Shown here: positions 1 to 52,140 of the stretch, piece after piece | Layout of the letters: each line of letters starts with the position of its first letter | Position numbering within the stretch: position 1 is the stretch's first letter | IMG/VR virus record: IMGVR_UViG_3300023181_000001 | Location: 94,509-146,648 of that record | Length of the DNA: 52,140 bases | Direction: 5' to 3' (one strand) | DNA from: a virus | Taxonomy: Duplodnaviria; Heunggongvirae; Uroviricota; Caudoviricetes | Notes under the pieces: generated by a model | The model's input: only the letters and a program-made list of their open reading frames with translations | Told to the model about the DNA's origin: nothing | Databases searched by the model: none | Program-made: the position numbers and the translations under genes

Positions 1-140
1 TAAGACCAGCCATTTTTGGATTTTACTTCTTTGCCGTCTTTTAAGTACTTGTTCTCATACTTCAAGTAGAAATCGTTTGTTGTAATTTCTATCGAGTAAT
101 TTTCGTCTAATTGTAGTGTTTTGTCTTTCATATAGTGTTT

Positions 141-371
141 CTAATCTGTTAATTCTAAATAAATTTTCCAATCTTTTTTATTCCAATTTTGAATTACTTT
201 ATCCGAAAGATATGTATCCAAACTTCTTAATTTTTCTGTTACTTCTTTCAAAGGTTTTAAGGGCTCTATTGGCTTTGAGATTCTTTGATAATATTCTTTG
301 GCTAGTTCTCTACTTCTTTCTCTGTTCTTAGCGTGCCAATTACGACAATATTCTTTATTATTTTGTCGCAT
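141..371 (-). CDS. small basic hypothetical protein
   Basis: ORF in the co-oriented, overlapping minus-strand gene run. Confidence 0.55.
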   Translation of the reverse strand: MRQNNKEYCRNWHAKNRERSRELAKEYYQRISKPIEPLKPLKEVTEKLRSLDTYLSDKVIQNWNKKDWKIYLELTD

Positions 372-714
372 TTTTGTAAATTTCTTCTCTTTCTTTCCAG
401 CTTGAATTATGAAATTTGTCTATTATTTCATCAAGCATCACTCCGTCTTTGTAATCTAAATTTTCTTCAGTTGAACCTAGCCACCTAACTTCATACCCAC
501 TTTCTTCTAAAGAACTAATCATATCTTCATCGTCTATTGAGTCTTGTGGAAAATCAAAGCCTCTCTCTATAAGCTCTTGATATAATTCTTCATTATCAAA
601 ATCACTTAAATTTATATCAACCTCTATTGTTTTTCTACTTCCCATATTTTTATTCTTTTTGTGCGATTTTCTTTCTCGCGGAATTTTTCTATTTTTAAAA
701 CGCTGTCTCTGCAA
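358..714 (-). CDS. hypothetical phage protein with acidic helical repeats; true start probably MGSRK at about 646
   Basis: Two similar segments, LSDFDNEELYQELIERGF and SIDDEDMISSLEESGY; track start is TTG. Confidence 0.6.
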   Translation of the reverse strand: MQRQRFKNRKIPRERKSHKKNKNMGSRKTIEVDINLSDFDNEELYQELIERGFDFPQDSIDDEDMISSLEESGYEVRWLGSTEENLDYKDGVMLDEIIDKFHNSSWKEREEIYKNATK

Positions 715-744
715 TATAGAAAATACTTTTGTTTAAAATCTTTT

Positions 745-1656
745 TTATACATTGTCAAAAGGTATTGGTGCCATCATTCCTCTTCTCATCATTTCTCTGC
801 TAGTTTTTTGATAGCCTCGAATATTTTTTTGTAGATATTCGTTGGATTCTATTAAATCATCCATAAGCTCTTCTGCATCGGATTGAGATATTAGGTTAAA
901 TCCTATCCAACCTCCAAGCAAAGTGTTTATTGAGAGAAGTTGGGTGTGTCCGTCAGAATCAATCCTATTTATAAGAAAAGTAATCTTATCTTTCACCTTG
1001 TTAGTACTCTCTTCTGTTATATTTTCATTAGGTTCAAAATCACTTTCATAAGTCTTAAAACAATTAATTTTATTCCCTCTGATTGACCACTCTTCCGCAT
1101 CTTCTCTTATTAAAATATCTCTATCGTAGGAAAGAAAAAGGGGTAAGCAAGCATTGTAGTTTGCGGAATCAAACCCTTCGTATTTTGATAGATAATAAGC
1201 CAAGCCACAATAATATTCTTTATAGTTTTCTATACTTTTGGGTGTTTTTGAACGAATTAATAATTTTAACCCTCTTCCTGACGGACTTATCCAAGCCGCT
1301 ATAACACATTTCAAATTATTAAAGAGTCTTTCTTTTAATTCCGTAGCGTGGTCAATCTTGTCAAACTCGCATAAAATGATAGGATTAAATGCCAAAATAT
1401 TTGAATACCCTCTGCCTAATCCATCTAAGATTACTGAAGGTACGAACGAATATAAATTATTTTGCTTTAGACTGTCTTTAAGCTTTAAATCATTCTTTTT
1501 CGCGGCATCTTTAATCTGCTCAATTATAGAGACAGTGGATTCTTTTGGATTCTTATGTACGTCTAAAAATTGTCTTAGGGTTAATTCTCCAAGAGGCTGG
1601 GCTTCGTAAATTTTTGCTGGAAAAAATTGGAACTTAATACTATCTAAATAACTCAT
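745..1656 (-). CDS. VirE N-terminal / BT4734-like primase-related protein
   Basis: Motifs YSFVPSV, ILCEFDKID and WISPSGRGLKLLI typical of BT4734/VirE_N domains; helical C-terminus with LLGGWIG. Confidence 0.7.
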   Translation of the reverse strand: MSYLDSIKFQFFPAKIYEAQPLGELTLRQFLDVHKNPKESTVSIIEQIKDAAKKNDLKLKDSLKQNNLYSFVPSVILDGLGRGYSNILAFNPIILCEFDKIDHATELKERLFNNLKCVIAAWISPSGRGLKLLIRSKTPKSIENYKEYYCGLAYYLSKYEGFDSANYNACLPLFLSYDRDILIREDAEEWSIRGNKINCFKTYESDFEPNENITEESTNKVKDKITFLINRIDSDGHTQLLSINTLLGGWIGFNLISQSDAEELMDDLIESNEYLQKNIRGYQKTSREMMRRGMMAPIPFDNV

Positions 1657-1853
1657 AGGCTTTTTAAAAGTTCTTCTTTTGTTTTAAATATTGTATTCTC
1701 GTCAGACCAATTATGATGGTATACTCCTCCTATCTCACCCAATTCTATATAATATCTTAAATCTTCTCCGAAATACTGTACACCTAAAACTTGTGAAGTC
1801 GTTACTTTATTATTACATAAAAAATATACAGTTTCTTTTAATTGAAATTTCAT
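1653..1853 (-). CDS. hypothetical protein (SH3-like beta fold possible)
   Basis: ATGA-type overlaps with neighbours; MKFQLKETVYFL...FKTKEELLKSL pattern common in phage small proteins. Confidence 0.65.
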   Translation of the reverse strand: MKFQLKETVYFLCNNKVTTSQVLGVQYFGEDLRYYIELGEIGGVYHHNWSDENTIFKTKEELLKSL

Positions 1854-2056
1854 TTCCCCAATCTTTTTAACTCGTTAATAACTCTAATGTTGGCTTGCTT
1901 CTCACATTCTGTCTCGCACTTTTCTTGTAGATCTTCAAGTTCTGAAATTCTTAGATTCAAGAAATAATCAAAACTTTCCTCTACTTGATATAATGCCAGC
2001 ATCAAGTGTTCATTGCTCCACTCTTTGAATGTTTTGTATTTTTTATATTCTTGCAT
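1850..2056 (-). CDS. hypothetical protein
   Basis: Co-oriented ORF with 4-nt overlap. Confidence 0.6.
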   Translation of the reverse strand: MQEYKKYKTFKEWSNEHLMLALYQVEESFDYFLNLRISELEDLQEKCETECEKQANIRVINELKRLGK

Positions 2057-2072
2057 TATTTTAAGTTTTAAT

Positions 2073-2324
2073 TTATTTCGCGCGAAAAACAGATAAATCC
2101 ACTTCTTTGAATCTTATTGGATTTTCTTGTTCAAGTATAAAAGAATAATAATCTATGTTGGACTGTATCATTACTTTCATTCTCTTTTCTAGTTCTTGTA
2201 AACTTTTAGCCTCGCAAACTAGTTTTAGATTAGTTGCTCTACCAATATAAGTGCCTCCCTCTTTTACATAGTCTACATTTTCGAAATGATCTACGTTTTT
2301 ATTAATCCCTTCCATATTATTCAA
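2073..2324 (-). CDS. small protein, possible HicB-like fold
   Basis: KEGGTYIGRATNLKLVCEAKSLQELEKRMKVMI resembles the HicB N-terminal beta-beta-beta-alpha pattern; the ORF is well supported, the fold call is weak. Confidence 0.4.
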   Translation of the reverse strand: MNNMEGINKNVDHFENVDYVKEGGTYIGRATNLKLVCEAKSLQELEKRMKVMIQSNIDYYSFILEQENPIRFKEVDLSVFRAK

Positions 2325-2787
2325 ACCATTTTTCCACTTCTTCGGTAGAGTTAATTTTTTCCATCATTTCTGTAAAGGTACTGAAAAGTTTTCTTTCTTC
2401 AACTGTTCCAAAAACATTTCTTCTAAGTTGACAAGTATAATCCTTAGTATTATACCCAAAAGAAATTTGACAATTCTCTACAAATCTTTGACTTACCCCA
2501 ACATCAACTGTTATATCTTCATACCCATAAAGCTGTTTAAGTAGTTCTTCATTCTCTAAAGGCACTTCTAAATCCACCCAAGCATAGTAAAATTCTAATT
2601 CTGTATTTTCTACTTTTGTTGCCCCGAAAACACTAATTCCAAAATCTTCTAGAATATAAGTCAATGCTTCCAAAGATGCTAAGTTTGCACCTAGTCCTTT
2701 TTTCTTTTTATTCTTTAATAGTGATAAATCTGTAAGATTATTATTTCTAAAAATTCCTTGGTATTGATAATCTGAATATTTTTTCAT
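2317..2787 (-). CDS. hypothetical protein
   Basis: 156-aa ORF tightly packed in the operon. Confidence 0.7.
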   Translation of the reverse strand: MKKYSDYQYQGIFRNNNLTDLSLLKNKKKKGLGANLASLEALTYILEDFGISVFGATKVENTELEFYYAWVDLEVPLENEELLKQLYGYEDITVDVGVSQRFVENCQISFGYNTKDYTCQLRRNVFGTVEERKLFSTFTEMMEKINSTEEVEKWFE

Positions 2788-2788
2788 T

Positions 2789-2986
2789 TTAAATAAACTG
2801 TTTTAAGCGGTTAATTAAATATACATTCTCAGGGTTTGTTGTTTTTAAAAGGTTAACGGTTTCTCTTAATACTTTATTTAGGGCTACTGAAGCGTTCTCT
2901 AGAGGTTTTAAGTCTCCTGTCTGGTCAAAATACTCAAAGCACTCAGGGAGGCTTAGCGAGTCAAATACTAAGTTTTCTTTTTTCAT
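2789..2986 (-). CDS. hypothetical protein
   Basis: Abuts both neighbours. Confidence 0.6.
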   Translation of the reverse strand: MKKENLVFDSLSLPECFEYFDQTGDLKPLENASVALNKVLRETVNLLKTTNPENVYLINRLKQFI

Positions 2987-3253
2987 TTACATTTCTGTTT
3001 TATAAGCGTTATGACCTTTATATTCTGGAAAAGACTTGTAGTATTTTATTAGCCTATAAGTTTTTCCACAAACAAGTGTAGTTTTAAATTCTCCCCAATT
3101 CATAGGCTCTATTAAATAACTACCTGTAAAAATTTCAATATTTTCTGTGTTGCAAGCTCTTATCTTAATTCTATCCTTTGCTTTTTCTATAAAATCCTCA
3201 GGAAAATAATCTGAAGTAATATATTCGAACTCTTCTTTTGAAAACTCTAGCAT
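2987..3253 (-). CDS. hypothetical protein
   Basis: Abuts both neighbours. Confidence 0.6.
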   Translation of the reverse strand: MLEFSKEEFEYITSDYFPEDFIEKAKDRIKIRACNTENIEIFTGSYLIEPMNWGEFKTTLVCGKTYRLIKYYKSFPEYKGHNAYKTEM

Positions 3254-3609
3254 AATATCAGTCTTTTAGCGTTATAAACAAAATTATCATAAGCTGAATA
3301 AACATAGCCGTCTTCTACATCCCTTTCAATTGGTTTTGTGAGAAGTTCAGGATTTTCTTGTGCAAATTTTCTCAAATCTTTTAGTCTTAAGCTGTCCTCT
3401 GTTTGTCCGCCGAAAGTATAATCAATCATAGAACAACCTTCTTTATAAATTCCTCCGATTTGATTAAAATTATCTGTGTTAACCCTTTCCACAGTGTGAT
3501 TTTCTGTGTAACAGCTGTCTAGAACTAGAACATCGTCTGATAAACCTTCCGTTTCTTCTATAAGCTCACCTAGAGTGAAATCTTCTTTTGTAAATAATAT
3601 TGGTTTCAT
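3247..3609 (-). CDS. hypothetical protein
   Basis: 120-aa ORF overlapping its neighbours. Confidence 0.65.
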   Translation of the reverse strand: MKPILFTKEDFTLGELIEETEGLSDDVLVLDSCYTENHTVERVNTDNFNQIGGIYKEGCSMIDYTFGGQTEDSLRLKDLRKFAQENPELLTKPIERDVEDGYVYSAYDNFVYNAKRLILC

Positions 3610-3833
3610 TTGTGAAATTTATGTGTTTGGTAATCAATCCAAGTATTCCAACTTTCCCATTCTTTATGATAAACTTTCCTAACAGCATTTGCATACGCCT
3701 TCTTTTGTTCATCTAATGTTCCTATTGTCTTATTAAATAAGAATGGGGCAGGAGCTAAAACTATCCAGTAAAATTCTTGAAGTAGCCCCTTTTCTTCAAA
3801 TTTATCTCTTAAGTGTTTGTAAGTTATTTCCAT
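3606..3833 (-). CDS. hypothetical protein, probably leaderless transcript
   Basis: ATG lies 4 nt downstream of a TATCTTTG element. Confidence 0.65.
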   Translation of the reverse strand: MEITYKHLRDKFEEKGLLQEFYWIVLAPAPFLFNKTIGTLDEQKKAYANAVRKVYHKEWESWNTWIDYQTHKFHK

Positions 3834-3837
3834 AATT

Positions 3838-3854
3838 CAAAGATAGTCAAAAAT
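3838..3854 (-). promoter_or_regulatory. Bacteroidota sigma70-type promoter (-7 element TATCTTTG), copy 1 of a 17-bp repeat
   Basis: Minus strand reads ATTTTTGACTATCTTTG; identical copy at 13317-13333; matches TAnnTTTG. Confidence 0.75.
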
Positions 3855-3887
3855 CGCCGAATAAAAGTTAAGGAAATAATAAAGTTT

Positions 3888-4250
3888 TCAATTGACTGAA
3901 TTTAGTTTTTTCAAGGCGTCCTCCAATCCTACTTCTAAAGCTGTTTCGTAAGACTTAGAGACCGATGGTATTTGCTCTTCGCACGAAATAAAAATTAAAA
4001 CAGGTGTCCAGTAATCATATTCTCTAATTACGTTAACCTGTATATCCCATTCATTTCTAAGCCAAGTTTGTAGCTGAGATTGTGTTGCAACATCTTCTTT
4101 ATCCTGATAGGCTGTAGGGTTATAATCTTTTTTACTATAACTTAAACCATCTCTCCAAAAAGCATCGGACTCGCAAGTGAACCCTTTTTCTCTGGCCATT
4201 TCTGCTGTTTTATGTAGTATGTTCTTTTCTTTCATGTTTTGTTTATCCAA
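3888..4250 (-). CDS. hypothetical protein, paralog of 15027..15416
   Basis: Shared blocks TAEMAREKGF / LQTWLRNEWDI / YETALEVGLEDALK. Confidence 0.75.
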   Translation of the reverse strand: MDKQNMKEKNILHKTAEMAREKGFTCESDAFWRDGLSYSKKDYNPTAYQDKEDVATQSQLQTWLRNEWDIQVNVIREYDYWTPVLIFISCEEQIPSVSKSYETALEVGLEDALKKLNSVN

Positions 4251-4561
4251 ATGTGAGGTAAAGTTTTCATAGGTTTACAAATATCCATACCATTGCCCTC
4301 TAAATAAAGGCTGGCATTTGATTTTGCTGTTTTTGTTGAGTAGGATTCTCTTATCGTTTCTCTAAGTTCTTCAAATGTTTCTTTTTTGGCGGATTTTAAA
4401 TCTTTTATATCACGCCAATTATAAGCTAATATATAATCTTTAAAGTCTTTACCAAAAACATTTTCAAATTTATATACCCACTTTCCATCTAAAAATAATT
4501 CTGTATTATCTTTGGTTAGATAATAAAATTCTATAAAGTGCGGTGTTATTATTGCTGTCAT
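4232..4561 (-). CDS. hypothetical protein
   Basis: Co-oriented, overlapping ORF. Confidence 0.6.
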   Translation of the reverse strand: MTAIITPHFIEFYYLTKDNTELFLDGKWVYKFENVFGKDFKDYILAYNWRDIKDLKSAKKETFEELRETIRESYSTKTAKSNASLYLEGNGMDICKPMKTLPHIWINKT

Positions 4562-4848
4562 AAATTAAATATTTTTAAAATATTCTCTAGCTTACCTACT
4601 GTTAATTGCTTATCATAGTCCCAATTATGAAGATTAATCAAATCTGTTACCTCTTTTGGATTTTCTTTTGAACGCTCACATAAGTAAAGCATGCAGTTAC
4701 AATTATCCAGATCCGATAAACTTAGATACCTATTTCTACCTACATCTAGAGTGAGGTTGTTACCTATTGTAAAATGAGGTACTTCTTGAAATCCGAAGTT
4801 TTTAGCTATATCTCTTGTTACTCTCATTTGAATATTAATTTTATCCAA
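4558..4848 (-). CDS. hypothetical protein
   Basis: Co-oriented, overlapping ORF. Confidence 0.65.
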   Translation of the reverse strand: MDKINIQMRVTRDIAKNFGFQEVPHFTIGNNLTLDVGRNRYLSLSDLDNCNCMLYLCERSKENPKEVTDLINLHNWDYDKQLTVGKLENILKIFNL

Positions 4849-5141
4849 TTAGGGATTTTAGTTAAATCAGTTTTTAAATTCTCTATTTCCAGTTGTCTTT
4901 CTTCTAGGGAACTTATCTGAAATCTTATATCTTCCTTAAAGTTTTCTAAATAAATTTTTAAACTCTCTGGAACTTCATCATCAATCAGCATTTCAAAATC
5001 TTTAATGCCGTAATGTCTTCTGTCTAGAGTGATGTGGAATTTTATAAACCTAGTCTTATCTTTCTTATATTTTAACCACGAGTCTGAATTCTCTTTCAAG
5101 TAATTAAAATCATCTTCTTGTAATATAATTTCTTTTTTCAT
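4824..5141 (-). CDS. hypothetical protein with coiled-coil C-terminus
   Basis: Co-oriented ORF; ISSLEERQLEIENLKTDL heptads. Confidence 0.6.
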   Translation of the reverse strand: MKKEIILQEDDFNYLKENSDSWLKYKKDKTRFIKFHITLDRRHYGIKDFEMLIDDEVPESLKIYLENFKEDIRFQISSLEERQLEIENLKTDLTKIPNWIKLIFK

Positions 5142-5171
5142 TCTTTAAGTTTTTTGGCGCGGAAAAAAGAA

Positions 5172-5327
5172 TTAAAACGAACGGTTCTTTCTCCACAAAA
5201 TCATATAATCCCTACTTAACCCTTTACGGTAGTGCATAATCAAAATTTCACTCTCCTCAATCCATTCAATGTCAGGCTTAAAATATTTATAAGCAATGAA
5301 CAGAAGTATTAATATTATTAGTGTCAT
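5172..5327 (-). CDS. small membrane-anchored protein (not in the ORF track)
   Basis: Manual translation MTLIILILLFIAYKYFKPDIEW...KNRSF*; fills the gap. Confidence 0.55.
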   Translation of the reverse strand: MTLIILILLFIAYKYFKPDIEWIEESEILIMHYRKGLSRDYMILWRKNRSF

Positions 5328-5553
5328 AAGTTACTTGATTGATTAAAAATTGTTTATACTCCTTATTTGTATATCCTAATAAATACCAAAGTTTCTGACT
5401 CAAGTCAAGAGAAGGAAATTGATTTAGTATTTTCTTATGTTTTTTCTTGAACTTTCTAGGAATTCTTTTACAGTTGTAATATGGACTTATTTTTTTTGGT
5501 GGTGTGAATTTCATTATTCTAATGCTATATCTACTATTTGTTCTAAATCCCAA
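5287..5553 (-). CDS. basic hypothetical protein; start probably later (MKFTPP)
   Basis: RIPRKFKKK-type basic motif; annotated start overlaps the upstream gene by 40 nt. Confidence 0.55.
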   Translation of the reverse strand: MGFRTNSRYSIRIMKFTPPKKISPYYNCKRIPRKFKKKHKKILNQFPSLDLSQKLWYLLGYTNKEYKQFLINQVTYDTNNINTSVHCL

Positions 5554-5780
5554 TGATAGAGTTTATAGAAGCCTACTGGATTTTCAGGGTACACTTGTAA
5601 CTCTATGATAGTGTTTAACTCAATCATTTTATCATAGACTTCTATATCTGTGTCTTCTAGTGAATTTTGATGCCAATCGGAACTCAAATATTCCTCTACT
5701 GTTTCATAACCTCCTTTATGATTATTAACTTCTAGAGATACCATGTGAGATTTGCTTACTAATTCTTGTAATTTATTCAT
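5514..5780 (-). CDS. hypothetical phage protein
   Basis: VSLEVNNHK...ELQVYPENPVGFY, a pattern I recall from other phage small proteins. Confidence 0.65.
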   Translation of the reverse strand: MNKLQELVSKSHMVSLEVNNHKGGYETVEEYLSSDWHQNSLEDTDIEVYDKMIELNTIIELQVYPENPVGFYKLYHWDLEQIVDIALE

Positions 5781-6069
5781 AAGTTTCTAATAGCCATTGG
5801 TTAAATTTTTTAGTGTTCTCCTCTTGTGTTAAAAGTGGGCTTACAATTAAGCTACCCACAACTACTTTAATTTTTAACATATCTTCTTCTTTCATATTAG
5901 TAATATGGTAAATTTACTTGTTCTCCTGTCTCAATATTTTCTGCTAAAGGGTAAGTTCCCCATTCATAACCTAAGAATTTATAAACTATATCATCATATT
6001 CAATATAGTCCCCCTCTTTGATATCACTATCTATTCCAAATTGTTTTACTTTTATTTTAACTTCTTTCA

Positions 6070-6300
6070 TTATTTCGACCAGTTTGAGTTATCTTTAAGC
6101 ATTCTTAAAATCGCGGGAAAAAGATGAATCAAATCATTAGCCGTTAAACCGTTCTTCTCAGCCACGATAGCTAGAGAATTAGCCAAAACTGCTTGGTCTT
6201 CTGTTTCCTCTGAAAATAACCAACTTTCAACCATTGGATGAGCTGGTTTTACTTCCCTTACTCCTTTTCTATAATTGTAATTTAATACTTGATTCTCCAT
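6070..6300 (-). CDS. hypothetical protein
   Basis: Co-oriented ORF 2 nt from its neighbour. Confidence 0.6.
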   Translation of the reverse strand: MENQVLNYNYRKGVREVKPAHPMVESWLFSEETEDQAVLANSLAIVAEKNGLTANDLIHLFPAILRMLKDNSNWSK

Positions 6301-6302
6301 TT

Positions 6303-6605
6303 TTATTTTACTGTTTCTAATTTTTCAACTTCCGTTTCCACTTCTCTCTCACTCTCTTTTAATGCCCTGAACCTCCAAGAAGCGAAAGCAGGCTCTATAA
6401 TTTTGTTCACCACTTTAAAATACTTTAAATCGTTTCTGACTTCCTCTAAAAGAATGCCTAAAACAAAATCGAAATCGTGCAAGGCTCTGATCGTGTATTT
6501 CTTATCTTTTTTGATCCAATTTGGCATGTCTTTTTCAATTTCGTCTTTTGTGTGCGTTTGCATAGAGGAATCTATACATACGATTGTTTGTCCTATTTCG
6601 AACAT
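6303..6605 (-). CDS. hypothetical phage protein (SH3-like)
   Basis: FEIGQTIVCID...KYTIR...GILLEEV...FASWRFR pattern. Confidence 0.65.
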   Translation of the reverse strand: MFEIGQTIVCIDSSMQTHTKDEIEKDMPNWIKKDKKYTIRALHDFDFVLGILLEEVRNDLKYFKVVNKIIEPAFASWRFRALKESEREVETEVEKLETVK

Positions 6606-6607
6606 AA

Positions 6608-6880
6608 CTAATAACTTTGAATTATTTCCGCATTGTTTAATCTTCTATCTTTATCGGCTATCGCTCTAAGTTGGAAGTACCCTCCCGTATCATCTGTTAA
6701 ATGATGACCAATATAAAACAACTTACCTGACCACTCCTTAAGCCTAATCCATTTATACATATAATAATGCTTTTTTCCTCGACCTTGTTCATTCGTTCCT
6801 GTAAAATGATAAATCTTTAACAAAGCAAATTCTTTTATTTCTCTTCCCCTTTTATCAAAATATGGTTTTTCTTTCTCCAT
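6608..6880 (-). CDS. hypothetical phage protein
   Basis: YFDKRGREIKE...IYHF...KKHYYMYKW pattern; tight packing. Confidence 0.65.
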   Translation of the reverse strand: MEKEKPYFDKRGREIKEFALLKIYHFTGTNEQGRGKKHYYMYKWIRLKEWSGKLFYIGHHLTDDTGGYFQLRAIADKDRRLNNAEIIQSY

Positions 6881-6947
6881 TTTATTTAATTTTCGCCGAA
6901 AAAGATTTAAAATACGAAGTTTCTAAGTTCTTTCAGCATTTCTCCCA

Positions 6948-6955
6948 CAAATATA
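6948..6955 (-). promoter_or_regulatory. putative -7 promoter element TATATTTG
   Basis: TAnnTTTG match in the 100-nt gap after the GIY-YIG gene. Confidence 0.55.
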
Positions 6956-6983
6956 ATGATTAGTTTTCTTTGTTGTTTTTAAT

Positions 6984-7877
6984 TTAAGTATTTTTTAACT
7001 TTTCTATGATTTCTTCTATCTTATCCTGCTCTTTTAAAAAGAACAGTCCTTTATAAGGTACTTTATTATTTACTGCTTTTATTATACAAACGGCCAGAAG
7101 TTTGTTTAAGGCTACCCCCATTCTTTCTTTTTTAAACCTCGAAGTTATTGGAAAATTATTTTCTTGAGTCTGTGACCAATCTTCAATATCTGGGGCACTT
7201 CTAAACTCTCTTAAAAAGTTACCTTCTAAATCATACACAAATATATTAGGGCATTTTTCTCTCGCCCTTTCAGAATTATCTTTTCTTGCTTGCAAAGATT
7301 TTTCAGTTACTGTTTTTGGTACGCCTTTTAAATAACTATAATCTACTTCGGTAAAATTCTTACCTTTATTCCAAGGAATAGTCCTTAATCTATAGTTTAC
7401 AATTTTTATATATTTTTCAGGTACTTCTTCTATACTGATTTCACCATTCTTAACTTTAAAATAATATTCTATACCCTTATTAGTTGTTTTAGTGAAAGTC
7501 GCCGTTCTTTTCTCAATTGTTTCTTTAGACATATTGGGTGTGCCAGATGCTAAAGGATTTATATTGTAACAATCCTCACATTTATCTAAATAAACTTGTT
7601 CTACTTCAAGAGTGCAACATTTGTCAACAACTTCTAGAATATTAAACTCAAAGTTATCTTCTCCATACTTGTTCCACGCTCTTTGTAAGTGTGCATTTTT
7701 ATGTGTGTTACTTTTTAATAAGCACCTATGATGCTCAATCCTTTTTGTAAAAGACATAGTAGTAGAACCTATATATTTTTTACCATCAACTTTGTTTCTA
7801 ATTTCGTAAACTCCTGAGTCTTTAAATTCCTCTGTGTAAATGTTTTGCATAATATTTTTAAATGCGAAAACCCACAT
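6984..7877 (-). CDS. free-standing GIY-YIG homing endonuclease (I-TevI/Seg-like; NUMOD1-like C-terminus); start may be MQNIY at 7850
   Basis: GVYEIRNKVDGKKYIGS, KRIEHH, HLQRAWNKYGEDNFEF, EQVYLD and YNIN catalytic-domain motifs; IFVYDLEGNFLREFRS. Confidence 0.9.
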   Translation of the reverse strand: MWVFAFKNIMQNIYTEEFKDSGVYEIRNKVDGKKYIGSTTMSFTKRIEHHRCLLKSNTHKNAHLQRAWNKYGEDNFEFNILEVVDKCCTLEVEQVYLDKCEDCYNINPLASGTPNMSKETIEKRTATFTKTTNKGIEYYFKVKNGEISIEEVPEKYIKIVNYRLRTIPWNKGKNFTEVDYSYLKGVPKTVTEKSLQARKDNSERAREKCPNIFVYDLEGNFLREFRSAPDIEDWSQTQENNFPITSRFKKERMGVALNKLLAVCIIKAVNNKVPYKGLFFLKEQDKIEEIIEKLKNT

Positions 7878-7979
7878 CTAATCCTTAACAAGCATCCGAC
7901 CTCTTGTTAATTCATTAAATATGGGTTTAAGTATATTTTTAGTTTTTGTTAATTATGGTCGGAATAATTATTTAACAAA
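7868..7979 (-). ncRNA. unassigned structured RNA: two hairpins with complementary 7-nt loops
   Basis: Hairpin A 7868-7928 (15 bp with two G-U pairs, plus 8 bp; loop AGGUCGGAUG) and hairpin B 7945-7979 (loop UCCGACC). Confidence 0.55.
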
Positions 7980-8011
7980 CTTACAAAAAGTATTTTATAA
8001 AAGCAAATATA
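7976..8011 (-). promoter_or_regulatory. tandem putative -7 elements TAAGTTTG (7976-7983) and TATATTTG (8004-8011)
   Basis: TAnnTTTG matches between polA and the GIY-YIG gene. Confidence 0.55.
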
Positions 8012-8030
8012 TTAAGTAAAAATTAACTTG

Positions 8031-10442
8031 TTAATGACATTCATACCAATTTCGACCTACAATCCATTCATACCCTAAAGGTACATTAAGCTTTAAAAGT
8101 TCCTCTGTCTTTCTCATACCATATTCAATAGCTAAAGATACAATATTAGGCGGACAAACATACCAAACTCTCCCTTCTCCTACAGCACTTAACTGCCCCT
8201 CTCCTTTCCAGTTCTTTATAAAATCTTGTGCTTGCTCCTTGCTTTCAAACATTTCAAATTTAACTAAATCTTTTTTAACATATAATTGGCACTCGTCATG
8301 ATAAGCAATCATCTCACACACAGAGGGTTGAGCTACAAAAGGGTCGATATTATACCCCAACTCTTCTATATATTGCATAGAAAAAACATTAACGTATTTT
8401 GCACAAATCACACCACCGCTTTGAAAGATATTGTTCAAAAGACTGTGACGACTTCTTGTTTTAATAAGTCTGCCATCAATTCCTGGCACTGAGTCTTGTC
8501 CATTTGCATCCCAATATTTCTCCACTCCTTCTTTTAATTCTTTCAGTGCTAAAAGGGAATCCCAAAAACCTTCAAAAATTTCTGTGGCTCTCTCTTGTGT
8601 AACACCTAACATTTTCTTCACTTTAGGTATTTTTCCACCGTATACGAGCATGTAATTTGTACTCTTTGCGGAATCTCTATCTAGTCCTAATTTAATTCCT
8701 GTCAAGGTATGGATGTCATTTGGCTTAGATGCTAGCAATGTTTCCGCTAACTCTTGCCCTCCTGTATATTTCCAGCAATAGTGGCCTTGAATTCGGGCTT
8801 CTAAACTACTAAAATCATAGGCTTGCTGTAGTACTCCCTCTCCACATCCAAACAAACTTCTCATTTCTTTTCCGTAAATTGAACTCGCCCGCGCTATATT
8901 GGCAATTCCGATATGTCGATAGCGATTACTTGAAGCTCCTATTTCAATAGCTGGTGTTGGTACCCTACCGTCAACTTCTCTGTACATAGAAAGAAACCCT
9001 GATTCAGGAAAATCGGTATCAAAGTCCATTTCTTCTACATCACCTCCTGCAATTGAAGACTTCCTATGCTTATAAGTTAAGAACATTGCAAAGTCATTTG
9101 CAAACTCTACTTTCTCTCCTAGTTTTATCAAGTTTGGACATAAATCCTTCTCGATCCCAACTTTTACCTTGGGAGATGTGGGTAATCTTACAGGGAAATC
9201 TTCTTTTAAGCGGTCAAAAACTTTCTTTTTTAAATCTTCTATGTTCTTTGCTTTGAAGTTCTCATAAGCTATCTTAAGTCTGAGTTTTTTATATTTACCC
9301 TCGCTAGTTTCTTTTAACCACCTTTCTACTGCTGTTTCTCTTTTTTCTATTGAAAGGCTCTGCTTTTTACTGTCTTTTGTAAAATCTCTTTCCGCCCATT
9401 CTATTGGTTCCCAATTATAAACATCAATCAAAGTGCTCTTAACATGGTCGAGATTACTGATATCTGCTTCCATGTGAGTTTTTAGGGGGAGGGTGTAAGG
9501 TAATTCATGTCTTTTACCCTCAAAATTTATATAGTATTTCTTATCTTCTTCTGAAACTGTTTCTTCTATTATTGCCCCGATTCTTTGTGTAAACTTTACA
9601 ATATGTGTTGAAGGCTTACCACTTTTTAAAAATTGCGTTGCTGGTGGAGTAAAATGACCTAAATCTGTCTTACCCATAGGTTTTGGCGGTAAGATCGGAT
9701 TAACTTTGTTTTGAAGCTCTTCCATTTTCTGAGTTAAGTCTTCAACGCACTTAATGGCCAGGTCTTTGTCGAACCAAAAGCCTAAAGATTCTCTTCTTAC
9801 TGCTTGGTCAGCTAATTTATTTTCAAGTTTTATTGCTTGTGACCAGCCTTTATAATCCCCCATTTCTTCTACAAGAGCAAAAAATGTATCTTTATTTACA
9901 TTTGTATCTTGGATGCAATATGTCAGAGTTTCTGGAAAATAACATTTGAATTCCGCTCCTTTTGGAGAATTTTTATCGATATAACCTTTTTCAATACAGA
10001 TTCCTCTGAAATCACTTTTGAAATTGGACGTTCTTTGTCCCCAACTTTCGAGAGAGTGGTTTCCAAACCTATCTGGATTTAGAAGTCGTGACACTATCAA
10101 AGTATCTACAAAAATAACTTCCTTTCCAAATAAAGTATCAGGTTGATTCAAGTAACCAATAGTGTAATCTAATAATCCAAACAAACGTAAAACAATGAAA
10201 TCGAACTTAATCCCATTATGGGCTATTAGATGAGTGCAATTCTTTAAAGCGTCTCTAAGGTTATTTTTTGTGAGTTTGTCCTTGTCAAGCGTTATAATTT
10301 CGTTTGTGTGGATGTTACGTAATACAATACACCAAAGTCTTGCATCGGCTTTTAATTTATATGGAAATTGACTGAAATCTAACATATTTGATAGCAAGTC
10401 GTTCGACTCCAAATCCAAAACCCAACCTTCCATATTCTCCAT
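8031..10442 (-). CDS. polA: family A DNA polymerase (T7-type) with 3'-5' exonuclease
   Basis: ExoI VLDLES, ExoII AHNGIKFD, ExoIII YCIQDT; motif A YDFSSLEAR, motif B RDSAKSTNYMLVYG, motif C YHDE; C-terminus GRNWYECH. Confidence 0.95.
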   Translation of the reverse strand: MENMEGWVLDLESNDLLSNMLDFSQFPYKLKADARLWCIVLRNIHTNEIITLDKDKLTKNNLRDALKNCTHLIAHNGIKFDFIVLRLFGLLDYTIGYLNQPDTLFGKEVIFVDTLIVSRLLNPDRFGNHSLESWGQRTSNFKSDFRGICIEKGYIDKNSPKGAEFKCYFPETLTYCIQDTNVNKDTFFALVEEMGDYKGWSQAIKLENKLADQAVRRESLGFWFDKDLAIKCVEDLTQKMEELQNKVNPILPPKPMGKTDLGHFTPPATQFLKSGKPSTHIVKFTQRIGAIIEETVSEEDKKYYINFEGKRHELPYTLPLKTHMEADISNLDHVKSTLIDVYNWEPIEWAERDFTKDSKKQSLSIEKRETAVERWLKETSEGKYKKLRLKIAYENFKAKNIEDLKKKVFDRLKEDFPVRLPTSPKVKVGIEKDLCPNLIKLGEKVEFANDFAMFLTYKHRKSSIAGGDVEEMDFDTDFPESGFLSMYREVDGRVPTPAIEIGASSNRYRHIGIANIARASSIYGKEMRSLFGCGEGVLQQAYDFSSLEARIQGHYCWKYTGGQELAETLLASKPNDIHTLTGIKLGLDRDSAKSTNYMLVYGGKIPKVKKMLGVTQERATEIFEGFWDSLLALKELKEGVEKYWDANGQDSVPGIDGRLIKTRSRHSLLNNIFQSGGVICAKYVNVFSMQYIEELGYNIDPFVAQPSVCEMIAYHDECQLYVKKDLVKFEMFESKEQAQDFIKNWKGEGQLSAVGEGRVWYVCPPNIVSLAIEYGMRKTEELLKLNVPLGYEWIVGRNWYECH

Positions 10443-10443
10443 A

Positions 10444-10617
10444 CTACTCTACCTCCCTAAATAATTTAAAAAATTCTGACTCTTCTCTTACAAATTTTAA
10501 CCCAGTCTCTATCTGCCTATATAAAACCGCTTTATGCCACTCTCTTGTTTCTGGGTTTTTAAGCTCTAGTTCTTTGTCTAGGATTTCGTATTGTTTTTGT
10601 TTGTAAACGTAGTTCAT
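10444..10617 (-). CDS. DUF1653-like small protein (not in the ORF track)
   Basis: Manual translation MNYVYKQKQYEILDKELELKNPETREWHKAVLYRQIETGLKFVREESEFFKLFREVE*. Confidence 0.6.
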   Translation of the reverse strand: MNYVYKQKQYEILDKELELKNPETREWHKAVLYRQIETGLKFVREESEFFKLFREVE

Positions 10618-10649
10618 TTTTTACTGTTTTTATCTCTTTTTCGCCGCCT

Positions 10650-10958
10650 TTAACTTTTATTTAATAGCCCTTTCATATTTTCTGATATTTTATCCATCAT
10701 AATTTGATACATTAGATTTTCAGCTTCTTTTTTAGCTACTGAGTAAAAATCATAGTTGTTGAAATTATTAGGCTCTCTTTCAGTATTTCCATAAGTACTT
10801 TCAAAAATAGGTTCTTCACCTTTGAAAGCAATTAAATAGGGTAAATTCTTTTCTTCTCTATCACTACTTCTTGTTTCAGGATAAATATGTTTTACATCTA
10901 CTGTCTTAATTGTATATCCTAAAGTTTCTAAAAAGTTTCTTTGTTGTTCTATATTCAT
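10650..10958 (-). CDS. hypothetical protein
   Basis: Co-oriented ORF. Confidence 0.6.
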   Translation of the reverse strand: MNIEQQRNFLETLGYTIKTVDVKHIYPETRSSDREEKNLPYLIAFKGEEPIFESTYGNTEREPNNFNNYDFYSVAKKEAENLMYQIMMDKISENMKGLLNKS

Positions 10959-11155
10959 TCATTCGGATTTTTTATTTCGTAGAATTCAGGGTTTAGGTCG
11001 GGATATGTTTTAGTGAACCAATTATATAAGTTTTCAGGATGGTCTTTAGGCAAACCCTCTCTTAATAGACCCCTATAGTCTCCTACCCAATAAGTGCTTA
11101 TGTTTAATTCTTTTGGTGAATCTGCTTGTGACTTATAATTATTTTTTAGTTTCAT
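10955..11155 (-). CDS. hypothetical protein
   Basis: Co-oriented ORF with 4-nt overlap. Confidence 0.55.
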   Translation of the reverse strand: MKLKNNYKSQADSPKELNISTYWVGDYRGLLREGLPKDHPENLYNWFTKTYPDLNPEFYEIKNPNE

Positions 11156-11309
11156 ATCTTACAGTTGTGTTTTGTCTATCCATAAGTTCCCTCTCTTGTC
11201 TGTCCCACTCTTTAGAAAAGTTATCATAAATTTCTTGTTCTTCTTTTTCAGTGAGATTTCTTCTTTGGAGATTACCCATCATTATCTTAATCCATTTATC
11301 TTTATTCAT
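11139..11309 (-). CDS. small hypothetical protein (not in the ORF track)
   Basis: Manual translation MNKDKWIKIMMGNLQRRNL...YETKK*; fills the gap. Confidence 0.45.
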   Translation of the reverse strand: MNKDKWIKIMMGNLQRRNLTEKEEQEIYDNFSKEWDRQERELMDRQNTTVRYETKK

Positions 11310-11425
11310 TTTTATCCGTGATTTTTAAATACTCTCTAAAATCCTCTAACGACTTTTCAAACCCTTTCTGACAGCAAAAGTTATGTCCATTTGTAGCTAT
11401 GGGGTTGTTATCACATTCTGATTCT

Positions 11426-11779
11426 TTACACACTTTTACTATTTTCATGCTCGTAAATATTACCTATTACTTTTCTCCACTCTCTTAAGTCACTCTTACT
11501 TCCACATAAGTCCCAATCCCCTATAATATACTCTGATAAAATAGTTTCAGGCTTAAATTCACCGCCCCATTCACGCTCATCGAAGTCTAATTTATCTCCG
11601 TGGTAAATTTTATTACCTTCCTTATCTCTTAAGTTTAAGTACTGGCCTACTGTTTTTGGATGTACTGGATATATTGTATGCCCTGAATGAATTTTATTCA
11701 CTCCTTCATCTATAAAATAGTGTCCATAAACCCAATTTCCATTTATTGTACTTTTCCCGCGAAATTCTATTTCAAACAT
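11426..11779 (-). CDS. YopX family protein
   Basis: EIEFRGK...WVYG, TVGQYLNLRDKEGNKIYHGD and KVIGNIYE signatures. Confidence 0.85.
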   Translation of the reverse strand: MFEIEFRGKSTINGNWVYGHYFIDEGVNKIHSGHTIYPVHPKTVGQYLNLRDKEGNKIYHGDKLDFDEREWGGEFKPETILSEYIIGDWDLCGSKSDLREWRKVIGNIYEHENSKSV

Positions 11780-11781
11780 AT

Positions 11782-12288
11782 CTAATATACTTCGAATTTG
11801 TTAATAACTGTTCCTTTAGGTACTACTATTTTATATTCTTCTGAGGGTTGATCTCTATAAGATTTTACAATACCTGTTATTGATACCCTTTTTATGTATT
11901 TCCTTTCTATGTGTGGTGTTCCTTCTCTTTCTTCAATAACTGTATTTTCTACTTGTTTTTTGCCGCGCCTGAAATATCCATTGATATCTTTAAAGTAATA
12001 ATAGTAGTATTCGACTTGCTCCACGGAACCTGTGCCTAGAACAAAACTGCCTTCCACATCATTAGAATTTTTAAGAGATTGTATCTTACAATAATAATCA
12101 TAATTTATGCTCTGCTCTTTTACATCCAAATATAAAGTGCCAAACATTATAAAAACTGATAAAATTAAATTAAGAAAAATACTGAAAAGCCAATCTATAG
12201 CTTCATCGCAAGCTTTTCCCCATAAAATCACAAGTGTTCCCCAATAAAACAATATCAGTCCTATTATAAATTGTCCTTCTGTTATCAT
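11782..12288 (-). CDS. membrane protein with two N-terminal TM helices
   Basis: Hydrophobic FIIGLILFYWGTLVILW and WLFSIFLNLILSVFIMFGTLYL; soluble domain GSFVLGTGSV...YYYY. Confidence 0.75.
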   Translation of the reverse strand: MITEGQFIIGLILFYWGTLVILWGKACDEAIDWLFSIFLNLILSVFIMFGTLYLDVKEQSINYDYYCKIQSLKNSNDVEGSFVLGTGSVEQVEYYYYYFKDINGYFRRGKKQVENTVIEEREGTPHIERKYIKRVSITGIVKSYRDQPSEEYKIVVPKGTVINKFEVY

Positions 12289-12611
12289 TTGATGCTATTA
12301 AAATATTGTTTAATTTTTAAATCCTCTTTTCTGATACGGATATCTAGGTCATCTCTGTGTTTATTATAGTCTAATTGTAGGCTGTCTAATCTTTCCTTTT
12401 TTGTGAGTTCGCACAGAGTATCTCCCTCGTGATATTTTGCATAATATCTCGGCATTGTTAAGGTGTAGTATTTTCTGTCTTTTAATACTTCTAGTTCTAC
12501 ATTTCCCCAAGAATAATTACTTGAAACTACTAAGGCTCCACAATAATCTTGTTCCAGATCATTCCCGCAACTTAAAAATAAGAGCGGTATAAATAATAAT
12601 AGTTTTTTCAT
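12285..12611 (-). CDS. putative lipoprotein
   Basis: MKKLLLFIPLLFLSC lipobox-type signal followed by acidic GNDLEQD. Confidence 0.7.
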   Translation of the reverse strand: MKKLLLFIPLLFLSCGNDLEQDYCGALVVSSNYSWGNVELEVLKDRKYYTLTMPRYYAKYHEGDTLCELTKKERLDSLQLDYNKHRDDLDIRIRKEDLKIKQYFNSIK

Positions 12612-12814
12612 CCTTTTATATTTTTAAATTCTACTTCCCCTAAATTTAACTCAACTATATTGTCTACTACCTTATAATCCTTTTTTAAATAGTCTAGAAA
12701 ACTTAAGAAATTATTCCTAGATCTTTCTACATTCGAAGTATAAATTACACAAGGTAGAAAATTATGATTACATCTATCTATGATTTGGAGATATGAAAGT
12801 TTTTGTTTATTCAT
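12608..12814 (-). CDS. hypothetical protein
   Basis: Co-oriented, overlapping ORF. Confidence 0.5.
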   Translation of the reverse strand: MNKQKLSYLQIIDRCNHNFLPCVIYTSNVERSRNNFLSFLDYLKKDYKVVDNIVELNLGEVEFKNIKG

Positions 12815-13019
12815 CTTTTTCTAAATTTAATAGTGAAAATCTTTTAACTCTCTCCTCAATTGTCCAAGGTATGTTTTCTACCATAAGCGGTTCAGATATT
12901 TTAACGAGACTATCTTTCCACTCTTCGATTCTGCCTTCTACCCACCAAAAACTTTCAGCGTTACCTAAAACATTATATAATTCTTCTAGATCTTCTTCTG
13001 TAAATATGTATTTTACCAT
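12807..13019 (-). CDS. hypothetical protein
   Basis: Co-oriented, overlapping ORF. Confidence 0.55.
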   Translation of the reverse strand: MVKYIFTEEDLEELYNVLGNAESFWWVEGRIEEWKDSLVKISEPLMVENIPWTIEERVKRFSLLNLEKDE

Positions 13020-13312
13020 AAGTCTTCACTGAATAATGTCTTTTTTAATTCTTTTGTCTGCCCCGCCTCAAAAGCTATTCTACCACCTTCTTCTCTATCC
13101 ACAAACCTGTTAGTGTTAGTCAGGAAGCCTTGTATATCATCTAAAGCTTTATATTCAAGATTTGGTTGTAGTATTTGACCTAATACGGCAAAACAATTAT
13201 GATGCCTTCTTCCAGCTATAACAAAACCTGTTTTAATATTAGATGGGTTGTGAACGTATTCTTTTCCATCATCAAACCAAATCGCCGAGCATAAAATATA
13301 TTCTTTTTCCAT
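13013..13312 (-). CDS. conserved phage hypothetical protein, probably leaderless transcript
   Basis: ILCSAIW...GRRHHNC...QGFLTNTNRFVDREEG...LFSEDLW pattern; ATG 4 nt after TATCTTTG. Confidence 0.8.
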   Translation of the reverse strand: MEKEYILCSAIWFDDGKEYVHNPSNIKTGFVIAGRRHHNCFAVLGQILQPNLEYKALDDIQGFLTNTNRFVDREEGGRIAFEAGQTKELKKTLFSEDLW

Positions 13313-13316
13313 AGTC

Positions 13317-13333
13317 CAAAGATAGTCAAAAAT
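13317..13333 (-). promoter_or_regulatory. Bacteroidota-type promoter, copy 2 of the 17-bp repeat
   Basis: Identical to 3838-3854. Confidence 0.75.
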
Positions 13334-13362
13334 TCAATTAGTTTTTTGTTTTTAACGTTTTA

Positions 13363-13596
13363 TTAGATATACTCTCTAATATCCTCTCTTAGAAATTTAT
13401 CGGCATATTCACCTACAGTTTTTACTGATCCTTCATAACTCTCTTTACTCCTTGATACGTATTGTACCTCTTCAATTAAATCTGTTATTAAATTACACAT
13501 CACTTTCAAGTTTTCTAATCTTTGTGGATCTCTTGAAGCGCATCCTAGAGGATTTATTTCTCCTACTAATTTATTTACTATTTCTCTTAGTTCCAT
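13363..13596 (-). CDS. hypothetical protein
   Basis: Co-oriented ORF. Confidence 0.65.
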   Translation of the reverse strand: MELREIVNKLVGEINPLGCASRDPQRLENLKVMCNLITDLIEEVQYVSRSKESYEGSVKTVGEYADKFLREDIREYI

Positions 13597-13750
13597 ATTA
13601 AATCTCTTTTATTTTGTTATTTTCCCTCTGCCACCAAAATTTTGAAAATTCTTGTTTATCCTTTTCATAGACTCCTGTGAATTTAGGAAAAAATTCATAC
13701 ATCATCCCACTCTTTCTTAACTCAACGTATTCTTCTTGTATTGTCATAAT

Positions 13751-14014
13751 TTATATTACTTTATCAAACCAATTTAAAAACTGTTCTATTTCTTTTCTGT
13801 CTATGAATAAAAATCCGTGAATTTCAATTTCTTGTGTTTCAATACTTTTCCCGCCGATTTTAAAAGAGCTGTCTAACCTTAGAACTTTTTCAATTTCTCC
13901 TAGAAAACTTTCTTTAAGTGGAATTTTTTCATCGTATCTGTAATTGTGTACTTCAATGCTTCCATCCTCAGCAGAGAAACTGCCATAAGTTAATTCAATT
14001 TTGTTTGTTGTCAT
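13751..14014 (-). CDS. hypothetical protein
   Basis: Co-oriented ORF. Confidence 0.55.
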   Translation of the reverse strand: MTTNKIELTYGSFSAEDGSIEVHNYRYDEKIPLKESFLGEIEKVLRLDSSFKIGGKSIETQEIEIHGFLFIDRKEIEQFLNWFDKVI

Positions 14015-14137
14015 AATCTCTAAGCGTCTTTTAATTCAGACCATTTATTATAAAAGTTAACTTCTAGATTTCTTAGTTCAATATCCTCCATTTCAGATAA
14101 GCCAAATAAACTTTTCTGATTTTTTAATTCTTCTAAT

Positions 14138-14419
14138 TTATCGTGGATTTTCCACACTTCTTCCTTTGTTACCATCTTCTGTATAATTAATTGGTTCTAT
14201 GTCTTGTTCGTTTTTCTTTTCTATGATTACTTCGGGGATTAAGTTTCTAATGCCTAACTCATTCGTTTTATAGATTTCTGTTTTGTACTCTGTCTCTATA
14301 ACTATTTGGCTTGGTACTAACTGTTGTATCCCTATTTCGTTTGTTTGGAATATTTCTAATTCTTTTTCTTGTGCCGAAATTAAAATTGGAAAGAGTAAAA
14401 ATAGTATTAAGTTTTTCAT
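14138..14419 (-). CDS. small secreted protein with an internal repeat
   Basis: Signal peptide MKNLILFLLFPILISA|Q; repeat EIFQTNEIGIQQLVP / EIYKTNELGIRNLIP. Confidence 0.7.
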   Translation of the reverse strand: MKNLILFLLFPILISAQEKELEIFQTNEIGIQQLVPSQIVIETEYKTEIYKTNELGIRNLIPEVIIEKKNEQDIEPINYTEDGNKGRSVENPR

Positions 14420-15030
14420 TTGTTTATTTTATAAAATTCTTCTGCAAATCCTTGACTGCATAAACTCCTAAAGTCTGAATCATTTTTTATATTTTCTTTG
14501 AAAGGATAAAACTCATCTAAGTAATTTATTGCACTTTTATGTAGGAATGCTAAAGACGGTTTATGTCTTCCTGGCCTCACATATAAATTTTCATTCTTCG
14601 AAACGTCTTCCCACTTTTTAAACTTCTTTTCGGGCATTTTAAAATCTCCCCACAAAGCTGTCTTTTTAGTGTAAGGGCTTCCAAATTCCCAAGGCTGGTA
14701 AACATCTTTAGGCTTACCTAGAATATCTTTGAGCTTTCCATTATAAGGGTTTTCTAGGAGCCACCATTCAGGTTTCACTTCTTCGATTATTCTTAGGCAG
14801 TGGTTGACTAAAAACATTCCTTTTTCTAAATCATTTTCTTTGTGAAAGCCTTTGGCCGTTGAAAACTCTTTGCATACTGGATTGCATATTACTCCATGTA
14901 TTTTTAAATCTGTTTTGAAGTTTTCTACACCGATTTTCTCGCCAATTAAGATAACATTATAATCAGAGTCTTTTTGGTAGAAATAACTGTCCGAGCCTAT
15001 ATCAGCACAAAGGTGTAGAATATTTTTCAT
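14416..15030 (-). CDS. minimal C5 DNA cytosine methyltransferase-like protein
   Basis: Catalytic NPVC (PC motif), WLLENP (ENV motif), YTKKTALWG; atypical motif I LHLCADIG. Confidence 0.7.
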   Translation of the reverse strand: MKNILHLCADIGSDSYFYQKDSDYNVILIGEKIGVENFKTDLKIHGVICNPVCKEFSTAKGFHKENDLEKGMFLVNHCLRIIEEVKPEWWLLENPYNGKLKDILGKPKDVYQPWEFGSPYTKKTALWGDFKMPEKKFKKWEDVSKNENLYVRPGRHKPSLAFLHKSAINYLDEFYPFKENIKNDSDFRSLCSQGFAEEFYKINK

Positions 15031-15416
15031 TTGACTAATTTTAATCCTTCATTAATCCCGAATTCTAAAGCATCTTCATATACTTTCCAATTATTACGTT
15101 CATCATACGTCCAGCTAGCCTCCCATGTGGCGTCGAATTTTATACCTCCGTCCTTTGGATCATAATCTCTATGAACTCCTATATAAATATCATGAACTTC
15201 TCTTAACCACTTTTTTATTAACTCTAAGCTTGGTGCGGGATATCTTGAATATTGAGTAACACTTTCTTGGTAGCCTTGAAATGTATAATCTAGTTCACCA
15301 AAACAATCATAAAACTTATCATCTGATTCTATCCAATTAAATCCCTTTTCAACAGCTAATTTTACTGTTTCAAAACTTGCTATTTTAAGTTCTTTCATTA
15401 TCTTATTTTTCTTCAA
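15027..15416 (-). CDS. hypothetical protein, paralog of 3888..4250; true start probably MKELK at 15398
   Basis: FETVKLAVEKGF / IKKWLREVHDI / YEDALEFGINEGLK; TAGATTTG at 15414-15421 would then be its promoter. Confidence 0.75.
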   Translation of the reverse strand: MKKNKIMKELKIASFETVKLAVEKGFNWIESDDKFYDCFGELDYTFQGYQESVTQYSRYPAPSLELIKKWLREVHDIYIGVHRDYDPKDGGIKFDATWEASWTYDERNNWKVYEDALEFGINEGLKLVK

Positions 15417-15454
15417 ATCTACGCAATATTTTTGAGTCTAATTATTTTTTAACT

Positions 15455-17506
15455 TTATTTTAGCAAAATCTTTTTTGAGAATGTCTTTCCATCAACATCC
15501 AATTTCACTATTACACAATCAGCTTCGATTCTTTCCGTTTTGAAGTTAGTGTTATTGGCAGTCTGATTATATAGCAATTTTCCCGATAAATCATAAACTT
15601 CTATTGATTTTACTGTTTCTTTACTATTTACTGTAATTATGTTATTTGAAGCATAGATATTACATTCTAGTTTGCTTTCTTTTACGGTCAAACTACTATT
15701 TAAGTATTTTAAAACAAACCTCTCTTTAAAATTTCCCACCGAAGTACTGAAAGCGTAAGAAGAGTTTTTTAAGTTGTGAACTAAGTTTAAAACTTTGTCT
15801 TCCAAGTAAATATCTTGATTATCAAAAACTCCTTCAAAACTACCTAAAGAAATATTGAAACCTCCTTGTGTTGCAGCCGAATATCCTAATTTAACTTCGT
15901 CTGTGTCTTGAAAAACAGCCTTTCCTTGGATTGCCAATTCCTTATTGTCTAAAATAGAGTATAAATAACTTCCTGAACTTTTTGTTTTTCCGTCATACAA
16001 GTTGTCAAACCCGTCATTTGCTTCTGCTAGATACCCTAAAAGAATTTGAGAGAATCTAGTATTTTCAGAGTTTACAAGATTCAGCCATAATCTTCCTTCT
16101 TGACCATTCCTAAAAAACTGCGTGTTTGTACTGCCTAAAGTTCTCATTGAATTATTAAAAACGATTTCTGAACTTGTAGCAGTCTCTACAAAGAATCCCT
16201 GTCCTGAACCAATATATCCATTAGGCGTTTCTCCTGCTCCTGTAGCTGTTCCTCCTGTCAGATTAAAACAAGCATAGTCTGCACTATTATAACTGTAATT
16301 GCCCTCTGAATTAGGAATACTGCTCACTGGAGTGTTGTGCGTCCAAAAATATAAAGTTCCCACAGAATTTTGCAAGATAAATTTTCTAGCGTCTAAAGAA
16401 CTCGGATAAGGATTTCCTAAAAGTGCCAAACCTGTAGATGTTGTTACTTTTGCCACGCCATTATTTAAGACTCCCGAGAAAGTGGCTGAAAATACTTCGG
16501 GCGTTCCTGAAATTGTAAAGGTCTGAGGGGCTCTTACTATATATCCCAAGGCTTTCTGCATTACTTCATTACCTGACGGAATTACCTGCCAGCTTTGATT
16601 GGCGGAGTTCCATTTAAAATACTTATCTGATAAAGTTAGAGGCGATAGATTGAAAAGAGTCTGATTTGCAACAGGAGAAGACCAATAAGTGTAATCATAT
16701 CTTGTCATAGGTTTTGCTGTTCTTTTTACTATGGCATTGCCTAAATTAATGGAATAGTCGTTCACTTGAATAAGATTTCCTCCGTTATTGACTGTTAGAC
16801 TGCCGTAGTTTTTAACAGAGTTTGTAACTGAAATTGTAATGCCTGTATTCACAGTTAATGATTTTCCCGTATTGATCGTTAGGGAACAGCATCTGAATCC
16901 TAAACCTGAAAAGTCCTCTGCTATGATAGCTGTCTTGTCTGTTGGTGTAGTAGGGTTCTGTCCGTTATACCAGCCTAAAACTCCATTTACTGTCTTCCAA
17001 GTGGCTGTGTTGTTTTGATCTGTAGAACATTGGTTTCCGCAGTTTATTGTATTTGGACTGACACAAGGGTTTGTAATTTGCTGGCTGGCACAGATTGACT
17101 GTGGGATATTATTCAAGCCATTAATATTTCCCCCACTGCTGATATAGTTACCAGAGTTATTTGAAGTAACATCGCCTGATTGAATATTGATATTGGAAGA
17201 AGAATATATACAACAGTTACCATTCATTTCAAATTTGATCCCGCTGTTTATATTCCCATTTACAATGAGTTTGTTATTGCCCATCATAATGATTCTACCA
17301 TTATTACCTAACCTAGAAAGATTGCCGTTTATTGTAAGGTTTGCTCCTTCTACTAAGGTTAGTGTGTTGTCTAGTTTAAGCTCACTAGGATGCGTGTAAG
17401 TGTTGGAAAGTGTTGTGGGTTGGCTTACAGTGTTTTGTTGTGGTGTGGGATTAAATTGCCCGAAAGAAAGTGTCGTAATAAGTAATGCTCCTAATAGTGT
17501 TTTCAT
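15455..17506 (-). CDS. T9SS type A sorting-domain-containing secreted protein (host-like)
   Basis: Signal peptide MKTLLGALLITTLSFG|Q; YDYTYWSSPV, LLGNPYPS and GQGFFV blocks typical of Flavobacterium T9SS cargo; C-terminal IYASNNIITVNS...VYDLSGKLL...KKILLK. Confidence 0.85.
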   Translation of the reverse strand: MKTLLGALLITTLSFGQFNPTPQQNTVSQPTTLSNTYTHPSELKLDNTLTLVEGANLTINGNLSRLGNNGRIIMMGNNKLIVNGNINSGIKFEMNGNCCIYSSSNINIQSGDVTSNNSGNYISSGGNINGLNNIPQSICASQQITNPCVSPNTINCGNQCSTDQNNTATWKTVNGVLGWYNGQNPTTPTDKTAIIAEDFSGLGFRCCSLTINTGKSLTVNTGITISVTNSVKNYGSLTVNNGGNLIQVNDYSINLGNAIVKRTAKPMTRYDYTYWSSPVANQTLFNLSPLTLSDKYFKWNSANQSWQVIPSGNEVMQKALGYIVRAPQTFTISGTPEVFSATFSGVLNNGVAKVTTSTGLALLGNPYPSSLDARKFILQNSVGTLYFWTHNTPVSSIPNSEGNYSYNSADYACFNLTGGTATGAGETPNGYIGSGQGFFVETATSSEIVFNNSMRTLGSTNTQFFRNGQEGRLWLNLVNSENTRFSQILLGYLAEANDGFDNLYDGKTKSSGSYLYSILDNKELAIQGKAVFQDTDEVKLGYSAATQGGFNISLGSFEGVFDNQDIYLEDKVLNLVHNLKNSSYAFSTSVGNFKERFVLKYLNSSLTVKESKLECNIYASNNIITVNSKETVKSIEVYDLSGKLLYNQTANNTNFKTERIEADCVIVKLDVDGKTFSKKILLK

Positions 17507-17752
17507 TTATTTTATGTTTGTTAGTGGGTAAGCTGTTAGTATTGATTCTTTGTCTATGTCATAATCTTCTTGTCCTTCTCCCGTGAATATTATTTCGGCC
17601 GATTCACTAGCGCATTTTAGAGCTTGCTCTACATGGTATTTGGCGAATTCAATGATTGAATCTAATATATCTTGGTCTTCAATGTTATCAATTACATCTC
17701 TCAATGGATACCCTTCTACACCTTCTTTTAAAAAGTATTCTGCTGTTTTCAT
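17507..17752 (-). CDS. hypothetical phage protein
   Basis: EFAKYHVEQALKCASESA...IDKESILTAYPLTNIK pattern; abuts the next gene. Confidence 0.65.
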   Translation of the reverse strand: MKTAEYFLKEGVEGYPLRDVIDNIEDQDILDSIIEFAKYHVEQALKCASESAEIIFTGEGQEDYDIDKESILTAYPLTNIK

Positions 17753-17766
17753 TTGTTTCTTTTGTG

Positions 17767-17949
17767 TTAATTATTTAAAATGTCGAAATTTTCTAAGTCT
17801 GTGGATTCTATAATAAATTTTCCAAACCCCATATCAACTTTGAAATATATTTTTGACTTTGTGATTTTTGTATATTCAAATTCATATCCAATATAAGGTT
17901 CTAACCAAGTATCATAAGCGTTATTATTTACTTTTGCCAAATTCATCAT
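17767..17949 (-). CDS. hypothetical protein
   Basis: Co-oriented ORF. Confidence 0.5.
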   Translation of the reverse strand: MMNLAKVNNNAYDTWLEPYIGYEFEYTKITKSKIYFKVDMGFGKFIIESTDLENFDILNN

Positions 17950-17953
17950 AGCT

Positions 17954-18484
17954 TTAAATTTTTGATTTATCTATTGCCAAACCTCTTTCAATTAATCCGT
18001 GTACGTCGAAATGCCATTCGTAAAGCTTTTCAAACATCTGTAATTGATTTTTTACTGAATACGTTGTTACTGGTTTAAATTCATAATCACAAACATTTAC
18101 AGTAAAACTTTTTTGTAGTTCGTCAAATCTAAAAACGATGTATTTGGCTTTCTCGAAAAATGGTGTTGAATGCATTGAAAGGGTTTCGAATTTATCATCA
18201 TTTATAACTGTTAAATGATTTTTTTCGTAATTATCTCCTAAAGAAATCTTCGCTAACTCAATAATCGGAATTATCTCTTTTCCATTATGCTCAATTTCTT
18301 GTGTAAGCATTGATAATGGATAAAGCAAAGGTTTGTAAGCAGGTTCATCTAAAACATACATAATGTCTATATGTTCATCATCTGTTTTATTCGCAGTCAT
18401 TATAGGATGACTGATTTTGCCGCATCTTATTTTTAAATCGTAAGACAAATACCCCGATATTTCTTTTAATGATAACTGTTCCAT
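17954..18484 (-). CDS. hypothetical Bacteroidota-phage protein
   Basis: YLSYDLK...KPLLYPLSMLTQEI...LYEWHFDVHGLIERGLAID pattern. Confidence 0.75.
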   Translation of the reverse strand: MEQLSLKEISGYLSYDLKIRCGKISHPIMTANKTDDEHIDIMYVLDEPAYKPLLYPLSMLTQEIEHNGKEIIPIIELAKISLGDNYEKNHLTVINDDKFETLSMHSTPFFEKAKYIVFRFDELQKSFTVNVCDYEFKPVTTYSVKNQLQMFEKLYEWHFDVHGLIERGLAIDKSKI

Positions 18485-18507
18485 TTTTTATTTTAATTTT
18501 GTTGAGG

Positions 18508-18543
18508 CAAATATATGAAGTTTAATTCAAAATAAAAGCCAAA
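18508..18543 (-). promoter_or_regulatory. putative promoter (-7 TATATTTG at 18508-18515; TTTG at 18540-18543)
   Basis: TAnnTTTGC match just downstream of a terminator, heading the small-gene region; 24-nt spacer is longer than usual. Confidence 0.65.
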
Positions 18544-18550
18544 GGTTTGT

Positions 18551-18592
18551 TAAATTAAAAAATCCCTTTGATATTTAGTCTCGGGGATTTTC
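18551..18592 (-). terminator. intrinsic terminator ending the virion/HNH transcription unit
   Basis: 8-bp stem AAAATCCC/GGGATTTT (18559-18566 with 18584-18591) running into TTTTTTAATTT on the minus strand. Confidence 0.7.
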
Positions 18593-18595
18593 GTT

Positions 18596-18751
18596 TTAGG
18601 CGTTTAGTTCATTAATTTGGGCTTGTAATTTTGCAAACATTGTGGCTACGTCTTCGCCGTCTTTGATAGGTTCGGCTAGCTGGTCTTTAGGTAGTGTTAG
18701 AGCGTTTAATTGTGCTACTAAGTTAAACCAATAAAATTTAATCTTGTTCAT
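18596..18751 (-). CDS. small hypothetical protein (not in the ORF track)
   Basis: Manual translation MNKIKFYWFNLVAQLNALTLPKDQLAEPIKDGEDVATMFAKLQAQINELNA*. Confidence 0.5.
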   Translation of the reverse strand: MNKIKFYWFNLVAQLNALTLPKDQLAEPIKDGEDVATMFAKLQAQINELNA

Positions 18752-18775
18752 TTTTGTTTATTTAAGTGTTTGTGG

Positions 18776-19522
18776 TTAATCTGTTATTTCTACCTTGTAA
18801 TTGTAAAGGGCTTCGTAGACTCTTGGGTCAATCAAATCTTTCCATTTGTCGGCAAGATTTTTGATGTGTGTTTCTTTAATTTTCTTATACGTTTCCCAAG
18901 CTTCTTCAGGAGTGTCAAAATATCCTGGAAAATCTTGATTTATTTTTAGGGGATAGCTTATTTGAAACCTTCTTTTCTTTGTGTTTTTGTAAACGCCCGT
19001 AGGATATAATCTACCTCTCTTTTGTATTTTTCTAAAAATCATATTTATTTCATGAGGTACAAATGCACAAGTTTCAGGAGAATAAATCTTATTTCCTTTA
19101 ATTAAAATATCTTTGTCTATTTCAAATCCTTGAACGTTGTTATCCTCAAACCATTGTGCAAAGTTTTGAAAGTTATGCCATTCTTCACAAACGGATACGT
19201 TATTGTATGTTGGAAATTCAAAAGACTCCTTTTTACCGTAGCATCTTTTAATTATACCCTTCCACGTTTGACTAATATTTAGATTCTTGGTAAACCCATA
19301 TTTACCTACCCCTTGAAACCCTACTCCCGCTATACTTCTAAAATTAGGGTTTTTTATACTTCCATTTTTAATATGCACAAAGTGTATATTCTTTAAAATT
19401 GTACCGTCATCAAATCTGACATCACAATCTTTACTTGTGCTATAGGCTATGATTTCTAAGTCACCTTGATTTGTAGTATACCTTTGACCGACCCTATCAG
19501 TCCTTCTTTCATTACTCCTCAT
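18776..19522 (-). CDS. HNH-like homing endonuclease with C-terminal AP2-like domain
   Basis: WKGIIKRCY, VSVCEEWHNFQNFAQWF, IDKDILIKGNKIYSPETCAFVP; AP2-like TGVY...GYFDTPEEAW. Confidence 0.8.
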   Translation of the reverse strand: MRSNERRTDRVGQRYTTNQGDLEIIAYSTSKDCDVRFDDGTILKNIHFVHIKNGSIKNPNFRSIAGVGFQGVGKYGFTKNLNISQTWKGIIKRCYGKKESFEFPTYNNVSVCEEWHNFQNFAQWFEDNNVQGFEIDKDILIKGNKIYSPETCAFVPHEINMIFRKIQKRGRLYPTGVYKNTKKRRFQISYPLKINQDFPGYFDTPEEAWETYKKIKETHIKNLADKWKDLIDPRVYEALYNYKVEITD

Positions 19523-22500
19523 TTTCTACTAAATTAGTTGCCCATGCCCACCCAAATATATTTTTCTTATCTGGACTGAGGTTAAAATAAGCATATGTAT
19601 TTCTCGCCTCTTCAAAGTTTTTAAATCTGTTGTAGTCTTTTATAAATGGTAAATTTTTAGAAGCCCATCTATACTGTTTTGAATCACCTGCAAAACTTCC
19701 TTGTGAAATAATATCTGTACTAAATAAATCGGTATTTAATAAGTCTTCTAACTTTCTTTTTGCAATAAGTGGGTCTGCTGACATCTCCTGTAACTGTAAA
19801 GGAAGAGCTACTGTACTTGATACTTGTTCAACCGCTGTTCTAGTTAAAAAATAATTAGCCATTGTCAAAATGTATGCTGGATCGTCATCGTCGTCGACTG
19901 CATTTGCTAATAATATCGCAGCTAATGCTAAAATATTGGCTATCGACAATTCAACAATAGTTCTTCTCAAATTTCTTTTTGAAACTTCATCCGTCATGTA
20001 TTCTTGCCAAATTCTCTTAATATCTTTAGGTTTTAATATATTCTTAGCAAGGTCATTTATCATATTGGCTGTAGTTCGCCAGTTGCCCTCCTGAAAACTG
20101 CCCTCAGAAATATTGTAATGGCGATTTTTGGTTTTCAGCTGTATAGAAATCAAAAACCAGTTAGCATGAAGTAGTAGAAAATTCGATCTAGCATCACGGC
20201 TTGCTATACTGCGTTGCTGGGATGGTATTTGACTGTCTACACGTTGCATTGCAGATGCAGTTCTAGTTGATATTGCCTCCAAAATCAAGTCTGTCTTGGC
20301 AACCGCTTCCTCTTCGCTAATATTTAACTGCTCAGAAATCCTAGTATAATTTGGTGCAATCACCCCATCTTTTACAGGAATTAAGTCTTTGAATAAAGGT
20401 TGTTTCTCCCAAAGTAATCTGTCATCTTTTCCATTATTAATTTCTTTGAATTGTCTGTATGTGACTACCTCGTTTCCATACACTCTGTAATCGTACATGA
20501 CTGACAACAGGACAGTCGTTGTTACTGGATAGTTGCCAATCGAATGGAGTCCCGAAGATGCTTTCAAAAGTCCTCTCCCTGCCCTACCTATGTAAGAGTT
20601 TTCAAACCTTTCTGTAAGGTTATATAAACCAAATCTTTCTCCGTAAACTCCTATCTCGGATTTTCCATTGTATTTCATCACCTCGCCAATCATTTGGGAA
20701 CCTTTCCTCGCAAATTCTTTCTGTGCCTCCTTGTAAGCCGTTCTGTCCAAAACTTCCCCCACAGCCACTTCTAAAAATTCTTGTGTCTTTCCTTGTAGGG
20801 CTGAAGTCAAAGGTACTGTCACACCCGCTAAATTTGAAAATCTTACCCAGCTGTTGAAAGTTCTTGCCAGTTTTCCTAAATCTACTTTTTTCCCTAAAAC
20901 TGTTACTTCTTGGCTGAATGTTTCTTTTACGCCATAGAAATTTGATTTTAGAAACGAGTTGAACATTTTATAGGTGTTTGTTGCCTCCGCTTTTTTGCCT
21001 GGATAATCTCTTTCTTTTGACAATATGAAATCTTCCAATACCAGCATATCTGAGATATTTTCTCTTCTTGCTTTGTATAATGCTGACTGTTGGTTGAACA
21101 TTGAGTAAGACAATAAAAGTTCGTCTGTTACATCTGTTTGGTCTTTTAGTTTTCTTACCCCGTAAGTCGGTACTGATAAAAGTGAATCTCCTTTTTTGGC
21201 GAGATTTCCTGATACATCCTGTCCTAAATCTGCTTCATCTTCTCTGATACCTGTCATATCTGAGGCGATTTCTTTTAGGGATTTTAGTTTATTTGAGCCG
21301 TCTGTTAATCTTCTTGTCGCGCTCCTTAAAAACTGCGGTAATTGGTATCTGTCATGTGTTGCTTGGATGCCATAATTTTCCAAGCTTTGATCGTTGTATT
21401 CTAGAAGTATTTTTCTTGCTTCGAACTCTTGAACGTTTTGCGTGGCGTTTCCTTGCTCGTCTATTCCATATCTTTGGTAGTATTCATCATTCCTTACAGA
21501 GTTTTTATAGGCTTCTGTGTATTGGTCTCTTTGCGCGTCACGATTTTCAATCCATTTAGGGTTTACATTTGCCATTGCGTCATAATAGCTCCAACTTGGT
21601 TTTACTTCTACTATACCGCTTTCAATAAAATCTAAAACTGCTCCCGATTGGTTTTCAGAGACATTTCTTTTTAGTTCTTCATAGGCTTCTGTAAATCCTT
21701 GCGGTTCTGTTCTTTTATAATACGGCAAAAGTTTTCTTCTGGCAAATTCTGATAAGACGTTATCATAGTCTGTTCTTCCATCAGTTAAGTTCCTTAAAAA
21801 ATCAGTCATTATGACAGACTCTCCTTTTTGTAACCTTTGTAAGTTTCTTCTCAGGGATTCTATACTGCTTCTGCCATTTGAAGTTACGTGTTTTAATATA
21901 AAATCAATTTCTTGGGGACTGTTTGAAGTGATTCCATTAGACTCTAAATCTTTTCTGTAGCTTTCATTAACTGTTGAAACTGATTGAATTTCCGTTGTTT
22001 CTTGTTCTTCTAGGATGTTTCTTGCCTCGGCGGTCTGAACTTCTAAAATAGATTGGGCATCCCTGACAGCTGACATTTCTATGTCATTCATATCAAATAC
22101 GTCTACCTCCGAAGGATTTGACATACTTTTATTTCCGCGAATTATTGTAGAGATTATTGACTGTTGTTCCCTAATGTTTTGTGCAAATTCTAAAGCTTCG
22201 GGCGAACCCACCTCCAAAAGTCTTGCCACCAAAGAGTTATTAGGATCAAAATTATCCCAGAAATCTTGAGTGAATGCGGTTGTTGCATTGTTATTTAAGA
22301 AGTCGAATTTTTCTTGCTCTGTACTTAAGCTATTTAATTCGTCTAAAAACTTCTGAGGGATTCCTTGTGAGTTTGAATTGGCTTTATAGAATTCTGAATT
22401 TAGAAGCATCAGGTTTTGCAATCCTACGACTTTTTGAGCTTCTGAAAAATCTAAATCCGATAAGTCTTCTGAGGCATCTAAAAAGTAAGTGAATTTCTTT

Positions 22501-25070
22501 AACTCTCTAGCATAGACTTCCAAAACTCCTTTTTTCAATTTTCCATCAGAATACCTTGGATTTGCTTCTTGGAGTTTTTGTTTTGTTAAATTTTTTATTT
22601 CCGCGATTTCACTTGAAGTGAGTTCTCCTTGTTTTTTTATTTCCCCGATTTGCGAGCGGTATAATTTATCCAACTGTAAGACATCATCTGGAATAGAAGT
22701 TCTATCAATTGTTACGCCGTTTGTTGTGATAGAAAAATTTTGAAGTTTCTCTAAGTATTTTGGATCAAAATAAGACTCAAATCTTTGAGTAAAAGTCTTT
22801 CTAAATTCTTTTTCCAAGTTGGCAAGCTGTCCTGATATTTCATCCCTATTTTGTGTTTTCTTATCAATGTCTTCTTGACTTAATTCTTTATTTGCTGTGA
22901 GATCTCTTTGCAAGGAATCATATTCGCTTTGCATAGAATCAACCTTTTCTTGAACTGTTTCTTTTGTTAGAGGCTCTCTTAAAATTACAGACAAAATTCT
23001 AGCTTTTTCTGTATTATCGACTTCTAATACTTTTTGAGGATCTGTTTCGTTTATTATCCCGCCATTATAGATAAGTTTCTTTAGTGTTGTAGGAATTTGA
23101 CTCTCTGGTAAGCCTAAAGCTTCTAAACGGTTTAAAAAAGGCTTAGTTTGGTTTTGATGTGTTGTTCTTTCTTGATATTGTGTTCTCTCTATAATTTCTC
23201 CCGCCAAATTTAAAAGTCCATCTCTTGAATTTATTAATCCTCCTAAGTGGGCATGCAACCAGCCTGTATCTGCTTCTGCTGTTCTTGAAATGTTGTCTAT
23301 ATACTCACGGTATTTATTAGCCTGTTCAGGAGTCATATTATTCTTTCTAATGACCCTCTCAACAATCAAATCTCTTGCTTTTGTGTTTGTTGCGGGAACT
23401 CTTCCTTCGATTGTAGAAATCTTTTGCAGAACATCGTCAATCTGCTTTGCAATAGCCTTGTCATTTATGCTTTCTCTGATTTGTCTCAGCATCGGAGCAA
23501 GTCTTGAAACTGTTGATTGAAATACTCCATTTTCTTCTGACGTGAAGTGTCTTGAATTTTTATCTGCAGTTTCTAAAGATTTCAAAAGTGAATTTGCTTG
23601 AGAATTTGCAACTGCTACTAATTGTAGAGTTGAATTTTTCAAGGAAGCTTCATCTGTAAGTGCAATTGTCTGTTTTAATTTATTTAAGGTGTTTTTATTC
23701 GCCGAGGAATTCCTTAGAGCATATTGCTGATTCAAGAGTGTTTCATAAGACTTCTGAATAGTTTGGGCTAAAGCTGTACGTCCTGTTGCATTATAGAGCG
23801 TATAAGACTTGTTCTCCTTGTTTCTTACATCTACGTCCAAGGAGTCATTCATAAGGTCTCTATAGACTTGTTCTGTGAATGTTTCTAGTTGGGTTTGATA
23901 ATTTGGCTGAAAGAAGTCATAAACTCTATTAAAGAAGTCTTTGAAGAAGTTTCTTAAAGTTGCAACAATACCGCCTTCCAAAGTAGTTTCACTTTCTCTT
24001 GCAAAATTATCTAAAAGTGAATTAGCTAAAACCTTTCCTAAAATTTCTTCTCTGACAGCATCTTCTAAGCCTTCTCCCTCTAAAGTTTCTGAGTAGATTT
24101 CAAAATATTGCTCGGCAAATTCCGCCCACTCTTTAGTTCTATGTACATTTCTTTTTTGGTTTGCTATCTGCTCTTGATCTAGAGTGGCAATAATAAAGTG
24201 GCTTACTTCCTCCGTTAAATCTGCTTGCGTTATGATACCGTCTTTAAAGGCTACAATGTTATTTGCCAAATCTGCTAGAGCTTTTGCCGATGGTTCATAA
24301 CCATTCTTTTGAGCATATTTTTCCGCCCACTTTTCAATGGATGTAGTCTTTACGCCTAACTTGTTTAATAGCTGTAATAGTTTCTCTTGTAGTTGATTTT
24401 CAGGGATGATTTGAATTTCTTCTAAAGCAGAATTATTTGCATTGGTTTCCAAACTTATCTCTTCTAAAGTCTTAATAAAAACGGCTGTAGACTCGTCAAA
24501 TCTTTGAGTAAGCTGGGTAAAAGTTTCTGATTTGGGAACTTCCTGTCTTTCTCTGAAAGTAATATTATTATCCTGTCCAACTAAGGCTGAAAATGCACCT
24601 TTATATCGTTTTGAAACTGTTCTGGCTACATCGGCGTAGACCGCTTTTTCCTGTTCGTTGTTTCCTGTTACTTCTAAGACTTTTGCTCCATCAACATCTA
24701 AAAAAGAATTCCCTGTAAGAATATCTTCTTTGATTAGAGAATTTACTAGTCCTGAACGGGTCTGAGGATTTATTGTAGTGTCAATTGTCATGAAAGACTT
24801 TCCGTTTGTAACTACTTGGATTTCAGAATTTGGTTTGCTGTTTTTAAGAGCCTCTTTTAAAGTTTGAAATTCTTGACCTTGGTTTTGAAAGCTGATTGGG
24901 GATTCTTCATTGTTATTATCCGCTAAAATATTTGTATATCCTTTTAGAGCTTCTTGAAAGTCTTGGATATGTGGGATATTGAGTATTTGATTGAAAACTA
25001 AAGAAGGTCTGCCATCAAGAGCGTTTACTCCAACTTGTCTACCATTCTTATAAATTATTTCGCACGCCAT
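19512..25070 (-). CDS. very large ejection/cargo protein (1852 aa): MxC N-terminal domain, zincin-like module, C-terminal hydrophobic helix
   Basis: Size and position in the virion cluster; LTEEVSHFII plus EEILG; TIVELSIANILALAAILLANAV. Confidence 0.7.
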   Translation of the reverse strand: MACEIIYKNGRQVGVNALDGRPSLVFNQILNIPHIQDFQEALKGYTNILADNNNEESPISFQNQGQEFQTLKEALKNSKPNSEIQVVTNGKSFMTIDTTINPQTRSGLVNSLIKEDILTGNSFLDVDGAKVLEVTGNNEQEKAVYADVARTVSKRYKGAFSALVGQDNNITFRERQEVPKSETFTQLTQRFDESTAVFIKTLEEISLETNANNSALEEIQIIPENQLQEKLLQLLNKLGVKTTSIEKWAEKYAQKNGYEPSAKALADLANNIVAFKDGIITQADLTEEVSHFIIATLDQEQIANQKRNVHRTKEWAEFAEQYFEIYSETLEGEGLEDAVREEILGKVLANSLLDNFARESETTLEGGIVATLRNFFKDFFNRVYDFFQPNYQTQLETFTEQVYRDLMNDSLDVDVRNKENKSYTLYNATGRTALAQTIQKSYETLLNQQYALRNSSANKNTLNKLKQTIALTDEASLKNSTLQLVAVANSQANSLLKSLETADKNSRHFTSEENGVFQSTVSRLAPMLRQIRESINDKAIAKQIDDVLQKISTIEGRVPATNTKARDLIVERVIRKNNMTPEQANKYREYIDNISRTAEADTGWLHAHLGGLINSRDGLLNLAGEIIERTQYQERTTHQNQTKPFLNRLEALGLPESQIPTTLKKLIYNGGIINETDPQKVLEVDNTEKARILSVILREPLTKETVQEKVDSMQSEYDSLQRDLTANKELSQEDIDKKTQNRDEISGQLANLEKEFRKTFTQRFESYFDPKYLEKLQNFSITTNGVTIDRTSIPDDVLQLDKLYRSQIGEIKKQGELTSSEIAEIKNLTKQKLQEANPRYSDGKLKKGVLEVYARELKKFTYFLDASEDLSDLDFSEAQKVVGLQNLMLLNSEFYKANSNSQGIPQKFLDELNSLSTEQEKFDFLNNNATTAFTQDFWDNFDPNNSLVARLLEVGSPEALEFAQNIREQQSIISTIIRGNKSMSNPSEVDVFDMNDIEMSAVRDAQSILEVQTAEARNILEEQETTEIQSVSTVNESYRKDLESNGITSNSPQEIDFILKHVTSNGRSSIESLRRNLQRLQKGESVIMTDFLRNLTDGRTDYDNVLSEFARRKLLPYYKRTEPQGFTEAYEELKRNVSENQSGAVLDFIESGIVEVKPSWSYYDAMANVNPKWIENRDAQRDQYTEAYKNSVRNDEYYQRYGIDEQGNATQNVQEFEARKILLEYNDQSLENYGIQATHDRYQLPQFLRSATRRLTDGSNKLKSLKEIASDMTGIREDEADLGQDVSGNLAKKGDSLLSVPTYGVRKLKDQTDVTDELLLSYSMFNQQSALYKARRENISDMLVLEDFILSKERDYPGKKAEATNTYKMFNSFLKSNFYGVKETFSQEVTVLGKKVDLGKLARTFNSWVRFSNLAGVTVPLTSALQGKTQEFLEVAVGEVLDRTAYKEAQKEFARKGSQMIGEVMKYNGKSEIGVYGERFGLYNLTERFENSYIGRAGRGLLKASSGLHSIGNYPVTTTVLLSVMYDYRVYGNEVVTYRQFKEINNGKDDRLLWEKQPLFKDLIPVKDGVIAPNYTRISEQLNISEEEAVAKTDLILEAISTRTASAMQRVDSQIPSQQRSIASRDARSNFLLLHANWFLISIQLKTKNRHYNISEGSFQEGNWRTTANMINDLAKNILKPKDIKRIWQEYMTDEVSKRNLRRTIVELSIANILALAAILLANAVDDDDDPAYILTMANYFLTRTAVEQVSSTVALPLQLQEMSADPLIAKRKLEDLLNTDLFSTDIISQGSFAGDSKQYRWASKNLPFIKDYNRFKNFEEARNTYAYFNLSPDKKNIFGWAWATNLVENEE

Positions 25071-25071
25071 T

Positions 25072-26013
25072 TTATTGTTTTAAGTTTTTGAATATATGGG
25101 CTATGACATCTACTGTCCAACCGTTACCGAGCATTTTATATCTTTGTGTGTCACTTACTGAATCGGTGTAGTTATCAGGGACTGTTTGTAACCGTTCACA
25201 TTCTTTAGGTGTAAATTTTCTATATGGTTGACCTATTTCAATCATATTTTTGGGAGTGACGTTTTTCCCTGTGCCGTGCGCTAATTCTGTGGTTAAGCAA
25301 GCTGATTTACCTGTTGCTTGATAATTCTTGGCATATTTTAATTGAGTAATTATAGTCTCCTTAGATAAATAGTATTTTAAGTCCACTATTAAGCCAAACT
25401 TACTTCTTTTTAACATACTTTTTACATTTTCCTTATGTATAGTTGAAAGTATTGTTTGGCTTTTCTCTTTTAGGGCACTACCTGTCTCTAATATATCATT
25501 TACAAAAATTCCTTTATCTTCAGGTTGGTCTACGTTTGGAATGTTTGTCCAGTATAATCTCTTTCTATTTTGTGCCGATAATAAGCTACTATTAATCTCA
25601 ATAGGTTCTATACCTAAATATTTAGAGATTATATCTTGAGACTCTTTTTTCATTTTCACATTCTCTAAGAGAAATTTTACATTAGGATTGACAACTTTAA
25701 TTTCGTCTAAAATCCTAACGTATTCAAAAAATAACTTACTTCTTTCGTCTTCAAAATTTAATTGCTTACCTGCAAAACTAAAGCCTTGACACGGACTTCC
25801 ACCGATTATTAAATCAATTTTTTGCTCTGACCAATTAATATTTTTAAGTTCTGTAACTGAGCCTAGTTGAATAATGTTAGAATAGTTTGCTTGTGATACC
25901 CTAATTGCATACTTATCAATTTCAGAAGCATAATAACTATCAACTTTTATTTTGGCTCTTTCTAAAGCAATCATTCCGCAAGACATCCCATCAAACAATG
26001 ATAATACGTTCAT
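25072..26013 (-). CDS. C5 DNA cytosine methyltransferase
   Basis: Motif I LSLFDGMSCG, IV GGSPCQGFS, VI LLENV, VIII QNRKRLYW, IX TPKECERLQT, X LGNGWTVDVI. Confidence 0.93.
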   Translation of the reverse strand: MNVLSLFDGMSCGMIALERAKIKVDSYYASEIDKYAIRVSQANYSNIIQLGSVTELKNINWSEQKIDLIIGGSPCQGFSFAGKQLNFEDERSKLFFEYVRILDEIKVVNPNVKFLLENVKMKKESQDIISKYLGIEPIEINSSLLSAQNRKRLYWTNIPNVDQPEDKGIFVNDILETGSALKEKSQTILSTIHKENVKSMLKRSKFGLIVDLKYYLSKETIITQLKYAKNYQATGKSACLTTELAHGTGKNVTPKNMIEIGQPYRKFTPKECERLQTVPDNYTDSVSDTQRYKMLGNGWTVDVIAHIFKNLKQ

Positions 26014-26029
26014 ATTTATATATTTTCAG

Positions 26030-26037
26030 CAAAAATA
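26030..26037 (-). promoter_or_regulatory. putative -7 element TATTTTTG for the methyltransferase
   Basis: TAnnTTTGC match in a 34-nt gap. Confidence 0.55.
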
Positions 26038-26047
26038 GAAAAATTAA

Positions 26048-28345
26048 TTAACAATCAAAACTTTCTTTTAATATATTTTTTGCTTTTGTGGAATCTTTAA
26101 CATTTGAATTGTCTGACATACTTGCTTTCAAGTCAAAGTCATATTCATTGAATTGTGGTTTTGGATTTCCAAAGGTGTTATATTGCGACTTGTTTACCAT
26201 TTGTCTTTTAAATAAACTTTTGCCGTTTTGGGTGAATACATTTTCCCAAAAACTTCCATCTTGTCTTTTAGTAAATCTATCTTGGCTATCCGATATTAAG
26301 GTTTCTGAATCTACTATTGTGGGACTTTGCATCAGAGGTGCCGTTTGTGGGTTGTTCACGTAAAAATCTCTTTCTTTTTGAGAGATGTCTGGATTCTCAT
26401 CTAAAGTAGTTTGATTTAGATTTGGCATTTGTTTTGATATCAAAGAGTATTGTCTTAAATTTTCATCAGCTAACTCTTCTACTGTTGAAAGTGTTAAATC
26501 ATCTGTATACTTTAAATTTATCCCTTGCTCATTAATTTCAAAGTTTGAATAGAAATTGAGCCACATTGGAGAATTCTTTTTCTTTTCTCTTAGGGATTTT
26601 ATATTGAATTCTGCCACGAAATCATTTGTAAGGTATTCGTAGTTTCCTGTGAAAGCAGTTTCATTTATACCCTCACTAATTCCCTCATTTAAACCATCAA
26701 ATCCTAAAATAGTTTTAAATAAATTTATTTTTTCTGCTGTTTCTCTTTCGGATGATTCTATTCTCAGAGCCTGTCTTTGGTTTTCTTGTCGTGTTAGGTT
26801 TGCGTTGTAATAGGAAGCAATATCGTAAAGCTCTTCTAAAGTTTTATCATTAACTTGAACATAAACGTTTTCCGCTTTTTTTATCGCCCCGATTTGATTG
26901 AAAACTTCACCCTCACTCAAAGCTGTTCTTAGATATATGTAATCTCTGTCATCAGGCTGTTTTATTGCTTTTGTTTCTTGGATTTGGCTTGGAAAGAATT
27001 CTGAATAAAGCTTAGAAAATGTTGCTAAATTCTCCTGTACAGGATTTTCCATAACGCCTCCTAAAGCATTTAAGAAAGGTTTCAGAGTTGGATTATCTGC
27101 TTGGTCTTTTATACCTATTACATCTATTCCCATTTTCAAGGCTTCGTTTTCGATATTGCTCAAAGTCCTGTAAGTTTCTTGCGGATTTTCTAGAAGAGTT
27201 TCGTCTGAGATATTTGTAATCTTAACGATTGCAGAAACTGCTTTGTAAGGATTTTCTAAAATTGTAGCAGAAATTGCCAAACGGTCTCCTAAATTAGGTT
27301 CTACTATCGAACCGTCTATATCTGCTAAAACTCTTGCTTTTACAAATGATTGTGCTTCTTCTAAAGTTATAAAAGGATTTTCTTGAAACATGTCTTCCTC
27401 CACGCCAGCAATTTCCTCCATCAAATCTTGTTTTAGATGGTTTGGGTTTTCGTAAAGAGCTTTTCCAAACTTTCCTATGGTGTTTGATTTTACTAACTGT
27501 TGTTGCGGTATCTCTTGTTCTGTGACTATATCAAATTCCGTATTTTGAAATGCTTCTAAACTTTCTTTTATTTGATTTTGTAGGCTCGGTGATTTCAAGA
27601 TTCTATCAATTTCATATTGCGAATATAGAGATTGCATTTTTTGTGGAACTATTGTAAAAAAGTTTTCTTGGTCATAAAATACTTTGTTCATCTCCGCTTT
27701 TAAATCTCCTTGAAATCCTAAAGATAAGTTTTTAAGTTCTATTCTTTCCTCTGTGTCAAGTTCCCTTTGTGTGCGGTTTTGATTCCTCAGGAATTCCAAA
27801 ACGCTTTGCATTGAGGGTTCGCCGTTTGGATAGCTGTTTTGGAGTAGGAACTGATATCTGCCGTCTGGTGTCTGCTCGGCAAGATTATCCCTTACAAGAG
27901 ATTCCCAAACATTCAAATCATCTTGACTTGAAGCATTATCACTTTTTAGTTGTACTCCTCTTTGAAATAAATCTTTAGCCACTTGCCTGTAAAGACTCTT
28001 TCCATATCCTTTGCCCTTGAAAGTGTCATAAATAGTTATCATATCTACCCTGTCCCCTTTTATTCTGAGAGTTCCAATCCTTTTTCCTCTGATTGTCGGA
28101 ATATAGGAGATTGAGTTTCCATTTATTTGCCTAGAAAGTCTTACATCAGTTTGGTTCACTGAATATAATAAGGCATTCTTGGCTCTGTTTACAGTTTCAA
28201 AAGCCTCTGATTTAGAAGCCTTATAGATTTCTAAAGCTTCTTCTTGGGTGAATTTTTCTTTCAGTTCCTGGAAAAGCAATGACGGAGTATTTTGATCCGT
28301 CACTACCGTTACCTGTCCATTTTCTCTTATTATATTACAGCTCAC
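26048..28345 (-). CDS. cargo/polyvalent protein (765 aa, GTG start) with MxC N-terminal domain and GNAT acetyltransferase domain
   Basis: N-terminus aligns with the 1852-aa protein; GNAT motif A FKGKGYGKSLY; ends in Cys. Confidence 0.7.
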   Translation of the reverse strand: MSCNIIRENGQVTVVTDQNTPSLLFQELKEKFTQEEALEIYKASKSEAFETVNRAKNALLYSVNQTDVRLSRQINGNSISYIPTIRGKRIGTLRIKGDRVDMITIYDTFKGKGYGKSLYRQVAKDLFQRGVQLKSDNASSQDDLNVWESLVRDNLAEQTPDGRYQFLLQNSYPNGEPSMQSVLEFLRNQNRTQRELDTEERIELKNLSLGFQGDLKAEMNKVFYDQENFFTIVPQKMQSLYSQYEIDRILKSPSLQNQIKESLEAFQNTEFDIVTEQEIPQQQLVKSNTIGKFGKALYENPNHLKQDLMEEIAGVEEDMFQENPFITLEEAQSFVKARVLADIDGSIVEPNLGDRLAISATILENPYKAVSAIVKITNISDETLLENPQETYRTLSNIENEALKMGIDVIGIKDQADNPTLKPFLNALGGVMENPVQENLATFSKLYSEFFPSQIQETKAIKQPDDRDYIYLRTALSEGEVFNQIGAIKKAENVYVQVNDKTLEELYDIASYYNANLTRQENQRQALRIESSERETAEKINLFKTILGFDGLNEGISEGINETAFTGNYEYLTNDFVAEFNIKSLREKKKNSPMWLNFYSNFEINEQGINLKYTDDLTLSTVEELADENLRQYSLISKQMPNLNQTTLDENPDISQKERDFYVNNPQTAPLMQSPTIVDSETLISDSQDRFTKRQDGSFWENVFTQNGKSLFKRQMVNKSQYNTFGNPKPQFNEYDFDLKASMSDNSNVKDSTKAKNILKESFDC

Positions 28346-28712
28346 TATTTTTATTTATTTCAATTGCTTTATTGGCTCCGTATAAACCTTCTTGTAATAT
28401 TTTATTTAGGTTTTCTATCCTCGATTCATAAAAATTCTTAGTATGCGCAGTTACCATCTCTAATAAATATTTAAAATCATCGCCAGTATAAGTACTATAA
28501 TAACCTATCTCACCTAGTCTCATATCTATTATTCCTGTCGGTTCCGTAAAAGAATTTGCTATTTCCACACATATTGAAATTGCGCCATCTACTATATTTA
28601 TACTGTATTCACTATTAGCAACTATTAATTCAAACCCACCTTTTTTAGTTCTCAATTTTTTAAGCACCAAAAGAACTTTCGCTTTTTCCTCTTTTCGTCT
28701 TTTTAAATTCAT
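28335..28712 (-). CDS. hypothetical protein (inserted island)
   Basis: Co-oriented ORF overlapping the 765-aa start by 11 nt. Confidence 0.55.
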   Translation of the reverse strand: MNLKRRKEEKAKVLLVLKKLRTKKGGFELIVANSEYSINIVDGAISICVEIANSFTEPTGIIDMRLGEIGYYSTYTGDDFKYLLEMVTAHTKNFYESRIENLNKILQEGLYGANKAIEINKNSEL

Positions 28713-28747
28713 CTTATATTTTTATTCATGTAATTTTTGATCCATTT

Positions 28748-28960
28748 TTATTTTTTCTTTAATAGTTTCAAGGCTACTTCTGATTCTTTTTCAAACTCAT
28801 CTTTCAAACTCAATTCTAAATCTATTTGTTTCTTGTGGATACGAGATATTTCTTTTATATCACCCTTACCATCTTCGAGCCAATTTTTAACTAGCTTCGT
28901 ACATTCTTTTTCAGAGTCTATACAATCTTGTAAGTTTTGTGGAATTTTATAATTAATCAT
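28748..28960 (-). CDS. hypothetical protein (inserted island)
   Basis: Co-oriented ORF. Confidence 0.55.
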   Translation of the reverse strand: MINYKIPQNLQDCIDSEKECTKLVKNWLEDGKGDIKEISRIHKKQIDLELSLKDEFEKESEVALKLLKKK

Positions 28961-28974
28961 TTTTTTTCTATTAG

Positions 28975-29343
28975 TTAGTAAGTTGCGTAAAAATCTTCTT
29001 TATCTATTACTATGGCGACCTCGCCTGCCTTAAAGTCTTTAAAATCTAAACTCCATATTTTATCTATGACTTGTTTTAATGCTTTTTCGGTTATTCCGTA
29101 ATTGTGGTTAATTATAAAAGTCATTAATGTTGACCTTAATTCCTCATCTAAAATATTATCTCCTACAAAATGAACTCTTTTGCACGTCTTGTCTGCTTCA
29201 TATATTGATATAAATTCTATCAGGGGTACTGTACTCCTTTTATTTATTTCTTTTTTATGCCAGTTTTTACATTCAACAGATTCTAAGATACAACCAGCTT
29301 CAGTATATTTTATTGGTGAGTATTTTTCTAAAAAGTCATTCAT
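28975..29343 (-). CDS. hypothetical protein (inserted island)
   Basis: Co-oriented ORF with 4-nt overlap. Confidence 0.6.
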   Translation of the reverse strand: MNDFLEKYSPIKYTEAGCILESVECKNWHKKEINKRSTVPLIEFISIYEADKTCKRVHFVGDNILDEELRSTLMTFIINHNYGITEKALKQVIDKIWSLDFKDFKAGEVAIVIDKEDFYATY

Positions 29344-29603
29344 AGTTTTTGCCCTGGTTGTAGTGTAAATCTATACGTCAATTCCCCTTTTTCTTGTGCC
29401 TCTTTCATGCCTTTGTATAAATCTGTTGATTTGTCCATAGACTCCAAATTCTGAATTTCTACACCTGCTGTTACTAATACTTTTAAGTTATAGAAATTAT
29501 TCAAACCTACCTCTTCTAATAATTTTCTTACTTCTTCTTCTGTATAAAGCCTAGTTGGTAAAAGTACAGGGATTATATGATTTGGATATTTTTCTTTTTT
29601 CAT
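29340..29603 (-). CDS. hypothetical protein (inserted island)
   Basis: Co-oriented ORF. Confidence 0.6.
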   Translation of the reverse strand: MKKEKYPNHIIPVLLPTRLYTEEEVRKLLEEVGLNNFYNLKVLVTAGVEIQNLESMDKSTDLYKGMKEAQEKGELTYRFTLQPGQKL

Positions 29604-29604
29604 A

Positions 29605-30279
29605 TTATTGTGATAATGGCATTCCTGTTAGTAAATATTCTCCTTTTAATACGGACTCCTTTTGTTGTTTATCGTAGATATCAAAAATAATTACATCTCC
29701 GTTTTCTTCTACTCTTGTAACTATATAAGTGATCCCATCTTGTTCAAGGGTGCAGTTTGACTTTAAATATTCTGTTGCTTTTTCTAAATTAAGATGTTGT
29801 TTTACATACTTTTCAGTAATATTATTATCTAATTCCTCATATGTTACCCTAGTTTGTTCCAATTGTTTATATTCTTCGCTTTTGGAATCCAATAGTGACA
29901 TTGCAGTCGTCAAACCGCTTATATTCCCTTGATAAAACATACTTTTATCATTATCTTTGTAGGAATAAATGACTTTAACAGAATTCATAGGAAGTTTTCT
30001 TAAATAGTCTTCTGTTACTCTTCCGCTCAGTGCTAAATAGTAGTTTTCCAATTCTTGTAAATCCTCCATATCCGCAATGTCTTTATTTATCCACCCTTCT
30101 GGAAATTCTTGCAGACCTGTGATTGGGAACCAAGTTAAAGTATTATTTAGTTTCTCTCTTATGTTACGATTCTCAACATGATCCTGATTTTTGCAGGCAA
30201 TAGAATAAAAATTTTTAAATTCCTTAAAATCTTCTAATCGTGTTAAATCTAATTTTTCAATTCTACTTTTAAAATTCAT
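29605..30279 (-). CDS. hypothetical protein, first gene of the inserted island
   Basis: 224-aa ORF downstream of its own TATATTTG element. Confidence 0.7.
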   Translation of the reverse strand: MNFKSRIEKLDLTRLEDFKEFKNFYSIACKNQDHVENRNIREKLNNTLTWFPITGLQEFPEGWINKDIADMEDLQELENYYLALSGRVTEDYLRKLPMNSVKVIYSYKDNDKSMFYQGNISGLTTAMSLLDSKSEEYKQLEQTRVTYEELDNNITEKYVKQHLNLEKATEYLKSNCTLEQDGITYIVTRVEENGDVIIFDIYDKQQKESVLKGEYLLTGMPLSQ

Positions 30280-30297
30280 TTTTATATAATTTAATGG

Positions 30298-30335
30298 TAG
30301 GAAGCAAATATAATCTAAATATACTTAACTTCCTA
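30298..30335 (-). promoter_or_regulatory. 15-bp hairpin whose 3' arm contains a -7 element (TATATTTG, 30305-30312)
   Basis: TAGGAAG(T)TAAGTATA-loop TTTAGAT-TATATTTGCTTCCTA. Confidence 0.6.
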
Positions 30336-30340
30336 ATATT

Positions 30341-33300
30341 TTAACATTTAGTGTTGTTATTGCCTGATTTCAGAATATCTTCTTTAGGTTTTACTTGTTT
30401 GTTGATGTTATCTAAAATACCGAAAAGAATCTTAATCCTTTCAATCTTATCGTTTCCTACAGCATCCCTCAAAATCTTATTTTTAGAGAAATCCACTTTG
30501 AAAGCTTCTCTTAAAATTCGTATGTTGTGAAGTTTATCAAGGTGCGAATTACTTTCCAGCATACTTTCTTCGTCAAAAGCATCCGTATAGGAATTTTCTA
30601 TGATATCTCCTTTGGAATTTACATAAGTTGTGGAAGCATTTCTTATGAAGTCATTATAAAGGTCTTTTGCTAAAGTATCTAATTCATTTTCCACCGAAGT
30701 TTTGACATCTGATGTATCAAAGGTTGCTTCTTGATTGAAAAGCATATTTTGAATATCTATTCTTACTTTTGGAGCATTGATTACCTGTTCTAGATTATCT
30801 GCGTCAATATACATTTGAGCGTCAACTAAGAGATTTGCTTTATTATAATCTTGTGAGGCTATTTCATCTGCTGTTGTGAAAATTAAATGTTCTTGAAAAA
30901 CTGTTCTGATTCTTTCAAGATTTTCATCTGTAACTTCTTGCGGTAATATCTTCTCGGTTCTGACTCCCTCTTGGTTAATCAGGGCGTTTAAATTCTTTGC
31001 AATCTCTATCGGACTTGTTGCTGTCTCTAAAGCATTCTCCACCATATCTAATCCTCTCTGACCTAAAGGCGACTTATTCAAAAATATTGGTAAAGCTACG
31101 TAATTTTCGCCTCTTTTTACAACCACCAAGGGCATTTTTCTTTGAGGGTATTTTCTTGAAATTTTAGATACGTAAGAAGTATTTACTTGTGGTAGGTCTT
31201 CTGATGTTACGATTTCGCCATTTAAAATATATCCTTTAGTCAAAACTTTATCCAATGAAGTTTCTGTAAACGGTCTTGATTCTAACTGCCCGTCTTCTGA
31301 AATGAAAAATTGAGGACTCCCTAAAAATACTGCCGAAACTGTAGAAGTTGCTTCCAAATCTACTTCATAGCTGTCTTGGATAGCTAATTCAAAAGCTTTT
31401 TCTCTTAGAAGCTTGAAATTATCAGGTGATGCGCCTCTTTCTCCTTTTAAGGTAGAAATTCTCTTACCTTTAGATACTAAATAAATTTTAATACCGTCTG
31501 TTAAAGCTTTTCGATTTTCTTCATTAGGGGATTTCTTGTATTTATCTAGAAGCTGTTTTGTATAGCTGTCCTGCCTATCAATTTCAAATCTTATAGGTGC
31601 GCCTTGTTCAAGATTATAAATTTCATCTGCTTGAATATCTTCAAAAAAGTCTGAAGGTTTCTTTACATACTCTGAACCATTAAAATAGTATAAATCAGCA
31701 TATGTCCAGCTTGTAGAGGCACTCCTCACCACCAAAAGAGGGATGTTATCAAATGCTTCACTCCTCATTTTCAAGATGTTTCCTGGCTCTATTGAAAACA
31801 TTAATCCGCTTTCTGTCGTAACTATATCGCCTATTGCGATTTGCGATATGTCAATAGGTTTGTCTTTTCTTGTAGCTTGGAAAGGCTCCCCTATGATATT
31901 TACCAGAGATTGTGCTGATATGTGATGCAAAGTCACAGAGCCGTCTTTATTTCTCTTTATTGTAGCATTTCCTGTGACATTTTGCGCCAGAGTATAATCA
32001 TCAAGTTTTTCTCCTGCTTGGGATTCTTGAGTCATAGCATAGGAATCATCTTCTGTGATTTCAGTTATGGTTTCTTGCTCTGAAATATTCTGCTGTTGCT
32101 GTTGAATCAATTCTGCAAGGTCAGCCATTGTCAGTCCTTCCTCATTTATGAAACTGTCTAAAACTTTCCAATTTGATAGTTTTTCTCTTAGTAGTTCTAA
32201 TCTATCTACGTTTACTACCGAAGGTTGGGTAAAAATTTCTACAAGTCTTGGATTTGCAGTTAATGTTCCTTTTTGGTCTAAATCGATAGTTACTAGTTCC
32301 CCTTCAATTGAAGTAACCGTTCCTCGGTCGGTCAGAGTACTTACCCTTTGGCCTACTATTAATTCAGAAGAGTTTTCCACTTCTCTTCTTTTCGGACTTC
32401 TCTGTCTTAAAAGATTTCTTTCTTCCTCTGTTAGCGATTCTAAAGCTAGTCTTTCTGCTTCTGATTCACTGTTTCCATTGGCTAAAAGTGTTTCATATAA
32501 GTTGTCAAGTTTTTGATAGAGTGTTGCTTTTTCTCCCGTTTCTCCTCTTAATAGATTTTGATACTCTTCTACTTCTGCTTGTGTTGGTTTTTCTAAAAGA
32601 AACTCATCTGTTGAAGTTCCAATAAAAGTCAAGGAGTTATTAGACCTAGAAACTAAATTAGCAAGTCTTTCTCTTAAGTATTGAAGTTTAGTTTTAGCTG
32701 TTGGTAAAGGTACAACTGGAAGCATAGGTTCTCTTTTCATAAAAGTATCTATCTCCGTCTTATTTTCGTTGTAGTACGTTTGCTCCTCCTCTGATAAAGT
32801 ATCTCCTCTTCTTCTCTTATCTACTATAGATTCGTTTGAAATAACAGTAGTTCTATTGTTAATTTTAGTTAACTCATTTAAAGCATCTACAGCTTGTTTT
32901 GAGTAATTTCCTAAAATTTCTGACAGCCATTCTTTTGTTGCCGAGTCTAAGTTTTTGTTCTTTTTTAAGACTTTGCGTCCAACTAAAGTATTGATGTTAT
33001 CAATGTTTACTTTTCCATCCCTAAAAGCTAATACAGTTGATTGATAAGCTCCAAATGTTTTTCTAGAGTTCTTGTACTCTTCTAAAATTGCTTCAAGTCT
33101 GGCAGAATTTTCAGGATTAGAAGCTTTTATAGCATCCATTACAGACCCTAAATTTTTAGTATTTGAATCAAGATTTTTTAAGTCCTCTACGCTGATATTC
33201 TGAATATCTAAACCTTGATTTAGGTTTACGCCTGTAGTCTGTTCTAGAGTTTTGTTATTTAGATTTACTTCATCTGCAAGTTGCTGTAATTCTGTGTTAT

Positions 33301-35575
33301 TAGAATCAATCAGGTTTGTAAGTTTTGCAAGCCTGTCAGATAACCTCAAAACTTTAGTTCCTGTGTCAGTATCCCCTTGCGTGGTTTCCTGAATATTTCT
33401 TAACTGTTCTATAAGTCTTCTTCTTTGCTCCTCTAAAGAATTGCTTCTGTTTATAGCAATATTTACTTGATTTCTTTTTTCTTGAGTTACTGTTTCTAAG
33501 CTAGATATTGTATCTAAAGCCTTTACTTTTTCATAATCTAAAATCTGAGCCATTTCTTGAACAGCTTCCTTCATTGTAGTATGTGACCTCTGCCCGCCCA
33601 TCATTGTGAAAGCTAGACTTTGTATTAGAGCTTCTTGAGTGTTATTTGCCCCTAAAGAGGATAATTGATTTTCAGAATCTAATTCCTGTATTCCTGCAAC
33701 AGGGTTTCTACCTATTATGTATTCCGCAAACTGTCTGTTCTTTTTGAAAGATTTTGCAACTTCGGAGAACGCTGTTGACTGTTCTTGCTTCCAAGTGTCT
33801 AAATCAGTTTCTACTCCCATTTCTATTAGCTGGTCTTGCGTAACTGTTCCTAAAGCTTTTTCAATATCTAAACCTACGTCTGAAACAGAATCTCCTAACT
33901 GGTAACGGTTGTTTAAAAGTGAAAATATTACTCCGTCTTGTGCTATCCTAGCTTCTGTAAGATTGCCTCTTTTTTGGGCATCTTCTGACTGTTTATTAAA
34001 TCCGTTAATACGGTTCATCATCAAGAAATGCTCTGACAATGCTTTTGAAGTATAAGTTTCATTTAATTTTGAACGGTTCTCAAATTCTTGAACTTGCCTG
34101 TTTATACCTCCTCTTGTATTTCCTGTCCCAGCCTCTCCTAAAAGACCGATAATAATACCTACTCCATTCTCAACCCATCCTTCTTTTGAACCATATTGGT
34201 GAGAAATATTTTCATATAAAGCTCCTGCTAAATCAAAGGAATCTTTTGTGTTGTTTGTGTCATAGGCGTACTCTAGCCATTTTCCTGCTGTAGCTGAAGT
34301 AATTGATTGACCCCCTTCTTCATAAAGTCCCTCGGTTACTGCGTTTTGAACAAAGGGTAATATTCTTCTATTAATGGATTGGAGTCTTGAAGGCGTTGCT
34401 TTTCCTATTCCGTACAATGCTCTGTTGTACATCTCGCCAAAACCTGTTTTTACAGGTGATTTTAAATTAAATACTCTTCCTAGAGTTACTAAATTAGAAC
34501 TTCCTACCAAAGCCATGTTCACACCAAAAACTGCATTTGCAGAGGAGCTTAGATTTTCTTGGAAAGCTGTTATCTCTTCTTGGTCGGGTTGTCTTCCATT
34601 CTGTTCTTGAAAATTTCTATAAAAGTTTTCCTCCTGTTCTTTTTTATATTGCAGAGCTTCCACCGATGCTTCATATCCTGCCGAAGTCATTGTAAATCTT
34701 AAAGTGTTTAAAGCATCTCCCGCCTTACCAAAAGCTACAGCTCTTCCCACGTTTATAGAATCATCTACCAATCCCGTACCTACTCTTGCTATATCTTCTC
34801 CTACTGTGAGTGAATTTTTTAAAAGTCTTGAAAACTTTGAAGTGCCGCTAGCTATTCTTGCCATACCTGCTGTTCTTGTAGACCATCTTGCGGCAGTAGT
34901 AGCTAGAGAAGTTCCTCCTGTTGCATAAGCCCATATACCCTCTGATACAATTGCTCCTGCTGTAAAAGACAATCCTCCTAGAACTTTGTCCGCCCAAAAA
35001 TTAGAAGTGAATAATTGTCCTCCCAATCCTTTTTGCGTTTCCTGTTGCGTGTAGTAGTTAGGAAGATTGTAGTTCATTTTGGTATCTAAATCTCCTAACC
35101 AATTTGAAAAATTATTATCGTAAACAGAGTCAAATTTCCAATCTGCTATTCCTGCACCTGCGCCATAAACAACCCCTGCGGTTCCGCCTATGACTGCATT
35201 TAAAGTCTTTCCTCCAAATTTAGCTAAGCCATTAAGCCACTTTTCTCCTGTTCCTTGATTTTGTGCATGAATCTCATTATTGTTTGCTCCTTCTTTATAA
35301 GTATCATATTTTGCTATGTAAGTACCATCATTAAGTTGAGCATAAGCATCATTTATATTGTAATTTTTCGACTCTAATGCTATCTTTTGAGGGCTGTTAA
35401 TGGGAGCCTTATAAAAATAGTCATTATCGGTTTTAATATTGCTTATAATTCCATTAGTTTTAGAAGGGTCTATTTGAGGAGTACTTGCTCTAGTTCTAAT
35501 ATCTTGTTCAACTGCCTGAAGTTCTGGCGAAATAGTTTTATTATCTATAAGCGCATTTAAGTTGTTATCTGCCAT
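30341..35575 (-). CDS. very large ejection/cargo protein (1744 aa) with N-terminal Gly/Ala-rich hydrophobic helices
   Basis: TLNAVIGGTAGVVYGAGAGIA, VLGGLSFTAGAIVSEGIWAYATGG, TEGLYEEGGQ; helical body; ends in Cys. Confidence 0.75.
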   Translation of the reverse strand: MADNNLNALIDNKTISPELQAVEQDIRTRASTPQIDPSKTNGIISNIKTDNDYFYKAPINSPQKIALESKNYNINDAYAQLNDGTYIAKYDTYKEGANNNEIHAQNQGTGEKWLNGLAKFGGKTLNAVIGGTAGVVYGAGAGIADWKFDSVYDNNFSNWLGDLDTKMNYNLPNYYTQQETQKGLGGQLFTSNFWADKVLGGLSFTAGAIVSEGIWAYATGGTSLATTAARWSTRTAGMARIASGTSKFSRLLKNSLTVGEDIARVGTGLVDDSINVGRAVAFGKAGDALNTLRFTMTSAGYEASVEALQYKKEQEENFYRNFQEQNGRQPDQEEITAFQENLSSSANAVFGVNMALVGSSNLVTLGRVFNLKSPVKTGFGEMYNRALYGIGKATPSRLQSINRRILPFVQNAVTEGLYEEGGQSITSATAGKWLEYAYDTNNTKDSFDLAGALYENISHQYGSKEGWVENGVGIIIGLLGEAGTGNTRGGINRQVQEFENRSKLNETYTSKALSEHFLMMNRINGFNKQSEDAQKRGNLTEARIAQDGVIFSLLNNRYQLGDSVSDVGLDIEKALGTVTQDQLIEMGVETDLDTWKQEQSTAFSEVAKSFKKNRQFAEYIIGRNPVAGIQELDSENQLSSLGANNTQEALIQSLAFTMMGGQRSHTTMKEAVQEMAQILDYEKVKALDTISSLETVTQEKRNQVNIAINRSNSLEEQRRRLIEQLRNIQETTQGDTDTGTKVLRLSDRLAKLTNLIDSNNTELQQLADEVNLNNKTLEQTTGVNLNQGLDIQNISVEDLKNLDSNTKNLGSVMDAIKASNPENSARLEAILEEYKNSRKTFGAYQSTVLAFRDGKVNIDNINTLVGRKVLKKNKNLDSATKEWLSEILGNYSKQAVDALNELTKINNRTTVISNESIVDKRRRGDTLSEEEQTYYNENKTEIDTFMKREPMLPVVPLPTAKTKLQYLRERLANLVSRSNNSLTFIGTSTDEFLLEKPTQAEVEEYQNLLRGETGEKATLYQKLDNLYETLLANGNSESEAERLALESLTEEERNLLRQRSPKRREVENSSELIVGQRVSTLTDRGTVTSIEGELVTIDLDQKGTLTANPRLVEIFTQPSVVNVDRLELLREKLSNWKVLDSFINEEGLTMADLAELIQQQQQNISEQETITEITEDDSYAMTQESQAGEKLDDYTLAQNVTGNATIKRNKDGSVTLHHISAQSLVNIIGEPFQATRKDKPIDISQIAIGDIVTTESGLMFSIEPGNILKMRSEAFDNIPLLVVRSASTSWTYADLYYFNGSEYVKKPSDFFEDIQADEIYNLEQGAPIRFEIDRQDSYTKQLLDKYKKSPNEENRKALTDGIKIYLVSKGKRISTLKGERGASPDNFKLLREKAFELAIQDSYEVDLEATSTVSAVFLGSPQFFISEDGQLESRPFTETSLDKVLTKGYILNGEIVTSEDLPQVNTSYVSKISRKYPQRKMPLVVVKRGENYVALPIFLNKSPLGQRGLDMVENALETATSPIEIAKNLNALINQEGVRTEKILPQEVTDENLERIRTVFQEHLIFTTADEIASQDYNKANLLVDAQMYIDADNLEQVINAPKVRIDIQNMLFNQEATFDTSDVKTSVENELDTLAKDLYNDFIRNASTTYVNSKGDIIENSYTDAFDEESMLESNSHLDKLHNIRILREAFKVDFSKNKILRDAVGNDKIERIKILFGILDNINKQVKPKEDILKSGNNNTKC

Positions 35576-38213
35576 TATTCATAATTCTATTAAATGCGTT
35601 TTTATTATTTGTAGCCAAGTCTCTTAAAAAGAAATCTAGGACTATTGTATGGGGATAATTTTGAGCAATATTTAAAAATTGGGTTTCTAAATTTTTCTGC
35701 CCTAATTTTCCACCTCTGTAATCCGCACCTGTCTCTTTATCTTCTAGAGACATATACCATTCACCATCTAAAGGTTCCAAATCAATTTTATATTGAGATA
35801 GACGGCTTGAAATATGTTCTGTAACTTGCTGTATTTGTTCGGGAGTAAAGTTATTTCTTAAAACATTTGAATAAGCCTCTTCCGTATTAGTTTTAGTCAA
35901 GTAATTTGCTGGGTTTGCGAAAAATGCTTTTCCTATATAGTTAGGAGGAGTGTTTTTTAATAGGTAATCTGCAATTTTAGGCGCGTACTTTCCGTCATCT
36001 TTTATATACGCTGGATTTTTTGCAATACTTATTTTTTCTTTTGCTACTTCTGCACTGAGTCCTCTTGAAGATTCATTCATATCTAAGCTTTGTCTTAGGA
36101 ATTCATATCCTGCCATTTTAGGAGTCAGTACAGCTGTTGCTTTTTTAATCTGTCCCATTTTCTCATTAAAACCGACATTTTGCTCTACTACAAATGAAGG
36201 GCTTCCATCTACAATTCTTTGATATACTGTTATTTTTTTCTTTGGGTCAAATGGTCTACTCTCTTCCGTTGTAGGAATCATTGATATAAGTCTTTGATTT
36301 TGACTTTCATTACTAAGAGTTGCTTGATTGGCACTTCCATAAGAAGTCATCACTCCTGTAGATTTAAGAAGTTCTCCTGCTTTTGCCTCCACATCTCTAG
36401 CGAACGTCATATTCCCTAATCTAAAATTCAGATTATATTCTTTTTCTTGCGAAAGTTTACCATAAAGGTCTCTAAATTTTTCTAGTCTCGCATTATTGCT
36501 TCCTATACTCTTTAAATTTCTCTCTCCCCCTACTTCATTTATGAACTTTCTTGCTTCAGCTGTTAAATTCTGTACTCTTTCCGAACCTCCTCCAATACCG
36601 AATAATCCTGTTATAAATCCGTCATCTTCCATCTCCAAAGCTTTTATTTTTTCAACAAATTCACTAATGTATTTTTGGGGAGCACTGTTAAAAAGTTCTT
36701 TGGAAGCGGAGCCTATAGTGTTATTATAATCTAAGGCTGAATTATCAGCTAATGTTTTCAATCTTACAATCTCCGCTGCTTTATCAGGATTAGATAAATA
36801 CATTTTTGAGTCTTCAAAAGCTTTAGACATAGCCGTTGCCTTATCTATAGTTGGCTGTTTATTTGCATTTAACAAGTTCCCCTCTGGCGTGTATCCCATA
36901 GCATTCATAGATGCCGAGTATTGGTCTTTTATTTCACTTGCTGTAGCGTTAGATTTGTATATATCTAAGATATTTTCTGTAAGCTGTCCTTGTGTTAATT
37001 TATAGTTTTCTGTAACTTGTTCTATCGGGTCAATATTAGGGGCTGTTTCTGCTGTGAGTGGCGATTCACTAATGCCTTCCATGCCATAGAGACCTCCTGT
37101 AGTTCCAGCTTTTTGTTGTTTTAGTGCTAACTCTGCTCTTTTTATATCTAGCTCTTCTGTTTTTAACTGTAGATTTTGACGTGCAAAGTAAGCTTTGTCT
37201 TCGGATATACTTACACTCTCAGATGCTCCTGCACTTGTTGCCAATGCTTTTACATAATCATTCTTTTTGACAAAATATCCCTTCTCTTCTAAAGTTGCCG
37301 TTGCACTATTTTTCAAGAAATTCTCTTTTTCCGCTCTGAAAGCCCTTAATTGCTGTCTGGCTGTTTCTCTTTCTTCTTCCGTATTCTGCTTATTATTTAC
37401 CTTAGTCTCTAATAGATTTATACTTGAATCAAGCTGTTCTTTTTTATTTTCCGTGTATTGCGAAAATTCTGAGTCTAGTTGTTGCGGATTTTGCTTACCT
37501 GTCCACCAACCCTCTATCCTCATCTGCATATCATCTTCTGAAGTCATCATGCCTGGAACATAATCTACAATTTCTTGAGGTGTTAAACCACTTAATTTTT
37601 TAGTTATCAGTGTTCCTTCAGGATAGCCATTTAACCCATTTCCTTGTATTTGGACTTCCCTGTCGCCTCTGACATCTTTCAAAGTCTTCATCCTATCCAA
37701 AAGATTTTTATTGTAATCAGAATAATTATGGTAAGAAAAACTGCCCAAAGAATTTGTGGCTCCTTCCATATACTGATTCAATCCTGCCTTATCTAAAGCA
37801 AACTGATAGTTTATCTGATGGAATTTGTCAGGATTTTTCTTCTGTATGTCCTGCATTTGTGCTTGGAACTGCTGATATTTCACTGTGTTTGACGCGGCCT
37901 CTACTACAAATGGATCCCTCGCTACTGACTTTATAGTGGAATAGAAATTTGAAGCTACATTCGGATTAGATAGATCCTTATCCTGCATATTATCCAAAGA
38001 AGCTGTCATACCTCTAATCTTAGAATTTAAGTATTCTGTATCTTGCGGTCTTAAAAGTTTTAAGTTTTCAAGAGAAGATAATCCTGCTTGGACTTGTGCA
38101 TCCGCCTGATTGTACGTACCCTGTTTTACCTGCAATACTTGCTGTATCAGAGGCAGATTAATGCTCGTTGTTACGGGAGCTAGGGTTATGTCTTTTGATG
38201 TGTAGTTTGACAA
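35565..38213 (-). CDS. ejection/cargo protein (882 aa)
   Basis: Helical coiled-coil composition; position between cargo genes; crAss-like layout. Confidence 0.65.
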   Translation of the reverse strand: MSNYTSKDITLAPVTTSINLPLIQQVLQVKQGTYNQADAQVQAGLSSLENLKLLRPQDTEYLNSKIRGMTASLDNMQDKDLSNPNVASNFYSTIKSVARDPFVVEAASNTVKYQQFQAQMQDIQKKNPDKFHQINYQFALDKAGLNQYMEGATNSLGSFSYHNYSDYNKNLLDRMKTLKDVRGDREVQIQGNGLNGYPEGTLITKKLSGLTPQEIVDYVPGMMTSEDDMQMRIEGWWTGKQNPQQLDSEFSQYTENKKEQLDSSINLLETKVNNKQNTEEERETARQQLRAFRAEKENFLKNSATATLEEKGYFVKKNDYVKALATSAGASESVSISEDKAYFARQNLQLKTEELDIKRAELALKQQKAGTTGGLYGMEGISESPLTAETAPNIDPIEQVTENYKLTQGQLTENILDIYKSNATASEIKDQYSASMNAMGYTPEGNLLNANKQPTIDKATAMSKAFEDSKMYLSNPDKAAEIVRLKTLADNSALDYNNTIGSASKELFNSAPQKYISEFVEKIKALEMEDDGFITGLFGIGGGSERVQNLTAEARKFINEVGGERNLKSIGSNNARLEKFRDLYGKLSQEKEYNLNFRLGNMTFARDVEAKAGELLKSTGVMTSYGSANQATLSNESQNQRLISMIPTTEESRPFDPKKKITVYQRIVDGSPSFVVEQNVGFNEKMGQIKKATAVLTPKMAGYEFLRQSLDMNESSRGLSAEVAKEKISIAKNPAYIKDDGKYAPKIADYLLKNTPPNYIGKAFFANPANYLTKTNTEEAYSNVLRNNFTPEQIQQVTEHISSRLSQYKIDLEPLDGEWYMSLEDKETGADYRGGKLGQKNLETQFLNIAQNYPHTIVLDFFLRDLATNNKNAFNRIMNNGR

Positions 38214-38226
38214 TTGTTTAGAATTT

Positions 38227-38262
38227 AAATAAAAATGCCCACTTCTTGATGTAAAGCAGGCA
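38227..38262 (-). terminator. intrinsic terminator after the 1053-aa gene
   Basis: 9-bp stem TGCCTGCTT/AAGTGGGCA (two G-U pairs), 9-nt loop, then TTTTTATTT. Confidence 0.6.
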
Positions 38263-38292
38263 AATTTAATGATTTAATTTGAGTTATACAAA
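38261..38292 (-). promoter_or_regulatory. canonical Bacteroidota promoter TTTG-N20-TAAATTTG
   Basis: -33 TTTG at 38289-38292, -7 at 38261-38268, 20-nt spacer. Confidence 0.75.
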
Positions 38293-38308
38293 TTCGTTAA
38301 TTGAAAAT

Positions 38309-41300
38309 TTATCGAGAAGCTATGTTTGAAGTCTTATATCCAGACTTATACTGCTTGTAGTTCTGACTTTGCTGGAATTTAACAAAATCTTGCGGTGAAA
38401 GGTATGTAAAATCTCTTCCCTCCTGTGGTTGGGCTCTTGCTGTGAAAGTTTCAGGTCTATTATTGAGCCATACTTTTTTATAGTCTCCTACGATAACTCC
38501 GCCATCAGGTGTATACCTGTTAGTTCCCGAAGTTATATCTGCAATCATATCCGTTTCAAGATTCACTCTTGGTCTTTGAGGAGCTTGCTGATATTGAGGT
38601 GTCTGATTTGCCCCTTGCTGTCTGAAATACTCTCTTGCAAAATCTTCTGTGAAACCTGTTGCTTGTGCCACTTCTCTAGCTTGCTGGTCAGTCATAGGTT
38701 GGGCACCATCTTCAAACTCATAAATATAACCACCATCTTGTTTTTTCGCAATTACACTGTTTCTGTATGCAATTTGCTCTTGAGGAGTTGCATTTCTATA
38801 CCAATTATCAAACTGTATGTCCTCTTCACTTCTAGTTGAATAGTCTCTCGGATTTGAAAAATACACATTTGATCCATCAGTTTGATAATTAGGTGTCATT
38901 GCATTTGTCAAGTTCAGATTATTTACGTCCATCCAATTCTGCTTGTTTTGCAATTGCTTGTTTACTAAATATCTGCTCCAAGCCTGCTCTTGATTATCAA
39001 TAGTCTTGAATAACCTTTGCTCATAATTTTGACCAAGATTTATATTCATCAACTGTTCTTTATCACCTACATTTGCATTATAAGTATTTGCTCTGTTAAC
39101 TGCTTCGGCATTATAAGCGTCTGTTTCTGCTATTGCTTTGTTTACAGACTGTTGTGTTGTTCCTAGATTTGTAGCTGTTAGAAAAGGTGCAAGATTTGGA
39201 TTTGACTGAAATGCCTGTTGGTTTACAAAATTAGTCTGATTATTTATTGCGGCTATTGAAGCCTCTGGTGTTCTTAAAGTAGGTTCTAGCCTATTAAATC
39301 TTACTTGGTCTGCTCTTGGAATAAGCGCGGCACTAGGAGTAAGTCCTTCAACTACGGGCAACATAGGAATTACATTTCTTCCTCTCTGTGCGGAATTCTG
39401 TTGAGTATTATTATCAGTAGCTTGGACATCCTGAGCAGTCATTACTTGCTCTTGAAATCCATTTCCGCTTGGTTGTGCCAAAGAAGCATTTATTGCTTGG
39501 GCTTGAGGAGTTATTGAAGAAAGTGAATTCGCACTTACTTGTGGAAATCTGTAGTCTACTTTACCGTCTGCAAATTGTTCTAAAATAAATTTATCATCTA
39601 AAGGAATAGCTTCTTGAATTGCTCTTTTTTCTTCTAAGGTAAAACTATTAGGACTTCTATTCGTATCTATGCCTAAGTTTTTAAGAGATGTCTTATTATT
39701 CTTCAAGAGTATTTCCATACCTTTGTTAGTAATAGGTTGCTCGTCAAAGTACCTTATTACTTCTTCTGGTGCATTTTTCACAAACCAATTTTGAAGTTCT
39801 GTCCAATTTTTTGTGATATCTCCTTTCTCTAAATCAAGTTTTGGAGGTTCCACTCCTTTTGACTGTGCTATTAAATTAGCAGATTTTAAAAAGTCGCCTA
39901 TTCTTGCTCCTGGCTCTCCTGCTACGCCCCCCTCTGCCATTTGAGGTTGTTGTTCCGATTGGGAAGCTTGAATGATTTGAGATGCTTCGTCTTCTGAGTA
40001 TCCCATTGACAAAAGATTGTTAACTATTTCTTCAATAGGAGTTCCCTGAGCAACTGCTTGCTGAACTTGAACTACTATGTCATTTGGATTTATTTCTTCT
40101 TCCTGAGCGGCTGGTGCTACAGTTTCTCCTCCCTCTTGTAAAAAGCTCCCTTTCTGAGATTCCTGCTTATCAAAAATTGTTTTGAAAGCTTCTTGTTGTT
40201 GCGTGTTCAATTCTTCTTTTTCTTGTTCTATTCTAGCTGTTTCTTGTTGAATGAAATCTAAATTTATTTGTTTAGTATCTGTTTCTTCTAGTTTTAAGGT
40301 TTCTTCTGTTTGGTTCACTAATTTTTCTCCCTCTTCTATATTTTTTTCTACGCCAATTTTCTTTGAATATTTGTCTAAAACATCTGCAAAAGTATTTTTA
40401 GCCTTCACTTTAATATCTAATTCTTTAGATAACTCTTTAGCATTTTTTGCACCGATTTTTGTATGGTCTGATAAAACTTGCGAACCTTCGGGCAGATTAG
40501 TTTTAATTCCTCCTTTTTCGTGAGTTTCTCCGATAGCTTTTTGTACTTGGCCATCTTTTGCATTCAACACAAATTCATTTTTTTCTATTTCAACATTTTG
40601 ATCCGATGAGTCAGTAATATATTTACCACTTAGAAACTTCCCTACACTTACCGACCCTCCTTTTTGCATATAATCTACAAATCCCCCTTTTTCTAGAGGT
40701 GTTGAGTTGTAAATAGGTTGATTATTCTGCTGATTCATAAGGTTTCTCTGTTCCTTCCCTGCTCCGTATGCACTAAATCCCTGCCTAGATAAGCCTAATA
40801 GTCCTTTTCCAAAACCTAGTGTGGCTTGACCTCCGTTCCCTTGCCCAGCGTTATAGAAACCGTATTGTAAGGCTGCTGATACATCTACTCCTCCAAATGG
40901 ATTGAATAGTTTAAGAGGCTGTTCTGCCTGTTGTTTATTATAATTTGTTTGTGCGTCTAAAGCTTGCCCTGCTGTTACGTCATTACCCGAAGTATTAAAT
41001 TGGTAGCCTCCTTGGGTATTCAAATTTGATATGTTTCTTTGGGGTGATTTATAATTTGAACTGATTGCCCCTAATTGAGGTGTTGAACCATCATCGTAGG
41101 CATTCAGTGGCGGTGTCTGGACTGTTGATGTATTTTGTGCTATTGGAGTCACTGGGTTTTGTGCGGATTGGATATTTTGACTCATGGTTTTAGTCAAATC
41201 CGAAAGCCAGTTTATGTCAGGTGCGGGAGCTTGGGCTGGTGCATATCCGCTATTCACACTCATCCCATAATAAGGATTTGCCTGCTGATATTGCAAATCG

Positions 41301-41470
41301 GGATTATACCCACTATAGACTGACATTCCCGAATTCGGATTTTGTTGGTTTTGTGGAAATTGGAACGGTGAAAAATAATCATATCTTGACATAGGATTAT
41401 TTGGATCAAATCCTCCGCCAAATTGCATTTTTGGTAATGTAAGGAATTTTTTTAAATTATCTAAGCTCAT
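38309..41470 (-). CDS. Gln/Pro-rich modular cargo protein (1053 aa) with repeated x-[QEA]-x-GG motifs
   Basis: Low-complexity linkers; VEIEKNE...GETHEKGG block; seven GG motifs. Confidence 0.7.
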   Translation of the reverse strand: MSLDNLKKFLTLPKMQFGGGFDPNNPMSRYDYFSPFQFPQNQQNPNSGMSVYSGYNPDLQYQQANPYYGMSVNSGYAPAQAPAPDINWLSDLTKTMSQNIQSAQNPVTPIAQNTSTVQTPPLNAYDDGSTPQLGAISSNYKSPQRNISNLNTQGGYQFNTSGNDVTAGQALDAQTNYNKQQAEQPLKLFNPFGGVDVSAALQYGFYNAGQGNGGQATLGFGKGLLGLSRQGFSAYGAGKEQRNLMNQQNNQPIYNSTPLEKGGFVDYMQKGGSVSVGKFLSGKYITDSSDQNVEIEKNEFVLNAKDGQVQKAIGETHEKGGIKTNLPEGSQVLSDHTKIGAKNAKELSKELDIKVKAKNTFADVLDKYSKKIGVEKNIEEGEKLVNQTEETLKLEETDTKQINLDFIQQETARIEQEKEELNTQQQEAFKTIFDKQESQKGSFLQEGGETVAPAAQEEEINPNDIVVQVQQAVAQGTPIEEIVNNLLSMGYSEDEASQIIQASQSEQQPQMAEGGVAGEPGARIGDFLKSANLIAQSKGVEPPKLDLEKGDITKNWTELQNWFVKNAPEEVIRYFDEQPITNKGMEILLKNNKTSLKNLGIDTNRSPNSFTLEEKRAIQEAIPLDDKFILEQFADGKVDYRFPQVSANSLSSITPQAQAINASLAQPSGNGFQEQVMTAQDVQATDNNTQQNSAQRGRNVIPMLPVVEGLTPSAALIPRADQVRFNRLEPTLRTPEASIAAINNQTNFVNQQAFQSNPNLAPFLTATNLGTTQQSVNKAIAETDAYNAEAVNRANTYNANVGDKEQLMNINLGQNYEQRLFKTIDNQEQAWSRYLVNKQLQNKQNWMDVNNLNLTNAMTPNYQTDGSNVYFSNPRDYSTRSEEDIQFDNWYRNATPQEQIAYRNSVIAKKQDGGYIYEFEDGAQPMTDQQAREVAQATGFTEDFAREYFRQQGANQTPQYQQAPQRPRVNLETDMIADITSGTNRYTPDGGVIVGDYKKVWLNNRPETFTARAQPQEGRDFTYLSPQDFVKFQQSQNYKQYKSGYKTSNIASR

Positions 41471-43893
41471 AGTCTTATGGGTTTTTCTATTACGGATGTT
41501 GTATTTTTGAAAGAATAATTCTCATTAGGTCTTAACACTACTCTTTCGCCTGTTTGTTCTGAAATTGCCTCTATAGGGTGTTTCATAAAATTCATTGTTA
41601 TGTTCCCGCTCGGTACTCTTACCATTTGATTTGGATATTGCCACATACCCAAAGGTGAGGTCGGTATTTCTCCCCCTATTTGATAGTTTGGAGTTATATT
41701 GAGATAATTTCTCAAAGTATTATACCTTTCTTGAGCCTTTGGGTTATTTTGAGCTTCGGGATTGTTGTAACGCCTTTCTATATCTTGGTTGTATTTCTCT
41801 TGATAATCCAAAGCTCTCTCAGCTTTCAGAATGTCTGCGTTTTCATCATACCTACCCGAACCATAGCCTTGAGCATTATTCATTCTCTCATTGTATTCTG
41901 ATAGGCTGAAGCTATTAGGCATTTGAGCATTTGGTAATACTTCTAAACTTGCTTGAGGTACAATGTTATTATAAACTTGGGCTACTCCTTGCTCCTCTAC
42001 TTTTGAAGCTGTATTTTGAATTTCTCTTTGTTGTTTATAGATTTCGGCCTTAGCTTGATAGCCTGCTTTATTCTTTATAACAACTGTTTGTTCTGGCTTT
42101 TTGTAATTACCTATTGAAACTTTCGTATTTATGTCAGGTCTGCCCTGTATCGGATTTTTTATGGTATTCTTAAAAGTTGTACGGGAAATTGGGTTTATGC
42201 CTGTGATTTGTCTTCCATTATCATCCTCAGTAACACTCATATCAAAAATTCTTCCGTTATTGCTATTATCAACGTCTCTTAGGCTTCCCATATATACCAA
42301 AGGTCTTTTCTGCATATCTTCTTTGGTCTGCCTGTTCTCTTCATATAAATACAAACTATCTTGATATGCTTGGTATCTAGGATCATTAGCATTATCTACA
42401 TATAACGTTCCCCCTTTTTGATAGGCACCTAAAACGGTGTTATTTAATTCATTTAAAGTTTTATATTCTCTATCTCCTCTATGGTCATATAAGTATTGAT
42501 AATTTTTAGGAGCTATTTCTTTATGTGTTTCATATTCTACGGTACCCTTTATCTCATAAGGACTTTTTCCTTGTATATAGGCGGGTATGTCGTTAGTTAA
42601 AAATTTCACAGATTGTATTAGATTATCTTGTCCCGCATGTGAAATTTCTTCAAGGTAGCTATCAGGCGAAAAATAATCTTCAGCAGTTGTTAGCCCAGGT
42701 AGGCTTATGGTATTATTAAAAGGATTATAATTTGGTCGCTTGCCAGTAAATGGTAAACCTTTGTTTTCAAAAGAAATTTCAGGATTTCCATTTCTGTACT
42801 GTAAATCTAAAAGTCTTTGGTATTCATTACCGTCTAGAATTTTTTCAGCGCTTTCAAAATACTTTTTTGTATCTCCATCGAAATTCCTTCTTTCATTATC
42901 AGAATACATTTTAGAACGAGGTTTAACTAAATTTCCTGTTCTATTTATTTCTGCCTTATCTTCTATTGTTCTTCTTACTTCTCCAAAATTTAATTTTTCT
43001 TTTTGTGGCGTAGTATCTTTTATTCCAATATTAATTTCTGTAGGTCTTCTATAACTAAAAGTACCTCCTTTTTGCATTTGTAAGAAACTGTCTATTTCAG
43101 CGTAAGTTTGATTGGGATCTACATAGTATTCTGTAGTATCTTCTTGAATAGGTTGAGACTCTTCTTGAGGTGCTTGTTGTACTATGACTTCTTTTTCTCT
43201 TATTATTTCTTTCTCCGCCTGTTTTTCTTCGAGTTTTTGTATATTTTCATCCTCGTCGGGAATATAGGAAGTTCCTGCAAAATTAGGGAGTTCTTTGGTA
43301 AATACCAAATCTGTTAATCTGCTATTAACTTCTTGAAGGTTTTGGACTGTTTCTTGTGGTGTTATTTGTTTTTCACTATTTGTATACCTTGTTACAGGCG
43401 CACTCATCTTTGCCTTGAAGTGGTTGCTTATATCTCCTAAAGTTTTTGCAGAACCGTCTTTGTTATATAAAAGGGCTCTGTTCTGCTTTAAAATTATGGG
43501 AGAGAAGAATTGATCTGTTCTTATGTTTGGGTTTTTAGTTACACCTTCAATTAGTCTTCCCGCTCCTGCCGCTCCAAACCCATGTGCCAAATAAAGTTCG
43601 TAGTCATCAGGTTGCCTACCTAATCTTTTAGAAAGCTGTTTTTTATTCTCTTCTGTGAAAAGTTTCATTACCTGTTTAGATTTTTCAGGGTCTAGTCTGT
43701 CATCTTGAGAGTAATTCAGATTATATTTTTGAGTAAGATTTCTCCAAGTAGAAGGTACAAATTGGAAAAGTCCCGCCGCACCGAAAGGGTTTTTGGCGGT
43801 TGTTGACCCTCCACTTTCTGCCGATGCCACTTTTCGGGTATACTGCTCATAAGGGTCATTCTGAAAAGACTTAATTGTCGTAATAGGTGGCAT
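41467..43893 (-). CDS. virion protein with N-terminal lytic transglycosylase (SLT/lysozyme-like) domain and further modules
   Basis: VASAESGG (catalytic Glu), AAGLFQFVPSTW, YELYLAHGFG; internal LEEISHAGQ; three GG motifs. Confidence 0.8.
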   Translation of the reverse strand: MPPITTIKSFQNDPYEQYTRKVASAESGGSTTAKNPFGAAGLFQFVPSTWRNLTQKYNLNYSQDDRLDPEKSKQVMKLFTEENKKQLSKRLGRQPDDYELYLAHGFGAAGAGRLIEGVTKNPNIRTDQFFSPIILKQNRALLYNKDGSAKTLGDISNHFKAKMSAPVTRYTNSEKQITPQETVQNLQEVNSRLTDLVFTKELPNFAGTSYIPDEDENIQKLEEKQAEKEIIREKEVIVQQAPQEESQPIQEDTTEYYVDPNQTYAEIDSFLQMQKGGTFSYRRPTEINIGIKDTTPQKEKLNFGEVRRTIEDKAEINRTGNLVKPRSKMYSDNERRNFDGDTKKYFESAEKILDGNEYQRLLDLQYRNGNPEISFENKGLPFTGKRPNYNPFNNTISLPGLTTAEDYFSPDSYLEEISHAGQDNLIQSVKFLTNDIPAYIQGKSPYEIKGTVEYETHKEIAPKNYQYLYDHRGDREYKTLNELNNTVLGAYQKGGTLYVDNANDPRYQAYQDSLYLYEENRQTKEDMQKRPLVYMGSLRDVDNSNNGRIFDMSVTEDDNGRQITGINPISRTTFKNTIKNPIQGRPDINTKVSIGNYKKPEQTVVIKNKAGYQAKAEIYKQQREIQNTASKVEEQGVAQVYNNIVPQASLEVLPNAQMPNSFSLSEYNERMNNAQGYGSGRYDENADILKAERALDYQEKYNQDIERRYNNPEAQNNPKAQERYNTLRNYLNITPNYQIGGEIPTSPLGMWQYPNQMVRVPSGNITMNFMKHPIEAISEQTGERVVLRPNENYSFKNTTSVIEKPIRL

Positions 43894-46800
43894 CGTTTTC
43901 TGTGTTTTTGTAATTAATCTTAAATCTAGACTCTAAATCATTTTCAAGTCTTATTATGAATGAATCTCCTCTCATTCTTTCTAGAAGTTTTTTATTTGCG
44001 AAATTTACCGCTCTTCTGTCAATCTCTCTGTAGATATTGTTATCATCCCAAGTCCATTGCGGAATATTTCTGTTCTCTCTTTTTACACGATTATAGAAAT
44101 AGTTTATGTGCTGTTTCTCATCTTGTTGAACAAAAAGGATATCTTGAGTGTTATCAGGATTTGTTATCGGATATTTTCTCACGTCAGAAACTGCCCTTTG
44201 TTCTTTCAAGTTTAGATTTCCTGAGTTATTGCTATTATTGTAAATAACTGTTTTGTTAAATCCTTTATTCGCCCACTCTGCATAAGACCAATTATCTTGG
44301 TATCTCAAAGCTTCTGAATTTATACTTAAGTTGTCAAAAAGCTTGCTTGAATTTTTATTTGCATAAACTGTCTCTACTATAAAAGGTTTCAATTCTCCTT
44401 GAAATACTTGAAAAGAAGCGTTCTCTAAAGTATGCGACCATAGTTTTGACTGATTTGAATTAAATCCCACTTGGAAAAAATCTTGATGGGAATTGTAGTA
44501 GTTTGGGGTTGAGCTGAAATAGCTGTTCCATCCTTTTCTTTCAAACTTATAGCTTATAGTCCAAGATCTGTCTTGAAAATATCTTGAATCTGTTATCTCG
44601 ACAGGTATTTTTATGTCCTCGTAGGTAGGTGTTTCAGTAAAGACACATGTACAGCTCCCAAAACTCTGTTCACAGCCTGTCTGACATGTCGGGTCAATTT
44701 GTTCGACACAGCCTATATTATTTACAATCGCATCTACAACATCATCGCCTATTCCTACCCCATTTTGATTATAATAATAAGTCCCTCCTGTTTTATTTGC
44801 ATAATTCTGCATAAGGTAAGTTATATTAGGTGCCAGGCCTCCATTTGGAGGTATAGGGAAGGGCTGATTACCCGCAGTCAAGAAAGGAAATATCTGAATG
44901 CCCTGTGAACTAGATTGCTCAGCCAAAGCATCTGCCTCTACCCAATCTTCTAATGTGTAACTGTCAGTTAACCCTGAAGGAGGGGCATCTGTCACTAAAA
45001 TAATAGCTTTTGCCGCATTCTCTCTGAAAGTCCCTATAGTGAATCCTCCCATGGGACTACCTTCAAAATCTATAGATACTGTGTTGTCTAAAGTGGCTTT
45101 TAAAGCTAAATCACTAGGTTCTGGTAGCCCTGCTCCTCCTGAAGCGAATATTGTATTCATAGCTGTCAAGAACGGAGTTTCATTTGCAATAGCCATAGGA
45201 GCTAATATGTCAAAAAGAGGCTGTCCTATCCCTCTTCTGTCTTTAACTGCAATTAGCCCTAGTCTGTAGTCACTTCCAAATTCTGCAATGATTGAAGGTA
45301 CTATGGAAGAACTTATTGCGTCTTTTATGCCGTTTATTGCTCCTGACTGAGAGGATGTTGCATCCAAGATGAAAACTATGTCCAATCCTTCATCGCATCC
45401 TTCTCCATCTTTCTCACATTTACCTGTTGTCGTATTATACTCAAAGCCTACTGGACATGAAGAAGTTACTGTCGCTCTTTCACATAACTGTGTTACAGGA
45501 TTATAGGTATAGCCTTCATTGCAGATAGGCTGTGGTTCTTCTCCCTCACAATTTGTCAGATTCAGTACAAACCCTGTCTCAGGATCATACTCAATACAGT
45601 CTGATATCGGAACAGCATCTAATTTTGTCAAAAAGAATCTTTTGTTTACTGCATCATACCCTCCTGAAATTCCTAATTTTAGAAACGGATTGTCTATGTC
45701 AGCGTCTTTGAAAAATCTTTTTATTTTAAATGGAAGCTGTTTCTTAAACCACCTCTGCATATTGGATATCTCTCCTGAAAAGCTGTAAGCCATGTCTTCT
45801 ATCTTATCCGCCCCATTGCTTAAGAATATAACCTGTCCTCTTTCAGAATCTATATGGATGTCTCCAAATTCAGTCTCAATTACATTATGGTGCTGAGTAC
45901 CTGTAAATCCAAGAGAACTCTTTACAAACTCCACAGGTTTTGTTGTGAATATTCCTCCTGTTCCAAGTTCTTTTGTCTGAGCTGTTATTCTTTCTGCGAG
46001 ATTGTCCACAGTATTGAAAACTTGCATCCCATCTGTGAACCTAGCAACTGCCTGATTTCTTGTAGACTCTTTTAGGCTTTTCAATTTACCCGAATCGGTA
46101 TCGAAATCATAAGAGTTCAAAGGCTTATAAACTAAGTATGGATCATAAAAGTTGTCATATTCGCTATTATCCAGTTCTGACCATATAATTTCATTAACGT
46201 TTTGCGATATTTGATTCCATTTTTTTCTGTCATAACTTGTGGGAAGATTTACAGTATTTGTGTAAATTCTAGGTAAAGAAAATACATTGCTATATAGAAT
46301 AGAATTAGGCTCTTTTATAGATATGTTCTTTTCTTGAGTGAGGAATTCCAAATTAGGCACTACTGGATAGAAGTGCGTATTTATATCTTTATTGGCATAT
46401 CTCATATTCAAGTTCATCTCCGACTCTACTAGAAAATCTACCACACTATAATAGGCTGTGTAGAATTTTGAAGGCCTGATATAAAACTTATTCCCTCCTG
46501 GCTTACAGTCAAACTCGTAGTCAGAATCAATGTCTGGCATAGGTATTAGAAATCCATCAAATTCAGTATCTGTTTCATAATCACAGTAGAATCTTGGGAA
46601 CCCTATGTTACTTGCTGTCGAATACTCGTAAGTTGTCTTATCGGGAGTTCCAAAAGCAGTTCTTCTAAAAAACGGTATTTTTCTTTTGTAGGTGAATCTT
46701 GTTATATTTATGTTTCCGCCAAATACGGGTTCACAGTTGTTGGATACTCCTATTTCAAAAATCTTTCCTGTCGTAAGCCATCTCACCGTATCGATATCTC

Positions 46801-49800
46801 CATATTGGTCAGGAACATAGTTTTTCATAGTTACATAGGGACTTGCAATATCAGGAGAAAATTCTCTCTTATCACAGCCTATAGTACTAGAAGTAGCTTT
46901 TGAAGAAGTGTTTTTTATATTGGAGTTATCTATGCTTTGGTATTGTTGAGAGTACTCCAAAAAATTATCACCTAAAGCCAGAAATACCGATCCCTCTCTT
47001 TGGAAATTGTTTATGTTGTAAGTCTCTCCCGCTTTTGTATCGACTAGAGAGAAATCCCCGTCTGGTAGATACCTTGATATGCTTAAAGGTTTGAAATAAT
47101 TTGCATCATCCCTGTTTACTATAATATTGTTATACTTTCCTAAACTGTACCCATAATAAGCAAAGTTGTAAGAAGCTCCGATATCTCTAAAAGACTTAAT
47201 CCAGTCATATCTGTATTGTCCTGACTTTACAAACCCGCTCGTGGCGTAGGCAACTCCTGCTAGTATGGCACCCACAAGTCCCAAACTTGTACCTACAACA
47301 AACCCTGCCATAAAGAACTGGCTTGAAGTAAGCTCTGCTACACTGATAGCCGTTTCTAACACAACCTCTGTAACTGCTAGAGTGGTTGCTGTATTTCTGG
47401 CTTTTCTTCCTAATATTGTCCATTTAGGATGGTCTTCTAATTCAGTGAAATTACTTTTTGCCGTTCCTTTTAAGTACCCCTGTATAGAAATTTCTGTACC
47501 AAGCTGAGTTTTTGTATGTAGCAGGTCAGGAGAAATATAAGTAAATTTATTATTTTTTTCTCCTTGATAAGGGTGCTGTATTACATTACTTGCACTCCTA
47601 TTAGGCTTATGGTACAGATCTCCTCCTAAATCATTATAAGGAAAATTAGAATAAAGATACTGTTTGTCATCCCTGTCATATTGATACATATCAAACATTA
47701 ATCCATTTGAAATAACACTCTTACTGTAAGTGTTATCCCCTCTCAAAATTTCAAATCCGAAAACATTGTCGGCTTCCTTCTGAGTCATAAGATTATTTCT
47801 AACTGCAATTTTTAACATACCTTCAACCACTCTAGCATCCAAATGCACTCCTAGAGGATATATGAAACTGTCTGTAAAAGACGGCATCTCTTGATTTGCA
47901 ATAAAAGGTGCTACTCTATTATCTGGCATTTTTGGGTGTCGTATTTTTGCACATCGAAAATCCGCACCTTCTTTAAGCGTATAGTAGTTGTCGTCGTCTA
48001 ACCCTTCTGCATAATACTGTTCAAACTTAGTTCTCAAATCAGAAGGTATATCGGAAGGCTCAATTTTTAATCCGCTACTGTCGTATAAGTCCTTATTGTC
48101 AGGATATGTCCTAGTACTTTCCCAAAAAGAAAATTCCCCTTGTTTGTAAGGTATAGGTTCGCATTCTAAATTATCGGGTAGAAAATAAGTACATGAAGTA
48201 GAGTATTTCTCAGATTTGTCAAGAATTATTGAAGTCCATGAAACTGTTGCTCTATCATAGGTTACGTCTCTTGTCACTACAGCAAAACATCCGTCTGGTG
48301 GGGCTGTTCTAAACTTTACTACGGGCGTTGCTTCTGGGTCGTATCCGTTTTCTTGGGTGTCATCTTTTGGAAGTCCCAAAGTTTGATTTACCCATGGATC
48401 TATAGCTACAAACATATCTCCCGAAGCAAAGGGATTTACTAGAGGAATTACAGTATTATTAATTATTACTATATCGTTCTGAGAAGTTCCATCCAGGTCT
48501 CCTGTCAGGTTGTCTACATTAACTGTGAGGGTTATAGCCGATCTTAAACTTATAATCCCATCTTCTATCGATATTCTTATTCCATTTTCTTCCAGCTCTG
48601 TCCCGTTTTCGAGCATAAAATTGTTAATGGTAGTGTCTATATCTGTGTCAAAAACCATAGGGTAAGACTCTAGATTTATTATGACGCTTGCAGAACCCGA
48701 AGTTCCTGTAATGACCAATCTAGAATCCGTATTTCTATAACTTTCTATTCTATATTTTAACCCTTGTGTTCTTATGGGAATAATCTCACCATAGAAGGCT
48801 TGTGTATCAGAACACTTGTGAAACAGGGAAACCCTCACTTTTTGAGTAGGATTTACTGTTGTTTCTATTATGTCGTCGTTTGCGGGAGCCTCTTGAGTCT
48901 TAGATACTTCTAATATAAATTTATTTCTATTAAGGGTATTTGCTTTAAACCATAAAGCCCCTGACTGAATTTTTTCTCCAAAACCATTTACGCCTGTAAG
49001 TTCTGTTAAGTATGCCTCTTTAGCAGTTTCCAATTCTGCTCTTGTTTCTCCGCCTCTGTAGTTTATAAAATATCTTTGGGCATTATTATTTATTGCGGAA
49101 ATGTTGATGATATCGCTGGCAGAAGAGCATCCTTCATTGGTAGAATTATAACTTCTTTTCAATACAGTCTTTCTTGTGTTGTCAGGTATTCCTAAACGCA
49201 TCATATAGAGATATTCAAAAGTGGTATCCCTTACATAACCTCCTGCCGAACTGGCTTCATAAAAGTTACAAGAGCTGCTAGGAAAATCTTCGTAGCTTTC
49301 TGGAAATGCTGATTCTTCTCTATTGACAAATTCTCCTTCAACAGTATTAATAGAAACTTTAAATTCATCTAGAGTAGGTGTATCGCATACAGTCTCTTCC
49401 ACCTCTGTTTGATTAGACCATGATACTGGCGTATTTCCAGTAGCTGTAAAGACCGTGCCTTCTGTGGTAAAACCTACATTTGAGAAATCATCTCCTGGTT
49501 GCAAATCGTAGATAATGTAATTTTTCCCTTCTGTCAAATTTCCTGAAGTGGAAACTGTTCCAAAAACAGGGATGCAATGAGATTCAGGGTAAGGATTTAA
49601 AAGATAAGGTGTTATTTCAGGGATGATTACGCTAGGATTATCCGCTATGTAATCCTTTAGGTTGTCAAACTCTGTATTTAACTCTATCTCTATTGTGTTT
49701 GCACTAATTTCATCAACTCCTCGAACTATACACACTCTAGATTCAGCTTGTATTACCTCTGTACCGCTGGTAGCTATACTGCAAGTTTTTTCTACTTTTG

Positions 49801-51250
49801 CTGTATTTATGTACTGCCACTTATAATCTCTGTCGGTTGAATCACATCCTGAGATATCCCCCATTAGGTCTGAAAATCCTGTTTCGAGATCTTCACTATT
49901 TGCTGGTCTGGATATGATAGGAAAATTATAGCTCTTGCCTCCATCCTTGAAAAGAAGCCTTAAAGAAAATGGCTGTACTTCATCTCTCATATATCCCATA
50001 TAATCGGCTGAAATAACTCCGTCTTTATATAACTCCTCGTTAGTGATTACCGTCTGCCACTTCATAAGAGAAGAGAGCAGATTTACCACAGGCTGTATAT
50101 TCACTTCTTCCCTTCTTTTTACTCCGTGTATATACTTTCTCGATCCTATAACGGCTTCACCTTCTGCCTTTTCTATTTTAGGCTTTCTAAAAAATATATC
50201 GTTTAATTGTACTTCCTTTTTAGGAGATATAAGACTGTCTCTTTGGGTATTTGTGTAAATTCTTCCCGAAGAAGTTGACAAAACAGTATCGTTTGAAGTA
50301 GAGAAAATCCCCTCTTCATAGGCAAAAATATCTGAATTTAATACGCCTCTTTCTACACATACTACCTTGTAATATCTGTATTTAGGGTCTAAGTTTAAAA
50401 TATTTAACTTTATAGAAAATGAAGTCAGGTCATCTAATTCAGTTGAGTCTAAAATTCTATCATTTTCGTTGAATATTTTTATCACTCCTGAACTTGAAGA
50501 GTACTCTGACATTTCAGCACCATTTTTGTCACAATAGCATGCAAAGTATTCGTAACTTCCCATTCTTAAGTTACCTCCTACATTTCTAGATACTGCTTGA
50601 ATTGAAAGAGGAGAATGTTCAGGAAATTGGAGAAGTTTTTTTATGTCTATGCAATTTGTAATATCATTATCCTCGCAAGGAATCTCCACTTCAAAAAGAT
50701 AGCTTGTATCTGATACGTTTAACCATCTTGGAGGATTTAAGTTATCTTCCCAATAGATAGTAGTACCTGACTGTTCATTTTTTATTACAATATGTTTTAT
50801 AGGATAGATATCTTTGAAATTCAGACCTTTTCCTATATCTAGACAATTATCATTTATAAGCTCTACGTAAATGTTCTCTGCTGTTTGTGTGGTCTGTTCC
50901 AAAGGTTCAGATAATACGTTTGCATTTCCACAGCCTACACAATTTTCTTGAGGGTCTTCATTTTCGTGAAAAGTCAAAAAGTCTTCGACATATCCTATCG
51001 AAGACTTGCTTGTTTCTCTATTGGTTAGAAAATAGTAAGTTACATTTTTTAAGGCGTTCTTTTTAAAACCTATGACTTTATAACCCTCTGGAAAGTTTAC
51101 ATTTAAGTAATTTGAAGGTTCATTGTGAGTTACCTGTCCGTTAGTGTCAGAATTAAGAGCAAAAACAAATTCTCCATCTTGGAGTCTGTCTATGTTATTT
51201 TCCCTGTTCATTCCACGAAGCGGTAAGCTTATTTCTTTTTTCTGTTGCAC
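43871..51250 (-). CDS. tail stabilization / muzzle protein (P22 gp10-like, crAss-type) with inserted domains including vWA
   Basis: N-terminus RGMNRENNID...FVFALN, beta-rich body, C-terminal ERMRGDSFIIRL; follows the ring protein; DIVFILDATSS vWA motif. Confidence 0.75.
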   Translation of the reverse strand: MQQKKEISLPLRGMNRENNIDRLQDGEFVFALNSDTNGQVTHNEPSNYLNVNFPEGYKVIGFKKNALKNVTYYFLTNRETSKSSIGYVEDFLTFHENEDPQENCVGCGNANVLSEPLEQTTQTAENIYVELINDNCLDIGKGLNFKDIYPIKHIVIKNEQSGTTIYWEDNLNPPRWLNVSDTSYLFEVEIPCEDNDITNCIDIKKLLQFPEHSPLSIQAVSRNVGGNLRMGSYEYFACYCDKNGAEMSEYSSSSGVIKIFNENDRILDSTELDDLTSFSIKLNILNLDPKYRYYKVVCVERGVLNSDIFAYEEGIFSTSNDTVLSTSSGRIYTNTQRDSLISPKKEVQLNDIFFRKPKIEKAEGEAVIGSRKYIHGVKRREEVNIQPVVNLLSSLMKWQTVITNEELYKDGVISADYMGYMRDEVQPFSLRLLFKDGGKSYNFPIISRPANSEDLETGFSDLMGDISGCDSTDRDYKWQYINTAKVEKTCSIATSGTEVIQAESRVCIVRGVDEISANTIEIELNTEFDNLKDYIADNPSVIIPEITPYLLNPYPESHCIPVFGTVSTSGNLTEGKNYIIYDLQPGDDFSNVGFTTEGTVFTATGNTPVSWSNQTEVEETVCDTPTLDEFKVSINTVEGEFVNREESAFPESYEDFPSSSCNFYEASSAGGYVRDTTFEYLYMMRLGIPDNTRKTVLKRSYNSTNEGCSSASDIINISAINNNAQRYFINYRGGETRAELETAKEAYLTELTGVNGFGEKIQSGALWFKANTLNRNKFILEVSKTQEAPANDDIIETTVNPTQKVRVSLFHKCSDTQAFYGEIIPIRTQGLKYRIESYRNTDSRLVITGTSGSASVIINLESYPMVFDTDIDTTINNFMLENGTELEENGIRISIEDGIISLRSAITLTVNVDNLTGDLDGTSQNDIVIINNTVIPLVNPFASGDMFVAIDPWVNQTLGLPKDDTQENGYDPEATPVVKFRTAPPDGCFAVVTRDVTYDRATVSWTSIILDKSEKYSTSCTYFLPDNLECEPIPYKQGEFSFWESTRTYPDNKDLYDSSGLKIEPSDIPSDLRTKFEQYYAEGLDDDNYYTLKEGADFRCAKIRHPKMPDNRVAPFIANQEMPSFTDSFIYPLGVHLDARVVEGMLKIAVRNNLMTQKEADNVFGFEILRGDNTYSKSVISNGLMFDMYQYDRDDKQYLYSNFPYNDLGGDLYHKPNRSASNVIQHPYQGEKNNKFTYISPDLLHTKTQLGTEISIQGYLKGTAKSNFTELEDHPKWTILGRKARNTATTLAVTEVVLETAISVAELTSSQFFMAGFVVGTSLGLVGAILAGVAYATSGFVKSGQYRYDWIKSFRDIGASYNFAYYGYSLGKYNNIIVNRDDANYFKPLSISRYLPDGDFSLVDTKAGETYNINNFQREGSVFLALGDNFLEYSQQYQSIDNSNIKNTSSKATSSTIGCDKREFSPDIASPYVTMKNYVPDQYGDIDTVRWLTTGKIFEIGVSNNCEPVFGGNINITRFTYKRKIPFFRRTAFGTPDKTTYEYSTASNIGFPRFYCDYETDTEFDGFLIPMPDIDSDYEFDCKPGGNKFYIRPSKFYTAYYSVVDFLVESEMNLNMRYANKDINTHFYPVVPNLEFLTQEKNISIKEPNSILYSNVFSLPRIYTNTVNLPTSYDRKKWNQISQNVNEIIWSELDNSEYDNFYDPYLVYKPLNSYDFDTDSGKLKSLKESTRNQAVARFTDGMQVFNTVDNLAERITAQTKELGTGGIFTTKPVEFVKSSLGFTGTQHHNVIETEFGDIHIDSERGQVIFLSNGADKIEDMAYSFSGEISNMQRWFKKQLPFKIKRFFKDADIDNPFLKLGISGGYDAVNKRFFLTKLDAVPISDCIEYDPETGFVLNLTNCEGEEPQPICNEGYTYNPVTQLCERATVTSSCPVGFEYNTTTGKCEKDGEGCDEGLDIVFILDATSSQSGAINGIKDAISSSIVPSIIAEFGSDYRLGLIAVKDRRGIGQPLFDILAPMAIANETPFLTAMNTIFASGGAGLPEPSDLALKATLDNTVSIDFEGSPMGGFTIGTFRENAAKAIILVTDAPPSGLTDSYTLEDWVEADALAEQSSSQGIQIFPFLTAGNQPFPIPPNGGLAPNITYLMQNYANKTGGTYYYNQNGVGIGDDVVDAIVNNIGCVEQIDPTCQTGCEQSFGSCTCVFTETPTYEDIKIPVEITDSRYFQDRSWTISYKFERKGWNSYFSSTPNYYNSHQDFFQVGFNSNQSKLWSHTLENASFQVFQGELKPFIVETVYANKNSSKLFDNLSINSEALRYQDNWSYAEWANKGFNKTVIYNNSNNSGNLNLKEQRAVSDVRKYPITNPDNTQDILFVQQDEKQHINYFYNRVKRENRNIPQWTWDDNNIYREIDRRAVNFANKKLLERMRGDSFIIRLENDLESRFKINYKNTENDATYYDN

Positions 51251-51261
51251 AGTTTTTAATT

Positions 51262-52128
51262 TTATTTTGGAAATCTAAAATATCCTGAGAAGTGTTTCTT
51301 GTTGTTCTCTGAAAAACTTTTACTCCAATTTTTACCCAATCCCTTAAATTTTGACTCTTTCATTGCCAAAGATTTCAATCCAACTGTTTCTTGTACTAGC
51401 TTCTGGTATAGCTGTGAAATGCCTTGCGGATTCAGATTATTATTTATCAGGTACTCTGTTATGTCAATTTTTACAAGATTCTCTATATAGTCGTAAATAG
51501 CTCCTGTAGAAAATATAGGAATTACCATGTCTCCGTTCTCATCTGTCTGTAAGGAGTAATACTGAATATAAACTTTACCTTTGTCGAAATTAGTATTTAA
51601 TATAGAGTTTGAGATGCTTGCTTTGTAAGGACTGTCCACTCTAAGTTTTTTATTAAGGCAGTCAGCCGCTAAGGAATTTGCTTCAACTGTCCCTTCTATT
51701 TCTAAAAAACGGTGTTTGTAATGGGTGTGAATTTGGGAACTCTTAATTGTTATTTTTTCCGTGACTATTTTGGTGTCACAGCTTTTCATATATTCATTCG
51801 TAAGTTCATTCCATCTAGCGGGATTCTCTATCCTTTCTCTATAAACGTAATTGTCTGTAAGATTTTCCCTGTCTCCATGTATTGTAAATCCGAGAGGTTC
51901 TAAGATATAAGCTAATTTTAAAGATTTAAAGTCTTGTGGAAGCATTGCTCTAGAATTACCTATGTCTAAAAATTCACTTTTTAGATTCTGTACATTTACT
52001 CCGAATTTTCTCAAAGCATTTATCACAGTAAATACAATAGAGGACTTGTCTATATCCCCACTCTCTGCAAGTATAGGGTATTTTGCCTCTATCTCGGCTA
52101 TAAATTCGTTTATTGATATTTCATCCAT
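51262..52128 (-). CDS. tail ring / head-tail adaptor protein (P22 gp4-like, crAss-type)
   Basis: Size, position upstream of the muzzle gene, YYSLQTDENGDMVIP motif. Confidence 0.6.
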   Translation of the reverse strand: MDEISINEFIAEIEAKYPILAESGDIDKSSIVFTVINALRKFGVNVQNLKSEFLDIGNSRAMLPQDFKSLKLAYILEPLGFTIHGDRENLTDNYVYRERIENPARWNELTNEYMKSCDTKIVTEKITIKSSQIHTHYKHRFLEIEGTVEANSLAADCLNKKLRVDSPYKASISNSILNTNFDKGKVYIQYYSLQTDENGDMVIPIFSTGAIYDYIENLVKIDITEYLINNNLNPQGISQLYQKLVQETVGLKSLAMKESKFKGLGKNWSKSFSENNKKHFSGYFRFPK

Positions 52129-52140
52129 TAAATTTGCATG

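What the first reader, a model, noticed from the sequence alone, without database searches (positions are those of the whole stretch)
7850..7983. Double-hairpin RNA with exactly complementary (kissing) loops upstream of the GIY-YIG nuclease
Seen on the minus strand, 5' to 3': hairpin B (7979-7945; stem ...AAUUAU / AUAAUU...) with loop UCCGACC (7963-7957); an A-rich linker; hairpin A (7928-7868) with a 15-bp outer stem AAACCCAUAUUUAAU/AUUAGAUGUGGGUUU, a small internal loop, an 8-bp stem UUAACAAG/CUUGUUAA and loop AGGUCGGAUG. UCCGACC and GGUCGGA form 7 Watson-Crick pairs (5 G-C) in otherwise very AT-rich sequence. The two G-U wobbles work only in the minus-sense RNA. A -7 element (7976-7983) overlaps the 5' end, hairpin A ends in GGGUUUU, and it buries the ATG at 7877. 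Known: T4-type homing endonuclease genes use start-sequestering hairpins, but those are simple stems. Inference: a pseudoknotted cis-regulator, or a discrete ~105-nt RNA partnered with the nuclease. I do not recognise it as any known riboswitch or ribozyme.
Basis: partly seen in the sequence, partly recalled or inferred. Interest (0 to 1): 0.75.

Follow-up and report, generated by a model that had tools for sequence, protein, structure and literature searches.

The report
Kissing-loop leader RNA before homing nuclease
A roughly 105-base folded RNA with its own promoter sits in front of a selfish nuclease gene in this flavobacterial phage; its two hairpin loops pair with each other, relatives keep that pairing with different letters, and no described RNA family matches it, though its job is still inferred.

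Summary
On the minus strand, 7970-7868 holds hairpin B (loop UCCGACC) and a 61-nt hairpin A (loop GGUCGGA).

The loop-loop pairing is under selection. I fetched ten relatives of the GIY-YIG gene, chosen only by protein similarity. All ten have the same architecture with 6-10 bp of loop complementarity. Across 16 elements there are 13 different pairing sequences.

The unit has five parts:
- a Bacteroidota promoter (TTTG, 20 nt, TAAGTTTG)
- hairpin B at the predicted 5' end
- an A-rich linker
- hairpin A with an internal loop
- a U-tract, then an unpaired stretch of about 17 nt before the start codon

The conserved start codon is ATG 7850, not the buried ATG 7877. The "start-sequestering" reading therefore fails.

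The element is not specific to the nuclease:
- A second copy in this genome precedes a primase-like gene.
- A relative carries a copy with no gene behind it.
- One leader type precedes two unrelated GIY-YIG genes.

Rfam gives no match and I found no paper describing it.

My best reading (about 50%) is a promoter-proximal attenuator that ends most transcripts at hairpin A and so keeps the downstream gene low. A discrete small RNA remains possible.

This scan noted the same leader class before on other phage genomes.

The parts
8004..8007 (-). -33 promoter element TTTG
   Evidence: Sequence. It sits 20 nt upstream of the -7 box. (A)TTTG is at the same offset in 14 of 16 family members. The consensus TTTG/TAnnTTTG is taken from PMC6847099.
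7976..7983 (-). -7 promoter element TAAGTTTG. The predicted transcription start is about 7971.
   Evidence: A TAnnTTTG-type box is present in all 16 elements: TATATTGC in two and TATATTTA in one. In F. johnsoniae the G of the box is at -5 (PMC6847099). The G at -9 in this copy departs from the refined TAHHTTTG consensus.
7950..7970 (-). Hairpin B: 7-bp A-U stem with 7-nt loop UCCGACC (7963-7957), at the predicted 5' end of the transcript
   Evidence: Folds. An equivalent 5' hairpin is present in relatives. In the six-sequence alignment the B helix is 95% paired, with 2 pairs changed on both sides.
7929..7949 (-). A-rich single-stranded linker (21 nt)
   Evidence: Unpaired in all folds. Relatives have an A/U-rich linker. 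The automated parse gave lengths from 2 to 40 nt, mostly 13-36, and failed for one sequence.
7868..7928 (-). Hairpin A: outer stem 7928-7914/7882-7868, internal loop GAA/GG, inner stem 7910-7903/7892-7885, loop 7902-7893 holding GGUCGGA (7901-7895)
   Evidence: Stems covary in relatives: 9 pairs changed on both sides. An internal loop lies 3-8 bp below the apical loop in nearly all members.
7860..7870 (-). U-tract (UUUU CGCA UUU) directly after hairpin A; terminator-like
   Evidence: A run of at least 3 U, and at least 4 in 15 of 16, follows the stem in all 16 elements. Two columns of this U-run (T107, T108) are the only invariant columns of the 14-sequence alignment. A strict E. coli-type scanner did not call it.
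6984..7850 (-). GIY-YIG homing-endonuclease gene (288 aa from ATG 7850)
   Evidence: Pfam GIY-YIG, E = 1e-7. 173 homologues were found, and the gene call of 288 aa is P0003. The N-terminus MQNIYTEEF is conserved.
8031..10442 (-). Family A DNA polymerase, complete C-terminus (...VGRNWYECH*)
   Evidence: Pfam DNA_pol_A. 50% identity to the polymerase of Cellulophaga phage phi4:1. All fetched relatives of the nuclease lie just after a PolA gene.

Best explanation
This is a promoter-proximal structured leader RNA, a "kissing double hairpin", belonging to a mobile gene cassette.

Proposed mechanism:
1. Transcription starts about 5 nt after the -7 box, so hairpin B forms at the very 5' end.
2. When the apical loop of hairpin A emerges about 60 nt later, it pairs with the B loop (7 bp here).
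3. The 3' arm then completes the long hairpin A, which is followed by a U-tract.
4. Most transcripts, including read-through from the polymerase gene, end there as a compact RNA of about 105 nt.
5. Only transcripts that read through carry the nuclease ORF. Its start codon lies in an unstructured A/U-rich stretch 17 nt downstream.

The leader therefore keeps expression of the downstream (potentially harmful) gene low. The kissing contact locks the fold and probably sets the stability or termination efficiency.

Shown: the structure, its conservation and covariation, the promoter and U-tract conservation, and the position of the start codon.

Inferred: the transcription start, termination at hairpin A, the intramolecular nature of the kiss, and the effect on expression.
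For: Structure and covariation:
- The window folds as two hairpins.
- Ten relatives were chosen only by GIY-YIG similarity (58-81%) and contig length. All ten have the same architecture with complementary loops.
- Sixteen elements carry 13 different kissing sequences of 6-10 bp, 4-6 of them G-C, in DNA of about 30% GC, with duplex energies of -8 to -15 kcal/mol.
- Cognate complementarity is 6-9 nt; non-cognate is mean 3.5, maximum 6, n = 228.
- In the six-sequence alignment the kissing helix is 100% paired, with two G-C to A-U double changes. No shuffle reaches the observed pairing or covariation score.
- G-U pairs are frequent, which indicates RNA on this strand.

Promoter and terminator features:
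- The promoter is conserved in all 16, with hairpin B starting at +1/+2 in several copies.
- A U-tract follows hairpin A in all 16.
- The 8-20 nt between hairpin A and the ATG leaves no room for another promoter.
- The start region is unpaired, with A at -3. Flavobacteria use such starts without a Shine-Dalgarno sequence (PMC6847099).

Specificity of the descriptor:
- In this genome exactly two elements were found.
- It gave 3 spurious hits among 759 hairpins in phi4:1 and none among 410 in unrelated loci.

Other support:
- In 16 of 16 nascent-RNA folds, the B-loop/A-loop helix is the most stable pairing before the 3' arm exists.
- Terminators and hairpins that limit homing-endonuclease expression are known in T4-type phages (PMC2988022).
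Against: - There are no expression data.
- The U-tract here has only 4 U before an interruption. Hairpin A is unusually long, with a 10-nt loop, and a strict terminator scanner did not call it.
- A promoter placed upstream of its own terminator suggests the short RNA itself may be the product.
- One relative (L177) has a copy with no ORF for about 720 nt downstream.
- Termination does not obviously need a kissing loop, so the role of the best-supported feature remains unexplained.
- The -7 box of this copy has G at -9, which is rare in F. johnsoniae promoters.
Confidence: 0.5

Rival explanations
1. The main product is a discrete, stable small RNA of about 105 nt, made from promoter to terminator. 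It acts in trans, and the downstream gene is only a passenger on rare read-through.
For: - A conserved promoter lies immediately upstream of a terminator-like hairpin in all 16 elements.
- L177 holds a standalone copy with no ORF behind it.
- The element occurs in front of unrelated genes: GIY-YIG, a second GIY-YIG family, and a primase-like gene.
- Hairpin B sits at the 5' end, as in RNAs stabilised by a terminal stem-loop.
Against: - In 15 of 16 cases a gene starts 8-20 nt after the U-tract (about 36 nt in L190, about 3 nt in the second own-genome copy), with no promoter of its own, so the RNA is at least also a leader.
- No conserved single-stranded seed exists for a trans target. The only conserved complementarity is internal.
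- The kissing 7-mer has no other match in the 52-kb window.
Confidence: 0.22
2. It is an RNA stability or processing element rather than a terminator. The long, imperfect hairpin A (19-27 bp with an internal loop) would be an RNase III-type processing site, or the closed fold would act as a 5' cap-like protector setting mRNA half-life. The U-run would be incidental.
For: - Hairpin A spans about two helical turns with a purine-rich or U-U internal loop in nearly all members, as in phage T7 RNase III sites (the T7 comparison is from my own knowledge).
- Hairpin B begins at +1/+2.
Against: A U-run directly after the stem in 16 of 16 elements is not needed for RNase III and is unlikely by chance. 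No processing data exist.
Confidence: 0.13
3. It is a translational mask in the T4 style: hairpin A hides the nuclease start codon.
For: ATG 7877, preceded by AAGGA, lies inside the 3' arm of hairpin A. T4-type endonuclease genes use such masks (PMC2988022). A related leader type (L045/L047/L062) pairs its loop with a sequence next to the start codon.
Against: - The conserved start is ATG 7850, 17 nt beyond the hairpin and unpaired.
- The extension from ATG 7877 has no counterpart in the gene calls or conserved N-termini of the relatives.
- Bacteroidota mRNAs lack Shine-Dalgarno sequences (PMC6847099).
Confidence: 0.05
4. It is a DNA-level feature: an inverted repeat serving as a protein operator, a cruciform or the endonuclease target. 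On this reading it is not an RNA.
For: The kissing sequences form an inverted repeat about 60 bp apart next to a promoter. I-TevI is known to bind an operator at its own promoter (PMC2988022).
Against: - The complementary 6-10-mers always sit exactly in the loops of two hairpins.
- The stems contain many G-U pairs, which are valid only on this strand.
- The sequences differ in nearly every lineage, which a protein site would not tolerate.
Confidence: 0.03

Closest known systems
Regulatory hairpins and terminators of T4-family homing-endonuclease genes (I-TevI/II/III, segB, mobE; seg43(25) of Aeromonas phage 25)
   Same: A structured RNA lies directly upstream of a free-standing or intron-encoded endonuclease gene and is thought to keep expression low. 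The mobE and segF genes carry intrinsic terminators. seg43(25) has a very stable hairpin just upstream of, but not covering, the ribosome site (PMC2988022).
   Different: Those are single stems, usually covering the Shine-Dalgarno sequence, with a late promoter inside the hairpin. Here the promoter lies upstream of two hairpins joined by a covarying loop-loop helix, the start codon is free, and the host group does not use Shine-Dalgarno sequences.
Lambda PR'-6S RNA-tR' unit and HK022 put RNA (promoter-proximal short RNA or two-hairpin RNA governing read-through)
   Same: A promoter is followed within about 100-200 nt by a terminator, so that downstream genes depend on read-through. The put element is a two-stem-loop nascent RNA acting in cis. 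This comparison rests on my own knowledge, not on a tool result.
   Different: No Q- or N-like factor or binding site has been identified. The put hairpins do not kiss and are not themselves terminators. There is no sequence similarity.
phi29 pRNA and other loop-loop (kissing) RNAs: ColE1 RNA I/II, and the lysine and purine riboswitch loop contacts
   Same: Two loops have Watson-Crick complementarity that covaries between relatives without sequence conservation. In riboswitches a bend in one helix lets the loops meet.
   Different: pRNA loops pair between molecules and serve DNA packaging. Riboswitches have conserved ligand pockets. Here nothing is conserved except the shape and the U-tract, and whether the kiss is within or between molecules is untested.
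P1/P7 c4 and P4 CI antisense RNAs (Rfam C4)
   Same: These are phage RNAs processed from a leader. Their loop sequences pair with complementary sites in the same operon, with lineage-specific covarying specificity.
   Different: There is no Rfam C4 match. The partner here is another hairpin loop in the same leader, not the ribosome site of the downstream gene.
Kissing-loop leader class noted earlier by this scan in other Bacteroidota-phage genomes (e1-3458546, e1-3450722, e1-1835446, e1-5421105)
   Same: A promoter, two hairpins with 7-nt complementary loops that differ in every copy, placed in front of homing endonucleases and replication genes, with no Rfam match.
   Different: Those are unpublished AI notes. 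One of them proposes ribosome-site hiding, which does not apply to this copy.

Membership tests
T4-type RBS/start-sequestering hairpin of homing-endonuclease genes | The hairpin pairs the ribosome-binding site or the start codon actually used | tested here: not met
   The conserved start, ATG 7850, is 17 nt 3' of hairpin A and unpaired. Only the non-conserved ATG 7877 is buried.
T4-type RBS/start-sequestering hairpin of homing-endonuclease genes | A late promoter is embedded in the hairpin, so that late transcripts lack the 5' arm | tested here: not met
   The only promoter-like element (TTTG, 20 nt, TAAGTTTG) lies upstream of both hairpins.
Intrinsic (Rho-independent) terminator | A stable stem-loop is followed immediately by a U-tract | tested here: met
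   Hairpin A is about -22 kcal/mol. A U-run of at least 3 (at least 4 in 15 of 16) follows the stem in all 16 elements. Two columns of the U-run are the only invariant ones.
Intrinsic (Rho-independent) terminator | Canonical geometry: a short GC-rich stem, a 3-8 nt loop, and at least 5 U in 8 | tested here: not met
   The consensus scanner does not call it. The stem is 23 bp with an internal loop, the loop is 10 nt, and there are 4 U before the interruption.
Any Rfam 15 family (including group I intron, C4, ribozymes, riboswitches) | A covariance-model match | tested here: not met
   There is no match at E <= 10 overlapping 7850-7990, and none at E <= 0.1 in the loci holding the second copy and the L177 copy.
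Group I intron carrying the endonuclease | The host gene is interrupted, with exons flanking the element | tested here: not met
   The polymerase ORF is complete to its canonical C-terminus and stop codon.
Riboswitch or self-cleaving ribozyme | Conserved core nucleotides in loops or junctions | tested here: not met
   Only two invariant columns exist, both in the U-tract, among 14 aligned elements. Loops and stems vary freely.
Type III toxin-antitoxin (ToxIN-like) RNA-protein pair | Tandem repeats of the RNA unit upstream of the protein gene, separated by a terminator | tested here: not met
   There is a single unit and no tandem repetition in the 180-nt spacer. The protein is a GIY-YIG DNA nuclease.
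phi29-type pRNA | Two loops with covarying complementarity | tested here: met
phi29-type pRNA | Intermolecular loop pairing that builds a ring on the packaging motor | not testable with these tools
   This needs native gels or structural work. The genomic position, between replication genes, does not suggest packaging.
K-turn or tandem G-A hinge in hairpin A | GA on both strands of the internal loop, with a 3-nt bulge | tested here: inconclusive
   Internal loops include GAA/GG, UGA/GAU, UGAA/GGAU and UUGA/GAUU. About half the members have GA on both strands, while four members have UU/UU instead. No consistent 3-nt bulge is seen.
Kissing double-hairpin leader of Bacteroidota phages (class noted by this scan; unpublished) | Promoter, 5' hairpin, A-rich linker, long hairpin with U-tract, loops complementary over 6-10 nt, and a gene start within about 20 nt | tested here: met

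The most novel reading that the evidence does not exclude
The two complementary loops are a copy-specific address. This would feed back on termination or read-through.

Each cassette would then be an autoregulated unit that does not cross-talk with other cassettes in the same cell or in a co-infecting phage. That would explain why nearly every lineage, and both copies in this genome, use a different loop pair. It would also explain why leaders are exchanged as modules between nuclease genes.
Probability: 0.12. Interest if true: 0.85.

Novelty: new variant of a known kind. Interest (0 to 1): 0.68.

Why it matters
Homing endonucleases are selfish genes that must be expressed sparingly. How they are restrained is known mainly from T4-type coliphages, where simple hairpins hide the ribosome site.

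Here a different solution appears in phages of Flavobacteriia, hosts that do not use Shine-Dalgarno sequences. It is a portable promoter-plus-leader module whose defining feature is a covarying loop-loop contact.

It is a well-supported but undescribed structured RNA family:
- 13 distinct kissing pairs in 16 elements
- no Rfam match
- no paper found

It travels between unrelated phages and between unrelated genes.

If the contact tunes termination or RNA stability, it is a compact, easily reprogrammed regulatory part for Bacteroidota, where genetic tools are scarce. If the contact works between molecules, it would be a new kind of self-addressed RNA control.

Tried and rejected
- **Rfam** at permissive thresholds on the window region and on two other loci gave nothing relevant.
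- **MAFFT alignments** of all elements were structurally wrong. Only a six-sequence subset aligned well.
- **Covariance model R1**, built from that subset, was too sequence-specific. The window scored only 17.9 bits (E = 2.3), and the second own-genome copy, L020 and the L177 copy were missed. It cannot be used for discovery, so I used a script descriptor instead.
- **Cellulophaga phage phi4:1**, the nearest isolate (polymerase 50% identical), has no nuclease after its polymerase and no element anywhere in 146 kb.
- **Other Bacteroidota phage GIY-YIG genes**: those of crAss-like phages and Flavobacterium phage FpV4 have short plain leaders, with no element.
- **Relatives of the primase-like protein** behind the second copy were not found in viral contigs.
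- **A decayed nuclease gene** behind the standalone L177 copy was not found.
- **An extended alternative duplex** between the B and A regions is absent. Only the loop cores are complementary, so this is a true kiss and not a hidden long helix.
- **The similarity of the B outer stem and A inner stem** in the window (UUGUUAA/UUAACAA) is not seen in relatives, so I treat it as coincidence.
No expression evidence could be gathered and read laying was not used.
- **One protein context** had no DNA available (P0008) and one was not on record (P0024).

Full report
**Context**

The window is the last 52 kb of a complete 146.6-kb phage genome with direct terminal repeats from IMG/VR. It is about 33% GC, and every large ORF in the window is on the minus strand.

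Its family A DNA polymerase is 50% identical to that of Cellulophaga phages phi4:1 and phi17:2. The host is therefore probably a member of the Flavobacteriia.

The finding lies in the 180-nt spacer between two genes:
- the polymerase (8031-10442, complete to ...VGRNWYECH*)
- a GIY-YIG homing-endonuclease gene (Pfam E = 1e-7)

**Observation**

- Hairpin A (7928-7868) has a 15-bp outer stem with two U-G wobbles, an internal loop GAA/GG, an 8-bp inner stem and the loop AGGUCGGAUG.
- Hairpin B is a 7-bp all-A-U stem (7970-7950) around the loop UCCGACC.
- The two loops can form 7 Watson-Crick pairs, 5 of them G-C.
- The region folds better than its shuffles (z = -2.9).
- The 7-mer count in the window is not significant by itself. 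The case rests on comparison with relatives.

**The promoter**

TAAGTTTG (7983-7976) lies 20 nt downstream of TTTG (8007-8004). This is the Bacteroidota -33/-7 promoter.

In F. johnsoniae the G of the -7 box is at position -5 (PMC6847099). That places the predicted transcription start at about 7971, one base before hairpin B.

The same -33/-7 arrangement, at the same offsets, precedes every family member.

**The start codon**

The ORF can be read from ATG 7877, inside hairpin A. However, the database gene call is 288 aa, starting at ATG 7850 (P0003). All relatives begin with the conserved MQNIYTEEF-type N-terminus at that position.

The real start therefore lies 17 nt beyond the hairpin, in an unpaired A/U-rich stretch with A at -3. 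Flavobacterial ribosomes use this kind of start without a Shine-Dalgarno sequence. The "buried start" idea is not supported.

**Comparative evidence**

Two relatives found through the flanking genes showed the same layout with different loop sequences:
- L004: AUACGAGC/GCUCGUAU
- L003: GUGCGAG/CUCGCAC

I then searched the large protein collection and found 173 homologues. I fetched the context of every one I could among 12 chosen only by identity rank and contig length. Ten were retrievable.

All ten lie just after a PolA gene. All ten spacers hold a promoter, hairpin B, hairpin A and a U-tract with complementary loops. New pairs include:
- AGCAUCCUAC/GUAGGAUGCU (10 bp)
- GGGCGG/CCGCCC
- UGGCGG/CCGCCA
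- UGGCAG/CUGCCA
- GGUCAAGC/GCUUGACC
- GUUGAGG/CCUCAAC

Three further elements came from a script descriptor (terminator-like hairpin plus at least 7 nt of loop complement upstream):
- L020, in a phage with no PolA hit, before a GIY-YIG gene 42% identical to this one (GGUCUGAA/UUCAGACC)
- a second copy in this same genome at about 28.5 kb, outside the window (UGGGAGGUU/AACCUCCCA), before a 397-aa BT4734-like/PriCT primase-like gene
- a copy in a close relative (L177; CCAUCAC/GUGAUGG) with no ORF of 35 aa or more for about 720 nt downstream

**Statistics**

- Cognate B-region/A-loop complementarity is 6-9 nt in 16 of 16 elements. The A loop was defined by unconstrained folding. In 228 non-cognate combinations the mean is 3.5 and the maximum 6.
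- On the six sequences that MAFFT aligns well, the kissing helix is 100% paired, with two G-C to A-U double changes.
- All four helices together have 13 pairs changed on both sides.
- No shuffle of 500 reaches the observed pairing or covariation score, and sliding the partner columns collapses pairing to about 40%.
- The descriptor is specific: 3 spurious hits among 759 hairpins in phi4:1, none among 410 in unrelated loci, and exactly the two real elements in this genome when a promoter box is also required.
- Frequent G-U pairs show the structure belongs to the RNA of this strand.

**Anatomy across the family**

- Hairpin B begins at or within a few bases of the predicted +1 in several copies. 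It is 24-27 nt further downstream in the second own-genome copy and the L177 copy.
- The linker is A/U-rich.
- The loop-to-loop distance is 57-70 nt, with one exception of 43 nt.
- Hairpin A always has a non-Watson-Crick internal loop 3-8 bp below the apical loop. It is purine-rich, often with GA on both strands, or UU/UU. This could be the hinge that lets the apex fold back onto hairpin B.
- A run of at least 3 U (at least 4 in 15 of 16) follows the stem in every case. Two columns of the U-tract are the only invariant ones.
- The ATG follows 8-20 nt later in most copies.
- A semi-conserved UUUAUA(A/C)AAGCC box lies between the U-tract and the ATG.
- In simulated nascent RNAs lacking the 3' arm, the B-loop/A-loop helix is the most stable pairing in 16 of 16. 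The contact can therefore form before hairpin A closes.

**Evolution**

The leader behaves as a module.
- L190 and L196 share a leader (78% over 114 nt) and nuclease (77%), although their polymerases are only 24% identical. The cassette moves between phage lineages.
- L003 and L190 share a leader (82% over 124 nt) and polymerase (79%) but have unrelated GIY-YIG genes (20%).
- L004 and L199 have 89% identical nucleases but different kissing pairs.

The element is absent from several related contexts:
- phi4:1, which has no nuclease after its polymerase
- GIY-YIG genes of crAss-like phages and FpV4
- the relative at 45% identity (L005)

**What it is not**

- It matches no Rfam family.
- It is not a group I intron, because the polymerase is intact.
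- It is not a riboswitch or ribozyme, because there is no conserved core.
- It is not a ToxI-like repeat array.
- It is not a T4-type start mask, because the start codon is free and the promoter is upstream rather than inside the hairpin.

Full-text searches found no description of it.

The closest published parallels are the hairpins and terminators that restrain T4-family endonuclease genes. These include a very stable hairpin just upstream of, but not covering, the ribosome site of seg43(25) (PMC2988022).

**Mechanism**

I commit, at about 50%, to a promoter-proximal attenuator. Transcripts from the cassette promoter, and read-through from the polymerase gene, mostly end at hairpin A. Only read-through reaches the freely translatable nuclease ORF. 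The kissing contact locks the fold and tunes termination or RNA stability.

The weak point is that termination does not need a kiss. A promoter feeding straight into a terminator, together with the standalone L177 copy, keeps a functional small RNA in play (about 22%). A processing or stability element is a third option (about 13%).

**Earlier notes of this scan**

The scan had already described the same leader class on other phage genomes. My results agree on the architecture, the copy-specific loops and the lack of an Rfam match.

- a conservation test free of selection bias (10 of 10)
- the free start codon
- the module exchange between genes and phages
- the internal-loop hinge
- a copy with no gene behind it

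Noticed in passing
Own genome, G000:C1 about 28,500-28,640 (+), = L085 1991-2141 (outside the window): A second kissing double-hairpin element in the same phage. It has a promoter (TTTG, then TACTTTTG), a 9-bp loop pair UGGGAGGUU/AACCUCCCA and a U-tract, then the ATG of a 397-aa BT4734-like_N/PriCT primase-like gene.
   Followed up: yes
L177 8400-8535 and 8530-9258: A family member in a relative whose polymerase is 70% identical, with no ORF of 35 aa or more for about 720 nt downstream. The ORF-free stretch is GC-richer and folds strongly (-80 kcal/mol over 400 nt). No nuclease remnant and no Rfam hit were found there.
   Followed up: partly
L045, L047, L062, about 1900-2010: In gut-phage contigs the GIY-YIG leader is a three-way structure. 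Its apical hairpin shares 12-13 nt with the hairpin A apex of L003/L190. Its partner (UGCGAGU) lies downstream of the U-tract, about 15 nt before the ATG. This variant would mask the start region.
   Followed up: partly
Own genome, G000:C1 about 49,400-49,480 (+): A strong GC-rich terminator hairpin has the loop UGUUGCU, complementary to AGCAACA at codons 3-5 of the next gene. It may be the same theme or chance.
   Followed up: no
Window 7875-7877: The in-frame ATG preceded by AAGGA, inside hairpin A, gives a 297-aa reading. Relatives and the database gene call use ATG 7850 (288 aa).
   Followed up: yes
Window 7851-7866 and the equivalent positions in L004 and L190-L199: A semi-conserved UUUAUA(A/C)AAGCC-like box lies between the U-tract and the start codon. 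In some copies it can form a small third hairpin overlapping the U-tract.
   Followed up: no
L002 5407 onward: In the relative whose polymerase is 70% identical, a different ORF starts 13 nt after the polymerase stop, with no leader. It resembles a homing endonuclease (...YGVGFIGEGEY...). The site after the polymerase appears to be a hotspot for such genes.
   Followed up: no
L179-L181 (Kolpuevirus and Kehishuvirus crAss-like phages): In L179 a GIY-YIG ORF sits between two annotated pieces of the replicative DNA helicase gene, an intron-like arrangement. L180 and L181 have a helicase gene directly downstream of the GIY-YIG ORF. Only a plain short leader follows the TAnnTTTG box.
   Followed up: no
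Locus of P0008 (no DNA available), and L195 2751-3566: Some relatives carry a GmrSD_N-family gene shortly after the nuclease. In the P0008 context the upstream polymerase has a faint intein-splicing hit.
   Followed up: no

Follow-up and report, generated by a model that had tools for sequence, protein, structure and literature searches.

A phage-resident relative of the RemA and RemZ adhesins with the features of a type IX secretion cargo

The locus and its predicted protein

The window analysed here, a 52,140-nucleotide stretch of IMG/VR record IMGVR_UViG_3300023181_000001, carries on its minus strand an open reading frame whose product has the layout of a type IX secretion system (T9SS) cargo: a signal peptide, a small head, a long middle module and a C-terminal sorting domain (CTD) (Table 1). 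The source record is a 146,648-bp DTR virus contig with a completeness rating of 100%, inside which the gene region matches at 100%. This 146.6 kb phage is related to Cellulophaga phages phi4:1 and phi17:2 and is probably virulent. The gene is surrounded by small phage ORFs and lies between the replication block and a block of giant virion proteins, with a DNA methyltransferase, an HNH endonuclease, a DNA polymerase and the giant virion proteins in its flanks. The stop codon of the last of three upstream ORFs (the 176-residue member is phrog_10841) abuts the ATG of the cargo gene, so co-transcription with these ORFs is probable. A candidate promoter precedes the run in an intergenic gap; motifs of its type occur at 0.88 per kb on the minus strand, which leaves this candidate weakly backed. 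A scan of positions 14900–19600 for sigma-70 promoters and terminators gave no excess over shuffled sequences, a type of scan that is uninformative for a Bacteroidota phage.

Table 1 Features of the cargo gene and its upstream region (positions in the window).
Feature	Position	Strand	Basis
Whole gene including stop codon; 683-aa phage-encoded RemA/RemZ-like putative T9SS cargo (P0001)	15455..17506	-	ORF without internal stop
Predicted Sec (SPase I type) signal peptide, residues 1-16, MKTLLGALLITTLSFG	17459..17506	-	By inspection; pLDDT <50 for residues 1-14
Gln17, predicted first mature residue	17456..17458	-	Invariant in 9/9 full-length relatives
Asn-rich small right-handed beta-helix head, residues 17-165	17012..17458	-	Composition, structure model, fold matches
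Rem-family pre-CTD module, residues 166-612	15671..17011	-	Homologous to RemZ 573-1034 and RemA 897-1356; pLDDT 90.6
T9SS C-terminal sorting domain, beta-sandwich, residues 613-683	15458..15670	-	Fold match and HMM scores
Lys679	15470..15472	-	Aligned with RemZ Lys1110; invariant in nine-member family (9/9)
Three small phage ORFs (176, 60, 81 aa) directly upstream of the cargo gene	17507..18484	-	
TATATTTG, Bacteroidota -7-type motif (TAnnTTTG), candidate promoter in the gap before the upstream ORF run	18508..18515	-	

A first-pass annotation had described a reading frame embedded among small phage genes, with a Sec signal peptide ending before Gln, an Asn/Gly-rich, beta-solenoid-like N-terminal region, a conserved Flavobacterium-type middle module and a terminal type A CTD. 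The frame, its setting and all four parts of the product hold up; the type A label of the last part is borderline. By inspection, the signal peptide has a Lys in the n-region, a hydrophobic core (Kyte-Doolittle about 2.2) and small residues at −3 and −1. In Bacteroidota, Gln at +1 of the cleavage site is the rule. The cleavage region reads LSFG/QF, with no Cys at +1 and the first Cys not before residue 98, and thus the signal is not that of a lipoprotein.

In the head, Asn makes up 20.3% and Gly 9.5% of residues 18–165, and Cys99, Cys139, Cys148 and Cys160 are invariant columns among the nine full-length relatives. The structure model is a small right-handed beta-helix with pLDDT above 90, and its fold matches, at VIA Z scores of 8–10, include CAP, the CBA120 tailspike, Ag43 and bactofilin. 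Pfam and PHROGs searches with the whole protein found no catalytic or binding signature in the head; sub-threshold matches to G8, Glycos_transf_2, ArlS_N and phrog_34501 (E 0.19) were rejected as noise. The head is seen on several phage or phage-like contigs and on two bacterial contigs. A head profile that recovers the phage copies G000 and G304 as a positive control gave 0 matches in samples of 3 named Flavobacterium genomes, 301 genus-level and 401 family-level species genomes (701 Flavobacteriaceae species genomes). Full-length orthologs adjoin recX on two bacterial chromosomes, suggesting that the protein has an ordinary cellular role too.

Kinship of the module and the sorting domain

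The middle module, of about 450 residues, ties the phage protein to two adhesins of F. johnsoniae. Profile searches with the module reach RemZ at E 2e-183 and RemA at E 5e-172. In a single-sequence alignment, residues 177–681, spanning module and CTD, match RemZ 579–1112 (E 1.5e-94) and RemA 895–1434 (E 1.2e-93). On this homology the phage protein is a member of the RemA/RemZ family, and the homology of the module and CTD to these adhesins is a new observation of the present analysis. The likeness to RemA and RemZ (Fjoh_0803) is continuous over some 505 residues (E 1e-94) and extends to the presence of an N-terminal signal peptide. The phage protein is, however, much shorter, at 683 residues compared with 1,436 in RemA and 1,114 in RemZ, and it is phage-encoded whereas the other two are bacterial. 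RemA has a long N-terminal region, described as a lectin in the title of Shrivastava et al. 2012 (cited in PMC10994853), in place of which the phage protein has its Asn-rich beta-helix of about 150 residues; a long N-terminal adhesive region is absent, since only these residues precede the module, and Pfam detects no lectin or Ig domain.

The module is widespread, with 7,440 cluster representatives at E ≤ 1e-3. The match lies nearly always at the C-terminus of the target, and in AFDB the module repeatedly precedes a CTD. The best 80 genome loci all come from Flavobacterium or close relatives (80/80), with 4–16 module paralogs per genome, and from this distribution of homologs we infer a Flavobacterium host. 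A PDB fold search with the module returned a best Z of 5.1, at which no known fold can be assigned. Its last 120 or so residues weakly resemble CBM35/CBM6 sandwiches (Z 4–4.7, within the range of unrelated folds), and neither the CBM35-like nor the beta-helix similarities of parts of the module were relied on. Other viral contigs (L020, L022) encode shorter, headless forms in which a signal peptide is joined directly to the module and CTD, which suggests that the module and CTD are the portion that phages require.

A more distant likeness leads to P. gingivalis Mfa5, a fimbrial tip subunit that depends on the T9SS, in which residues 668–1227, in the C-terminal half, are matched by residues 161–681 of the predicted phage structure (Foldseek E 5e-22, probability 1.0; identity 17%, TM by query 0.47). 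The crystal structure of Mfa5 spans residues 99–664 and hence lies outside the matched part (PMC7835359). Both proteins terminate in a T9SS CTD. Unlike the phage protein, Mfa5 has a vWA head and is a member of the type V fimbria, and no fimbrial genes lie around the phage gene.

The CTD superposes on that of RemA (8gl6_D) with a VIA Z of 12.2 and an rmsd of 1.1 Å over 71 residues, and on that of RemZ (8gl8_D) with a Z of 10.3. Foldseek TM scores are 0.84–0.85, and the folds of the RemA and RemZ domains are almost identical to that of the phage domain (rmsd 1.1–1.4 Å). Further fold matches include RgpB, NucA, FspA, HBP35 and mirolase. RemA and RemZ are T9SS substrates that were trapped in the SprA-PorV translocon (PDB entries 8gl6 and 8gl8; Lauber et al. 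2024, PMC10994853), and Lys679 of the phage protein corresponds to RemZ Lys1110, a lysine that is nearly invariant in CTDs and bonds PorV (PMC10994853).

The class of the domain is less clear-cut than its fold. On the type A model TIGR04183 (cutoff 23 bits) the whole protein scores 22.0 bits and the CTD alone 26.1, and sister phage copies score 18–19. On the type C model NF033708 (cutoff 40 bits) the values are 22.3 and 26.4, below the cutoff, with only 22–24 for the phage copies; PF18962 (cutoff 27 bits) gives 14.6. The phage CTD scores below its bacterial relatives on curated models: four of these (P0006, P0008, P0010 and P0034) pass NF033708 at 40.5–60.7 bits and do not pass the type A model, while other viral proteins with the same module do pass the latter. 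The Flavobacterium "T9SS sorting signal type C domain-containing proteins", which owe their name to NF033708 and thereby to ChiA, are about 40% identical to the phage protein over the C-terminal 500 or so residues. Experimental work counts RemA and RemZ among the type A substrates (PMC10994853). Given that RemA and RemZ are called type A, that some viral proteins with the module pass the type A model and that bacterial relatives fall under type C, the boundary between A and C in the Rem-module family is an HMM artefact and not a biological class, and the two labels divide one homologous family.

Residence in the phage genome

The strong bacterial homology and the lack of a counterpart among deposited phages could raise the suspicion of an assembly chimera, or of a gene recently carried over from the host that has no function for the phage. 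Megablast of positions 13000–20000 and tblastn of the protein found no match in 50,697 phage records, and at this sensitivity the gene was not found in Cellulophaga phi4:1 or other cultured relatives. We nevertheless give this explanation hardly any credence. The syntenic slot of the gene is unchanged in at least seven independent assemblies, two of them near-complete genomes; same-slot copies are G304/L019 (93% identity), L002/L003, L004–L006 and L014/L015. The start codon abuts an upstream phage ORF. GC3 is 0.295, compared with 0.287–0.290 in core phage genes, and GC is likewise equal to that of the core. Among the phage copies, which have diverged to a dS of about 1, dN/dS for the whole gene is about 0.11 (range 0.09–0.14), and in the module tree the phage clade sits on a long stem branch (0.62) with SH-aLRT of 100. 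An assembly chimera, which the first-pass annotation had held to be fatal to its reading, is therefore effectively excluded, and its claim of a captured cargo is sustained insofar as the phage genome encodes a complete, selection-maintained protein of T9SS-cargo type and Flavobacterium ancestry.

Constraint is uneven along the gene. The head has the lowest dN/dS (0.05–0.10) and the CTD the highest, at up to 0.39. As the CTD is the least constrained region, its recognition by the translocon could be weakened. In the module tree the phage-like copies P0121 and P0138 are scattered, and a single clade uniting the nine proteins that bear the head was not rejected by an AU test (p 0.236).

Possible roles at the surface of the infected cell

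Taken together, the homologies make it fairly probable that the gene is a phage-resident, short relative of the RemA/RemZ cell-surface adhesins whose product is exported by the host T9SS. The product of this gene, resident in a large and probably virulent phage, would be made during infection. As read from the sequence, the Sec signal peptide would direct it to the periplasm and be cut off before Gln17. The head and module would then fold in that compartment, where disulfides probably join the invariant cysteines. Because of the homology to the RemA and RemZ CTDs and the 1.1 Å structural match, the C-terminal beta-sandwich is predicted to dock against loops of PorV in the SprA pore of the host, using Lys679, after which the T9SS would deliver the protein to the cell surface. 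The Rem module would place it wherever the Rem adhesins of the host sit, with a small beta-helix head of phage type taking the place of the host's long lectin- or Ig-like heads. That the protein is secreted and displayed, and that it affects superinfection or gliding at all, is our inference.

SprB and RemA are suspected phage receptors, and mutants of the T9SS and of gliding show broad resistance to phages (PMC9804748). With the kinship to RemA and RemZ, the earlier suggestion that the protein competes with host cargo and blocks superinfection gains a concrete target. The most likely role, which we put forward tentatively and at less than even chances, is that the protein modifies the coat of adhesins on the infected cell by occupying or masking those of the Rem/SprB type that serve flavophages as receptors. 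In this way superinfecting phages would be kept out and progeny saved from adsorption to debris; what a virulent phage would gain from superinfection exclusion is less evident. Among exported superinfection-exclusion proteins, Llp of phage T5 is made during lytic infection, masks the receptor and shields progeny from debris. The favoured role of the present cargo would be alike in that both are phage-encoded, Sec-exported envelope proteins, but the analogy is functional only: the two are not homologous, the signal peptide of the cargo has no lipobox Cys whereas Llp is a small lipoprotein, and the cargo, unlike Llp, would cross the outer membrane by the T9SS. A bolder form of this proposal, which we consider rather doubtful, is that short Rem-like proteins, headed or headless, form a largely phage-borne family that always keeps the pre-CTD module and CTD and acts by dominant-negative replacement, displacing or masking RemA/SprB-type receptor adhesins by way of the host T9SS and of the module by which the adhesins themselves attach to the surface. 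If true, this would be the first system of superinfection exclusion or progeny protection to operate by means of the T9SS and the gliding machinery.

The same export route could serve another purpose. A phage-supplied adhesin or motility modulator, its head binding a surface, a polysaccharide or a neighbouring cell, might slow or redirect gliding, or hold infected cells on particles or in biofilm where hosts are dense, instead of blocking receptors. Membership of the family of the gliding adhesin RemA would fit this, as would the small beta-helices of Ag43, IcsA, FHA and a Caldicellulosiruptor adhesin, which are similar to the head, and the strong constraint on the head, which is as expected for binding of a specific ligand. 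We consider it unlikely all the same, as Pfam and PHROG detect no ligand-binding family in the head, the long repeat/lectin region of RemA is missing and the headless viral forms do without any adhesive head. Release into the medium, as happens with ChiA in its soluble form, would make the protein an extracellular polysaccharide-binding or depolymerising factor that loosens capsule, slime or the matrix of a biofilm and lets progeny spread or reach receptors. The ChiA-type (type C) signal has given the bacterial relatives their name, and ChiA is a T9SS-secreted chitinase (PMC10202324). The head weakly resembles the CBA120 tailspike (Z 9.4) and a putative pectinase (Z 7.8), and the end of the module has its faint CBM35/CBM6 likeness. 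These Z scores, however, lie within the range reached by unrelated folds, the head of about 150 residues is far below the size of catalytic beta-helix depolymerases, no enzyme was matched in Pfam or PHROG, and RemA and RemZ, the closest relatives to have been characterised, act as surface adhesins and not as enzymes, all of which makes a soluble factor improbable.

It is very improbable, finally, that the protein is a part of the virion, a receptor-binding protein or fibre derived from a host adhesin, with signal peptide and CTD as disused relics. The gene does border the block of giant virion proteins on one side and the replication block on the other, and beta-helix heads are common in tailspikes, but it falls within a run of small non-structural ORFs, and the faint match to the PHROG tail protein phrog_34501 is not significant. 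Relics would not be expected to be kept across diverged phage lineages under purifying selection, as the signal peptide, Gln17, the invariant cysteines and Lys679 are, and a Sec-exported protein would be unavailable for virion assembly in the cytoplasm.

The preferred reading, in which the cargo alters the adhesin coat, bears on how phages and Flavobacterium interact. Resistance to Flavobacterium phages, among them phages of F. psychrophilum and F. columnare, both pathogens of fish, repeatedly maps to T9SS and gliding genes (PMC9804748). A phage with a short RemA-type protein of its own, maintained by purifying selection, suggests phage action on the adhesin surface layer from within the cell as well, and the protein makes a good candidate for a means by which the phage remodels the surface of the cell it infects. 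If displayed via the T9SS, it would offer a natural minimal cargo for studies of T9SS export and a simple handle on the function of the conserved pre-CTD module, which RemA and RemZ share with thousands of cargo proteins of Bacteroidota and probably with Mfa5; exclusion between co-occurring flavophages could likewise be explained by it.

Phage-encoded T9SS cargo has precedents, so the newness implied by the first-pass annotation is overstated, although, in line with that annotation, no such phage cargo has been characterised experimentally. Bellas et al. 2020 (Nat Commun, PMC7468147) found type A cargo in a "Cryophage" and already proposed hijacking and superinfection exclusion, de Jonge et al. 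2019 (PMC6949934) reported ORFs with T9SS sorting domains in gut crAss-BACON phages, and proteins of uncultured phages are already annotated with a T9SS sorting domain in UniProt/BFVD. The Cryophage and crAss-BACON proteins resemble the present one in coming from phages of Bacteroidota hosts, in having T9SS CTDs and in being known from sequence alone. The Cryophage cargo, however, consists of an endoglucanase, a GH39 protein and a PA14 protein with type A CTDs, encoded in hypervariable islands of a 76 kb phage, whereas the present cargo is a homolog of the Rem-family adhesins, stably syntenic and under purifying selection in a phi4:1-like phage of about 146 kb.

Relationship of the cargo protein to RemA and RemZ

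In sequence searches, more than 7,400 cluster representatives match the cargo protein, nearly all of them aligning with residues ~170–683 through their own C-terminus and differing greatly in their N-terminal domains. The named representatives are Flavobacterium proteins, the 80 top-ranking loci of species-representative genomes all belong to Flavobacterium or close relatives, and each genome holds 4–16 module paralogs, mostly within proteins of 800–2,600 aa. Among sequences that have a solved structure, F. johnsoniae RemZ (Fjoh_0803, E = 1.5e-94) and the gliding adhesin RemA (E = 1.2e-93) align unbroken with residues 177–681; a module-only profile gives E values of 2e-183 and 5e-172, respectively. 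By sequence, the phage cargo is a RemA/RemZ-family protein.

All four parts described in the first-pass annotation were recovered. The Sec signal peptide, MKTLLGALLITTLSFG, ends before Gln17. The Asn/Gly-rich, β-solenoid-like N-terminal region (residues 18–165; 20% Asn, 9.5% Gly), here called the head, is modelled as a small right-handed β-helix with pLDDT >90. The conserved Flavobacterium-type middle module has homologs chiefly at the C-termini of other proteins, and the terminal CTD is present as a β-sandwich at the protein end. In the predicted structure the CTD superposes on RemA-CTD with an rmsd of 1.1 Å over 71 residues (Z 12.2). K679, the counterpart of RemZ K1110 in the alignment, is invariant in the nine-member full-length family.

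The pre-CTD module (~450 residues; pLDDT 90.6, pTM 0.88) is covered by no Pfam family and found no counterpart among the solved structures searched (best Z 5.1). In AlphaFold DB, numerous cargo proteins of Bacteroidota carry it immediately ahead of the CTD (TM up to 0.79). Its predicted structure also matches the C-terminal half of P. gingivalis Mfa5 (E = 5e-22), a half missing from the solved structure, to which the module seems to correspond. The module looks well suited to the definition of a new domain family and to structure determination. The same fold occurs in BFVD entry A0A8D9C8P8 (587 aa, uncultured marine phage; Foldseek E = 4e-23), whose name, 'putative hemin binding protein', is probably a transfer from an HBP35-like protein that bears a CTD, and could mislead.

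Residence in a phage lineage

The IMG/VR virus contig of which the window forms the terminal 52 kb is 146,648 bp long, has direct terminal repeats and is rated 100% complete. Phage neighbours of the cargo gene include two DNA methyltransferases, endonucleases of the GIY-YIG and HNH types, small PHROG families without assigned function, and a block of giant virion proteins (1,852, 1,744 and 2,459 aa, and others), as well as a family A DNA polymerase that shares 50% identity with its counterpart in the ~145-kb Cellulophaga phages phi4:1 and phi17:2. No integrase was detected. Proteins 80–93% identical occupy the same slot in a second near-complete viral genome (141 kb) and in contigs of six other assemblies, in the order 1,851-aa virion protein, HNH endonuclease, small ORFs, cargo gene, small ORFs, T4 Y16D-like gene. 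The cargo start codon adjoins the stop of the phage ORF ahead of it, and the GC/GC3 of the gene (0.357/0.295) equals that of the polymerase and virion protein genes. Across four phage lineages dN/dS is 0.09–0.14 at dS ~1, lowest in the head (0.05–0.10) and highest in the CTD (0.15–0.39), and in the module tree the four phage copies form one clade (SH-aLRT 100) on a long stem. Because of this synteny, abutting start, matching composition, constraint and deep clade, an assembly chimera, a concern of the first-pass annotation, or a recent passenger is excluded for practical purposes.

The gap 3' of the cargo gene holds TAGATTTG, which fits the -7-type motif TAnnTTTG; the ORF that follows starts with TTG a few bases further on, a layout that resembles a leaderless-promoter arrangement. 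In one phage lineage, an HNH/NUMOD4 endonuclease gene sits as an insertion immediately upstream of the cargo gene and is absent at that spot in the window and in contigs L002 and L005; it reflects mobile-endonuclease turnover around the locus.

Coordinates of the cargo gene, its surroundings and its relatives (L, contigs carrying relatives)
Feature	Location	Remark
Cargo ORF	window 15455-17506 (-)	683 residues
Family A DNA polymerase	window 8031-10442	
Gap with TAGATTTG	window 15417-15454	38 nt
Next ORF	window 15027-15416	TTG start
Pre-CTD module	window 15671-17011; RemA 897-1356; RemZ 573-1034; Mfa5 668-1227	
HNH/NUMOD4 gene	L014:2651-3643; L015:2206-3198	330 aa
Bacterial orthologs	L007:10001-12142; L017:1517-3754	
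P0005	L018:1203-3350	phage-like, full-length
Headless Rem-like proteins	L020:1106-2791; L023:5890-7563; L026:3306-4991; L022:5920-7641; L024:5920-7647	
Viral-contig module protein	L027:5008-7011	667 aa

The head, with invariant Asn and Cys positions, is common to nine full-length relatives: the four proteins of the syntenic phage clade, three on other phage-like contigs with dense small ORFs and PHROG hits (P0121, P0138, P0005), and two on bacterial chromosomes at a conserved recX – gene – bio operon locus (P0006, P0008). A head profile recovered the phage copies and had no match among the species genomes searched, 301 of Flavobacterium and 401 of Flavobacteriaceae; the short β-helix-headed form appears largely phage-borne. 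The window's clade lies near the recX-linked orthologs in the module tree, with two phage-like copies scattered, and a single clade for all nine head-bearing proteins is not rejected (AU test, p 0.24). Both bacterial orthologs share one chromosomal position, with recX on one side and a ketoacyl-synthase/bioA/bioD/aminotransferase cluster on the other. Headless Rem-like proteins of 557–575 aa are encoded on further IMG/VR contigs of 8 kb to 191 kb, among them ones of 177 and 191 kb; here the signal peptide (…NSNSQ) is followed at once by the module start (TVWNGTTWS…) and then the CTD.

Proposed export route and surface role

RemA and RemZ have both been trapped in the SprA-PorV translocon (Lauber et al. 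2024, PMC10994853), with the CTD in the SprA pore against PorV loops and one near-invariant lysine, RemZ K1110, bonding PorV (PMC10994853). The CTD superposition, the equivalence of K679 and K1110, and the invariance of K679 tie the phage protein to this picture. By homology, it would be exported by Sec, cleaved before Gln17, docked in SprA-PorV via K679 and delivered to the cell surface as T9SS cargo. Export signals, family membership and long-term retention by phages are all read from sequence.

At the surface, the protein may alter the coat of adhesins and receptors on the infected cell, so that other phages are excluded or progeny are spared from debris. We favour this role, much less certain than the export route, because SprB and RemA are suspected phage receptors and mutants in T9SS or gliding genes resist phages broadly (PMC9804748). 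A function in adhesion or motility is the leading alternative, followed by a soluble polysaccharide-directed factor. The evidence speaks against a virion part, ranked third, and against a functionless passenger, ranked last.

Phage T9SS cargo, whose novelty the first-pass annotation implied, has already been reported in silico. For three type A cargo genes of 'Cryophage', it was proposed that they hijack the host system and may exclude superinfecting phages (Bellas et al. 2020, PMC7468147); gut-phage ORFs with a T9SS sorting domain have been noted (de Jonge et al. 2019, PMC6949934); and BFVD holds uncultured-phage proteins annotated as T9SS sorting domain, and also one that has the module. What appears to be new is the assignment of a phage cargo to the RemA/RemZ family, its apparent stability under purifying selection in a phi4:1-like lineage, the largely phage-borne short form with a β-helix head, and the putative headless forms in other viral contigs.

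Sorting-domain models

HMM scoring does not decide for or against the type A label of the first-pass annotation: on TIGR04183 (type A, cutoff 23 bits) the CTD alone scores above cutoff (26.1) but the whole protein falls below (22.0). On NF033708 (type C, cutoff 40 bits) the values are 26.4 and 22.3. Bacterial relatives score 15.9–22.0 on the type A model and 37.8–60.7 on the type C model, with four of the five scored reaching the latter cutoff, and their NCBI name is type C. RemA and RemZ are treated as type A substrates in experimental work (PMC10994853), and further viral proteins that carry this module clear the type A cutoff (25–45 bits). Given these conflicting names, scores and usage, we read the label in this family as reflecting the HMM models rather than the pathway.

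Two headless proteins pass TIGR04183 (30–45 bits), and the one on L022 has no NCBIfam hit whatever. On the curated models, the CTD of every phage-borne head-bearing copy scores below those of the bacterial copies; P0005 has zero NCBIfam CTD hits, and the sole such hit of P0138 is type A (21.7 bits). The module protein on L027 combines a type A CTD with a weak N-terminal PID-CTERM match (25.4 bits, cutoff 26), probably a low-complexity Pro/Asp stretch.

Follow-up and report, generated by a model that had tools for sequence, protein, structure and literature searches.

What could keep the only cysteines of three giant phage proteins at the ends that face one another? The question is raised by a 52,140 nt stretch of DNA, here called the window, from a complete phage genome of 146.6 kb that is described as marine and is related to Cellulophaga phages phi4:1 and phi17:2. 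The phage is outside the Crassvirales classification. A preliminary description, made from the sequence alone, had pointed to three proteins encoded in succession, two of which end in Cys and are each followed by a protein with a Cys close to its N-terminus, and had proposed that each C-terminal tail docks with the N-terminal head of the next protein. Here, these proteins are called A, B and C in the order of transcription, which is on the minus strand throughout.

Protein A (30341–35575; 1744 aa), the first link of the proposed chain, belongs to a virion structural protein family (PHROG 32390) and resembles gp039 of phi17:2. Protein B (26048–28345; 765 aa), the middle link, consists of a head domain, a weak GNAT-like stretch and then a region that resembles phi17:2 gp038 (PHROG 29175). 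The final link, protein C (19512–25070; 1852 aa), belongs to another virion structural protein family (PHROG 37651) and resembles phi17:2 gp036. When A, B and C were compared to Pfam, nothing scored above the cut-off; the GNAT (FR47) match in B was sub-threshold at 16.4 bits, compared with a cut-off of 22.1.

The order of the three proteins is as first described, but their genes are not adjacent. Five small ORFs (28335–30279; 224, 87, 122, 70 and 125 aa) separate A from B, and a DNA methyltransferase gene (25072–26013; PHROG 116, E 1e-72) separates B from C. Both insertions lie outside the proposed chain. The five small ORFs are missing from a close relative that is 93% identical (L003), where only 4 nt separate the stop codon of A from the start codon of B. 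That start codon is GTG in the window and TTG in L003, and its assignment is firm because an in-frame stop lies three codons upstream. The start of B overlaps the stop of the preceding ORF, with the Cys3 codon contained in the sequence TGTAA. This is the case for B only, as C begins 1 nt past the methyltransferase stop, with no overlap. Upstream of A, three Cys-free virion proteins of 808, 1053 and 882 aa (35565–43893), the first of which has an N-terminal transglycosylase domain, form part of the same Cys-depleted block but have neither a terminal Cys nor a head. The chain block therefore lies downstream of a protein bearing a transglycosylase domain, as it does in the phi4:1/phi17:2-type block.

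Examination of the translations confirmed the arrangement of heads and tails. A ends in SGNNNTKC, and its only Cys is residue 1744 (codon 30344–30346), directly before the stop. B has two, one in its head (residues 1–50; 28196–28345), which begins (GTG)SCNIIRENG and carries Cys3 (codon 28337–28339), and the other, Cys765 (codon 26051–26053), at the end of a tail that comprises the final 15 residues (26051–26095; ...KAKNILKESFDC) and closes with ILKESFDC. C begins MACEIIYKNG, with its only Cys, Cys3 (codon 25062–25064), in a head of 54 residues (24909–25070), and ends in VENEE. The 4361 residues of A, B and C thus include just four Cys, each at a terminus that faces a junction, where 48.5 would be expected from the 1.11% Cys in the genome's remaining ORFs of at least 150 aa (Poisson P = 2e-16). 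The chance of all four lying within six residues of these ends is about 7e-10. The proteins had been called otherwise Cys-poor, which is correct as to depletion but an understatement, as apart from their termini they are Cys-free.

The two heads are homologous, as had been supposed. A profile (HMM) of the head matched only B (E 9e-15, with alignments in agreement) and C (E 2e-18), whether the window or the whole genome was searched. When the profile was used in a wider search, matches to 1044 clusters were returned, and the head defines a new family of N-terminal domains of approximately 50 aa with more than 1000 clusters. It is always N-terminal, no internal copy was found among 120 matches, and the Cys alone is invariant. 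Of 138 new head representatives, 136 have their first Cys at position 3–6; of the other two, one has a miscalled start and one is a chimeric fragment. An AF2 model of the C head consists of a beta-hairpin and two helices (pLDDT about 80 over residues 1–55). Fold searches of PDB and BFVD with this model returned no significant match, and the sole notable one was to the N-terminus of a phi17:2 structural protein.

The proposed homology of the two tails (K..K..ILK...C) was not upheld. The likeness is absent in relatives, where the A tail motif is SG[NK][NK]N[TS][KE]C and the B tail motif is [IL][ND]x[ED]x[FL]xC, such that the terminal Cys is all that they have in common. In an alignment of 22 B tails, Cys is the only invariant column. 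As it is also the sole invariant residue of the head, the Cys fits a linking role better than a place in a catalytic or metal-binding site. The A tails are low-complexity and variable, and specific docking of these tails to B heads is therefore not evident from sequence. Prediction of a complex between the C head (alignment A3) and the B tail (alignment A2), run without controls, gave a score of 0.00, with low confidence for both chains, a result that weighs on neither side of the question of binding.

The placement of Cys is conserved across relatives. The 119 homologs of A, which total 207,844 residues, contain only 120 Cys; 118/119 have a single Cys, and in 119/119 the final Cys is 0–5 residues from the C-terminus. 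Nearly all of the homologs of C (P0004–P0044; 1832–3119 aa) have one Cys, at position 3–6, and Cys3 is invariant in a 33-sequence alignment (A1). Middle links generally carry exactly two, one at each end. Conservation of the terminal Cys extends down to about 25% identity. Extra internal Cys were seen in a few lineages, with nine Cys in the B protein of L025 and two or three extra in B and C of an L021-type clade. At all readable loci, where the chain has two, three or four links, the first link has only the tail Cys, the middle links have both and the last has only the head Cys. Thus, the prediction that a chain protein ending in Cys would be followed by a protein with a Cys head was borne out in every readable relative, and the outermost ends, the N-terminus of A and the C-terminus of C, are without Cys in any lineage.

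The junctions themselves vary by lineage. Some are overlaps, some are spacers of 1–4 nt and others contain kilobases of inserted genes, including those for methyltransferases, HNH or GIY-YIG nucleases and ferritin-like proteins. The Cys are retained throughout. A cause at the DNA level, in which the Cys codon is forced by an overlapping stop or start, was excluded as junction layouts differ between lineages.

Gene fusions and fissions lend independent support to the pairing of each tail with the following head. A fusion of B and C (L007/P0035) has one Cys, and has lost the B tail and the C head. Similarly, a fusion of A and B (L017) has one Cys and lacks both the junction Cys pair and the head. 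Conversely, A has been split in L018 into a first part ending in IIKLKC and a second beginning MACEIIYNGK, and C has been split in L094 into a part with Cys at position 3 and at its last residue and a part beginning MACYLYKG. The new tail Cys and the new Cys head are both missing from the fused relative P0031. In L095, a further split in C has also generated a new tail Cys and a new Cys head, here with a mini-link of 128 aa. The new ends made by splitting always have Cys, and always as a tail-plus-head pair. From sequence comparison, these five independent rearrangements fit a pairing of the tail of one protein with the head of the next. Though their split sites, one in A and one in C, are unrelated, L018 and L094 have the same type of cassette, a tail with ...NII...C and a head with MAC.[IL][IY]..GK.YT..E[FL], which hints that matched pairs of tail and head may move as a unit. 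The suggestion that new cargo modules can be inserted into the chain is only partly supported. New links do arise, but through the splitting of proteins already in the chain, and most added effector domains have been inserted within B or C.

These rearrangements bear on whether the terminal Cys are paired with each other at all. They could instead be used separately, for homodimer disulfides (A–A or C–C), for attachment to another virion component or as an acylation-type membrane anchor for ejected proteins. A terminal modification would also need a terminal position, and fusion would remove both sites together whether they were paired or not. However, separate use does not predict that Cys would be confined to ends with a partner, always arriving as a pair at split sites and never appearing at the outermost ends. 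In addition, neighbouring virion proteins have no Cys that could serve as a partner, and the proteins show neither a lipobox nor any known modification motif. We consider separate use unlikely.

We conclude that A, B and C are probably pieces of a single virion super-protein of approximately 4400 residues, tied tail to head, most likely by disulfides. Once the pieces have been translated, each C-terminal tail would meet the approximately 50-residue N-terminal head of the piece that follows, the A tail pairing with the B head and the B tail with the C head. With one Cys on each side, a covalent link could form, most likely a disulfide that arises when the particle reaches oxidising surroundings. 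As each Cys is 0–5 residues from a chain end and there are no others, the linked pieces would make up a nearly unbranched thread that is not cross-linked within itself. The thread could be taken up into the phage head in a fixed order and a 1:1:1 ratio and pulled through the narrow tail partly unfolded, and it would then come apart in the reducing cytoplasm. The features computed here are the placement of Cys, how well it is conserved, the homologous heads, and the way in which Cys pairs come and go with fission and fusion; from these we infer that tails dock with heads, that a disulfide forms and when it does so, and that the thread serves in packaging or ejection. Virion assembly takes place in the reducing cytoplasm, and no sulfhydryl oxidase (Erv1/ALR), thioredoxin or glutaredoxin was detected in the complete genome. 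Oxidation would therefore need to be spontaneous and to occur after lysis.

A metal bridge would remove this requirement. If a metal ion (e.g. Zn, Cu(I) or Fe) were held between the Cys of the tail and that of the head, the proteins would be chained non-covalently and released on loss of the metal. The pairing logic would equal that of a disulfide, and such a bridge could already be made while the particle assembles in the reducing cytoplasm, with no need for an oxidase. However, each side offers one invariant residue, neither head nor tail has a conserved His, Asp or Glu or another conserved Cys, and a pair of thiolates by itself suits the common structural metals poorly unless several copies act together. 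A metal bridge thus seems improbable.

Even less probable is that the Cys are the reactive groups of a ligation or transfer via a thioester, resembling that of inteins or native chemical ligation, by which the pieces would be joined by a peptide or thioester bond or the residues beyond the Cys would be cleaved off. The positions of the Cys are suggestive, as the head Cys lies just in front of the opening beta-strand of a small domain at the N-terminus and the tail Cys has only 0–2 leaving residues at the C-terminus, and split inteins do a functionally equivalent job for split genes. The details are less accommodating. The head, at only about 50 residues, lacks the conserved His, Asn and Thr blocks of a Hint domain and has no fold match; its Cys is not at the alpha-amino position but at position 3–6 behind a leader that varies, and an S-to-N shift would thus require a further processing step; and the residue preceding the tail Cys is not conserved. 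Finally, that the Cys are a functionless side effect of a general avoidance of Cys by virion proteins and of codon or overlap constraints at gene boundaries can be dismissed with near certainty, since, although the B Cys3 codon overlaps a stop, the gp039 tail Cys codon of phi17:2 overlaps the gp038 head Cys codon and several other virion proteins are Cys-free, neutral residues would not persist across hundreds of clusters, to 25% identity, while the junction architecture differs in almost every lineage.

The pair of tail Cys and head Cys may further be a portable repair of gene fission that operates at the protein level, a reversible counterpart of the split intein. We put this forward tentatively and rate it as less likely than not. 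Insertion of mobile or accessory genes could then break a giant injected protein at any point, the pieces would be re-joined as one unbranched thread for packaging and ejection, and reduction in the host cytoplasm would later free them as separate effectors.

Neither the Cys rule nor an end-to-end tie was found described in open-access papers and preprints on phage ejection proteins, polyvalent proteins, crAss cargo or the phi14:2 RNAP. The closest cultured counterparts are in phi4:1 and phi17:2 (Lightbulbvirus). By tblastn and PHROGs 32390, 29175 and 37651, A, B and C are direct but distant homologs of phi17:2 gp039, gp038 and gp036, in the same order, with B and gp038 sharing 27% identity. 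The same Cys rule is seen there: the sole Cys of gp039 is its final residue, gp038 has the form MASC...KCN, and gp036 begins MSC, which contains its only Cys. In phi17:2, the A and B genes overlap directly and B is only 517 aa, whereas mobile or accessory genes are present at both junctions in the window. The annotation of the phi17:2 homologs as virion structural proteins derives from their similarity to phi4:1 proteins, and A, B and C are likewise predicted to be in the virion. The phi17:2 records contain no functional annotation of the termini.

The crAss-like cargo block also has three giant proteins in the same order, and in crAss-like phages these are packaged in the virion. In phi14:2, an experimentally studied crAss-like phage, gp67, gp66 and gp65 were found in the virion by MS/MS; gp66 is the virion RNA polymerase, and the counterpart block in crAss001 is gp47, gp50 and gp49. 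The Cys rule again applies, with Cys at 1797 of 1797 in g067, at 3 and 2179 of 2180 in g066, and at 3 in g065. The C-terminal approximately 460 aa of C are homologous to gp65 (C-family HMM E 1.1e-24; HMM positions 1394–1854, g065 residues 942–1408), a match obtained with hmmsearch --max, as the default search of phi14:2 with the A and C profiles was empty due to the bias filter. The head HMM weakly matches the N-terminus of gp66 (E 0.002). The relationship of A to gp67 is marginal (BLAST E 0.001 over 362 aa; best HMM domain E 4e-4, with a full-sequence score that is not significant). The middle links differ, as crAss-like gp66 is a two-barrel RNA polymerase while B of the window, one of a family of variable links (517–2571 aa), is probably not; a BLAST search of the genome for a gp66 homolog and a motif scan of A, B and C for DFDxD found neither. 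In crAss001, virions contain inter-subunit disulfides and the cargo proteins must partly unfold to leave (PMC10172136). The cysteines of the cargo proteins are mentioned neither in that paper nor in the phi14:2 RNAP preprint.

Polyvalent proteins resemble the chain proteins in being giant, multi-domain and delivered with the DNA (Iyer et al. 2017, PMC5512222), and homologs of B and C carry LPD23, ART-PolyVal, Kinase-PolyVal, and poly(A) polymerase and HD modules. Each polyvalent protein is one chain, presumably divided into its parts by a peptidase that it carries itself, whereas here separate chains are apparently joined. No peptidase family, and hence no processing metallopeptidase (MPTase), was found by Pfam in A, B, C or P0035, and the polyvalent-protein paper (PMC5512222) makes no mention of cysteine or disulfide.

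The proposed chain shares the functional logic of split inteins, in that mobile genes often break the gene, the pieces would be re-joined and Cys is central. It has, however, no Hint fold or blocks (Cys1, TxxH, terminal HN), only a head of approximately 50 aa in which nothing but the Cys is conserved; its modules are not removed from the product, and its bond is expected to be reversible. In split inteins, the products of broken genes meet via terminal modules and are re-joined after translation, with Cys playing a key part.

Podovirus ejection proteins, such as T7 gp14, gp15 and gp16 and N4 gp50–gp52, are large, are kept in the head and leave it ahead of the DNA, as is proposed for the chain proteins. 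The transglycosylase domain of the neighbouring 808 aa protein is a further point of likeness. In sequence, the chain was found to have no relationship to these proteins. We know of no covalent end-to-end link described between podovirus ejection proteins, and none was found in our literature search. The finding bears on how podoviruses, including the crAss-like phages, which are the most abundant gut phages, store and order megadalton quantities of protein and pass them through a narrow tail. A tail Cys followed by a Cys head could serve to mark the ORFs of one ejection chain and the sites of gene splits or fusions. As phi4:1, phi17:2 and phi14:2 are all cultured and grow on Cellulophaga baltica, the idea is directly testable. 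If true, a reducible covalent tie from end to end would explain fixed stoichiometry, exit order and release inside the cell, and also why the chain proteins stay Cys-free.

The window is the final 52 kb of a complete 146,648 bp virus record with direct terminal repeats, and every gene of the region lies on the minus strand. The named relatives of the source phage are the Cellulophaga phages phi4:1 and phi17:2 (genus Lightbulbvirus), in which homologs of the three giant proteins A, B and C (1744, 765 and 1852 aa) are annotated as virion structural proteins. First in transcription order is a Cys-rich 2459 aa protein (36 Cys; 43871-51250), which adjoins a block of six virion proteins. The block opens with an 808 aa protein that has an N-terminal transglycosylase domain, a 1053 aa protein and an 882 aa protein (35565-43893). 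A (30341-35575), B (26048-28345) and C (19512-25070) follow, in the order first described, but they are not strictly successive, as five small ORFs (28335-30279) separate A from B and a DNA methyltransferase gene (25072-26013) separates B from C. An HNH endonuclease gene (18776-19522) follows C and ends the series.

A ends in its only Cys, the only Cys of C is residue 3, and B carries two, one at residue 3 and one as its final residue. These termini are as given in the preliminary description, and the translations agree exactly. The starts of B and C are firm, because a stop lies three codons upstream of each. B begins with GTG in the window (28343-28345) and with TTG in the 93% identical relative L003 (6747-6749), both at the same position directly before Ser-Cys. 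The description of A, B and C as Cys-poor needs correcting, as they are Cys-free apart from their termini. The three preceding virion proteins contain no Cys, and the six consecutive proteins (808, 1053, 882, 1744, 765 and 1852 aa; 7104 residues; 19512-35575 and 35565-43893) have four Cys, all terminal. Another virion structural protein, of 565 aa and encoded outside this block, likewise lacks Cys. At the background frequency of 1.11% found in the genome's other ORFs of 150 aa or more, 48.5 Cys are expected in A, B and C and 79 in the six-protein block, compared with the four observed (P = 2e-16 and 9e-29, respectively), while the chance of the placement alone is approximately 7e-10. The terminal location of the Cys is confirmed.

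The N-terminal domains, or heads, of B and C are homologous, as had been claimed, and across the whole genome a head profile matches only these two proteins. The head is not in Pfam, and its predicted model, a β-hairpin followed by two helices with the Cys directly before the first strand (pLDDT approximately 80 over residues 1-55), matched nothing in PDB or BFVD outside its own family. Cys is the only invariant residue of the head. It is also the only invariant residue of the B tail, where the pattern [IL][ND]x[ED]x[FL]xC is kept. The proposed homology of the A and B tails is not supported in relatives, as their motifs differ and the likeness is not conserved. Just after the head, B residues 100-132 (27950-28046) include a weak GNAT-like match (Pfam FR47, 16.4 bits; cut-off 22.1). 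The only strong hydrophobic, transmembrane-like segment of the six-protein block is at C residues 1704-1722 (19905-19961; TIVELSIANILALAAILLA; Kyte-Doolittle 2.19).

In phi17:2, which shares 27% identity in B, the sole Cys of gp039 (1957 aa) is its last residue, gp038 has two Cys, in MASC... and ...KCN, and gp036 (1914 aa) has one, in MSC.... The 119 homologs of A contain 120 Cys in 207,844 residues. All but one of them (118) have just one Cys, and the final Cys of every homolog lies within 0-5 residues of the C-terminal end. In nearly all of the 41 homologs of C (1832-3119 aa; identity down to 25%), there is just one Cys and it lies at position 3-6; two of the departures reflect miscalled starts, and two other proteins have extra internal Cys. 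C3 is invariant in an alignment of 33 sequences (A1). A short acidic stretch (...ENEE, ...EEEEE or ...DEE; 19515-19535 in the window) closes nearly all of these homologs (P0004-P0044) and is conserved at the C-terminus of the last link.

When the 53-position head profile was used to search 1.84 billion representatives, 1044 clusters were returned, and in nearly all of them the match begins at residue 1. Of 138 new head-bearing representatives, 136 have their first Cys at position 3-6; a chimeric fragment and a wrongly called start account for the remaining two. Head-bearing proteins of at least 1500 aa have one Cys in 42 of 49 cases, and 16 of 24 mid-sized ones have exactly two, at both ends; the other mid-sized proteins may be truncated. 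The order of links is constant in 79 viral contigs and nine further contigs, with the tail Cys only in the first link, both in middle links and the head Cys only in the last. This co-occurrence of terminal Cys and Cys heads in relatives, a comparison that the preliminary description had proposed, supports its reading of a tail-to-head link.

The chain is cut at different points in different lineages, and the Cys pair tracks the cut. A 2713 aa B-C fusion (P0035, locus L007), which aligns with B over its residues 5-609 and with C (from C residue 65) over 928-2713, has one Cys and neither a B tail nor a C head, while a 2353 aa A-B fusion (L017) has one Cys near its C-terminal end. In L018, A is in two pieces. 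The first matches A 312-825 and ends ...IIKLKC*; the second, which runs from MACEIIYNGK... to ...NEDCK*, corresponds to A 952-1532. L094 has C divided into a 375 aa protein, which carries a C-type head and ART-PolyVal/LPD23 and whose Cys are residue 3 and the final residue, and a 2080 aa protein that starts MACYLYKG.... The fused relative P0031, at 63% identity, has neither the new tail nor the new head. No internal copy of the head was found in any protein. The loss of the Cys pair in fusions and its gain in splits show that each tail goes with the head that follows it and that the two take the place of a peptide bond. The two unrelated split sites, inside A and inside C, share a tail, ...NII(K/E)x(K/V)xC (L018:1891-1935; L094:9784-9828), and a variant head, MAC.[IL][IY]..GK.YT..E[FL] (L018:2470-2520; L094:10001-10050), which hints, from two cases only, at matched tail-head cassettes.

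Accessory or mobile genes are concentrated at the chain junctions. To the DNA methyltransferase gene, five small ORFs and HNH endonuclease gene of the window, relatives add a ferritin-like ORF between the two pieces of A (L018:1935-2470) and GIY-YIG nuclease genes (2997-7027) that lie between a 128 aa mini-link and the remainder of C in L095. In the close relative L003, A and B are separated by just 4 nt. A 78 aa ORF in L095 (9777-10013) overlaps the last-link start and ends ...FLQCRK, with Cys two residues from the end; this may be another mini-link, or chance.

The simplest reading of the conservation of head and tail is a paired thiol link. We consider it probable, though well short of certain, that the proteins are linked head to tail through these Cys by a disulfide. 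The tail would dock on the head before the disulfide forms (docking, chemistry and timing are all inferred), and the three polypeptides would become one almost unbranched, cross-link-free thread of approximately 4400 residues. The remaining, smaller share of probability is divided among four rivals: a by-product with no function, a metal ion bridging the two Cys, ligation chemistry, and independent roles for the individual Cys. Since each side has a single conserved residue, the junction is unlikely to be catalytic or to be a metal site of the classical kind. No oxidase or thiol reductase was detectable among the products of the complete genome. A head-to-tail disulfide thread would fit what has been published on crAss-like cargo: the three giant proteins are in the virion and are one fused polyprotein in some phages (10.1101/2020.03.07.982082), and they need to unfold in part on their way through the tail, are thought to exit in an order that depends on mutual interactions, and belong to virions that contain inter-subunit disulfides (PMC10172136).

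No description of the terminal-Cys rule was found in open-access papers and preprints, and the polyvalent-protein paper (PMC5512222), whose domains are carried by relatives of the window proteins, and two crAss papers contain nothing on terminal cysteines. We judge this feature of the chain to be new, and the link is directly testable in cultured phages. In the crAss-like phage phi14:2, gp67 ends in its sole Cys, the virion RNA polymerase gp66 has Cys at position 3 and the penultimate position, and gp65 has only one, at position 3. The last links are homologous (C and gp65; E 1e-24 over the C-terminal approximately 460 aa of C, a region that includes its transmembrane-like segment), while the head profile matches the gp66 N-terminus weakly and the match of A to gp67 is marginal. 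No gp66 homolog was found by BLAST in the 146.6 kb genome, even though the cargo proteins on either side appear to be related, and the middle link in the window is a highly variable module rather than an RNA polymerase. As phi14:2 follows the rule and the last links are homologous but the middle links differ, the window extends the terminal-Cys rule to a second phage lineage, one that is not classified in Crassvirales and has a different middle module.
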